The translations under genes were made by a program, and so were the position numbers. A stretch of 57,463 nucleotides of DNA, taken from contig NC_069000.1 of assembly GCF_001194135.2 (NCBI RefSeq), positions 42,538,327 through 42,595,789 of the forward strand. Reading direction: 5' to 3'. This document shows, one piece after another, positions 1-57,463 of this stretch (positions within the stretch are counted from its first letter, which is position 1; each line of letters opens with the position of its first letter). This DNA comes from Octopus bimaculoides (Eukaryota). Under the pieces are notes generated by a model. That model did no database searches, had not been told where the DNA came from, and saw only the letters and a list, made by a program, of their open reading frames with translations.

Positions 1-117
1 ACAGTAACATCCACCCCTAGGGGTCAGCCACACTTAAGTGGCAATATACTACACTTTATCGTGCAGTTACTGTTAATACTTCATTTAGAGAATTAACATT
101 GCTTATATATATATATA

Positions 118-480
118 GGCGCAGGAGTGGCTGTGTGGTAAGTAGCTTGCTTACCAACCACATTGTTCCGGGTTCAGTCCCACTGCGTGGCACCTTGGGC
201 AAGTGTCTTCTACTATAGCCTCGGGCCGACCAAAGCCTTGTGAGTGGATTTGGTAGACGGAAACAGAAAGAAGCCCGTCGTATATATGTATATATATGTA
301 TGTGTGTGTTTGTGTGTCTGTGTTTGTCCCCCCAGCATCGCTTGACAACCGATGCTGGTGTGTTTACGATAGAATAAGTACTAGGTTTCCAAAGAATAAG
401 TCCTGGGGTCGATTGTTCTCGACTAAAGGCGGTGCTCTAGCATGGCCGCAGTCAAATCACTGAAACAAAAGAGTAAAAAG
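118..480 (+). mobile_element. tRNA-headed SINE (family recurring at about 17170, 20400-20770, 23150-23510, 48460-48670)
   Basis: A-box-like TGGCTGTGTGG and B-box-like GGTTCAGTCC, followed by a body seen many times in the window. Confidence 0.8.
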
Positions 481-1130
481 AGTAAGAGGAAATATAAATA
501 CATATACATACATATAAATACACACACACACACACACATATCGTCTGTAGAAAAACATAAATCTCTAGAAGAAGCACACTCTAAGATGTAGAGTAGTATA
601 CATTATAACGGGGGGAGGTCAGTTTATGGGGTTACTCTGGGTTTCCTGCCCATAAGGGGTTCGGCCTTATGGCGTATCGTTAAACCCTAAACCCGTTAGC
701 CTAAGACCTCTTCAAAGTATGGAGCGGGGAAATGCCTAGCTAGACAGGTAAGCAATAGTTGATTATCTCCCTGTTTACCTTTCAGTCGAGGCATTTCCCC
801 ATCCATATTTCGAAGAGATCTTAGGCCAACAGGTATGGGGCCTGACGATACGCCGTAAGGTCGAACCCCTTATGGACGGGAAACCCAGAGTAACCCCATA
901 AACTGACCTCCCCCCGTTATAATGTATACTACTCTACATCTTAGAGTGTGCTTCTTCTAGAGATTTATGTTTTTCTACAGACGATATGTGTGTGTGTGTG
1001 TATTTATATGTATGTATATGTATTTATATTTCCTCTTACTCTTTTTACTCTTTTGTTTCAGTGATTTGACTGCGGCCATGCTAGAGCACCGCCTTTAGTC
1101 GAGAACAATCGACCCCAGGACTTATTCTTT
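391..1130. repeat. About 740-bp foldback (long inverted repeat)
   Basis: 391-646 is the reverse complement of 879-1130 except for CA-repeat length. The inner 647-878 is imperfectly self-complementary. Confidence 0.93.
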
Positions 1131-1537
1131 TGTTCTTTTATACTTTTATTTATTTCAGTAATTTGACTGATCTGGTTCCTTACATTTCCCTTTCAAATTT
1201 CGTCGAGATCGACATCTTTTATCTTTCATCCCTTCGGTATTGATAAAATAATTAGTGGATTTTCGGAATAGCTAATCATTACCTGATTGCAAAGGCCCGT
1301 GGTCTAATGGTTGGGGTGTTGCACACAGTCATTCGATCGTGGATTCGATTCTCGGACCGATCAGTGCGTTGTGTCCTCGACTAAAACACTTAATTTCGCT
1401 TAGCTGTAAATGAATAGCCATAAGGCTGACTGGCGTTCCGTTGAGGAGGACTGTTGTGATCTTGGTCGCTTATACGTCAAGGAAACCGGGTAACCGGTCT
1501 TAAGGGTTCCAAGACAAGAAACGGTAATATTCAGGTG

Positions 1538-1702
1538 CAGGGCTGACTCAAGGTACCAGCAACTCGGGCAATCGCCCAGGGCGCCATGTGCTAGGGGGCG
1601 CCAAGGAGGGCGTGACTAAGACAAGGAAATTTCCACGACCGTCCACTTGTAAACGCCGAAGTTCAGCTTGCCTGGGGCGCCAACACCCTTGGGCCGGCCC
1701 TG
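1538..1702. mobile_element. GC-rich hAT-like MITE
   Basis: Imperfect TIRs CAGGGCTGACTCAAGG / CCTTGGGCCGGCCCTG. The 8-bp flanks ttcaggtg / ccgaggtg resemble a decayed TSD. Confidence 0.6.
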
Positions 1703-3463
1703 CCGAGGTGCTGCTGCTGTTAGCATCACCTTATAGGGAAGGAAAAAGCAAGGAATTGGGACACATTTTATAAAAAATATTCTTGTGTTTAAACAGGAAT
1801 GTGATGCAGCACGGAATGAAAATAATTTAACAAATTAAATTTAAATGTTGACGTGAATCTAACGGTTTTTGTGTGTTTTTAAATGGCTTATAAACACCTT
1901 CCACGCTGCAATTGTTTTTTTTTTTTCTGCACACGATCTCAGATCAGGTCCCTGACTATGCAAGTACATCTCCGTAATTCCTGTGTTTCATACAACGGAA
2001 ATTATGCTTCAGTAAGTTTTTTTTTTCTCCTATAATTTCATTTTGCTATAATCTCTTCTCATTCTCAGTTCAATGCCCCTTTCGTTTTCCATAAAGTACT
2101 GAAGCTTAAGTCGTCATTCCGTCAAATAAGGTGTCGTTCAACTTCTGGTTTTGATAACGTTGATTATTTCCTAAAATTTATTCGTTTCTGCTCTAGGCAC
2201 AAGGTCCGAAATTTTGGGGGAGGAGGCCAGTCGATTAGACCAACCTCAGTACGCAACTGGTACTTAATTTATCGACCCCGAAAGAATAAAAGGCAAAGAT
2301 GACCTCGGCGGAAGTTGAACTTAGAACACAAAGACAGACGAAATATCGCTAAGCATTTCGCCCGACGTGCTAACGTTTCTGCCAGCTCACCGTCTTCTTC
2401 ATAAAATTGATTGGCTTTGCACTTAAATCAGAAAACATTATTTACTTATTGATTTAAGGCAGTGAGCTGGTAGAACCGTTAGCACGCCGGACAAAATACC
2501 TAGCAACCTTTTTCTTCTGGCTCTTTACGTTCTGAGTTCAAATGATACCAAGTTCCACTTTGCATTTTATCTTTTCGAAGTTGATAAAAAGTACCATTTG
2601 GGAACTGGGATCGATGTAATCGACCACCTCCATACTCTCTTGATTGAAGGTGATTGAATGAAGAAAAGAAAGAACGCTTTATTTACTGATTGGCGGCTTT
2701 TAAAAATTTCCTTTTCTCTTTTCTGTTTACTTCCGAAAATTACGTTCTTTTTTCTTGAAGGCGAGATGGCCACGGCTGGAACACTTTCGTCTTTATGTCT
2801 CTTTAATCAGGGTCCACCGGTGAAGGGGGGTGGATAAATATTCTGTTTATGCGTGTCACGAATGAACGCATTCGGATAAGCTTTCCATTCTCTCTGCACT
2901 GTTTCAAGCGCTGGATTAACCATTAAACAAAATGTGCTCAGGGCATCAAGTGAAGTGGGGAGGGTACCACAGAAATGTTAGATGGTTTAAGGCACAAAAG
3001 AAATCACTTTAAACTTGTTAAAATATTCGGGTTGCCGTATAGAAACAGATGTGTTACGAAAGATTCAATTCCAGGATCTGATCAAAAACTTTGCAATAAA
3101 AAAAACAACTTTTCAGATATAAACGAAGTGAAAGCATACAAAAATAAACATTATTTTCCATTTTAGTTTTTGAATTACATATATATGGGGACACCAAAAT
3201 CTTTTCAATGCTTAGAGCCTCTATGGGTCTTAATCCTGCCTTTACTGTATCCTAACTCCCTTACCGTTTTTCCTGCAGACATGAATCTACAACAGATTCC
3301 GTCCCAGAAGTACCACAAATGTTCATTCTCTTTTTAGCACAAAATTGGAACTCAATTTTCAAGGGAATTAACTCTATTTTTTTCATTCGGTTGTCTGCCC
3401 TTAGTTCTTACCATAAATTGGATCATTCCATTGATCGAAGATTCGATCCGAACCAAACTTCCA

Positions 3464-3592
3464 ATGACAAACGTTTTCACTCGACAATTTATTCAAGCAT
3501 GTCATTTAAGGTTGGCTTTACGGCACCAATTCTCTCCTCTGTTGTCACGCAGCATCGTTCGTGTATCTTCCCCGCTTCTCGCAAAGAAAATG
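3464..3592 (+). CDS. PCBD: Candidate distal first coding exon of PCBD, encoding a mitochondrial-presequence-like peptide (MTNVFTRQFIQACHLRLALRHQFSPLLSRSIVRVSSPLLAKKM)
   Basis: ATG at 3464, 43 codons in unique CpG-containing sequence, no D/E, 5 R + 2 K. Ends in ATG followed by GTTCGT (phase 0), in frame with exon 27851. The donor is non-optimal and no transcript evidence is available. Confidence 0.6.
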
Positions 3593-4519
3593 GTTCGTAT
3601 TTTCTACAAAATTCCTTGGAATTATTTATTTATCAAATTTAATATACTTACATTTTTTAATCATACGTCTAAGTTTCTGAAAGGATATTAATAATACTAA
3701 TATTTGTTTTTATTCTAATTCACTTCAGTTCCTTTACTTGTGCCATTGTACATGCACTTGCATTAAACCTGTTTGGTCGATTTTTATAAAACGTCCGAGC
3801 GAAAATTATCAACTAAAAACAAACATTTTATACAGCTTATATATATTCATGTTTTCTTACACGTCCTTAATATTAAAAGCATAAATGACAATTTATGACA
3901 AACAGTTTTTGGAACCTTTACGGTAGACTCAACTACAATTTTAAAATTTCACAAATTATTTCCGTGGTTACTTATGGGTCAAAAGCTGATAAATAACACT
4001 AACAGCGGTATTTATTCTAAGAGTCGATTTTTTAAATATTTAACTATAAGTAAATGCTTAAAAAACAAAAGAAGAAAGTAAAAAAACAAACAAACAAACA
4101 GACACAAGAGCCACATCAATCTTCGGATTCTGGCTTTGAAAGTCTTAAATTCAAAACATTAAAAGAAGAATAGAAGAGGGGAAAAAAATCAATATTCTTT
4201 TTATAGGGGGACAGATTGAAGTTTGAAGAATAAGTTACGTAGCAGTCCACTTTTGCTCGTCGATCTAACCGTTGTTATTATTAGGTTTATACTTCCGGCT
4301 TTTTACGCCCCGGGTTCAAATTTCGTCAAGGTCAACGTCGCCTTTCACGCTTTCACTGCTGAGAAAATAAGTCGTTGTAATTATCGAAAGCCCCACCCTT
4401 TAAATTGTTGGCTTTGTGCCAAAATAATAAACACAAGACACACAGAGCTGCGCTCGGTAGTGCAGTAGAAGCACGTGATAATAATAAGACCACTTAATAA
4501 TAATAATAATAATCGTTTC

Positions 4520-4890
4520 TACTAAAGGTACAAGGCCTGAAATTTTGTGGGGAGGGAACTAGTCGATTACATCGACCCTAGAGTTTCACTAGTACATAAG
4601 TTACTGACCCCGAAAGGACGAAAGGAAAAGTCGCCGTAGGCGGAATTTAACTCTGCCAGCTCGCCACCTTAATTATTCTTTTCTGCTCTAGGTACCAGTC
4701 CCGAAACTTTGGCGGCAGAGGCCAGTCGATTACATCGACCCCAGCACGCAACTGCTACTTAATTTATCGACCCCGAAAGGATGAAAGGCAAAGCCGACCT
4801 CGGTGGAAGTTGAACTCAGGACGTAAAGACAGACGAAATACCGCTAAGCATTTCGCCCGGCGTGCTAACGATTCTGCCAGCTCACCGCCT
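4520..4890 (-). mobile_element. SINE-like family B copies (also about 2195-2400, 2455-2630, 47090-47265, 47420-47585)
   Basis: Recurrent body ...GTCGACTTTGCCTTTCATCCTTTCGGGGTCGATAAATTAAGTACCAG... with a tRNA-like head. Confidence 0.75.
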
Positions 4891-5574
4891 TAATTTTTAT
4901 CATCATCATCATCATCATCAGTCTGTTTTTCATGCTGGCATGGGTTGGACGGTTTGACAGAAGCTGACCAGCTGAAAGACTGTTCAGGCTCCGTGTCTGT
5001 TTTGGCATGGCTTCGGGTGCTTTTTATGTGGCACCAGCACTTACGGGCCTGCTAGATTAGGGACGCTCAGCCGGAGTGGGTTGCAGAGGACAGGCCTGAA
5101 TGCAAGAACATCCACACTTTTACTTTATCTTGACATGTCTTGTCTAGCCCAGCACACCACCAGGGATCCTGGTCCCCTATCATCCCTTCTGTGAATCCCA
5201 CCGTCTGTTGATCATTTCTCAACACTTCATCCCACATCTTCCTGGGTTTACCCCTTCCACATGTTCTGTACTGCCCCTCCGTTATGAAAGAAGATCACAA
5301 AATCATCTTTCATCATAATGAGAGGGGCCTTGTGCTATGGGACGGTGTAGTTGCTCTGCTTTATCCGGAGGATCTTCCCTCCCTCCCGCAGCTTTGAGAT
5401 CCTTAGGTAGGCAACCATTGTTGCCCACCTTCCTTCTTTTCCCCTTTTTTCGAGGAGGTCTCCACCTCCTCGACTGCCTCCATCTCTCCCTCCAAAGAAG
5501 GAGGGGGGTACTACTTTTATTAACTGCTCCAGGACCCTACTTTGGTCCTGGGGCATTGACAGGTGCCATCATCA

Positions 5575-5890
5575 ACAACAGATGGTGGTATGCCCTAAAG
5601 AAAGCAATTAACGCAGAATCGGTTAGGTACAGTGAGGCCCTAGCATTAGACCAAGATAGAATTGAGGGAAACCTAGTTAAGAAATTAGAAGAAGCACTTA
5701 GAACTGGCATTGTGTCCAACGTACTGGCTGCAAGGTTGACCCTCGACCAACACTTCAATGCCAAACACAAAGGATACGTTGTCAGAGCTAGGATGCGTAC
5801 TCTGAGGAACGAAGGAGTTGGAGCCGCCCGAGTAGCGGAGGAGCAACGAGGCAACAGAGCCACCATTAGATCACTTACAGATGAACAGGT
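5575..5890 (+). mobile_element. LINE ORF2 fragment (L1/Tx1-like, endonuclease-RT linker)
   Basis: Translation WWYALKKAI...AKHKGYVVRARMRTLRNE...TIRSLTDE resembles the WW..K...KGA.IRSR...E...I..L.D linker. It ends at a T-rich tract. Confidence 0.6.
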
Positions 5891-6047
5891 GCATGAATTA
5901 CTTTCCTTTTTTTTCTTTTTCTTTTTTTTCTCCCTTTTTACTACCGATCCCTTTTGATCAATTTTCTTATTCTTTTTTCTAAAAGAAAAGCTTTACAATT
6001 GTATTTGTCCCCTCTGTGTACAGCCCTGAGTGGCTAATAAAAGAAAG

Positions 6048-6048
6048 T

Positions 6049-6081
<33 letters not shown>

Positions 6082-6104
6082 CTATCTGTCTATCTATCTA
6101 TCTG

Positions 6105-6143
<39 letters not shown>

Positions 6144-6275
6144 GTCTATCTCTATCTGTCTATCTATCTGTCTGTCTCTCTGTCTATCTTTGTCTGTCTG
6201 TCTATCTATCCATCCATCCATCCATGTATCTATCTACCTACCTGCCTGCCTGCCTACTTGTCTGTCTGTCCGTCC
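6048..6275. repeat. Compound (TCTG)/(TCTA) tetranucleotide microsatellite
   Basis: Directly visible. Confidence 0.95.
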
Positions 6276-6393
6276 ATTTAAGAATTTGTGTTGTAAGATT
6301 TCTGAAGTGAAACTGTTAAAGTAGATATTCTTATGTATTGGGATGGTTGTTTTCCTTTCTTTATTTTTTATATTTTGCTTTTGCTAAATAATC

Positions 6394-6435
<42 letters not shown>

Positions 6436-7090
6436 ACTTGCACAAATATACACTATTGATTCTGCTTAATTGCACAGCCTCGTTAGAAATTCTTATGCAG
6501 TGAACTGACATTCACATTGTAGGTGATACAAGAGTTCATGTCATTCTCACTAGTCAGGTATTGTGGCTGTGTCTTGCATGTCTATTGGTTCCTTGTAAGA
6601 CCAGACTGAAAAGTCTTTTTCACTTTGTTTTCTGCACACTTCATTCACCTTTGTTCCACTCAGTCCAAGCTCTTTTTATTTTCATTGATATGTGTTGCCA
6701 TAAAAATATATATGTATATCATCATCATCATTGTCGTCGTTTAACGTCTGCTTTCCATGCTGGCATGGGTTGGATGGTTTAACTGAGGACTGGTGAGCCA
6801 GAAGGCTGCACCAGGATCCAATCTGCTCTGGCAAAGTTTCTACAGCTGGATGCCCTTTCTAACACCAATCACTCCGAGAGTGTAGTGTGCTTTTATGTGC
6901 CACCAGCATGAGGGCCGGTCAGGCAGTTCTGTCTACTATGACCATGCTCAAAAGGTGTTTTCTATGTGCCACCGGCATGAGAGCCAGTCCGGCGGCACTG
7001 ACAATGATCACACTTGAATGTTGTTTTTCACATGCCAACATTCGAGCGTGGTTGTTGCCAGTGCCACCGGACTGGCTCCCGTGCTGGTAG

Positions 7091-7156
<66 letters not shown>

Positions 7157-7299
7157 GTATGTATATATATGGCATATATATACACAAAATGTGGTGAATA
7201 AATTGTCATCTAAATTATGCAAAAATGAAAATAATACTGGCATCTCATTCTAACATATATTTACCAAAATTACATAAAAATATCTTGAAATACTAAAGA

Positions 7300-8210
7300 G
7301 TAAATTTATTCAATAAAATCGCCATTGGCTTCAACCACGGCCTCCAGACAACTTCGGCATCTCCTGCAACTCTTCTGGACAGTCTCCTTGTTAAAGTTGG
7401 TGAATGCTGCCATAATCTTTGCCTTCAGTTTTGTTGGTCTTTCTCACAACTGTGCCCCACACAGTAATCAGGTGGTGGGGTTGCAGTCTGGAGGGTGGCC
7501 AAATGTTAGGGATGATGTGGTCTGATAGTCATGACTGGGTTCTCTTGCTTGTGTGACATGGTGCTAAGTCATATTGCCAGACATAGGGTCTTCCATCAGA
7601 CACCCACTTCACTCAGGGCAGCACCACTTCCTCCAGGCCCTTGAGCCTGAGGTCATGTGGGAAGATGAATGGAGGCATAACGTTGCCATCACTAGTGATC
7701 ACTCCAAACACCATGATATTGACTGGATGTTTGATTTTTATCACTCTCGGTACATGTTTTGGGGACACAGCAAGCCAATGGTTGTTCTGTGTGTTCACCA
7801 GCTGATCCTAGCAGAAATTTTTCTCATCTGAGAAAAACCCAAGCATGTTCAGTTGTAAGGGATGCTTGAGTTTGTTCAAAAGCTTTGTAGCATAGTCTTT
7901 CCTTTTGTCCATGATGGCTTGGGATAAAAATTGGCCCTTTCCCATCTTGTATGAGGAATATTGAATGTCTTCATGCACCACCTACCTGATAATAAACTCA
8001 GACACTCCCATGTTCCTGGTGATGGACCTGATTGACTTGGAGGGATCGTTGGCAATCATGGTCTGGATCTCACCAACAAATTCAGGAATTCTTTTCTTAT
8101 GAGAATGACCAGAGGGAATTTTCTGAGCTGCTGCACTTTGGTAATCACCATTAAATTCATGGAACAGACTAGCATTACAACTGCTGTGGTTCCCAGGGAA
8201 CAGCTGATAA
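7300..8210 (-). pseudogene. Decayed Tc1/mariner-superfamily transposase
   Basis: Minus-strand fragments QNNHWLA...KHPVNIMVFGVITSDGNVMPPFIF, YVWQ.D.APCHTSKRTQ, IWPP..., NKETVQKSC...LEAVVEANGDFIE, with frameshifts and stops. Confidence 0.85.
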
Positions 8211-8586
8211 TATACTGTAATTTAGATAATATACTGTAGAACATATGGTTTGTTTTTCTATGTATGTGTTGGATTATATATTACTTTGTTAATTATTATG
8301 TTTATTAAAAATTGGAAAATCATTAGCAACAGCTGAATACAGGAATTTGTAACGTTCTGTGTGCACATGTGTGTGTGTGTGTGTGTGTGTGTACATGTGT
8401 ATATATATAATCCACATACGAGAATGTGTACATACCAACAGGGCCTCAGCATATGTCCTTTATATACTGAAGAAATCGATGTTTCACATGGATTAAAACC
8501 AAAAGCTTAAGATTATGTCTCTCAAGCTTTGCCTTTGGCTTTCAACTCCTGATGTATATAGATTGCGGTACCATTGTCTCTTGTCT

Positions 8587-8629
<43 letters not shown>

Positions 8630-9635
8630 TCTTTTACTCTTTTACTTGTTTCAGTCATTTGACTGCGGCCATGCTGGAGTACCACTTTTAGTCGAGCAAA
8701 TTGACCCCAGGACTTATTCTTTGTAAGCCTAGTACTTATTCTATCGGGCTCTATTTGCCGAACCGCTAAGTTACGGGGACGTAAACACACCAGCATGCTA
8801 CTGGCACAGGTGCTAGTTATGTGACACCAGCATCAGCCATATTGCGTCCAACTAAACAGGCAAGCTCATACATTTGTGTTCTTGTTTGTGTCTATTTTAT
8901 GCCTTGCAACTTAGCAGTTGAATAAAGAGGGAATGATAAAGTACCAGAGCTTAGATTAAGTGCGAGGGTCAGTATGATCTATGAAATCCTTGAAGGCAAT
9001 GCCCCAGTGTGGCCACTATTCACTGCTCGAAATCAGTGTAAGAGTGAAAGAATATATACATGTCCAGGCATGGTTCCTTCCCAGCCCCATGGTTCTGGTT
9101 TCAGTCCCACTACCTGGTACCTTGGACAAATGTCTTTTATTATAACCTTGGACTGACCAAAACCTTGAGAGTGGATTTGGTAGATGGAAACTGAATGAAG
9201 CTTGTGTGTGCGTGTGCCTGTACCTGCATTTGTCCCCTGCCACAGCTTGACAACAAGTGTAACATCCCTGTTACATAGCAGTTCAGCTAAAGAGACTGAT
9301 AGAATAAGTACCAGGTTTTGAAAAATTAAGTAGTGGGGTTGATTCGTTCAACTGAAATTCTTGAAACCAGAGCCCCAGCATGGCCATACGCCGATGACTA
9401 AATCAAATAAAACAAAGATACACATGTCTATCTATGTATGTTTCTCTGTCTGTTTGTCTGTCTCTCTGTCCCATTTGTCTCTGTCCGTTTGTCGGTCTGT
9501 CCGTCTGTCGGTTTGTCCGTCTGTCGGTTTGTCCGTCTGTTCATTTGTCTGTTTGTCCACCCATCCATCCGTCTGTCTGTCTGTCAGTTTGTCTGCCTCT
9601 CCTTTTGTCTACCTGTCCGTTTGTCTATGTCTACT

Positions 9636-9667
<32 letters not shown>

Positions 9668-9677
9668 NNNNNNNNNN

Positions 9678-9719
<42 letters not shown>

Positions 9720-10129
9720 CTCTGTCTCTCTATATCTCTCCCTCTATCTCTTTCTCTCTCTCTCTGGATACAGATAGAGAGACAGACACACACACACACA
9801 CACACACACACATGCACATTAGGCATCTGATCGATACTCATCACCTCCACCACCTCCTTTCCCTTGTTCTGTGCCTCCTGACACACAATCAGTTTACCAA
9901 TATTCCTTCCATGACTACAATGGTGCCAACCATTATCAAAGCATCAACCATCTCCTTCTGTATTCTACGAACCTAACATTCTGTCTGCGATGATCATCAT
10001 CACCGATCACCAACTGCCAAAGTCTCCCCACCCCACCCCATCTACCTCCCACCCTCACATGGCAACACCCCTTCCACCTGCCCCCCTCCCGCTTTCTGGT
10101 TAATTGTTTTGTCTTTGTGTTATTACAAC

Positions 10130-10221
10130 TGCTATACCTGTTGCTGCTGCAGTTGCCGCTGTTGTTACTGAACCTACTACTACCACCGCTGCCACTACTA
10201 CTAACATCACTACCACCACTG

Positions 10222-10264
<43 letters not shown>

Positions 10265-10466
10265 CGCTACTACTACTGCCACCACCACTACCACCGCTAC
10301 TACTACCACCACTACTATCATCACTAGCACTGCCACCACCACTACTATCACCGCTACCACTGCCACCACTACTACTACTACCACTACTATCGCCGCCACC
10401 ACCTCCANNNNNNNNNNTACTATCACCGCTACCACTGCCACCACCACCACCACCACCACCACCATC

Positions 10467-10506
<40 letters not shown>

Positions 10507-10680
10507 TCATTGCTGCTACCACCGCCTTCGCATTCGATACCACCACTACAACGATGATCATCAAGCTACATACCGTTACAGCCATCACCACCAATACTAC
10601 TACTGCTACTACTCTTTGTACAACTACCATCATTACCGTGCTACACACTGTTACGACCACCAACACCACCACCAATTCTT
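10130..10680. repeat. Degenerate (ACT/ACC)n trinucleotide tract
   Basis: Directly visible. It produces the spurious poly-Thr/Val/Pro ORFs. Confidence 0.92.
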
Positions 10681-10773
10681 CCTCGTTAAGTTATTACGTG
10701 ACTTAGGTAATTGCATGGTCAATCTAGTTCATGCTTTTACATGCTCACTCACACAAATATGTGTGTGTGTGTG

Positions 10774-10838
<65 letters not shown>

Positions 10839-11553
10839 NNNNNNNNNNNNNNNNNNNNNNNNNNNNNNNNNNNNNNNNNNNNNNNNNNNNNNNNNNNNNN
10901 NNNNNNNNNNNNNNNNNNNNNNNNNNNNNNNNNNNNNNNNNNNNNNNNNNNNNNNNNNNNNNNNNNNNNNNNNNNNNNNNNNNNNNNNNNNNNNNNNNNN
11001 NNNNNNNNNNNNNNNNNNNNNNNNNNNNNNNNNNNNNNNNNNNNNNNNNNNNNNNNNNNNNNNNNNNNNNNNNNNNNNNNNNNNNNNNNNNNNNNNNNNN
11101 NNNNNNNNNNNNNNNNNNNNNNNNNNNNNNNNNNNNNNNNNNNNNNNNNATATATATGTATGTGTATATATGAATATGTATGTATACATATACATATATA
11201 TGTATGCATGTATATGAATATGTATGTATATATATATATGTGCGTGTATATATGAATATGTATGTATACATATACATATATATATGTATGTGTATATATG
11301 AATATGTATGTATACATATATATATATATGGATGTGTATGAGTGGTTGGCGTTAGGAAGGGCATCCAGCTGTAGAAACTCTGCCAAATCAGACTGGAGCC
11401 TGGTGTTGCCATCCGGTTTCACCAGTCCTCAGTCAAATCGTCCAACCCATGCTAGCATGGAAAGCGGACGTTAAACGATGATGATGATGATGATGATGAT
11501 GATGTATGTGTATACATATATGCACATGCATATGTGTATATGTATGTAATATA

Positions 11554-11585
<32 letters not shown>

Positions 11586-12619
11586 CATATATATACATAT
11601 GTTCATACAAAAGCATACACACACACACACACACATATTTATAAATATATTTACACATGAGTGTGTGCATATCAATGTCTCTATGCATACTCATTTATAC
11701 ACACGCACACACACACACACACACATATACATTCATATATGTATATACACACATGTACCAATACACATTCTAGCATGTGCATTCATATATATACATACCT
11801 AAGCATATGTATATCCGTCGATGCATCTATCCACGCACACACACACACACACACAGGTGTGTAGTTTTTTTGTCTCCGATCTTGTTATACAAGTATATAC
11901 AGATTTCTGCTTGCAATGACATCACTACTACTGCTATTGCTACTACTACTGTCACAGCCACCTGTTGTACTATTATTACTTGCCAACATCATCACCAGCA
12001 TCTCGCCGACCACCATCATAGTCATCGTCATCATCATCATCATCACCAACATCGTCGCAAACCTTTAAACTACCACCACCACCATCACCACCACTGTCCT
12101 CATCATCACCACCACCACCACCACCACCACCATTGACAGCAGCAGTCGTTTCAGTTTTGTGAGTCGAGGATGCTGGGACGCACAGACTTCATCCATCTCT
12201 GCTGCGCTGCTGTGTTTGACCTGACAAATACCATCATGGATGTTGGTGTGAGTTGGTGGCTTTAATGCTTGTTCTTATTCAAGACGTTGTTCAACGGGTT
12301 GTCGTAGTGGTGGCGATGAGGGTGGGGTTTTTTGTAGTTATGGTTACTGTTTCATGAGTGTTGTAGTACTAGTAGTAGTAGTAGTAGTAGTAGTAAACAT
12401 AGTGTTTGCTTCGTTATTGTTGTTGTGGTTAGTTCTTGCATTGATGTGGTCATAATGTTTGTATTGGCGTGATTGTAGTGTTGTTGTTGTGGTGGTGGTG
12501 GTGGTGGTGGTGGTGGTGGTTGTAGTCGACTTTCTTGCTGTTGTTGTTGTTACTACAGATGTTGTCATTAACACTGCTTGGTTTCTTGCAGTTGCTGTTG
12601 TTGTTATTCCTTTCGGTGG

Positions 12620-12719
12620 GGTAGGGTGTCTATAAAATGAGTACCAGTTGCGTACTGGGGTCAATGTAATCGACTAGTGCTCTCCCCCAAAATTTCAGGC
12701 CTTGTGATCTACAGCAGAA

Positions 12720-12752
<33 letters not shown>

Positions 12753-14642
12753 TCTTTATGCTCTGAGTTCAAATTCTGCCGAGGTCGACTTTGCCTTTCA
12801 TCGTTTCAGGGTTGATAAATTAAGTACCAGTTATGTACTGGGGTCAATCTAATTAACTGGCCCCCTTCCCCAAAATTCCAGGCCTTGTGCCTAGAGTAGA
12901 AAAGGATTATTATTATTATTATTGTTATTTCTTTATGCTCTGAGTTCATATTCTGCCGAGGTCAACTTTGCCTTTCGTCTTTACGGGGTCGATAAATTAA
13001 GTACCAGTTGAGTACTGGGGTCGATGTGATTGACTATCGCCACCTCCCCTTAAATTCCAGGCCTTGTGCCTTTAGTAGAAAGGATTATCATCATCATGCA
13101 AGGCAGTGAGCTGGCAGAACCGTTAGCACGCCAGGCGAAATGCTTAGCGATATTTCGTCTGCCGCTACGTTCTGAGTTCAAATTCCATCGAGGTCGACTT
13201 TGCCTTTCATCCTTTCAGGGTCAATGAATTAAGTACCAGTGAAACATTGGGGTCAATGTAATCGACTTGTTTCCTCCCGCCAAATTTCAGGCCTTGTGCC
13301 TTTAGTAGAAAGGGTTATAATAATAATAATAATAATTAATATGTTGTTATTATCATCGTTATGAAGGTGGTGAGCTGACAGAATCGTTAACACATCAGAC
13401 AATAATGCTTAGTGACACTTTGTTCTGAGTTCAAATTCCACCAAGGTCTGTTTCACCTTTCTTTCACTTTTTTTCTACTGGTCGATGAAATAAGTACCGG
13501 TTACACACTGGGGTCGAAGTAATCAACTACCCCCTCCCCCCCAAAATCCCAGGCTTTGTGCCTAGAGTAAATAGGATCATTATTATTATTATTATTGTTG
13601 TGAGTCGGAGAGAAGGAATTTGAGAAGGCACTTGCTAATGAGGGATTTCAGGGAAATCTCAGACAGTGGGGTTTCTTGATAATTCCTAGAGGTGTTCCTG
13701 TACCAGGAGGGCCACATTTATCATCTCCCCCCCTTTTTAATATCTTACCTTTGTATGCTATGCATATATCTCTTTTTTTTACTAGTGTATTACATGTATA
13801 TGTGTTTTTTTTTATCATCTCATTATTATATGTAACCCCCCACACACACACACACACTTCATGTCTGTCTCTGTATTGTCCCCTTATCCTTCGCCCTTGT
13901 GGCAAATGAATTAAACCATTATTATTATTATTATTATTATTATTATGGTGGTGAACTGGTAGAATTGTTAGCACGCTGGACAAATTGCTTGGCAGTATTT
14001 TGTCACTACATTCAGAGTTCAAATTCTGCAGAGGTCGACTTTGCCTTTCATCCTTTCAGGGTTGATAAATTAAGGAACCAGTTGCGTACTGGAGTCGATG
14101 TAATTGACTGGCTCCCTTCCCAAACATTTTGGACCTTGTGCCTAGAGTAGAAAAGATTATTGTTGTTATTGTTATTAAGGCAGTGAGCTGGTAGAGCCAC
14201 TACGATGGCAGACAAGATGCTTAGTGGCCCACTTTTCGTCTTTGCATTCTGAATTTGAAATCAACTCGGGTTCACTTTGCCTGTCATCCTTTCAGAGTTG
14301 ACAAAATAAATACCCGTTAAGTACTGGGGGTTGATGTTAAATATTTCCCCTTCCCCTCAAAAACTGCTAGTTCTGTACCAAAATTTGCAATCATCATCAT
14401 CATCATTATCATTGTTGTTATTATCTAAGGCAGTGAGCTGGCAGAATTGTTAGCATGCCAGGTGAAATGCTTAGTGGCTTTTTGCCTGCTGCTACATTCT
14501 GGGTTCAAATTCCACTGAGGTCAACTTTGTCTGCTATTCTTTCAGGGTCAATAAATTAAGTACCAGTTACACACTGGGGTCGATGTAATCAATTAATCCC
14601 CCTCCTCGTAAATTTCAGGCCTTGTGCCTATAGTAGAAAGAC

Positions 14643-14697
<55 letters not shown>

Positions 14698-14900
14698 CAT
14701 CATCATTATTACTATTATTATCAAGGCAGCAAGCTGGAAAACTCGTTAGCACACCAGGCAAAATGCTTAGCGGTATTTCATCTGCCGCTACATCCTGAGT
14801 TCATATTCTGCCTAGGTTTGACTTTGCCTTTCATCCTTTCAGGGTTGATTGAATCGATTTAGCCCCCTCCCCCAAACCTGCCAGCCTTGTGCCAAAATCT
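12620..14900 (+). mobile_element. Head-to-tail array of about 9 family-B SINE units separated by (ATT/ATC)n
   Basis: Repeated head AGGCAGTGAGCTGGCAGAA.. and tail ..GGCCTTGTGCCTAGAGTAGAAA, each followed by a microsatellite. Confidence 0.85.
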
Positions 14901-14957
14901 GAATGCATTACCATCATTATCATTATAACATGCTTTTTTTTCTATTGTTAACAACTG

Positions 14958-15049
14958 TCTGAAGTGACAGAATGACTCGGGCTGAGCGTTGAGCGCATTG
15001 GCTCTTGTGCATAGAATTCTCGGCCCTTGAGTCATTCTGTAACTTCAGA
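14958..15049. repeat. Small hairpin / mini-MITE
   Basis: TCTGAAGTGACAGAATGACTC...GAGTCATTCTGTAACTTCAGA inverted arms. Confidence 0.8.
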
Positions 15050-15300
15050 TGATTATCAATTATAGGAAACATCTATATGTGCCCCCAACACACACACGCC
15101 CATACATGCATGTGCATATGTTTAAGCCGTGCATGCTTTCGGCGTGAAGTGACTGGCATGAGGAAGAGCTTCTGACTGTGAAATCCAGGCCCGACAAAGC
15201 AGATAGATACTGGATCATGATGCTTCCCTCTCAGATCCACTGGAACTTTAATCAAATCGTCCAACTCATGGAAGATGGCCATTAACAGACAACGATGATG

Positions 15301-15683
15301 ATAAAGATTGTTTGCCTGCATAACATGGCAGTCCTGGTTTAGGATGAATGTTGCTGTAATTTAGCCCCAGGAGACATCATCTCCAGCTGGCTATACGATA
15401 TGATCTGTGTCCTTATATTTTCAAACAAGGGAACCTAGCACCCCCACTCAGCTCAAAACAATATCTGTGTATCTCGATTTCCGGGTTATTTCCCTTCATC
15501 AGGAAATCGCGATACACAGATATTGTTTTGAGCTGATTTGGGGTGCTAGATTCCCTTCTTCGAAAATATAAGGACACAGATCATTTTGTATAGCCAGCTA
15601 GAGGCGATGTCTCCTTGGGCTAAATTACAGCAACATTCGTTCTAAACCAGGACTGCCATGTTATGTTGGCAAACAACCTTTAC
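15301..15683. repeat. About 380-bp imperfect foldback with a hammerhead core at its apex
   Basis: Arms cataacatggcagtcctggtttag.../...ctaaaccaggactgccatgttatg. The minus-strand centre reads CUGAUGA-A-GGG-aaauaa-CCC-G-GAAAUCGAGAUA. Confidence 0.88.
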
Positions 15684-16638
15684 TACAAAGTACTGTTGCT
15701 GAATATCTCACGTTATGTGATTTAAAAATCGTAATTTACTAACGATGATGTTACACACACACACACACACACACATAAATATATGCTTGCTTGCATGCAC
15801 ATACATTTATACGATTAAAAGTCCAGGTTATGATAAGAGAGCAATATTTCTGGCACTAAATTGACAGCAATAAAAAACGAAAATCTCTCCACTGCCTATA
15901 ATTATGGTAATAATAATGAAATATAAACCTCCTTCATAGGGTAGTAAATGCTAAACTCTATGAATATGAGATTTTCATTGGGTTGACCTACTACGAGACA
16001 CAGCATGGGGACAACAGATGTTAAAGAGATAACAGAATTGATAATAAATCTGAAATGCTGCTGACAGAAAATTGGGAAGAATGAAGATTGGTAATGGCCC
16101 CTGCTGTAATGCTTCTTATAGTTTTTTTTTTTTTTTTAGACTGCGGCCATGCTGGGGTACTGCCTTGAACTCTTAGCTGCATTGAATGTGTGTTCATAAC
16201 TTGATTTATTAGTGCTGCAGAGGACTCTGGACTTCCAGTGTGTTGACATGGTTGTTTTGCCAGCTGAAGGCACCTTGGACTAATGAATGTAACGAGAGAG
16301 CTTTGACAGAGCACAATTCAGGATAGGATACCACAGTTTAGGACAGGGAAACACCGATTCCATTTTCAGATTTCTTAACGAACAAGTCAAAACTTGGCAT
16401 TTGTTGGCCTTTGGCCTGGCTCTCTGTCAGTTCCAAGGACGAGTGTTGCAGTCAGTCCAATCAACGGCACATTCTACTCATGAAGTTAACGTGCAAGTGG
16501 CTGAGCACTCCTCAGACACATGTACCCTTAATGTAGTTCTCAGGGAGATTCAGCATGACACAGAGTGTTACAAGGCTGGCCCTTTGAAATACCGGTACTA
16601 CTCATTTTTGCCAGCTGAATGGACTGGAGTAATATGAA

Positions 16639-16675
<37 letters not shown>

Positions 16676-19198
16676 NNNNNNNNNNNNNNNNNNNNNNNNN
16701 NNNNNNNNNNNNNNNNNNNNNNNNNNNNNNNNNNNNNNNNNNNNNNNNNNNNNNNNNNNNNNNNNNNNNNNNNNNNNNNNNNNNNNNNNNNNNNNNNNNN
16801 NNNNNNNNNNNNNNNNNNNNNNNNNNNNNNNNNNNNNNNNNNNNNNNNNNNNNNNNNNNNNNNNNNNNNNNNNNNNNNNNNNNNNNNNNNNNNNNNNNNN
16901 NNNNNNNNNNNNNNNNNNNNNNNNNNNNNNNNNNNNNNNNNNNNNNNNNNNNNNNNNNNNNNNNNNNNNNNNNNNNNNNNNNNNNNNNGGTGTCACACCG
17001 ATGGCACCTGTACCAGTGACATGTAACAGTACCGGTTACACTCTCAGAGTGGTTGGCATTAGGAAGGGCATCCAACTGTAGAAACCATGCCAAATCAGAC
17101 AGGAGTCTGGTGCAGCCTTCCTGCTTGCCAGCCCTGGTCAAACCGTCCAACCCATGCCAGCATGGGCAACGGCGCAGGACTGGCTGTGTGTTAAGTAGCT
17201 TGCTTCCCAACCACAAGGTTCCGGGTTCAGTCCAACTGCATGGCACCTTCAGTAGGTGTCTTCTACCATAGCCTCGGGATGATCAAAGCCTTGTGAGTGG
17301 AGTTGGTAGACGGAAACTGAAAGACGCCCATTGTATGTGAGTGTGTTTGTGTCTGTTTTTGTCCCCCACCACCGCTTGACTACTGGTGTTGCTCTTTTTA
17401 TATCCCTGTAACTTAGAAGTTCACCAAAAGAGGCCGATAGAATAAAGTACCAGGTTTAACTAAAAGTAAGTCCTGGGGTCAATTTATTCAACTAAAACAA
17501 ATTGTTCAGCCAGTGACATGTAGAAAGCACCATTCGAGCATGGCCAATGTCAGTGCTGCCTCACTGGCACCTGTGCCAATGGCACATAGAGAGCACCATT
17601 CGAGCGTAGCCGATGCTAGTGCCACGTTACTGGCACCCATGCCTGTGGCATGTAAAAAGCACCATTTGAGTGTAGCCAATGCCAGTGCCACTTGACTGGC
17701 TCCTGTGCTGTGGTATGTAAAAAGCACCCCCTATACTCTTGGAGTGGTTGGCGTTAGGAAGGGCATCCAGCTGTAGAAACCTTGCCAGATCAGATTGGAG
17801 CCTTGTACAGCCTCCTGGCTTGCCAGTCTTCAGTCAAACCATCCAACCCATGCCAGCATGGAAAGCAGACGTTAAACAATGTTGATGACAATGAATTGTA
17901 TAAAAAGAAAATCCTTAAACTATTTTGTGTATTATAGAAATGTAATTAATTTATTGCAGATGAATTTTAACAACAAAATCTTACAGGGACCCCCAAAGGT
18001 CATATGGACCGCGGTTAAGAAACACTGTTTTAGAGCAAAAAAACAGAAGGAAAAAATTAAGCCATTGTTGTTGTGAGTTGGTCTTTAGAGACATCAGTTA
18101 CCTGGTTGCAAAAGTTGCAAAGCAGGTTAGATGTTGGTAGCAGTGGAGATTGCAGCAGTAGAGATTGATGGTAGCGGTGGTGGTGATAGTGATGATGATG
18201 GTAGCGGTGGAGGTGGTAATAGAATAAGTATCAAGAACATCTGTTTTTCCATGCTGGCATGGGTTGGAAGGTTTGACAGGAGCTGGCAAGCCAGAAGACT
18301 ACCAGGCTCCACTGTTTCATGCCTGTCTATTATTTAAGCTCTATTTTACCTCTTTCACCATACCACTGTGTTTTTTTCTCCCTTCCTCCCTCCTTCTCAA
18401 ACATAATTTATGACTTGCACCACCACCTCCATCCCTCTTAATGTCATTTTCTTATGTAATTGCCCTAATAACTGATCTTTGTGTTACACTATCTTCCCAT
18501 CCTTCTACTCTTCCTACCCCACCTCCTTATACACACTCACATTCAAACAAGTTTATGCATATCATAAATGCATACAAAATACATAGAAATATGTACACAC
18601 ACACATTCATACATGTTTAATAGACCAACATACATTATTGTCATATATAGATATACATACTCTCACATAAATGCATATTCTGGAGATATGCTGTGATTGA
18701 GAAGACCCGGCAAGTAAAGTGAGATCACAGCTGTAGCCTATAGCAGTGTCACATAACCAACCCATTTAAAAAGTACCTTTGAATCGTCGGGCGACATTCC
18801 GTGCTTGAAGAGAGCTATTGAGTCGAGTAAAATCAAAAATCAAATCACAATCAAAAATGGAAATTGTAGTTGTGGCCGATGCCAGTGCTGCCTGACTGGC
18901 TCTCATGCTGGTGGCACACAATAAGCACCATTCATGTGTGGGTCGTTGCCAGTGCTACCTGACTGGCTCCCCGTGCTGGTGACATGTAAAAAGCACCATC
19001 CGAATGTGGTTGATGCCAGCCCCGACTGGCTTTTGTGCCGGTAGCACATGACAGGCACAATCTGAACGTGGCCAGTGCCAGTGCCGCCTGACTGGCTCCC
19101 ATGTCGGTGGCACGTAAAAAGCACCCACTGCACTCTTGGAGTGGTTGGCGTTAGGAAGGTTATCCAGCTGTAAAAACATTGCTTGATCNNNNNNNNNN

Positions 19199-19238
<40 letters not shown>

Positions 19239-21149
19239 TGTAATAGATTGTGTGCACAATGAAAAGCAAGAATCAGAATGGTGACATACATATTCATTCT
19301 TAAAATGTTCTGGCAGATTTGAAAGTAAATGTGCCAATGGTTGTTCTTTCTCACCATTGGGGAACAACTCCTTTTGGGTAGGTATGTGTTCCCAACACAT
19401 TTGATTCCTTAGAGTGAGGGGACTTTGGGATACTTGGTGTTTCAACACTGCTGTATCTCTTCAGTCAAAGCTATTCTGGACAAATGAATCTAACAAGAAT
19501 TTGTGGCTCTTGTTTATAGAAATCAGCAAACCAATTATTTTTCTCATGCATGCTGGTATCTGCCAACTGATAATAAATAATTTATTTTGGGAAAGGCAAG
19601 ACTCAGGATGATGTCATACAAATTTATTCATAATACATTCCAGCAGGTTCAAACATAAATATGCTAATCGCTAGTATATTTCCTCATTGGAGAACAACTT
19701 TTCCTTTAAGATCAATGTGTGTTCATTATACATTCGATTAGTTAGAGGAAAGGAACTTTGGGACTCTCATTGTTTCAACATTGTTGTGCCTTCTCAGTTA
19801 AAGCTACCCCAAACTAATGAACTTAAATGAAAATGAGCTAAGAGAACTGAGTGGTAATGACCCGGATGTAAACAATAAAGGCAAGTAAAATCCAGGAGGC
19901 TGTACAAAGCTCCAATCTGATTTGGCAGGGTTTCTACAGCTGGATGCCCTTCCTAACACCAACCACTCCAAGTGAATAGGGGTGCTTTTTACGTACCACC
20001 AGCAAGTACATCAAATCTCGTACAAGATAAATTCTTGATTTAATGAAATTCTTTTTCTTTTGAGAGAAGAATAAAGAAATGCCTTGTGGCAATTGTGATC
20101 TCAAGAATTCTCCAGAATATCAAAGTCCCGTCATCATCACCATTTCTTACATTTTTCCCATAGTGACATGAGTTAGATGAGACTTCTTGGGGTTCTACTC
20201 TTGTTACCATGGCTCCGTGGTTAAGAAGCTCACTAGGCAACCAGGTGATTCTTACTGCAGCCCCATCCCTCAGCATCTTGGTTCAACTGCCGTGTACTAG
20301 AGCCCCAGGCCTATCAAAGCTTTGTGTGTGAATTTGGTAGATGGACAGTGTGGTGCCTGTGCCTACAGTACTGTTTTCGCTGCACCAACATATACACATA
20401 TATTCTATCATTTGTTTCAGTCATTTGACTGCGACCATGCTGCAGCACCGCCTTCAGTCGAACAAATCGACCTCAGGACTTATTTTCTGTAAGCCTAGTA
20501 CTTATTCTATCAGTCTCTTTTGCCAAACCACTAAGTTACGGGGGACTTAAACACACCAGCATCGGTTGTCAAGCGATGGTAGGAGGACACACACACACAC
20601 ATATATACGATGGGCTTCTTTCAGTTTCCGTCTACCAAATCCACTCACAAGGCTTTGGTTGGCTTGAGGCTATAGTAGAAGACACTTGCCCAAGGTGCCA
20701 TGCAGTGGGACTGAACCCGGGACCATGTGGTTGGGAAGCAAGCTACTTACCACACAGCTACGCCTGTGCCTATATATGTATGTCTATGTGTATATTTTAA
20801 GACAGNNNNNNNNNNNNNNNNNNNNNNNNNNNNNNNNNNNNNNNNNNNNNNNNNNNNNNNNNNNNNNNNNNNNNNNNNNNNNNNNNNNNNNNNNNNNNNN
20901 NNNNNNNNNNNNNNNNNNNNNNNNNNNNNNNNNNNNNNNNNNNNNNNNNNNNNNNNNNNNNNNNNNNNNNNNNNNNNNNNNNNNNNNNNNNNNNNNNNNN
21001 NNNNNNNNNNNNNNNNNNNNNNNNNNNNNNNNNNNNNNNNNNNNNNNNNNNNNNNNNNNNNNNNNNNNNNNNNNNNNNNNNNNNNNNNNNNNNNNNNNNN
21101 NNNNNNNNNNNNNNNNNNNNNNNNNNNNNNNNNTGATGTTTTTAAGCTT

Positions 21150-21515
21150 GTTTCTGTCCTTAAATCTCTCTCATATTTTCTGTTCTTTTTCTTCTTTCAT
21201 TTTCTCTCTTCTGTCTTTATCTCTCTCTCTCTGTCTTTCTCCCTCCCTCCCTTTCTTTCTCTTCTATTTTCTATTTCTTTTTCCTTTTCTCTTTGTCTCT
21301 TTTCTCTCTTTCTTCCTTCCTTTATCTTCATTTCTTTCTTTCTTTCTCTTTGTTTCATTTCTCTCTTTGTTTCTTTCTTTCTTTCCCTGTCTTTCTTTTC
21401 CCTCTCTGTTTTCTCTCTCTCTGTTTTCTCTCTCCTTGTTTTTTCTCTCTCTCTCTGTTTCTTTCTTTCTTCATCTCTCTCTCACTCTCCTCTCCCCCCT
21501 CTCTCTACCTTCCCC
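21150..21515 (+). repeat. Long polypyrimidine (CT-rich) tract
   Basis: About 360 nt of almost only C/T next to an N gap. Confidence 0.9.
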
Positions 21516-21919
21516 CTTACACTCATTGTCACCCAGCCACTTCTAACATTTGTTTCTCCCATCTCTCTTTATTAACCATTACACCCTCCTACCCTCACAT
21601 ATAATGCCCTTACCCCCACTCAGCAAATACCCTTTCTAGGGTGGGGGCAGCATCTCAGGTCATACCAGAGGCAAACCTACTCACAATTCCCACAAGTTCG
21701 GAGAGCGGGTGGGGTGGGGTGTGAAGATCCTACTTATTATCCCTCTTCTGCCTGACATCCACCCTTTTGTCACATTCTCTGCCTTAAAATCCACCCCAGT
21801 TCTACACACCTCCACCCTGTCTGTTTCAAGACTACCCTCTATTACTCCCCCCCACCACTACCATCACCATCTTCCTCACCACTTTGTCATGAAATTGTAG
21901 TCAAGTGTTCTTGTTTGTA

Positions 21920-22786
21920 NNNNNNNNNNNNNNNNNNNNNNNNNNNNNNNNNNNNNNNNNNNNNNNNNNNNNNNNNNNNNNNNNNNNNNNNNNNNNNNNN
22001 NNNNNNNNNNNNNNNNNNNNNNNNNNNNNNNNNNNNNNNNNNNNNNNNNNNNNNNNNNNNNNNNNNNNNNNNNNNNNNNNNNNNNNNNNNNNNNNNNNNN
22101 NNNNNNNNNNNNNNNNNNNNNNNNNNNNNNNNNNNNNNNNNNNNNNNNNNNNNNNNNNNNNNNNNNNNNNNNNNNNNNNNNNNNNNNNNNNNNNNNNNNN
22201 NNNNNNNNNNNNNNNNNNNNNNNNNNNNNNNNNNNNNNNNNNNNNNNNNNNNNNNNNNNNNNNNNNNNNNNNNNNNNNNNNNNNNNNNNNNNNNNNNNNN
22301 NNNNNNNNNNNNNNNNNNNNNNNNNNNNNNNNNNNNNNNNNNNNNNNNNNNNNNNNNNNNNNNNNNNNNNNNNNNNNNNNNNNNNNNNNNNNNNNNNNNN
22401 NNNNNNNNNNNNNNNNNNNNNNNNNNNNNNNNNNNNNNNNNNNNNNNNNNNNNNNNNNNNNNNNNNNNNNNNNNNNNNNNNNNNNNNNNNNNNNNNNNNN
22501 NNNNNNNNNNNNNNNNNNNNNNNNNNNNNNNNNNNNNNNNNNNNNNNNNNNNNNNNNNNNNNNNNNNNNNNNNNNNNNNNNNNNNNNNNNNNNNNNNNNN
22601 NNNNNNNNNNNNNNNNNNNNNNNNNNNNNNNNNNNNNNNNNNNNNNNNNNNNNNNNNNNNNNNNNNNNNNNNNNNNNNNNNNNNNNNNNNNNNNNNNNNN
22701 NNNNNNNNNNNNNNNNNNNNNNNNNNNNNNNNNNNNNNNNNNNNNNNNNNNNNNNNNNNNNNNNNNNNNNNNNNNNNNNNNNNNNN
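21920..22786. other. Assembly gap (largest of many N runs, e.g. about 10839-11149, 16677-16988, 20806-21133, 37656-38184, 38527-38880, 45285-45729)
   Basis: N runs, mostly flanked by (AT)n microsatellites. Confidence 0.99.
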
Positions 22787-23541
22787 TATATTTTCAGTTG
22801 TAAGATCCATTAGAATCTAGGAATTTCAATGTATAGGGCACCAGGAAGGGCAAGGTACTGGGCTAGTAATATTTGGCTGTTGTTAGCTGGATGGATGCTG
22901 TAATTATGCCTTTGAGTAGACCAGAACCTCCTGAATGGATTTGGTTGACAGAAACTGAAAAGAAGCCCCCACCCCCTATATATATTGTTGTGCCTGTGTA
23001 TGTACGTATGTGTGTGTGTGTGCGTACTTGTTTCATGCCACCACTTGTCATCAGGTGTTTGTGTGTTTATGTCCCTGTAACTTTGCAAAAGGTAGTGATA
23101 AAATAAGTGTCAGTCTTAAAAAGAATCTAATTCGCCTTAAAGAATGTTCATAGGGGTGCCCCAGCATGGCCACAGTCTGCTGACTGAAACAAGTAAAATG
23201 TGTGTGGGGAGGGTATGACTGTGTAGTATCTTGGGCAAGTGTCTTCTACTATAGCCTCATGCCGGCCAAAGCTTTGAGTGGATTTGATAGTTGGAAACTG
23301 AAAGAAGCCCATCGTATGTACATATATCTGTGTTTGTGCCCACTCACCATCACCGCTTGACAACCGGCGTTGGTGTGTCTACGTCCCCGTAACTTAGCGG
23401 TTCGGCAAAAGTAACCGATAAAATCAGTACTAGACTTAAAAAATAAGTTCTGGGATAAATTTGTTCAACTAAAGCCCTCCAGCATGGCCGCAGTCAAATG
23501 ACTGAAAGAAGTGAAAGAACAGATTAAAAGAAAAAAATTTA

Positions 23542-23577
<36 letters not shown>

Positions 23578-24119
23578 TATATATANNNNNNNNNNNNNNN
23601 NNNNNNNNNNNNNNNNNNNNNNNNNNNNNNNNNNNNNNNNNNNNNNNNNNNNNNNNNNNNNNNNNNNNNNNNNNNNNNNNNNNNNATATATATATATAAC
23701 CTTGTACACATGAGAAAAAGTGATTGGCTAGGCACTTTCCTTCGCCTACCATCCTTGTTATCTGTTACTTGCATATTACCACCGTCGTCAAGGCAGATAT
23801 CTTTACCGCCAACCCAACGAATGCTTTATTCCTTCCCCAACCTCTTATATGTGTATATACATAGATATATGTGTGTGTGTGTTCATGTATGTATACACGA
23901 ACACACACATGCACGCATTCACAGTGACAAGACCAAAGAGAGAGAGAGAGAGAGAGGGACAGATAGAAACTTGTTGCTTCACGCAAGAAAACAAACGCAA
24001 GCCTGGCCCGCGCTGTGACACACAATTACTCCGGTGCCCGTTTTGTTTGTACAAACGTAATCGTTCTCTGATTTCGCTTTCCCTGTGATTTCTCCCCCTT
24101 TTTTGTCTCCATCCAGAAT

Positions 24120-24122
24120 ATG
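24120..24122 (+). CDS. PCBD: Candidate proximal first coding exon of PCBD (ATG only)
   Basis: AATATG|GTATGT, a strong phase-0 donor, preceded by unique CpG-containing sequence. Vertebrate PCBD1 exon 1 also contributes only the Met. Confidence 0.65.
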
Positions 24123-24513
24123 GTATGTCCAAATAACCCTTCACTTTTGTTATTCTATTATTCACTTCTCACACAATCTGTGTTTAACGTTTTTTTTATT
24201 TTTATTTTTTAAAATTTTTTATTGATTTAATTTTTTTACGAGTTTTTTTGTTTTGTTTTGTTTTGCTTTTCTTTTCCATAACCGCTCTTTTAAATTCTTT
24301 CTCATCCGTTGAGCCAGACCGATGCCAAACTAGAGCACTTTAAGCATTTCCTACAATAGTCTCAGGTCGATTAATACCTTGCGTTTATATGTGTTATATA
24401 TATATATTTCTATATAGGCGAAAGTAAAGAATATGTACAATCGCTGTTTAAGGGTTTAGGGTTAGGGTTTTTGTCACGCCGAAAACGGGTGGTGTGCCTA
24501 TTCTTTACCTTCA

Positions 24514-24562
<49 letters not shown>

Positions 24563-24944
24563 TGTGTATTTCTTCTATCTTAATGAATAAAAATTCTTCT
24601 GATAGAATAAATGGGTTAATAGAAACCAATGTAGTAAAGAACACAAAATAACTGTGGTTTAGTTCCTGTTTTTAAGGCAGGAACTCCTTGAAATTTTGGG
24701 TATTTGAGTATATTTAAGAATTTAAGGATTGGAGAAAACGCATGTTATAATTGCATACTTTATTCTTACATATGTTTCAAAGGATTACAACCTGTGTGAT
24801 CCATAGGGATCTTTGATATTAAAATTGTAACCTTCTCATCAGGGAAAGCATGGGAATCATCTTAAACGTAAGACATTATGACCGATTATGAAAACAATAG
24901 ATGGATAAGGTTATGACTTGATTCATTATATATATAGTAGCACT

Positions 24945-25302
24945 CTGTCTTTTATGACGACGAGGGTTCCAGCTAATCCGATTAACAGAACAGCCTGCTC
25001 GTGTAATGAACGTGCAAGCGGTTGAGCACTCCACAGACACGTGTGCCCTTAACGTGGTTCTCATGGAGATTCAGCGTGACGGGGTGTGACAAGGCTGGCC
25101 CTTTGAAATGCAGGTACAACAGAAACAGGAAGAAAGAGTGAGAGAAAGTTGTGGTGAAAGAGTACAGCAGGATTCGCCACCATCCCCTGCCGGAGCCTCG
25201 TGGTGCTTTAGGTGTTTTCACTCAATAAACACTCACAATGCCCGGTCTGGGAATCGAAACCGCAAATCCGCTGCCCTAACCACTGAGCCATTGCGCCTCC
25301 AC
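24945..25302 (-). mobile_element. tRNA-headed SINE family D (also 34425-34805, 44778-45166; partial at about 16420-16640, 25330-25510, 57200-57270)
   Basis: Minus strand starts GTGGAGGCGCAATGGC(C/T)CAGTGGTTAGGG...TTCGATTCCCAGACCGGGC. Copies are highly similar. Confidence 0.85.
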
Positions 25303-25624
25303 ATGTGTGTGTGAAGGCACGTGGTACATTGTGTCCTTGAGCAAGACTCTCTTTCCCGTTGCTCCAGTCCACTCAGCTGGTGAAAATGAGTTGTACCCGT
25401 AATTCAAAGAGGCCACTCTTGCCACACTCTGTGTCACGTTGAATCTCCCTGAAAACTACGTTAAGGGTGCACGTGTCTGTGGAGTGCTCAACCACTTGCA
25501 CGTTAATTTGTATTAACACCTGGATGTTAATACATACATACGTATGTATATATATGTGCAAGTATGTGTGTTTATTTTTGTATTCGAATTTATTTCATGT
25601 AAAAAATTGTCTTATTTCGATAAT

Positions 25625-25980
25625 TTCTACTAATCACTGACGTCTATTCAGTTGAAAACAGTTAGCGCTGTAACGGTGTATATCGTATTAATCCCCTAAC
25701 CCTAACCCTAACTAGACTGTTAACCGTAACCGTAACCCTAACCCTAACTCTAGAATCCGAACTCTAAAATTGTTACACACATAGATACGCACAGCGTAAT
25801 TTATTATATAAACAATATATGCGTATAAATTACGATTAAACCGGATGAAATATGTTACAGGGAATAACATTTTTATGACCGCCCAGCAGTAACTCTATTA
25901 AGCTGAATAGACGTCAGTGATTGGTTGAAATTACAGAAATACGACAACTTTAACATGGAATAACTTGCGAATTCCTTTTT
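25625..25980. mobile_element. Non-autonomous inverted-repeat element containing (CCCTAA)n
   Basis: AATCACTGACGTCTATTCAG (about 25630) is inverted at CTGAATAGACGTCAGTGATT (about 25905). Internal CCCTAA/CCGTAA units. Confidence 0.65.
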
Positions 25981-27009
25981 NNNNNNNNNNATGACCGCCC
26001 AGCAGTAACTATTCAGCTGAATAGACGTCAGTGATTGGTTGAAATTACAGAAATACGACAACTTTAACATGGAATAACTTGCGAATTCCTTTTTTTTGTT
26101 AAGAAGACTAAGAGTAAAAGATGTTTTATATGACACATTCTACCAGTATCCGAAGTTTCAAAGTGTTTCGTTAAGAAAATACTGGTGCCTCCGTTTTAAA
26201 ATAGATCCTATATATATATATATATATATGTGTGTGTTTGTGTGTGTGTGTTTGTGTATAGCATGGCCCGTGCCCCAGCATGGCCGCAGTCTAATGACTG
26301 AAACAAGTAAAGGTGAAAGAAGGTATGTCTGTGTTACTGGTTGTCTGAAAGATGTAAGGTTTGTGTGTTTTGAGTTAAGAGAAGATTGTTTGTTGTAGGT
26401 TGTTGTCTTAGTGGTGGAATGTTGATATTAACTCTTAATTAAATACGTCAAGTAAATAAAACATTTTCCACTTAAAAATTTAGGTTAATTGTTGGTGGAG
26501 TGTGTTTAGGATGGCGTTGTGTTTTTAGTTTGGAGTGTGGTGGAGTAAACCTATCAACATTTAACTGAGGGGTTGGTGGTTCAAATCCCTTGCCTTTCAG
26601 CTGCCAAATTATATCTTAGTTTCGTGAAGGCACATAGCTTAGTGGTTAAGCTGTTGCACACACAATCACTAGATCATGGGTTCAATTCCCTGAGTGGGCA
26701 GCATGTTGCATTCTTGATCAAAACACTCCATTTCGTGTTACTCCAGTCCCCACTTTCAATCAAGGCAGGGAATGTTGGCCTGCTCACCTAGCCAGCAGAC
26801 TGGCATCAATCGAAGGCTAAAGTGCATTGTGATCAGTGATGTGTAACATCTAATAGCCTGGTCAGTCACATGATCACATGATATCTTAGTCTTAAGATAT
26901 TGATGATGTAAGCATTAATTTCTAGAATAATATTACAGGGCTGGTATTAGGAACATAAAAGAAGCAGAATATTTTGGCCATATATGTCGTTGTAATGCCC
27001 ACAAGGATT

Positions 27010-27307
27010 TTCGAGCGAGATCGTTGTCAGTGCCCCTGGACTGGCTCTTGTGCAGGTGGCACGTAAAATACACCATTTTGAGTGTGGCCATTGCCAGTAC
27101 CGCCTGACTGGCCTTCGTGCTGGTGGCACGTAAAAGCACCCACTACACTCTCTGAGTGGTTGGCATTAGGAAGGGCATCCAGCTGTAGAAACTCTGCCAA
27201 ATTAGATTGGAGCCTGGTGTAGCCATCCGGTTGCACCAGTCCTCAGTCAAATCGTCCAACCCATGCTAGCATGGAAAGCGGACGTTAAACGATGATGATG
27301 ATGATGA
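27010..27307 (+). mobile_element. SINE family C ending ...GGAAAGCGGACGTTAAACGATGATGAT (many copies, e.g. 6720-6960, 11335-11500, 28205-28548, 41065-41330, 43490-43700, 51945-52320)
   Basis: Near-identical repeats throughout the window ending in a (GAT)n tail. Confidence 0.85.
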
Positions 27308-27850
27308 TTTTTGTTTCCAGAGTGAAATGGAATTCACTGAGGCAGATTTGTTTTTTTTTTTCCATGGCCTAATGCCCTTTCTGCTGAAAATTCTCACCTG
27401 TTCCCAACAAGCAAGGTATTTTTTACTCGTGGCTGGACATGTTTCCACACAAGATTGGAAACAAACTACACCACTTATATGACTGTGACACTCATTTACA
27501 ACTAATGTGCAATGTCAAGACAAAGGCACAAAGAAACACACACAATGGGATTCTTTCAGTTTCCATTTACAAAATCCACTCACAATGCTGTGGTTGATCT
27601 GGGGCTGTAGTAGAAAACACTTGACCTAGGTGCCACGCATTGGGACTGAACTCGGTACACCATATTGTTGGGAAGTGTACTTCTTAGCCACGCAACTACA
27701 CCTGTACCTAGAATATAAATATATGAACCAAACAAATCATTTTACCCTTCTGCCATTGTTTTCCATTTCATTTTCATTTCAATATGTAAAAACTTGGGTT
27801 TTTTTTTTTTTGTAAATTTTAAAAGAAATTTTTATTTATTTATTTTACAG

Positions 27851-27985
27851 GCAGCTGAGAAAACATCAAAACTGACCAGTGAGGAAAGAGATGATGTCCT
27901 TGCTCCTTTGATGAAAGAAGGATGGACCCTTGTAAAAGGTAGAGATGCCATCTACAAGGAATTCGTCTTCAAGAACTTCAATCAG
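27851..27985 (+). CDS. PCBD: PCBD exon (AAEKTSKLTSEERDDVLAPLMKEGWTLVKGRDAIYKEFVFKNFNQ)
   Basis: ttttacag acceptor, GTAATT donor, 135 nt. Matches the PCD/DCoH N-terminal half (GRDAI.K.F.FK.FN). Confidence 0.95.
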
Positions 27986-28180
27986 GTAATTCATACCCTG
28001 TCTGTTTTTCCTTGCAACAGAAACATTTTTTTGATATATCTCAGCCTTGACAGAGAAGATAATGTCAGGAACCCACAGCTGAAAGGGGGTTATGTACCCC
28101 CTAATTACAATGTCCAGCTGCATATCGCAAAGACAGTTCTTCAGAAATTCCAAGAATCGAGAAACAAGATTCTATTTTAA

Positions 28181-28720
28181 CCCTTTAACATTCAGATTAC
28201 CAACGTCGCCTTCCTGGTACTTGTGCCAGTGGCACGCAAAAAGACATTCGAGCGAGACCGTTGCCACTACTGCTGGACTGGATCCTGTGCAGGTGGCACG
28301 TAAAATACACCATTTTGAGCATGGCCATTGCCAGTACCACCTGACTGGCCTTTGTGCCGGTTGCACGTAAAAGCACCCACTACATCCTTGGAGTGGTTGG
28401 CGTTAGGAAGGGCATCCAGCTGTAGAAACTCTGCCAAATCAGATTGGAGCCTGGTGTAGCCATCTGGTTCACCAGTCCTCAGTCAAATCATCCAACCCAT
28501 GCTAGCATGGAAAGCGGACGTTAAACGACGATGATGATGATGATGATTGTTTTGAATTAATCCTGGATTATCTCAGTGCTTTTAGGTTTCAATAAGGGGA
28601 TTATTTATTTTCAGAACGGTGTAGCAGGGGACATGTGAGAGGCTGGTTTCTGGCTGTTTTGAACATAATAAAACAGGTAGAATGTTTGGATTGGATTTCG
28701 TTGGTTTAAATGTTAAAGGG
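28181..28720. mobile_element. piggyBac-like MITE with a nested SINE, in a PCBD intron
   Basis: TTAA|CCCTTTAACATT...AATGTTAAAGGG ends. A family-C SINE is inserted at about 28205-28548. The right-hand TTAA is not intact. Confidence 0.5.
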
Positions 28721-28793
28721 ATGATGTTGGTTGGTGAGTTTGTTTGAGTAGTTTTCATCACAATGCCTTCCTTTCTGGTTCTTTCTTCAACAG

Positions 28794-28874
28794 TGTTTCG
28801 GTTTCATGACTAGAATTGCTCTAATGGCTGATAAGATGGACCATCACCCAGAGTGGTTTAACGTCTATAATAAG
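28794..28874 (+). CDS. PCBD: PCBD exon ([27 protein letters not shown])
   Basis: ttcaacag acceptor, GTAAGT donor, 81 nt. Contains the signature [12 protein letters not shown] with catalytic His residues. Confidence 0.97.
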
Positions 28875-29528
28875 GTAAGTATCTCTGCCTATTTGTCTGT
28901 CTGTCTCTCTCACAGTCATGAGATATGAGTTCGATTCCCAGACCGGGCTGTGTATTGCATTCTTGAGCAAGACACTTTATTTCATGTTGCTCCAGTTCAC
29001 TCAGCTGTAGAAATGAGTTCTGATGTCACTGGTGCCAAGCTGTATCGGCCTTTACCTTTCCCTTGATAACATCAGAGGCATGGAAAGGGAAGGCTGGTAT
29101 GCATGGGCAACTACTGGTCTTCTATATTGTTTATTTCTTTTGCTTGCTTTAGCCAATTAGATTGTGGCCATGCTGGAGTACTGCACTGAAACTTTTAGTC
29201 AAATAAATCAACCCCAGTACTTCTTTTTTAAGCCTGATGCTTATTCTGTCGGTCTCTTTTGCCAAACTGCTAAATTACAGGCTTCTTTCAGTTTCCGTCT
29301 ACCAAATCCACTCACAAGGCTTTGGTAGGCCCAAGGCTATAGTGGAAGACACTCACCCAAGGTGCCACACAGCAGGACTGAACCTGAAACCATGCGGTTG
29401 GGAAGCAAGCTTCTTACCACACAGCCATGCTTGTGACTTTGTGGAAGATTTTGAAATCTTAATTGTTTTATTGTCATGATTTTACAATTGTTTTAAAATT
29501 ATAATTATGCTTTATCTCTGGATTCCAG

Positions 29529-29630
29529 GTTCAAATCAAGCTGAGCACTCACGAATTCAATGGTCTTTCTCATCGAGACATTCGTCTGGCGACCTTCATT
29601 GAGAAAGCATCTAAATCAGTTTTCGACTAG
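29529..29630 (+). CDS. PCBD: PCBD last coding exon (VQIKLSTHEFNGLSHRDIRLATFIEKASKSVFD*)
   Basis: ttccag acceptor, LSTHE..GLS.RD motif, TAG at 29628-29630. Total 106 aa with the proximal ATG. Confidence 0.95.
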   Translation, partial: VQIKLSTHEFNGLSHRDIRLATFIEKASKSVFD

Positions 29631-30132
29631 AACCAGTTGGGAACCGAACCCACCACCTTTTTTCTTTCTTTCTTTGCGAGGTTGTCTACCGCTTGTTGTT
29701 CTCACTTAACCTTCATTTTCCACTCACGCCCAACACTTTGGAGTAGTAGGAGTGGTCACCGTGGCACTGGTGGTTGTTGTGCCACACGTTCGCCTCCAGA
29801 CCCCCCAACCCCACCACACTCCACATCCTATTGGTAAGTCAAAACGTTTCGTAAAATGCCACTCCGCTCCGCCCCTACATTATTTCTCACCTCTCCCCAC
29901 CCACCCACTACACTTTCTTCTATATCAGGAACCAAAAAAAAAAAAATTAATTTTTGAATATCAAAGATGTTTCTCCATTTTGCAGCACAAAATAGGCAAT
30001 GATTAACAACAAAAGTTGAATAATATTAACAACAATAATTTCTAACACACACACACACACACATACACGTAATAATAATAATAATAATAATAATAATCTC
30101 TTTGTTCCCAGTTGCCAAAAGTCTGTGTGAAA

Positions 30133-30138
30133 AATAAA
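30133..30138 (+). terminator. Possible polyadenylation signal of PCBD
   Basis: AATAAA about 500 nt after the stop codon. Motif evidence only. Confidence 0.3.
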
Positions 30139-31411
30139 TGGTTTTGCAGTGGTGGCCAGCACCATTCTGAGAGTCATAGAAATAGCAGCAGCAGCAGCAG
30201 TAGTAGTAGTAGAGTGACCAGTTTAAAACATTTGCTCCATGTTTGGTCAGAAGTTGTGAAGACCAGTGTCCACCTCCCACTCGTATATCTATCACACACT
30301 GGCCAATAGAAAGTTGTCACATGACTAGTTAGTTCCCTTGTGAATGATCTCCCTTTATTGATCCAAACATCCTTAAATCCACTAACCGACCCTTTTCACT
30401 CCCTGGTCGAACAACGTCTGTTTATCTATTCTACAAAGATTCAAGGCTAGCAGTGACTGAGTTTCATTACTGCTGTATAAATCTTCAGATTGGTTGCCAT
30501 TGTTTACTGGAATACTTTCTTCTATGTTAAACCTGTACTGATTCCATTTCCATCGTGCATAACTGGTGGCCAATCTGATGAATTTCCCATCAGCATTTAT
30601 ACAGAGATGATGAAACTGTCAGCCACTGGTGGATTTTTATACCTTTGTAGTATATATATATAGACATATATTCACTCTCCAAAGCTGTTTTAGTTTTCTA
30701 TTTCTTCTGTACCATCATTTATTAATGACACTGTATATGTATGTATGTGATGTATATAATGTGATGTATTTATTTTCATGAAGCATTGTCTGATACATAC
30801 ATACATATATACATATATATATATATGAAACCATTGTCTGAGATGTGTGTCTATATATATTTATATGAAACTGTTTTATGAGATGTGCATATATATATAT
30901 GAAACTGTTGTCTGAGATGTGCATATATATATATATATATGAAATTGTTGTCTGAGATGCGTGTGTATATATATAAAATGGAGAAAAACATAGATTAACC
31001 AGAACTTCGATTGGACCACATTTTAAAGCTTGTTTATTGATACAATGCAAAACAACAAAGCTAACACCTGTTTCTAATCCGATTACCAGAATGCAGTCTA
31101 TACATAAATGCGCTCGACGTATATAGTATCTCTGCACACCAGTGCCTGGAGATAACACAGGAAATGGATGCTGATAGTATATATGGATATTTTATCCCTT
31201 AGTTAGTTACTACAACCGCTAATTCTATTTATATATATATATACATATAATTGTTTTGATTATATTTTTATTAAGGTCAAAACAATGCAAGTTATAAAAC
31301 ATGAGCTGATGGTTAGTACTATTACCTGGTATTTCAATCCCCGAAAAGTTGGGGCCTCTTTAGGAAATTTATGGAGCAGAGACATCAGCTATTAACACCA
31401 TTTCTCTGGAA

Positions 31412-31451
31412 ATTTCCTGAAGAAGGGCTTCTTGCCTTGAAATATTGAAAT
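31412..31451 (+). ncRNA. Minimal hammerhead ribozyme motif
   Basis: AUUUC-CUGAAGA-AGGGC-uucuu-GCCUU-GAA-AUAU-U-GAAAU. It has a 5-bp stem I, a 5-bp stem II and a self-complementary AUAU stem III. Confidence 0.6.
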
Positions 31452-31892
31452 ACCAGGTAACAACACTAATCACTGAACTTGGTTATTAATTGTATAATTA
31501 GCATTGTTTTGGCTTAGAAAAATATTTAAAACTTACATAGTGTGTGTATGTATGTATATATATATATATATATATAGTCACAATGAGGATATTTAAACCT
31601 CTTATAGGGATATTTTTATCCAAGATACACTGGTTTAATATATTAAATCTTGAAGAGATAATTCTTCAACGGATATAATGTATGGAATATTGTAAAATGC
31701 CAAACATTTTTATTGAGTTAGAAAACATAGATTTAATGGATACAAATTAATTTGTTAATTAATCAACGTATAAATGAATTTGTATCTGTTAGATCTCTGT
31801 TTTCTAACTCGATAAATATATACTGTACAATATGTGTGTGTATATATAATATACTGTACAATTTGTGAGTGTTTATATAATATACTGTACAA

Positions 31893-31934
<42 letters not shown>

Positions 31935-33146
31935 CTATAGCCAAACATACATACATATGCACAATATGCTTACACACAGACACATGAAATGCTTATAAAT
32001 ATATTTGTAAAATGTTTATAAAAATATATATTTATCTATAGATGCAGATATATATATATGTGATGATGATGATAAAATCTTCAAATGAACTTATCACTGA
32101 CAATCTCACTTTAACAAATGTTATCTTTAATTGGTCAGAAGTCAATCAAACCACTTAACATTTGACCATTTCCCTTTTAATAGATATCTCCCCAAATGTC
32201 AGGAATTTCTCAAGCCACTGACCACTCCACTCAAGGCGTGTCCCTCAGTGGTCTAACCTTTGTCTCCTCCTTTAGTACAGGAATATTCTCCATGGGTCAA
32301 AGTGTAGTCAGATTTGATCCATTGACCGTTTCTCACATTACATTTATCCCTAGTGGTCAGTGTTTACTGACCATTCACACCAAGCAAAAATACAAAATGC
32401 TTCTCCCAGTTATTAGTTGTTATTTTACACAACCATCTAAGTACTGATATATATACATACACATATATATATATATATATGCATATAAACATAAGTATAT
32501 GTATATATACGTGTGTCTATATATATATACATATATAAATATATATACTTATAAACATATATATATATACATATATATTCCCCTCACACATATATAGTCA
32601 CCGGAGAAACACTGACCATTCTTAAGATGTTTTAGTTCTGTCCAAAATCCAAATAGCTGTATTTTTAAGGGAATAAAATTCATTGCAAAATAAATAAAGA
32701 AATAAAAATAAAATATAATGGATATACAATGGTTTTGTTCTATTTAATTCTGTCTGTGCGTCTCGGTGTTGCGTCCTGCTATTTCCTTGCTCTACCCAAG
32801 CTTTGTTTATCTTTCTACAAACATCCGACTTCCACAAGTTCAACCTCAACAGCAACCAGTGTGAAAAGGCCTGCTAATCTGACTTTCATTTGCCTCCTCC
32901 AAGAGGTCCCCCCAGTTACATTCCTTCAAATTTTGACACTTTAGAGACATCAGGTTGTTCAAAGATCTGATGTCACTAAAGTGGAAAAAGATTATTTCCT
33001 TCAAAACAGAAGTGTGTGTGAGAGAGAGAGAGAGAGAGTGTGTGTGTGTGTGTGCTTTCGTCCATGCCTGTTTGTACTATAGAATTTGGTCAGTACTGAA
33101 AGCAATGCCATCTTAATTCCCTTATGGAGAAATATACCTGCTATCC

Positions 33147-33380
33147 ATGATAAACTCACCTTTCTGCCTCTTCTGCCAACAATGCTTGAACAACCAATCA
33201 ATGAAACCAAATCGTCTTGAATTGCATTTGAAGACAAAACATGGTGGTGCATATGTGCACATATCAACAATTATTAATTTTTTCAACCCTATCTATTACA
33301 CAGAACAAAATCCTTTTTTCAGTTTCTCATCACAGAGAAATCCTTGCAAGTGGATTTAGCCAAGTTGGTACCGACACACA
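33147..33380 (+). pseudogene. Internally deleted hAT (Buster/Charlie-like) transposase remnant
   Basis: PFCLFCQQCLNNQSMKPNRLELHLKTKH matches the C2H2 N-terminus P.C..C...L.N.SMKP..L..HL.TKH. A downstream SGFS motif resembles the hAT dimerization domain. Confidence 0.6.
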
Positions 33381-35139
33381 TTTGGTTTTACAGAATTATA
33401 CGAACTGTAGAGTTAAGAAAACAAAACACAGCTTCAAGTTTGTTGCAAATATTACTTTATATTTTCTTAGAATTAAAAAATATTATCCAATAAAATAGAA
33501 AACCCACAGAATAAAAAAAGTAAAATGTACAAAGATAACAAAAAAAAATAATGGTTTCTGATTAAGGCCAGCAATTTTGAGGGGAAGGGGTTTAGTATAT
33601 TCTATTGGCCTTAGTACTTGACTGGCACTTCATTTAAGCCTTTTGTTACGAACATGTCTGAGACTGGTTCCATGATAGAAACTGTTTTAAAAGAGATCTA
33701 AATGAAAACGATCAAACTTATATGTTAATATTCCACACACCAGCTTGACCCTTTAGCACTTACAATGGCCAAAATATTCTGTTTTATCTTTGAATCAGCC
33801 AGCTCTGCGCTCTAACACCAACTCATTTTAAAAAATAAACAATCACATTATTGATGAGACAATGCAATGATTAATTCAGATGAATAAACATTACATTTGA
33901 CAAATTTGAATGTTGAAGGGTTAAACTGGACACATGTGGCCCAAATATTCTATTGCTTTTATGTTCAAACTGGCCGTATCCAGCCTCTCACACCTACCCT
34001 ACAATACCATTCTAAAAATATACAATCACATCATTGAAATCTCGAAAGTACAAGATAATTAATTCAAAACAATGTGAGTAACTAAGCATTGCATTTGACA
34101 ATAATTTGAATGCTCCAGGGTTAACGAGGACAATTATTTGAGTAAATTCTTCAATAGTTTAGAAATCAATTGAGGCAAAGGCAGTGTATTTCAACCAAAA
34201 TATGGTAACAAAAGGGTCAATGGACCCCAGAGGGATGAAAGGCAAATTTGACCTTGTCAGAATTTGAACTCAGAATGTAAAGATATTTTGTTAGATGGTC
34301 ACTTTTGCTTAATTTCGCTGCCCTCAAATAATTGCTTTTTAACTCATTCATGCCGACCATTTGTTTCAACTGACCCTTAATTTATATGGGTATAAAACAA
34401 ATACTTGATACAAATTGTAATTTGCGTTTGTTGTTGGCACTCCGTCGCTTACGACGTCGAGGGTTCCAGTTGATCCGATCAACGGAACAGCCTGCTCATG
34501 AAATTAACGTGCAAATGGCTGAGCACTCCACAGACACGTGTACCCTTAACGTAGTTCTCGGGGAGATTCAGCGTGACACAGAGTGTGACAAGGCTGGCCC
34601 TTTGAAATATGGGTACAACAGAAACAGGAAGAAAGAGTGAGAGAAAGAGTACAGCAGGGTTCGCCACCGCCCCCTGCCGGAGCCTCGTGGAGCTTTTAGG
34701 TGTTTTCGCTCAATAAACACTCACAACGTCTGGTCTAGGAGGCGAAACCACGATCCTATGACCGCAAGTCCGCTGTCCTAACCACTGGGCCATTGCGCCT
34801 CCACTATAATTTGTGTATGCAGTCTGTATCAAGCGGATTTCAAAGAAATTTGTTCCAGTTGTTATTTAGGTCAAAATAATAAGTATCTGAATTTGCAGGC
34901 AATTTCATTCACTAGAAAAAAAGTTTGGCACGAATGGGTTAATTTAGGTCAAGGACAGCAACTTTTATTTTTTTCTTGGTGGGGTGTGTGAGAGATTTGT
35001 TGATGATAACATCAGTCCCAGTACGTGACTGGTATTTTATCAACCACATAAGTATGAAAAGCAAACACGACTTCAAGCAGCATTTCAAACTCAGTTATTC
35101 ATGATAATAATAAATAATAATAATAAATTAATTATATTG

Positions 35140-35632
35140 TAATAATTGTTTCTAATTTAAACACAAGGTCAGTGTTTTTCAGGGGAAGGATTTAGTTGAT
35201 ATCATTGCCCACCCAACTCACATCCCCACTCTATACAAAAGGTATTTTATTTTATTGACCCTGGAGGGATCAGAGGCTAAATTGATGCCAGTAGGATTTG
35301 AACTCAAAGTGTAAAGAATCGGAACAAATACTGCAAAATATTACCCACCCCAACCCGAGGCTCTAATAATTCTGCTAATCTACTATCATTCATAATGATT
35401 ATTAATTATAACATAATAATAATGGTTTCAAATTTTGGCACAAGGCCAGCAATTTCAGAAGAAGGAGTAAATCGTTTACACTGACCCCAGTACTTGAGTG
35501 GGACTTTGTTGGCCCTGGAAGAATGAAAGGCAAAGTTGACTTCAGCGGAGTTTGAACTCCGAACGTAAAAATAGACAAAATGCCGCTAAGCATTTTCCCC
35601 AATGTGCTAACGATTCTGCCGTCTTTTTAATG

Positions 35633-35665
<33 letters not shown>

Positions 35666-36056
35666 CTTTCTATTATAGGCACAAGGCCTGAAATTTTGGG
35701 AGAAGTAGCTAGTCAGTTACATTGACCCCAGTACACAACTAGTACTTAATTTATCGACCCCGAAAGGATGAAAGGCAAAGTTGACCTTGGCGGAATTTGA
35801 ACTCAGAAATAAAAATGGACAAATACCGCTAAGCATTTCGCCCAGCGTGCTACTGATTCTGCCAGTTCACCACCTTAATCATAATAATCGTTTCTAATCT
35901 AGGCACAAGGCCTGAAATTTTGGGGGAGGGTGCCCAGTCGATTAGATTGACCCAAGTACGCAACTGGTACTTAATTTATCGACCCTGAAAGGTAAAGTCG
36001 ACCTTGGTGGAATTTGAACCCAGCATGCTAACGATTCTGCTAGCTCACCACCTTAT
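35140..36056 (-). mobile_element. Second array of about 5 family-B SINE units directly 3' of the NIT2 stop
   Basis: Reverse-complement units separated by (AAT)n. Confidence 0.75.
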
Positions 36057-36151
36057 TAATAATAATAATAATAATGACAACTATAATTTGACTAAAAGAT
36101 AAAAAAATAGTTAATATCACACAGCACTGTTTGTTCTTCCAATTAGCAAAA

Positions 36152-36243
36152 TTATTCTGTAAGGTCAGAGACATTGTAAAGATCTTTCCTTTTCTGATTC
36201 GTAAGTGGTATTTGGTCACGCACTTCGTCAACGTAGTCCATAT
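36152..36243 (-). CDS. NIT2: NIT2 last coding exon (DMDYVDEVRDQIPLTNQKRKDLYNVSDLTE*)
   Basis: ttttgcag acceptor, R.QIP...QKR.DLY motif, TAA. Exons sum to 828 nt = 275 aa + stop. Confidence 0.95.
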
Positions 36244-36403
36244 CTGCAAAAATTATACAAAAAAAAAAACATACAGGGAGTGGTATCAGTAGGAGGAGGA
36301 GAGGGAGAAACAATAGTAGGAGAGAAAGAAAAGGAGAAACAGCGAAGAGGAGTAGCAACGAAAAGTAAGTCAAGTTAAAAGCGTTTCAAAGGGTGTCACT
36401 TAC

Positions 36404-36459
36404 CAAGTTCAGCATATACAATGTCTTCTTCATGCTCAGTGGTTGATATCACTTTACCC
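36404..36459 (-). CDS. NIT2: NIT2 exon 8 (GKVISTTEHEEDIVYAEL)
   Basis: attacag acceptor, GTAAGT donor, 56 nt. Phases 2 and 1 fit the neighbouring exons. Confidence 0.92.
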
Positions 36460-38880
36460 CTGTAATGGAATAGATAATATGTATATACATAGTTATTTTT
36501 GTGTGCGTGCATCATCATCATCATCATCGTTTAACGTCCGCTTTCCATGCTAGCATGGGTTGGACGATTTGACTGAGGACTGGTGAAACCGGATAATACA
36601 CACACACATATATAGTTTATTTCTGTATTTGTAATGAAAAAAATATAACAAATTTATTAATCAAATTACTTGGTGATAAGACTGAAGTGAAGCATAAGCA
36701 GTGCATGTATTTTTATTGGCAGTATGACCTTCCCAAAATACAGGGTGTTAGAGCTAAACTTTACAGTTATTTATGTCTCCTTTTTTTTCAGGAACAGCTT
36801 GATATATTTGTGAACAACCAACAGTGTTGGAGAGCATAACAAAGTTTTAGTGGAGAAAAAGTTGGCTGACATGGAGGGCTGGAAGCCATCTGAATATTGG
36901 GGAAGAGCTACTTACTTCTATCATGGTGATTTGCACCAAATATCAAAATGCCACATGCATGTATGTATGTATGAAAAGGTTGCAAGGTGCAATGAAAATT
37001 TTAAAAAAATAAAAAAGAAATAAGCGGAAATTTTACTGGTGTGTCAAATAATAAGGCACCAAAAGAGAATGACTCTCCCCAGACACAAAAGTGTATATAT
37101 ATGAGTCATTTAACAACAAATTTGAATATGGACGGGACTTAGAGATGATGTCTTGGTATTTACCTCTTGTTCTTGATTTTTTGTTTGATTTTTTGTTTGT
37201 TCTTAAATTTATTTCCCTGAAGATGTGTAAGGCAAATAATATGTTTGACTTAAATTTGACTGTCAAATTTCAATAATAATGGATAGTAGCGTCAAAACTC
37301 TCTTTTAAATTTAAAACTTCGGATATATATATATATATATCATTATCATCATCGTTTAACGTCCGCTTTCCATGTCATTGTCGTCATTGTCGTCATTGTT
37401 GTTGTCATCACCATCATCATCATCGTTGTCGTCATCATTGTCATCATCACCATCACAATCGTTATCATCATCATCATTGTCATCGAGTCATCTTCATCAT
37501 CATCATCACCATTTTTATATCTGCTTTTTCCATGTTAGCACAGGTTGGACCAGACTTATTGTGGCTTGTTTCTCTGGCCTCATGTCCCCTTCCATCACTA
37601 TGTTGTGAAATAAAGTGTCTTGCTCAAGAAGCAGTAAAGCATGTCATTTCCAAATNNNNNNNNNNNNNNNNNNNNNNNNNNNNNNNNNNNNNNNNNNNNN
37701 NNNNNNNNNNNNNNNNNNNNNNNNNNNNNNNNNNNNNNNNNNNNNNNNNNNNNNNNNNNNNNNNNNNNNNNNNNNNNNNNNNNNNNNNNNNNNNNNNNNN
37801 NNNNNNNNNNNNNNNNNNNNNNNNNNNNNNNNNNNNNNNNNNNNNNNNNNNNNNNNNNNNNNNNNNNNNNNNNNNNNNNNNNNNNNNNNNNNNNNNNNNN
37901 NNNNNNNNNNNNNNNNNNNNNNNNNNNNNNNNNNNNNNNNNNNNNNNNNNNNNNNNNNNNNNNNNNNNNNNNNNNNNNNNNNNNNNNNNNNNNNNNNNNN
38001 NNNNNNNNNNNNNNNNNNNNNNNNNNNNNNNNNNNNNNNNNNNNNNNNNNNNNNNNNNNNNNNNNNNNNNNNNNNNNNNNNNNNNNNNNNNNNNNNNNNN
38101 NNNNNNNNNNNNNNNNNNNNNNNNNNNNNNNNNNNNNNNNNNNNNNNNNNNNNNNNNNNNNNNNNNNNNNNNNNNNNNNNNNNNCCAACTTCAAACAAAC
38201 ATCATCGGCTTTGAACAGGAAAAGTCCTGGCCGTCCTGGGACCGCTACAGGGCCAGAAAATGACATAGCTGTGGCAGCTTCAGTACCAACAGTCTCCCAG
38301 AAGGTTCTGCACGAAAACACGTCATCATTGTCATTGTCGTCATTGTTGGACGATTTGACTGAGGACTGATGAAACCGGATGGCAACACCAGGCTCCAATC
38401 TAATTTGGCAGAGTTTCTACAGCTGGATGCCCTTCCTAACGCCAACCACTCAGAGAGTGTAATGGGTGCTTTTATGTGTCACCCGCACGAAAACGGCCAC
38501 GCTCGAAATGGTGTCTTTTATGTGCCNNNNNNNNNNNNNNNNNNNNNNNNNNNNNNNNNNNNNNNNNNNNNNNNNNNNNNNNNNNNNNNNNNNNNNNNNN
38601 NNNNNNNNNNNNNNNNNNNNNNNNNNNNNNNNNNNNNNNNNNNNNNNNNNNNNNNNNNNNNNNNNNNNNNNNNNNNNNNNNNNNNNNNNNNNNNNNNNNN
38701 NNNNNNNNNNNNNNNNNNNNNNNNNNNNNNNNNNNNNNNNNNNNNNNNNNNNNNNNNNNNNNNNNNNNNNNNNNNNNNNNNNNNNNNNNNNNNNNNNNNN
38801 NNNNNNNNNNNNNNNNNNNNNNNNNNNNNNNNNNNNNNNNNNNNNNNNNNNNNNNNNNNNNNNNNNNNNNNNNNNNNNNN

Positions 38881-39220
38881 TCCCTCAACTGTTAGGGTGT
38901 GGCACTTTTTCATGCAGCTATCCTCATCCATTTTCACCACATGTCCATACCAGCGCAATCGTCTCTCTTGCACACCACAACTGATGCTTCTAATGTTCAG
39001 CTTTTCTCTCAAGATACTTACACTCTGACGGGTATTCACATTGACATTACACATCCAACGGAGCATACTGGCTTCATTCCTTGCGAGCTTACGTATGTCC
39101 TCAGCAGTTACAGCCCATGTTTCACTGCCATGTAGCATGGCTGTTCGTACGCATGCGTCATACAGTCTGCCTTTTACTCTGAGTGAGAGTCCCTTTGTCG
39201 CCAGCAGGGGTAAGAGCTCT
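38881..39220 (-). mobile_element. RTE-clade LINE fragment (C-terminal to RT), in a NIT2 intron
   Basis: LLPLLATKGLSLRVKGRLYDACVRTAMLHGSETWA...MLRWMCNV...ERRLRWYGHV is a typical RTE/BovB-like block. It is cut by an N gap. Confidence 0.92.
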
Positions 39221-39252
39221 CATATATATATATATAGATATATAAACATATA

Positions 39253-39760
39253 CAGGGTGCGACAGAAAGGTAGGTGCCCTGATTTCAGAGGTTAATGGAA
39301 AACAAACACATGAAGATGCATGAAAGAACTTTGTATTTCTATAAAGTTCATTAAATGTTATTTGCTTTTCTGTTTCAGGTAGGACCCAGCATGGCCTTGG
39401 AGTGGAGAGCATTGTGCATTTGTTGTTGGAAAGTTTGTTAAGAATACTGAATCCATTGTAACGACGCAACATTCCTTATGAAGACACTTTGCGTTTCTTT
39501 GTTATGAACCTGTACCGGATGGAAAAACAATTTGTTGGTGGGTTTCCAACTTCAAACAAACATCATCGGCTTTGAACAGGAAAAGTCCTGGCCGTCCTGG
39601 GACCGCTACAGGGCCAGAAAATGACATAGCTGTGGCAGCTTCAGTACCAACAGTCTCCCAGAAGGTTCTGCACGAAAACACGCATCTGCCTTACACATGT
39701 CCAATCGAAGTGTCCGCAGAATCTTACACAAATCTCGCCATACGCATCCCTACAAGATAA
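39253..39760 (+). mobile_element. Tc1/mariner-type element 5' part
   Basis: TA|CAGGGTG terminus followed by decayed transposase-like sequence. Confidence 0.55.
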
Positions 39761-40705
39761 TGGTTGTACAGGAGTTAAGTGAGAGGGATTTTGAAATAGG
39801 GCCAACCTTTCTGCCGAAAACAGTCAGCTGCTGATCCAAGGGAAACAACCCACTAATTCCGAAGTAAAACCTCTACACATCATGCTGGAGTACTGCCATA
39901 AAAGGTTTTAGTCGAAACAAACGACCCCAGGATTTACTCTTGCAAGCCTAGTACCTATTCTATAAGTTCTCTTTTGTTGAACCGCTAAGCTACGGTGATG
40001 TAAACACACCAACATCGGTTGTGAAGTGATGGTAGGGGTGGGGACAACACAGACACATACATACACATATATACAATGGGCTTCTTTCAGTTTCCTTATT
40101 TCTTTATTGCCCACAAGGGGCTAAACATAGAGGGGACAAACAAGGACAGACAAAAGGATTAAGTTGATTACATCGACCCCAGTGCGTAACTGGTACTTAA
40201 TTTATCGACCCCGAAAGGATGAAAAACAAAGTCAACCTCGACGGAATTTGAACTCAGAATGTAACGGCAAACGAAATAGTGCAAAGCATTTTGATCAGCA
40301 TGCTAACGTATCTGCCAGCTCACCGCCTTTCAGTTTCCGTCTACCAAATCCACTCACAAAGCCAAGGCTATTGAATAAGACACTTGTCCAAGGGGCCATG
40401 CAGTGGGACTGAACCCAGAACCATGTATATGTATATATTATAAATATTTAGCAAAGCCACCACTGCTGGGTGTTTCAATCTGCAGCTGAGTTTCTGATGC
40501 ATTTTTTGTGTCTCTAAACCCTGTACGTGTATAAGACATAGTATTACATGGTGAATACAGCAGTTAGTTAGACATTCAGCAATGTATCTCTTACTTTACA
40601 TTATACACTGGTGACATCATGCAATGAAGGCCTTTGGGTCTTACAATGACTTCGACCAATGGCTGACCAATAACCAAGTAGTTATGACAATGGGGTTAGA
40701 CTTAC

Positions 40706-40883
40706 CAAGGGCTAGCAATGGTACTGTGGCCCCATGCAGTGTACGATGCTGTTTCAGAACGGGCTGGTGAGACCGTGGCAACGTACAACTGGTTATCCAA
40801 AGCACGACTTCGCTGCAACAACTCCCAGTGGGCCGGGCCGGTGGTCATGTTGAAAGCCCCTGGGTACACAAGAAGCTTGCAAC
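40706..40883 (-). CDS. NIT2: NIT2 exon 7 ([59 protein letters not shown])
   Basis: gtccag acceptor, GTAAGT donor, 178 nt. [18 protein letters not shown] is characteristic of NIT2. Confidence 0.97.
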
Positions 40884-40991
40884 CTGGACGCAAACAGAGA
40901 AAAAGAACAATAACTGTACCATCATCATCATCACCATCATACACAATATGCACAAATGCACACACTCACACATACTGCATACATACATACA

Positions 40992-41050
<59 letters not shown>

Positions 41051-41520
41051 TCATCAGCAGCAGCAGCGTTGTTGTTTAACGTCCGCTTTCCATGCTGGCA
41101 TGGGTTGGACGATTTGACTGAGGACTGGCAAGCCAGAAGGCTGCACCAGGCTCCAATCTGATCTCGCAATGTTCCTACACCTGGATGCCCTTCCTAATGC
41201 CAACCATTTCCGACAGTGTAGTGGGTGCTTTTTTATGCATCATGAGGGCCAGTCAGGTGGTACTGGCATTGGCCACGCTTGAATGGTGCTTTTTACGTAT
41301 CACCGGCATGGGAGCCAGTCAGGTGGAACATATACACATACACACACACACATATGTATATATATATATACATATATAAATCAAAGGTAATAAGTACAAC
41401 GAACAGAAATCGTCAAAACATAACAAGCAAGAAAAAAAGGATGATAGCACACAACAACAGCAAACAGGACAAAACAAGATACATGGGTTATGTCTAGTGT
41501 TATCAGTAAACTGTACATAC

Positions 41521-41595
41521 CCTGCTTAGCATACAACTGTGCCATTTCTGCAAATCTGATATCATAGCATATACCAATACCAATCTTACAAAATG
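41521..41595 (-). CDS. NIT2: NIT2 exon 6 ([26 protein letters not shown])
   Basis: tttcag acceptor, GTATGT donor, 75 nt. Catalytic Cys in GICYDIRF. Confidence 0.96.
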
Positions 41596-41677
41596 CTGAA
41601 AAATGTAAAAGAAAAAAATTACATAAATAAGCATTAAAAAATGTCACTTATAATACACACGCATACACACAAATATA

Positions 41678-41870
41678 CAGGGTGTGATGGATAAAATGTT
41701 GCAGTTTTATATTTTTAATTTTGAGTGTGTACATTGTCTGCTTTTGATTTTGTTGACTACATAGTATAGTAGGGTTAGTTGGGCACCGTCTGTGTGAAAA
41801 ACAGCATGATGCAATTCACTCTGCCAGAAATTTGGAAATGACATGCTTTACTGCTTCTTGAGCAAGACAC
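41678..41870 (+). mobile_element. Tc1/mariner-type element 5' end
   Basis: TA|CAGGGTGTGATGGATAAA terminus. Confidence 0.5.
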
Positions 41871-42174
41871 TTTATTTCACAACATAGTGATGGAAGGGGA
41901 CATGAGGCCAGAGAAACAAGCCACAATAAGTCTGGTCCAACCTGTGCTAACATGGAAAAAGCAGATATAAAAATGGTGATGATGATGATGAAGATGACTC
42001 GATGACAATGATGATGATGATAACGATTGTGATGGTGATGATGACAATGATGACGACAACGATGATGATGATGGTGATGACAACAACAATGACGACGATG
42101 ACGACAATGACAATGATGACGATGACAACGATGATGATGATGATGATGATGATAATGATAGAGACTAAACTTAC

Positions 42175-42268
42175 ATGTATTAAATGTAGTCAATTTATTG
42201 CCAGCGTTCAAAATTTTGGACTCTTGGAAGGATATTTTCCCAGGAATATTAATATCAAATAAATGTAC
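42175..42268 (-). CDS. NIT2: NIT2 exon 5 (VHLFDINIPGKISFQESKILNAGNKLTTFNT)
   Basis: aaccag acceptor, GTAAGT donor, 94 nt. HLFDI..PGKI.FQES motif. Confidence 0.96.
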
Positions 42269-43796
42269 CTGGTTTAGAAATAAAACATAAAAATTTGAAA
42301 ATTTCAGGAAGGAAGGACATAATCTTATTAAACAAACTTTAGATCAGAACGAAGGTGTCTGGGACATATTTGACCCGTAAAGAGGCCTTTTCAACGTGGT
42401 TTGCCATGGAGAAAAATTCTCGCTTTAGATGAAAAGTGTAAAGATGCACCAAACTAAGTAGAATCGCTGTCATCCATACATACAGGCTTGTCCTTTACTG
42501 GTGCCAGTGCCGCGTAATTTCACCCATGCTGGTGGCACATAAAAAGCATCCAGTACATTCTGTAAAGTGGTTGGCGTTAGGAAGGGCATTGAGTTGTAGA
42601 ATCTATGCCTCAACAGACAATTGGAATCTGGACAGCTCCCCGGCTGGCCAGCTCCATATCAAACCTTCCAACCCATGCCAGCTTGGAAAATGGACGTTAA
42701 ATGATGATGATGATGATGATGATGATCTGTGAGAAGATGCCTCTACCCTTGTCCCCTTACAGCCTCTTTGAATTGTGAGTGATGCTGTTGACATTCTCGT
42801 TGAAGTGTTCCAAATTGACTACTTTAGTAGAGCCTGGTGCAATGATGGAATTCCTGAATGAGGACATTTCCAGAAAGAACAAAGGCTGACTATAATGGAT
42901 TAGTGCAGCGTTTGTCCTTGTGAACAGTGCTGGACACAAAGTGAAGGTGATAAGAAGAAGGGGAGAGCTGGGCATGTTGGCATTAACCGAACGAAGGTGA
43001 CATGAGACCAGCCGACACTAAGAAACAGGCGCCAGTTTAATAGAAGTATATGGGAGTGTGTTTTGACTTCATGGTGATTGGTCCAATAGGAAAAAATTAA
43101 AAATGTAATGGAAGAAACAATGATGAGGGAGTCTGGCCGAAGACCTGTCAAGCCAAGTGAGATCATAGTCATGGCTGATTCCAGGGTTTCGTAACTGGCA
43201 CCCATGCTGGTGGTATGTAAAAAGCACCCATTACACCCTTGGAGTGGTTGGCACTAGGAAGGGCATCCAGCTGTAGAAACCCTGCCAAATCAGGGTGAAT
43301 CCTGGTGCAGCTCCCCAAGCTTATCAGTTTTCAGTCAAACCGTCCGACCCATGCCAGCATGGAAAGTGGACGTTAAATTATGATGATGATGTGAACATCA
43401 TTCAAGGCACTCAAAGGCCAAGGGTGGTGTAATTTGACAGAACAAACATTTCATCATCATCATCATCATTGTCGTCATCGTTGTTTAAGGTCCGCTTCCA
43501 TGCTGGCATGGGTTGGATGGTTTGACTGAGGGCTGGCAAGCCAGAAGGCTGCACCAGACTCCAATCTAATCTGGCAAAGTTTCTACAGCTGGATGCCCTT
43601 CCTAACACCAACCACTTCAAGAGTGTAGTGGGTGCTTCTTACGTGCCACCGGCATGAGGGCCAGTCAGGTGATACTGGCATCGACCATGCTCAAATGGTG
43701 GTTTTTAACGCGAAAGTAATTTGATGTGAATGTCTAAATTTGCAGAACTATGCAAACCAACTGATATTGAAACTAATAAACTGTATGGAATTTCAC

Positions 43797-43885
43797 CTTC
43801 TGATGCTGAGCAATCATCTCTCCGTCTGGGTTAAAAACAGGGCAGGTATTAAACAGTTTTCCATTCTTGGCTTCTGGAAGGGAAC
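43797..43885 (-). CDS. NIT2: NIT2 exon 4 (SLPEAKNGKLFNTCPVFNPDGEMIAQHQK)
   Basis: atccaag acceptor, GTGAAA donor, 89 nt. Catalytic Lys at the exon end. Confidence 0.94.
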
Positions 43886-44289
43886 CTTGGATAAAAAAGG
43901 AAATAATAAAAAGAAAAAAAAACATTAGGAAGTACTGATTTTAAATTTTGGCACAAGGCCAGCAATTTGATGGGGGTAAGTTGATTTCATTGACATCAGT
44001 GTTTGGCTGATATTTATTTTATTGACCTTGAAAGGGATGAAAAGCAAAGTTGACTTTGGTGGAACTTGAACTCAGAACATAATGCTGCTAAGAATTTTGT
44101 CCAGCAATGCTAATGGTTCTGCCGGTTCATTATCTTAAAGCAGTCAAAAATATTAAGATTCAGAATAGAAGGGGTGGGCAAAAATGGGTGCTGAACATAA
44201 GGGCTGAATTCCAAATGACCAAAGTCAGAATATTTAATGGTAGGTCTAATAGGCAGTTATGTGGAGTGGGACAATTACAATTAGGTGAT

Positions 44290-44400
44290 GGGGTGGTGGT
44301 GGTGGTGGTAGTGGTAGTGGTGGTGATATGGTGGTGGTGGTAGTGGTAGTGGTGGTGGTGGTAGTGGTGGTGGTGGTGATAGGGTGGTGGTGGTGGTGGG
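44290..44400. repeat. (GGT)n microsatellite
   Basis: Directly visible. Confidence 0.95.
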
Positions 44401-46092
44401 TAGTTTTTATCTTTTATCTTTTACTTGTTTCAGTCATTGGACTACGACCAGGCTGGAGCACCACTTTAAAGGGTTTAGTCAAACTGACCACCTCCACACT
44501 TATTTTTTTTAAAGCCTGCAACTAACTTCATTGATCACTTTTTGTCAAACGGCTAAGTTAGACAAGCAGATAGATAGTTAAGCAGATAAATCAATATATC
44601 ATTAGACACACAGACAGATAGATGGATAGATAAATCATTAGACAGAAAGATAGATAGTTAGACTGGTAGATAGATAAATAGTTAGACAGCCAGATAGACA
44701 GAGTTAGACAGAGAAGATAAGTAGTTAGAAAGGGAGAGATGATATATCATTAGACAGAAAGATAGGTAATAATATTGTTGTTGTTGGCACTCCGTCGCTT
44801 ACGACGTTGAGGGTTCCAGTTGATCCGATCAACGGAACAGTCTGCTCATGAAATTAACGTGCAAGTGGCTGAGCACTCCACAGACACGTGTACCCTTAAC
44901 GTAGTTCTCGGGGATATTCAGCGTGACACAGAGTGTGACAAGGCTGACCCTTTGAAATACAGGCACAACAGAAACAAGAAGTAAGAATGAGAGAAAGTTT
45001 TGGTGAAAGAGTACAGCAGGGTTCGCCACCATCCCCTGCCGGAGCCTCGTGGAGCTTTTAGGTGTTTTCGCTCAATAAACACTCACAACGCCCGGTCTGG
45101 GAATCGAAACCGCGATCCTATGACTGTGAGTCTGCTGCCCTACCCACTGGGCCATTGCGCCTCCACAGGTAATAACAAAGTCAGTAGCTAAATAGTTAGA
45201 CAAGCAGAAAAAAATAGTTAGACAGGCAGAATGAGAAATAATTAGACAGGCCAATAGATAGACAAAGAGGTAATAATGATTTTTNNNNNNNNNNNNNNNN
45301 NNNNNNNNNNNNNNNNNNNNNNNNNNNNNNNNNNNNNNNNNNNNNNNNNNNNNNNNNNNNNNNNNNNNNNNNNNNNNNNNNNNNNNNNNNNNNNNNNNNN
45401 NNNNNNNNNNNNNNNNNNNNNNNNNNNNNNNNNNNNNNNNNNNNNNNNNNNNNNNNNNNNNNNNNNNNNNNNNNNNNNNNNNNNNNNNNNNNNNNNNNNN
45501 NNNNNNNNNNNNNNNNNNNNNNNNNNNNNNNNNNNNNNNNNNNNNNNNNNNNNNNNNNNNNNNNNNNNNNNNNNNNNNNNNNNNNNNNNNNNNNNNNNNN
45601 NNNNNNNNNNNNNNNNNNNNNNNNNNNNNNNNNNNNNNNNNNNNNNNNNNNNNNNNNNNNNNNNNNNNNNNNNNNNNNNNNNNNNNNNNNNNNNNNNNNN
45701 NNNNNNNNNNNNNNNNNNNNNNNNNNNNNTGAAAGAGTACAGCAGGGTTCGCCACCATCCCCTGCCGGAGCCTCGTGGAGCTTTTAGGTGTTTTCGCTCA
45801 ATAAACACTCACAACGCCCGGTCTGGGAATCGAAACCGCGATCCTATGACTGTGAGTCTGCTGCCCTACCCACTGGGCCATTGCGCCTCCACAGGTAATA
45901 ACAAAGTCAGTAGCTAAATAGTTAGACAAGCAGAAAAAAATAGTTAGACAGGCAGAAAGAGAAATAATTAGACAGGCCAATAGATAGACAAAGAGGTAAT
46001 AATGATTTTTTTTACTATTTATTATGATAACGATTTCTTAATTAGATAGGTGTATAAATAAGGAAAGAAATTTAAAAAAAAATGCAACTAAC

Positions 46093-46213
46093 CTCCAATT
46101 ACGTAAACTTTATTTTGTTTTGCAGCTTTACTTAAGACTTCAGTTGAAGCTCCAGGGATTTCCTCAGAATATTCTTTGAAGTAACCAGTGCCATATGGAG
46201 AATTGAAGCATTC
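46093..46213 (-). CDS. NIT2: NIT2 exon 3 ([41 protein letters not shown])
   Basis: ttccag acceptor, GTTAGT donor, 121 nt. Catalytic Glu in [10 protein letters not shown]. Confidence 0.96.
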
Positions 46214-46554
46214 CTGGAAGTGAGAGAAAAGGAAACTTCGAATAAACATATATATTGTTGCTGTTGCTGTTGTCATGGCTTTCAACATCACATCATCATA
46301 ATCTCCACCACCATCCTCCTCATCTTAATGTCCACTTTTCCATGCTTGCTTGCAGTGGATGGAATTTTTAGGAGTATATTTTCTACAGTTGGATGCCCTT
46401 ACTGTCACCAACCTTCACCAGTTTTCAAGGTGATATTTCTCCTCCATGGCCAGACCAGATGCATAACCAGGTTCTAAAGTGAGGGGAAGCAAGCACATAA
46501 AAAAAAGGCACCATGGCACATACATATATCGTTTCCATGTATGAGTTCAGTTCT

Positions 46555-46897
46555 ATATTTAAGAGATGAGGAATTATTTACATTATTTACATTTGACGGA
46601 TATTTGTCCTCATCTTGTTTGTTGTTAACACAATATTTCAGCTGATACACCCTCCAGCCTTCATCAGACACCTGATGAAATTTCCAACCTGGGTTCTCAT
46701 TCCTAAGGTATTTTTCAATGTTATTATTATTATTATTANNNNNNNNNNNNNNNNNNNNNNNNNNNNNNNNNNNNNNNNNNNNNNNNNNNNNNNNNNNNNN
46801 NNNNNNNNNNNNNNNNNNNNNNNNNNNNNNNNNNNNNNNNNNNNNNNNNNNNNNNNNNNNNNNNNNNNNNNNNNNNNNNNNNNNNNNNNNNNNNNNN

Positions 46898-46949
<52 letters not shown>

Positions 46950-46990
46950 GCATAAAAAAATACCTTAGGAATGAGAACCCAGGTTGGAAT
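46555..46990. mobile_element. Penelope-like terminal-repeat remnant with inverted arms around a gap
   Basis: Minus-strand CTGATGAAGGCTGGAGGGTGTATCAGCTGAAATATTGTGTT. CCAACCTGGGTTCTCATTCCTAAGGTATTTTT (about 46684) is inverted at about 46955-46988. Confidence 0.65.
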
Positions 46991-48138
46991 TTTCCCCATA
47001 ATTCCAGTCTGACTTCGGCTTGGTTTCTACAGCTGGATGTCCTTCCTAACGCCAACCACTCGGAGAGTATAATAAATGCTTATGTGTGTATAATGTTAGT
47101 ATGCTGGGTGAAATGCTTAGCGGCATTTCGTCTGTCTTTACATTCTGAGTTCAAATTCTGCTGAGGTAGACTTTACCTTTCATCCTTTTGGGGTCAATAA
47201 ATTAAGTAAACTGGGGTCGATCTAATCGACTGGCCCCTTCCCCAAAAATTTCAGGCCTTGTGCCTAGAGTAGAAAAGATGTCTATGTGTGTATATATGTG
47301 TGCATGTCTGTGTGTGCTCAGGTATTTATATGTGTGTGTGTATATATATATCTATGTCTTTATTGCCTGCAGGGGGCTAAACATAGAGGGGACAAACAAG
47401 GACAGACAAAGGGATTAAGTCGATTACATCAACCCCAGTGCGTAACTGGTACTTAATTTATCGACCCCGAAAGAATAAAAGGCAAAGTCGACCTCGGTGG
47501 AATTTGAACTCAGAACGTAACGGCAGACGAAATACCGCTAAGCATTTTGCCCGGCGTGCTAACGTTTCTGCCAGCTCGCCGCTTTGTGTGTATATATATA
47601 TCATCATCATCATCATCATCATCATTTAACGTTCAATAATCCATGCTGGCATGGGTTGGATGGTTTGATAGGAGCTGACCAATCGGAGAGCTGCACCTGG
47701 CTCCAGTTGTTTTGTTTGACATGGGTTCTATGGTTGGAACCCTTCCCTAACACCAGCCCCTTTACAAAGTGCACTGGGTGCTTTTTACAGGGCCCCAACA
47801 TGGATGCTTTTATGTGACACATGTGTGGGAGGCATATGTGTGTATATGTATGTGTTTGCCCTTCACTGCTTGACAACTGGTGTTAGTTTGTTTATGTCCC
47901 TGTGACATAGGAGTTCAGCAAAAGGTACTGATAGAATAAGAAGCAGGCTTAATGAAATAAGACCTGGGGTTGACATGTCCAACTAAAACCCTTCTAGGTG
48001 ATGCCCCAGCATGGCCACAATTGTTCAATGATTGAAACAAGTAAAAGACAAAAGATAAAGATCCCTGTTCCAAAAATTGTTTTAACTGTTTCTTGATGTT
48101 TGGAATCCCATTAAAATCAGAATGTAATTCTTACTTAC

Positions 48139-48254
48139 GGGCAGCGCAACAATGTCAGCTCTTTTAGCTGCTTCGGCAATTTTGATGGAGGCATTGCGTA
48201 GGTTGTCTTCTTTCGAAGCAGTAACAGCCAGTTGAATGAGAGCAAGTCGTAGTT
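48139..48254 (-). CDS. NIT2: NIT2 exon 2 (KLRLALIQLAVTASKEDNLRNASIKIAEAAKRADIVALP)
   Basis: tctcag acceptor, GTAAGT donor, 116 nt. Nitrilase-family N-terminus. Confidence 0.93.
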
Positions 48255-49597
48255 CTGAGAAATAAAACATAAAAGAAACAGAAACGGTTAAGGTAAGAGA
48301 GGAAATGGAAAAGTGCTAGATCAGTGAATCCCAAAATGAGGCCTTGGAAAATTGTGCCAAGGTGGACTTTGACTTTCATCTTTTGGGGTTGACAAAATAA
48401 GTAGCAATCAAGTACTGGGGGTCAATGTAATCAACTATATATATGTGTGTGTGTGTGTATATGTTTGTGTGTCTGTGCTTGTCCCCCCAACATCGCTTGA
48501 CAACCGATGCTGGTGCGTTTACGTCTCCGTAACTTAACGGTTCGGCAAAAGTGACTGATAAAATAAGTACTAGGCTTACAAAGAATAAGTCCTGGGGTCG
48601 ATTTGCTCGACTAAAAGGCGGCGCTCCAGCATGGCCGCAGTCAAATGACTGAAACAAGTAAAAGAGTAAAAGAATGAGAGTAAAGAGTATATTCGTATTT
48701 CAAGTTCTATTTTTTTCTGTTTATACCAACACACACACACACGTCCGTGTGTGTGTGAACACGTACGTAAACTGACATCTGATACAAAACAAGGAATCGC
48801 AGACTATACTGGACTTTCCGAAAATCTACAAAAATTACGAAGTGTTTTATTGTTTCCAAAATATACTATAAAAACCATAATTAAGAAGCTTTAATTAATT
48901 TAGCTTTCTTCGTAATTACATGCTTTCTCATTCGCTCATAAAATATTAGTTACACAACACGGTGTGCAATGCCCGAATATCTACAAAATATTCTAAAGTG
49001 TGTTGTTTTATGCCTGTATAATATACCATAAGACAGTCATTAACTAGGCTTAATTAATTTTGCAGGTGCCTTTAATGTAGCATGTCGTTTTTCTGTGGCC
49101 CTTTTCTGTTTGTATCTGGAGGTCGTTGTTTACGTACACGCCTGAAAACTTAGCCATATACACATTATACACACATACGCATATATATACAAATATATAA
49201 TGTAAAGAGTGTGTGTGTTCACGGGTAACATAAAACACAAATGCCGACCCTGGAGCGATTTGAACTCTGAAATATAATGATATACCATAAGGGTATATAG
49301 ACTCGCTATAGAGGTTAAAGGAACATTGATAAAGATAGGGAAAAATTAAATAATATCGATTAATTTACTAGATTAATTATAAGTATAAGTTCATTAGAGA
49401 TAAATGCGAGCTGTCGGTATCGATAGAAACATGCTATGTATTTCTGAAACGTGTACAAGGAAGAAAATTACATTAAAATATAAAATATGCGAAATGTTTT
49501 GGAGTAATGATGAAATAGGAGAGAAATGAGTTTATACTTTGAAATATGTACTGTAATACTTAAAATAGTAATATAGAAATTTGGAACCAAAACATAC

Positions 49598-49604
49598 TGG
49601 ACAT
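49598..49604 (-). CDS. NIT2: NIT2 first coding exon (ATG TCC A)
   Basis: ATGTCCA|GTATGT on the minus strand. Phase 1 fits the next exon, giving MSKLRLALIQ. There is an in-frame TAA shortly upstream. Confidence 0.75.
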
Positions 49605-50090
49605 GTTTCTTGCGGGGAAAAATTAAAAGCCGACTCGGCAGGAATTGCTGATATAAAAACCAAAACAAACCGGAACGAATAATAAAATAGCAGTATTGCA
49701 GAGAGATTATGAAGACAAAAAACGAACATTTAGGAATAGCCGTCTTCCGTTTTCTATATTAATTTCATTTATAGACGTCTCTAACGAATAGCGTCGGAAA
49801 TTGTTTTGCGCTCCAAAAATTGTAATTTTTTTTTTCAGATGTCTAAGTTACGAAGATTACAAATATTCTTCTTACCAATTCACAAGGTTAACACATCTGC
49901 TAATTAAATTATATTCTTTTAATTGTTTCAGTCATTTGACCGCCTTTAGTCGAACAAATCGACCCCAGGACTTATTCTTTGTAAGCCTAGTACTTATTCT
50001 ATCGGTCTGTTTTGCTGAACCGCTACATCACGGGGGCGTAAACACCCCAGCATCGGTTGCTGGGGTGGGGGGACAAACACAGATGCAGAA

Positions 50091-50130
<40 letters not shown>

Positions 50131-50659
50131 TATCCAACGGGTTCCTGTGCAGGTGGCACGTAAAAAACATCATTTGAGCGTGGCTGTTGCCAGTACTGCT
50201 TGATTGGCCCTCGTGCCGATTACACCAACCACTAACCCATGTGCCTTCACTATATATATATATGCGAGTAAAAATAAATACAAAAAAGGTGGTTTTTTTG
50301 TATGATTGTGTATAGAGGAATATATTATTTTGTTTAAAAGAGTTCCAACACTGTCTGTTTTTTATGTTTTATTTATATTCCTGCAGAACCAATGTGGGGT
50401 ATAGAATATGGAATATACAATATATAATATAAAATAAAATAAAATAAAAATGGATGGCACCATGAAATAAAGTATTGAATGTAGATGAAATATTGAGTGT
50501 TCAGTATAAAGGATCAAATATATAAATATNNNNNNNNNNNNNNNNNNNNNNNNNNNNNNNNNNNNNNNNNNNNNNNNNNNNNNNNNNNNNNNNNNNNNNN
50601 NNNNNNNNTATATATATAAGGATTTACTTTTCGGAATGAGATAAAAAAAAACCAAGGCT

Positions 50660-50955
50660 GTGTATAATATAGAACATTTATAAATAGAAGGTCTTACAGC
50701 TGTTTCCAGGATATTTAATATATCCCTTCATCGGAGACGGTATGAGAGGTTGGTTATGCAATAGTTAGTTTAGATAAGATAAGAAATAGAGAGTGAATGT
50801 AGGGATATTGTATTTGTAAATCCATTGTTTAGGCAGAATGGTATACATATAAGATTCCAATACCTTGTGAGTAAAATCCAATAGTCTTTAAGATTGGTCA
50901 TTGCCTTTATAAATCCATTATTAAGATTTTAATACCCTATGAGTAAAATCCAGAT
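50660..50955 (-). mobile_element. Penelope-like terminal-repeat fragment carrying the hammerhead
   Basis: AT-rich fragment with duplicated TGAGTAAAATCCA, ending on the minus strand in a complete minimal hammerhead. Confidence 0.55.
50691..50738 (-). ncRNA. Minimal type I hammerhead ribozyme motif in a Penelope-like repeat
   Basis: Minus strand reads GUCU-CCGAUGA-A-GGGAUAU-auuaa-AUAUCCU-G-GAA-ACAGCUGU-A-AGAC. It has a 4-bp stem I, a 7-bp stem II, a palindromic stem III and a GUA cleavage triplet. Confidence 0.75.
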
Positions 50956-53900
50956 ATAGATAGACAGATAGATACATATATATAGTAATACCTTTGTGTT
51001 TCTACTCCATGTGTGTACATAGGTAGATAGTGGGGGAGATGAAGATATCGAAGAGAAAGATATACACATATATTTTATATATACGCATATTTTTATATAT
51101 ATGTATGAATGTACATTATACATACATACAGACACGCACACACATACATACATACACACGTATACTTACATATATATATATAGACAATCATACATATATA
51201 TATACCTACATATATAGATACATACATGCATAGCTGTATGTATATGTAAGTTGTAATCTTTTTGAAAAATATTAAGAATGCCCACTTGTTCGACTTACTT
51301 GGTTTCGTTGCCATACTCCTCAAAAGATAATCTGTAGATTAACAGTACTTTCTGTCTGGACTGTAAACCCCTCCACGCCCCCCCCCCCTCACCAAACTGT
51401 GAAAGTCACCCTCATTAAACTGAACTCAAAATGTTGATTAGTCACGTGGAATTGTAAATATTGTTCATCTTCAGGATACAACAACAACGACGATACCGAT
51501 AATGATAACAACAAGAACGACTAAAGCCACCACCACTGGCCACGTTTGGATGGTGCTCTTTACGTGCTACCAGCACGGAGCCAGTCAGGTGGCACTGGCA
51601 ACAACCCACGAATGAATGGTGCTACTTGTGTGCCACCAGCACAGGAGCCAGTCAGGTGGCACTGGCATTGGCCACAACTACAATTCCACTTGATTTGATT
51701 TGATTTTGATTTTACTCGACTCAATAGGTCTCCTCAAGCATGGCATGTCGCCTGACAATTCAAAGGTACTTTTTAAATGGGTTGGTTATGTGACACTGAT
51801 ATAGGCTACGGCTGTGATGTCACTTTACTTGCCAGGTCTTCCCAATCACAGCATATCTCCAGAGGTCTCAGTCTTTTGCTGTCTCTACCTCTGTATATAT
51901 ATGTATATTGTGTGTGTGTATATATATGTATACATATATACATACATCATCATCATCGTTTAACATCCGTTTTCCATGCTGGCATGGGTTGGACGATTTG
52001 ACTGAGGACTGGTGAGCCAGCGGCTGCACCAGGCTCTAATTTGATCTGGCAAAGTTTCTACAGCTGGATGCCCTTCCTAATGCCAACCACTCCGAGAGTG
52101 TAGTGGGTGCTTTTATGTGCCACCGGCATAAGGGCCGGTCACGCGGTACTGGCAATGGCCATGCTCAACTGGTGTTTTTTAAAAGCCAAAGGCACGGGAG
52201 CCAGTCCAGCGGCACTGGCAATGACCTCACTCAAATGTTTTCTTTCACATGCCACCGGCACAAGTACCAGTAAGGCAACGCTGCTAACGATCACGTTCAA
52301 ATGGTGCTATTTATATATATTAGTCAAATGACTACACAAAAAATGTGTGTGTGTCTGTCTTTGTATGTCCTTCATCAGTGTTGGTTTGTTTACATCCCCA
52401 TAACATAACAATTCAGCCTAAGAGATTGATAGAATAAGTACCTGGCTTGAAGCAAAAAAAAAAAATAAAAAATAAGTGCTGGGTTTGAATCATTTAACTA
52501 AAACCATTCAAGGCAGTGCCCCAGCATGGCCACAGCCAATAAAAAGTAAAAGATAGATATGTTTTGGGCCAGTGCTGTATTTTCTGATAAGGATTTTAAA
52601 CATTTCTCAAAGATAAGCAAAATGGAAAGCATTTGTATGCAATGTCACATCTTCAGTGGAGTCAACAGATTGGACGAAATGAAGCTGTCAACCAGATTTG
52701 GTCTGTCAGCCCTACTTTATTGTTCCCTGATGTAAAAAGTAAGGCAATCTTTCACTCCCTCTATTGATAACAATGCAAATGAAACATATTTTAAATGGTT
52801 CTTATTTAAGACATTTGGTATCATCATCATCATCATAGGTAGGGGGGCTCTGAAAGGGGTCTCAGGGAGTAGTGTCCCTGCCTTGCTGACCTAGTTTTCC
52901 ACCACATTTCTTAAAAATCATGGTAGAGGCCTTGGTCTCGGGACCACTCATATCTAGAAACTGAGGTTGGGAGTAAGCAAGGGCATGCTTCCTGTAGAAA
53001 ATCCAGCTCCAAAAAAGCCTCATGATAGCAAAGGAGAATGGGCACAAACCAGCCCAAAGTTTGGTGTGGGCTGCACCTGCCTACCTTGGTTGCTATGGCA
53101 TTGTGGTAGATCCAGCCACCCCCATTAACAGGGACAAAACCCAGATTTAAAACACTGGATGATGATGATCATCATCATTTAACATCCGTTGTCCATGGGT
53201 TGGACAGTTTAACAAGGGCTGGTAAGCTGAGGGGCTCCACCAGACTCCAGTCTGATTTGGCATGATTTCTACAGCTGGATGCCCTTCCTAATACCAACCA
53301 TTCCGAGAGGGTAATGGGTGCTTTTACGTACTACCAGCATGGGTGCCAGTTGTGCGACACTAGTATCTACCACACCTATGATTTCACTTGGCTTGATGGA
53401 TATCTTCCTTTTCAAGCACAGCATATTACCAAAGGTCTCAGTCATTTGTCATTGCCTCTGTGGGGCCCAGTGCTCAGAAGGTGCTTTTTGCATGCCACCA
53501 GCATGGGTACTAGGGAGACCCAGGAAGACATGGGATGAAATAGTAAAGACCAATCTCAGGATGTTGGGCCTCATGGAGGAAATGACAACGGACCAAGATG
53601 CTTAGTCGTACAAGGTTCTTGAGAAGACCTTCCCACGTCAGTGAAACTGAGTTCTAGAAGCACTGTGTGTCCCACCCACAGGTAACATAAAAACTTCTCA
53701 CACACCCAACCCCAACAAACCAATCTTTCTTGGTCCTCTCACTTTTGATTCTGTGAACCATTCAAGATGTGACAGTTGGAAGAAGAGAGGGCTGCTCAGG
53801 CAGTCAACAGGTGTGTATTTCACCCGAGGGCACTGGAGAGCAATGTTTAAATAAAGTGTTTTGTTTCAAGACATAAATATACTGCCCAGTGTAGGAATTG

Positions 53901-54403
53901 AATCCACACCCTTATGATAAGACAATATGAGCCCAACGACATAACCACAAGCATGGGGAAGTCATGAGGAATTAACATCCAACCATCCATCTACTTTCTC
54001 TGCCAACTGTTCTTGGAAGTGGGGATGGTCACGAGGGTTGTCTTTGGGCCCTATCAAGAGCAATTGTCATTACACTTTCAAGCTGGATTTCCAAATATGA
54101 CCAACTGAGACTATGAATATCATCCAACAATATTGTTCTTGGTCTGCAGCAAGGTCTTCTGTCTTGAAGATTCTTTACTGCGACATTTTAATCCCACATT
54201 TGTAGTAATGGAGTTGTGACCTCTCAAAGCAGTGAAGTAAGAGTTTGACCTGAAGAGATTCCCTGATCTCCGAGCAACGCACTCTGTTGAGTAATGGTAC
54301 TCCAGAGATCCTTTGGGAAAAAAAACCCATTATTAAAAAAATAAGTCACTGTGGTGATTAATTACAGCTAATAAAACAACAACGAAACATTTTACTTGAA
54401 ATA

Positions 54404-54409
54404 TTTATT
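54404..54409 (-). terminator. Probable polyadenylation signal of MTERF4
   Basis: AATAAA on the minus strand about 85 nt after the stop codon. Confidence 0.5.
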
Positions 54410-54493
54410 TATCAACATTATTATAATCGTTAGCAATGTGATAATGCTCAACATCATCATCATCACCACTGTCACCATCATTATTACCATTCA

Positions 54494-55591
54494 TCATTTA
54501 TCATCATCATCATCATCGTCATCATCATCATCGTCATCATCACCATCATAATCCTTGTCATCATCGTTGTCATCTTCAATTTCTTGCTGCAGCAATTTGC
54601 AAAATGTTTGATAATCCTTTTTAGACATATTCCCAAATTTCTCAGCAAATTTTTTGTCAGACAAATCTAAAATTGTGTCGAGGCGAGGATTCAATTGTTT
54701 CTCTTCTTTATGTTTGCTTTTTTTGAAGAATCCAGTTCTGTACACCCAAAGATGTCTGGCTCTGATGTGATCCAAGGAATGATGAAAGAGATTTGAATAT
54801 CTCATCTGTGGTTGTGTGATGCCCATTTCGGCAAAAACATAATTGAATTTCTTCATAATTTTTTCCCAGTCTTCAGTGAGAATGTATGGAGACTTTCGGA
54901 TCAAGAAAATAACATCATCCATTTTAAACAGAGTCTGTAATTCCCTGGCTCTTTTCACCAACATATTTGGTTCAAAAGACACAATCGCTGGGTTATAAGT
55001 AATCATCTGCCTCAAACTGTTATCAGAGATTTTCAACGTCCGTAAACTGTTAAATACGGTACTTAAATGGTTAGGCTTCTGGCCAAGAATAAGGGGATAG
55101 TTGTGTAAAGTTTTCAACAATGGTTTGTTTTTGATACCATAATCATTCAGTGTCTGAAGAACATTTTGCCAATTTTTGACAGGAATCTTCAGCAATTCTG
55201 GGTTGTCCCCCAAGAATGCTTTTATTTCATCCAATGGCATGTTGAGACCTTCAAGTATAGAGATGTAACTACAGATGGTTCTGTCTGGAACTGAGGCAAT
55301 CATTTTATCAATGTGTGTTGCCTTTTCTTTAATACTTACGGCCAACTCAGATACATTGTAGGGGTGAGGTGCTTGGTTAACGATGTACCTTTTTGGTTGG
55401 CAGCAGACAAATGCGGGAAGAAGTGGAAGATTTGGACATGGTGGAAATAAGTTTACAGATTTACTTTTAAACAGTGGACAGTGGTGGTAAACATTTTGTT
55501 GCTTATGTAATACTTGCCTTAATGATTTTGAAAATAATAGACTGACATTTCTCCAGTCAAAGAGAGATTGTGGAAACTTGTTAGACAGCAT
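54494..55591 (-). CDS. MTERF4: Mitochondrial transcription termination factor family protein, MTERF4-like (365 aa, single coding exon)
   Basis: Long uninterrupted ORF with Leu/Pro mTERF-type repeats, a C-terminal block resembling MTERF4 (HIRARHLWVYRTG...NPRLDTIL...FCKLL) and a poly-Asp tail. The N-terminus is basic, consistent with a presequence. Confidence 0.85.
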   Translation of the reverse strand: MLSNKFPQSLFDWRNVSLLFSKSLRQVLHKQQNVYHHCPLFKSKSVNLFPPCPNLPLLPAFVCCQPKRYIVNQAPHPYNVSELAVSIKEKATHIDKMIASVPDRTICSYISILEGLNMPLDEIKAFLGDNPELLKIPVKNWQNVLQTLNDYGIKNKPLLKTLHNYPLILGQKPNHLSTVFNSLRTLKISDNSLRQMITYNPAIVSFEPNMLVKRARELQTLFKMDDVIFLIRKSPYILTEDWEKIMKKFNYVFAEMGITQPQMRYSNLFHHSLDHIRARHLWVYRTGFFKKSKHKEEKQLNPRLDTILDLSDKKFAEKFGNMSKKDYQTFCKLLQQEIEDDNDDDKDYDGDDDDDDDDDDDDDDK

Positions 55592-55638
55592 CTCCAGTCA
55601 TACCATATTCTCAAGATTGTCAAGAATTTCGTAAATAC

Positions 55639-55707
55639 CTGCAAAAGAAAAAAAAATCATTATATTTTGAAAGAGCTATACTAACAAAAGTCTATAAATA
55701 CACTCAC
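55639..55707 (-). other. Probable 69-nt 5'UTR intron of MTERF4
   Basis: CCG|GTGAGT donor at 55707 and T-rich tract ttttgcag acceptor ending at 55639, 47 nt before the ATG. Confidence 0.6.
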
Positions 55708-56116
55708 CGGTTGCTTTTTGCTTACATTTTTTTCCTCTAAAAACACTTGTTATTCATCTATATTTTCTCCAAAATATTTTTCATTAGACATACTATAGCT
55801 GAGGGTTAACCAATATCTTGTGAGCGAAATCAGTACAAGGAAAGAGAGTGACCTCGATGAGCCACACATCTTGCTACAGTGCCTTCTGAGCCACTGACCA
55901 TATTGGCTTCTTCTGTCTCAAGTGCCATTCCAGTTTTCATGCATTTGCTGGTATTCTCGACTTTGTTTTGCTCACTAACTGAAATGAAGTATCATGGTGT
56001 GGCCATCGTTGTGCTCTACAGACTCCTGGGACCCATATGTGAGAGTTGTCCACATCCGAATATGTGCAGTTGACAGGTCAACAAACATACTACTAATGTA
56101 CACACTACATTAAACA

Positions 56117-56153
<37 letters not shown>

Positions 56154-57463
56154 TATGTATATATATATCATCATCATCCAGTGTTTTAAATCTGGGTTTT
56201 GTCCCCGTTAAAAAGGTATGCCTAGATCTACCTCAATGCCATAGCTACGAAGGTAGGCAGGTGCAGCCCACCCCAAACTTTGGGCTGGTTGGTGCCCATT
56301 CTCCTTTGCTACCACGAGGCTTTTTGGGGATTCAGGTGCTGTGTATGTGTGTGTGTGAGACAATTCTTCAGGTGGCCATGCTAGTATCACAATTCTTAAT
56401 GTGATCCAAAAGAGAAGCTTGTTACAAAGTTAAAGAGATTGCGGTAAGTGTTTGTGTTATGAAAGCATTGAGGTTTTGGTCGTGAAATGATGATGGTGAT
56501 AAAAACGGTTTCAAATTTTGGCCCAAGGTCAGCAATTTTGTGGAGACGGGGCAAGTCAATTACATCGACCCCCAGTATTCAAGTCATTCTTATTTTATCG
56601 ACACCGAAAGGATGAAAGCTAAAGTCGACCGCCGGCAGAATATAGGCATTCGGGGGTGCTAGAAATAACAGCCAAACATTTTAAAAATGATACTGTAATG
56701 TCTTGAAATGTTGAAAAAAAAAAAAAAATGAAAGAAAGACACACGTTAGTTAAAGAAATCCTCGATACACCCACAGGAAAAAAAAAAAAAAAAAGGACCT
56801 TAATGCTTGAAATTTTCGTATGACTAGGTTTGCCCGGAATTAAGCATTAACTATAACACTGAATAATTTTTTCAGTGCCTGCTTCTTCAGTTTTACACTG
56901 CAAGAAAAATAACGTTTGTTATTTCTTATAAACTAGAGGTCAAGTGATCATTACCAAAAATAAACAGCATTTATTTAGTCTTTTAAATTCCTACGCTATA
57001 AATTCAAGATGACTTAAGGGAGTTTTATTGGCAAGGTCAAGATAAGGGGTCTAATATGAGAAATAAAAAAAAAACATACCGCATTTCACGGCATCGCGGA
57101 TACTCTTTAAAGACAAAAATATATCTCGATGATTTACTGAGAGTTCTAGGGGTCCAACTTTAAGCTGATTGGGGATTATCATGTAACTTAGTGTCTCCGT
57201 CATGCATGACGGAGACACTAAGTTAAGGGTATACATGTCTGTGGAGTGTTCAGCCACCTACACATTAAGAAAAGATGTAGACTATAATTGACTTTAACAA
57301 AATCTATATCATCGAGATGTCACTAAACCATTTTGGTAAAGAATGTGAAAGTGTTGGGACCTTACTGCTTTTTTTTTAGTTCAAAATGTTCAAGTCAAAA
57401 TCGGGGTCCATCTTCGAGGTCGAAGCATCCTTCACGGCAGGGTAACCGGAAAAAAACCTTCCC

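What the first reader, a model, noticed from the sequence alone, without database searches (positions are those of the whole stretch)
3464..29630. One PCBD gene with two alternative first exons: a mitochondrial presequence isoform and a cytosolic/nuclear isoform
Seen: a unique 43-codon exon about 24 kb upstream (MTNVFTRQ...LLAKKM; net +7, no acidic residues, rich in R/S/L) ends at a phase-0 ATG|GT. A separate ATG|GTATGT lies at 24120. Both join in frame to AAEKTSKL at 27851. Known: PCBD/DCoH recycles BH4 and is the HNF1 dimerization cofactor. Vertebrates have PCBD1 (Met-only exon 1) and PCBD2 (N-terminal extension ending in Met at the same junction). Inference: here one locus makes both forms by alternative promoters, which may reflect the state before the vertebrate duplication.
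Basis: partly seen in the sequence, partly recalled or inferred. Interest (0 to 1): 0.75.

Follow-up and report, generated by a model that had tools for sequence, protein, structure and literature searches.

The report
Octopus PCBD gene with alternative starts

Summary
Exon 1a (3464-3592, 43 codons, ends ATG|GTTCGT) and the ATG|GTATGT at 24120 both join in frame to exon 2 (27851). They give 148-aa and 106-aa PCBD proteins.

Both are exact matches to RefSeq isoforms X1 and X3 of Octopus bimaculoides. RefSeq also has X2 (131 aa).

All N gaps are intronic. The locus is collinear with the gap-free O. sinensis assembly across every gap.

The exon 1a to exon 2 junction appears in spliced RNA-seq contigs of another cephalopod. 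The Met-only exon at 24120 has no direct transcript support. It is not more conserved than its intron and has no counterpart in Argonauta.

The long form is not special. 94 of 97 long animal PCBDs end a basic leader in Lys-Met. Oyster, amphioxus, lemur PCBD2 and skink PCBD1 all have the intron right after that Met. Human PCBD2 is published as mitochondrial when full-length and nuclear/cytosolic when started at that Met.

So the ancestral state is one exon with two in-frame starts, not two promoters. Overall the gene is ordinary and already annotated. The one open item is the strongly constrained 26-aa exon of unknown function.

The parts
3464..3592 (+). Alternative 5' coding exon 1a: 43 codons, a basic leader with no acidic residues, ending in the junction Met (RefSeq isoform X1, 148 aa). 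The 5' UTR start is unknown; a related cephalopod has at least 81 nt of UTR.
   Evidence: Orthologous exons in O. sinensis and Argonauta. Spliced to exon 2 in RNA-seq contigs L001-L006.
3593..3598 (+). Donor site GTTCGT (T at +3, off consensus). O. sinensis has the same; Argonauta has GTAAGT.
3499..3501 (+). Out-of-frame AUG inside exon 1a (agcATGt). Its 33-codon ORF runs past the junction AUG into exon 2. Kept in the three octopods; absent in the outgroup cephalopod, oyster, amphioxus and lemur PCBD2.
12170..12247 (+). Alternative 5' coding exon ('middle exon'), 26 codons MLGRTDFIHLCCAAVFDLTNTIMDVG, donor GTGAGT at 12248 (RefSeq isoform X2, 131 aa). A possible acceptor AG at 12138-12139 would allow use as a cassette exon after exon 1a, in frame in this species.
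   Evidence: Conserved in O. sinensis, Argonauta and the RNA-seq cephalopod. pN 0.03-0.10 against pS 0.64-0.89. L011 shows exon 1a spliced to it.
24120..24122 (+). Candidate Met-only coding end of a third 5' exon (ATG|GTATGT), the likely but unproven source of RefSeq isoform X3 (106 aa).
   Evidence: Best donor among the 21 ATG|GT sites between exon 1a and exon 2. ATG|GTATGTCC kept in O. sinensis. No extra conservation, no Argonauta counterpart, no transcript seen.
27851..27985 (+). Common exon 2 (AAEKTSKL...FKNFNQ), acceptor ttttacag.
28794..28874 (+). Exon 3 ([27 protein letters not shown]), with the catalytic His pair.
29529..29630 (+). Exon 4 (VQIKLSTHEF...KSVFD) with stop TAG at 29628-29630; 3' UTR follows.

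Best explanation
The window holds the single PCBD gene (pterin-4a-carbinolamine dehydratase / DCoH) of Octopus bimaculoides. It has three common coding exons (27851-29630) preceded by alternative 5' coding exons.

Exon 1a is the ancestral bilaterian exon 1. It encodes a basic, acid-free leader that ends in a Met, followed at once by a phase-0 intron. This is the same design as mammalian PCBD2. By that homology, the 148-aa form is most likely imported into mitochondria (inferred).

The 106-aa form starts at the junction Met and is the cytosolic/nuclear enzyme (inferred). It can be made in two ways. One is initiation at the junction AUG, which has a strong context (A at -3, G at +4) against a weak first AUG (C at -3). 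The other is a separate transcript whose first exon ends in ATG, most likely the one at 24120. In octopods an out-of-frame AUG inside exon 1a should intercept scanning ribosomes, which would favour the separate-transcript route (inferred).

A third, cephalopod-restricted 26-codon exon (12170-12247) gives a 131-aa form with a conserved non-mitochondrial N-terminus of unknown role.

Shown: exon structure, identity to RefSeq isoforms, conservation, the exon 1a-exon 2 and middle exon-exon 2 junctions in mRNAs of a related species, and the ancestral position of the intron.

Inferred: localisation of each form, and use of the 24120 exon.
For: - Exact matches to RefSeq X1, X2 and X3. The same trio is annotated in O. 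sinensis and, in a separate GenBank deposit, in O. vulgaris.
- Pfam Pterin_4a. The catalytic His residues are invariant in a 41-sequence alignment. The AF2 core has pLDDT above 90.
- Exon order holds in two gap-free assemblies, with collinearity across all gaps. No other gene is called inside the locus in O. sinensis or Argonauta.
- Spliced mRNA contigs carry AAAATG|GCAGCTGAA (long form) and GTCGGC|GCAGCTGAA (131-aa form).
- 94 of 97 long PCBDs have an inner Met within 12 residues before the conserved KL, preceded by Lys in 78. The median leader is 37 aa with 7 K+R and 1 D+E.
- Exon 1 ends ...ATG|GT in amphioxus, three oysters (one with a GC donor), lemur PCBD2 and skink PCBD1.
- Human PCBD2 GFP fusions: annotated form mitochondrial, form started at Met28 nuclear/cytosolic (PMC12718117 Table S2).
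- Start-codon contexts and intervening AUGs.
- Exon 1a evolves fast (pN 0.26, pS 0.39 against Argonauta) but keeps its composition, as presequences do.
Against: - No octopus RNA-seq, CAGE or localisation data could be consulted.
- No mitochondrial-targeting predictor was available. My hydrophobic-moment test did not separate the leader from shuffles. It did not do so for the validated human PCBD2 leader either, so it is uninformative.
- The exon 1a donor GTTCGT is off consensus.
- The exon that gives RefSeq X3 its Met could not be read: the look-up of the 106-aa product returned nothing.
- The region around 24120 is no better conserved than the surrounding intron, and part of its upstream side is an assembly gap.
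Confidence: 0.8

Rival explanations
1. The ATG|GT at 24120 is a chance site. The 106-aa protein comes only from the junction AUG of exon-1a transcripts (leaky scanning, or transcripts starting inside exon 1a), as in human PCBD2.
For: - The dual-AUG exon is ancestral, and the junction AUG has the stronger context.
- In the RNA-seq cephalopod every '106-aa' call sits on an exon-1a transcript.
- The 24120 region is at background conservation and has no Argonauta counterpart.
- There are 21 ATG|GT sites in the intron.
Against: - Three annotations (RefSeq for two species, and the GenBank records of O. vulgaris) list a 106-aa isoform as a separate product. That needs a transcript lacking the first AUG.
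- 24120 has the only near-consensus donor of the 21 sites and is kept in O. sinensis.
- Octopod exon 1a carries an out-of-frame AUG whose ORF overlaps the junction AUG, which should hinder leaky scanning.
Confidence: 0.35
2. One reading: two promoters with two first exons is the ancestral state, later split between vertebrate PCBD1 (Met-only exon) and PCBD2 (leader exon).
For: - PCBD1 and PCBD2 arose by an early vertebrate duplication (PMC1890551).
- Both keep the junction Met at the end of exon 1.
- Some invertebrate annotations list long and short isoforms.
Against: - No Met-only exon is conserved in Argonauta or among three oyster genera. Oyster and amphioxus intron 1 is only 0.5-3.4 kb.
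- PCBD2 still yields both forms from one exon.
- PCBD1's exon 1 (UTR plus ATG at the same junction) is explained more simply by loss of the upstream AUG.
Confidence: 0.12
3. The 43-residue extension is not a mitochondrial presequence. It could be another signal, or neutral sequence translated only because it is upstream.
For: - The amphipathicity test was inconclusive.
- The sequence diverges fast.
- There are no octopus localisation data.
Against: - The ORF is kept open, with start, length and basic acid-free make-up preserved across cephalopods and across phyla.
- It is positionally homologous to a leader shown to target GFP to mitochondria.
Confidence: 0.1
4. Assembly artefact: exon 1a was scaffolded next to PCBD by mistake across the N gaps.
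For: Nine N runs lie between exon 1a and exon 2.
Against: - Same exon order in gap-free O. sinensis and Argonauta.
- Collinear matches bracket every gap.
- mRNAs join the exons in a related species.
Confidence: 0.01

Closest known systems
RefSeq gene models of Octopus bimaculoides PCBD (XP_052831102.1 X1, XP_052831103.1 X2, XP_052831104.1 X3), with the matching trios in O. sinensis and O. vulgaris
   Same: Identical proteins (148, 131 and 106 aa). The finding's two forms are X1 and X3.
   Different: Nothing in the proteins differs. The annotation is a computed model with no stated function for the N-termini. I could not see its exon table, so the exon behind X3 stays unconfirmed.
Vertebrate PCBD2 (DCoH2)
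   Same: Exon 1 encodes a basic leader ending in Met, with a phase-0 intron right after it (lemur locus). The full-length human protein is mitochondrial, and the form from the junction Met is nuclear/cytosolic (PMC12718117).
   Different: PCBD2 has no AUG between its two starts, so one mRNA can give both forms. Octopod exon 1a has an intervening out-of-frame AUG, and the octopus gene has extra alternative 5' exons. The leader sequences themselves are not alignable.
Vertebrate PCBD1 (DCoH, PHS)
   Same: The initiator Met is the last codon of exon 1, at the same junction (skink locus). Alternative predicted N-termini all join before AGKAHRL. The 106-aa octopus form is its counterpart in length.
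   Different: PCBD1 lacks the conserved leader. Whether the octopus 24120 exon is related to PCBD1 exon 1 cannot be tested, since only 3 coding bases are shared.
Dual-localised mitochondrial/cytosolic enzymes made by alternative start codons or alternative transcription starts (GARS1, TRNT1/CCA1, FH and others, as surveyed in PMC12718117)
   Same: One gene and two N-termini; the longer one carries the mitochondrial signal.
   Different: Here a third, non-mitochondrial N-terminus is added, and promoter choice may replace leaky scanning.

Membership tests
PCBD / DCoH (Pfam PF01329 Pterin_4a) | Significant match to the Pterin_4a domain over its full length | tested here: met
   E = 4.1e-31, 107 bits against a cut-off of 26, profile positions 2-90 of 91.
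PCBD / DCoH (Pfam PF01329 Pterin_4a) | Conserved catalytic histidines (DHHPEW pair and the STH histidine; naming these as the catalytic residues is from my own knowledge) | tested here: met
   H88, H89 and H106 of the 131-aa form are invariant in 41 sequences.
PCBD / DCoH (Pfam PF01329 Pterin_4a) | Compact alpha/beta fold | tested here: met
   The AF2 core has pLDDT 83-96 with order H-E-H-E-E-H. No fold search was run.
PCBD / DCoH (Pfam PF01329 Pterin_4a) | Dehydratase activity and HNF1 binding | not testable with these tools
   Needs enzyme and binding assays.
Mitochondrial matrix-targeting presequence | N-terminal, 15-50 residues, rich in Arg/Lys, Ser/Thr and Leu/Ala, with few or no acidic residues | tested here: met
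   43 aa, 7 K+R, 0 D+E, 7 S+T. The same holds in O. sinensis and Argonauta; the outgroup cephalopod has 11 K+R and 2 D+E.
Mitochondrial matrix-targeting presequence | Amphipathic helix | tested here: inconclusive
   The maximum hydrophobic moment is no higher than in shuffles (fraction 0.26). The same holds for the validated human PCBD2 leader, so the test lacks power.
Mitochondrial matrix-targeting presequence | Positional homology to a leader shown to import a reporter | tested here: met
   Same exon and same intron junction as PCBD2. The human PCBD2 full-length GFP fusion is mitochondrial and the form started at Met28 is nuclear/cytosolic.
Mitochondrial matrix-targeting presequence | Import and cleavage in the organism | not testable with these tools
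   No TargetP or MitoFates was available, and no octopus localisation or proteome data.
Alternative first exons / alternative promoters | Mutually exclusive 5' exons spliced to a common exon 2 in mRNA | tested here: met
   Shown for exon 1a and for the middle exon in RNA-seq contigs of a related cephalopod and in the RefSeq isoforms. One contig (L011) also joins exon 1a to the middle exon, so they are not strictly exclusive.
Alternative first exons / alternative promoters | The same for the Met-only exon at 24120 | tested here: inconclusive
   It has the best donor of 21 sites and is kept in O. sinensis. No transcript was seen, it has no extra conservation, and Argonauta has no counterpart.
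Alternative first exons / alternative promoters | Separate transcription start sites | not testable with these tools
   CpG density was uninformative, because the peaks are SINE-like repeats. CAGE or 5' RACE is needed.
Dual-start (leaky scanning) exon | Weak context at the first AUG and strong context at the second in-frame AUG | tested here: met
   ccaATGa against aaaATGg in O. bimaculoides. O. sinensis and the outgroup cephalopod show the same pattern; in Argonauta the junction AUG has A at -3 but T at +4.
Dual-start (leaky scanning) exon | No AUG in any frame between the two starts | tested here: not met
   An out-of-frame AUG at +35 with an overlapping 33-34-codon ORF is present in O. bimaculoides, O. 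sinensis and Argonauta. The feature is met in the outgroup cephalopod, oyster, amphioxus and lemur PCBD2.

The most novel reading that the evidence does not exclude
Two linked readings are not excluded. First, cephalopods added to the ancestral two-start PCBD gene a third N-terminus, a 26-residue peptide (MLGRTDFIHLCCAAVFDLTNTIMDVG) under purifying selection as strong as that on the enzyme core. It may send a pool of PCBD to a third place or partner, for example a membrane anchor through S-palmitoylation of the Cys pair. Second, octopods acquired an AUG that blocks leaky scanning, and so shifted production of the cytosolic form to a separate Met-only first exon.
Probability: 0.25. Interest if true: 0.5.

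Novelty: already known. Interest (0 to 1): 0.25.

Why it matters
It matters little as a discovery. The gene, its exons and all three protein isoforms are in the public annotation, and the mitochondrial versus nuclear/cytosolic split of PCBD forms is published for human PCBD2.

Two things come out of the check. First, it corrects the evolutionary reading. The leader-plus-junction-Met exon is shared by molluscs, amphioxus and mammalian PCBD2. PCBD2 therefore keeps the old design, and PCBD1 is the derived, leaderless copy. Second, it flags a short cephalopod-restricted N-terminal exon that is unusually well conserved and has no known role.

Why an enzyme of tetrahydrobiopterin recycling is sent into animal mitochondria at all is still open. 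The breadth of conservation seen here suggests the question is general, not specific to vertebrates.

Tried and rejected
- CpG density as a promoter mark: the peaks coincide with SINE-like repeats, not with the three 5' exons.
- Hydrophobic-moment test for an amphipathic helix: no power, since even the validated human leader fails it.
- Look-up of the 106-aa product to learn which exon RefSeq uses for X3: not on record.
- '106-aa' RNA-seq contigs as evidence for a Met-only exon: rejected. L016-L020 carry all of exon 1a and the gene caller merely chose the inner AUG. L013-L015 have other sequence joined inside exon 1a.
- Search for the 24120 exon in Argonauta: only microsatellite ATG|GT sites.
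- A candidate ATG|GTATGT in Crassostrea intron 1: not conserved in Ostrea or Saccostrea, so taken as chance.
A 40-aa query found no representative sharing words. This says little, because isoforms are clustered under their longest relative.
- tblastn of the middle exon against amphioxus, oyster, lemur and skink loci: nothing.
- AF2 of the 131-aa form: residues 1-30 have pLDDT about 50 and no secondary structure.
- Identifying the RNA-seq species from run accessions in the literature: no paper found. By PCBD-core distances it lies outside Octopus + Argonauta.
- The ORF called after the PCBD stop in those contigs is not conserved.
- tblastx to place the neighbouring CN_hydrolase gene in the window returned only repeats.
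- Scaffold misjoin: rejected.

Full report
**1. What is in the sequence**

- An ATG at 3464 opens 43 codons (MTNVFTRQFIQACHLRLALRHQFSPLLSRSIVRVSSPLLAKKM). The last codon is ATG (3590-3592), followed by GTTCGT.
- A second ATG at 24120-24122 is followed by GTATGT.
- After ttttacag, exon 2 starts at 27851 with GCA GCT GAG AAA (AAEK) and ends at 27985.
- Exon 3 is 28794-28874. Exon 4 is 29529-29630, with TAG at 29628-29630.
- All introns are phase 0. Either upstream ATG joins in frame, giving 148 or 106 residues.
- The leader has 7 K+R, no D/E and 2 His. It occurs once in the window.
- By composition alone it is only mildly unusual. 2.2 % of stop-free 43-codon stretches of this window are acid-free with at least 7 basic residues.

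**2. The gaps**

The span contains nine N runs. Three were not on the program's list: 21920-22786, 23586-23685 and 25981-25990.
- All nine lie in introns, so no reading frame crosses a gap.
- Order and contiguity were tested against two assemblies with no N in this locus. Exon order 1a / middle exon / 2 / 3 / 4 is the same in O. sinensis (L022) and Argonauta hians (L021).
- A collinear chain of 43 blastn matches between the window and L022 brackets every gap.
- The 24-kb distance is an estimate; the same interval is 39.6 kb in O. sinensis.
- The gap at 23586-23685 stands for about 1 kb just upstream of the ATG at 24120.

**3. What it is**

- The 148-aa product is 100 % identical over its whole length to RefSeq 'probable pterin-4-alpha-carbinolamine dehydratase isoform X1 [Octopus bimaculoides]'. 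The window is therefore O. bimaculoides.
- The exact-sequence look-up shows three isoforms for the gene: X1 148 aa (XP_052831102.1), X2 131 aa (XP_052831103.1) and X3 106 aa (XP_052831104.1). The same trio is in O. sinensis RefSeq (149/131/106) and in the GenBank records of O. vulgaris.
- Pfam gives Pterin_4a at E = 4e-31. The catalytic histidines are invariant in a 41-sequence alignment. The AF2 core is confident.
- In O. sinensis and Argonauta no other gene is called inside the locus. The next gene downstream is a CN_hydrolase gene on the other strand.

**4.

X2 begins MLGRTDFIHLCCAAVFDLTNTIMDVG and then joins AAEK.
- The exon lies at 12170-12247 with donor GTGAGT, between microsatellites.
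- It is present with an intact start and donor in O. sinensis (identical) and Argonauta (MLSHRSDFIHLCCAAVLDLTNSIMDVG). It is also present in RNA-seq contigs of a further cephalopod, with 25 of 26 residues the same.
- Between O. bimaculoides and that species the exon has 11 synonymous against 2 non-synonymous differences (pS 0.64, pN 0.033). The enzyme core has pN 0.11. Against Argonauta the values are pN 0.091 for the exon and 0.077 for the core. So it is a protein-coding exon at least as constrained as the enzyme.
- Its net charge is about -2 and it has a hydrophobic stretch with a Cys pair. It is not a mitochondrial presequence.
- No trace of it was found in amphioxus, oyster, lemur PCBD2 or skink PCBD1 loci, nor in other protein representatives.
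- AF2 gives no confident structure for it.

**5. Transcript evidence**

The protein collection holds RNA-seq assemblies (Logan) of a cephalopod that lies outside Octopus + Argonauta by core distance. I could not name the species.
- Contigs L001-L006 carry a continuous 150-codon ORF with the junction ...GCCAAGAAAATG|GCAGCTGAAAAA. This is the orthologue of 3592>27851.
- Contigs L007-L012 carry the middle exon joined to exon 2.
- Five of the six middle-exon contigs (L007-L010 and L012) run 150-310 nt upstream of that exon into what looks like adjoining genomic sequence. This fits a separate start there.
- L011 instead joins exon 1a to the middle exon. That join is out of frame in that species. 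It would be in frame in O. bimaculoides if the AG at 12138-12139 is used.
- The '106-aa' calls in the same collection are not evidence for a Met-only exon. L016-L020 contain all of exon 1a, and the gene caller simply chose the inner AUG.

**6. The ATG at 24120**

Points in its favour:
- It has the only near-consensus donor among the 21 ATG|GT sites on this strand between exon 1a and exon 2.
- ATG|GTATGTCC is kept in O. sinensis.
- Three annotations list a 106-aa isoform, which needs a first exon that ends in ATG and lacks the upstream start.

Points against:
- Identity to O. sinensis around it (77-82 %) is no higher than elsewhere in the intron (75-93 %).
- Argonauta has no counterpart.
- No transcript was seen.
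- The look-up that could have given RefSeq's coordinates failed.

I put the chance that this is the exon behind X3 at roughly 0.6.

**7. How the long form compares with other animals**

The long form is the rule, not an oddity.
- Among the best hits, 97 proteins have 22 or more residues before the conserved KL. 94 of them have an inner Met within 12 residues of it, preceded by Lys in 78.
- The median leader is 37 aa with 7 K+R and 1 D+E. Four of the 94 are the cephalopod 131-aa forms.
- The phase-0 intron directly after that Met is shared. Examples are amphioxus ...AAAATG|GTGAGT, Crassostrea ...AAGATG|GTAAGT, Ostrea ATG|GTGAGT, Saccostrea ATG|GCAAGT, lemur PCBD2 ...GCCATG|GTGAGT and skink PCBD1 ...GGCATG|GTAAGT.
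- Alternative predicted N-termini of mammalian PCBD1 all join just before AGKAHRL.
- Exon 1a evolves quickly (pN 0.26, pS 0.39 against Argonauta) while keeping its length and make-up. That is how presequences behave.

**8. Published function**

- PMC12718117 (Mol Cell 2025), Table S2, lists human PCBD2-GFP fusions. The annotated 130-aa form is 'Mitochondrial, puncta'. The truncated form starting at Met28 (MSSGTHRL...) is 'Nuclear, cytosolic'.
- PMC12411192 treats PCBD2 as a mitochondrial gene.
- PMC1890551 reports one pcbd gene in invertebrates and an early vertebrate duplication into pcbd1 and pcbd2.

**9. Mechanism**

- The first AUG of exon 1a has C at -3 and A at +4. The junction AUG has A at -3 and G at +4. 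This is the classic arrangement for two products from one mRNA.
- The outgroup cephalopod, oyster, amphioxus and lemur PCBD2 have no AUG in any frame between the two starts.
- The three octopods share an out-of-frame AUG at +35 (A at -3). Its 33-34-codon ORF runs past the junction AUG.
- That should reduce short-form output from the exon-1a mRNA. It may be why a separate short-form transcript is annotated in Octopus. This last step is inference.

**10. Evolution**

- The bilaterian ancestor had one exon 1 with two in-frame starts.
- PCBD2 keeps it, and still gives both forms.
- PCBD1 lost the upstream start.
- Cephalopods added a 26-codon alternative exon.
- Octopus perhaps added a Met-only exon.
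- No conserved Met-only exon was found outside Octopus.

**11. Verdict**

- The gene models are already public, and the dual-localisation principle is already published for the human orthologue. Novelty is therefore 'already known' and interest is low.
- The residue of interest is the constrained 26-aa exon and the possible switch from leaky scanning to promoter choice in octopods.

Noticed in passing
window 54494-55591 (- strand): An intact single-exon ORF of 365 aa with a Pfam mTERF domain (E = 5.6e-18) and a long Asp-rich tail. It is probably a mitochondrial transcription termination factor family gene.
   Followed up: partly
window ~479-3349: About 2.9 kb present here but absent at the matching place in O. 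sinensis, ending 115 nt upstream of the exon-1a ATG. It is built of repeats, including an inverted duplication (391-1042 against 479-1130, 90.6 % identity). It may have displaced the upstream promoter region of the long isoform.
   Followed up: partly
window e.g. 2179-2397, 4673-4891, 13100-13311, 35667-35884, 47418-47581; many copies in L022: A SINE-like repeat of about 170-220 nt with many copies. These copies are the CpG-richest spots of the window (o/e 1.1-1.3 against a median of 0.48).
   Followed up: partly
window 21920-22786, 23586-23685, 25981-25990: Three further N runs lie inside the finding's span and were not in the program's list. The second hides about 1 kb directly upstream of the candidate Met-only exon.
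   Followed up: yes
L011 (Logan SRR29271469), bases 1-133: A transcript in which exon 1a is spliced to the 26-codon middle exon and then to exon 2. The middle exon can therefore also act as a cassette exon. The join is out of frame in that species. It would be in frame in O. bimaculoides if the AG at window 12138-12139 is the acceptor.
   Followed up: partly
L026 (Saccostrea echinata), end of exon 1: Exon 1 of the oyster PCBD gene ends ATG|GCAAGT, a GC donor at the conserved junction.
   Followed up: no
proteins P0197, P0211, P0220, P0225, P0242, P0253: Many vertebrate PCBD1 gene models carry unrelated predicted N-terminal extensions, all joined at the same junction before AGKAHRL. In two lizards the extension reads through exon 1 upstream of the canonical Met.
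   Followed up: partly
L001-L012, just after the PCBD stop codon: A 129-131-aa ORF is called in the 3' UTR of most of the RNA-seq contigs. It has no counterpart in Octopus or Argonauta and no Pfam hit, so it is taken as spurious.
   Followed up: yes
L021 27815-34063 and L022 62164-62854 (- strand): A CN_hydrolase family gene is the conserved downstream neighbour of PCBD in Argonauta and O. sinensis. By collinearity its 3' end should lie beyond about 35.7 kb in the window. I could not place its exons, because only repeats matched.
   Followed up: partly
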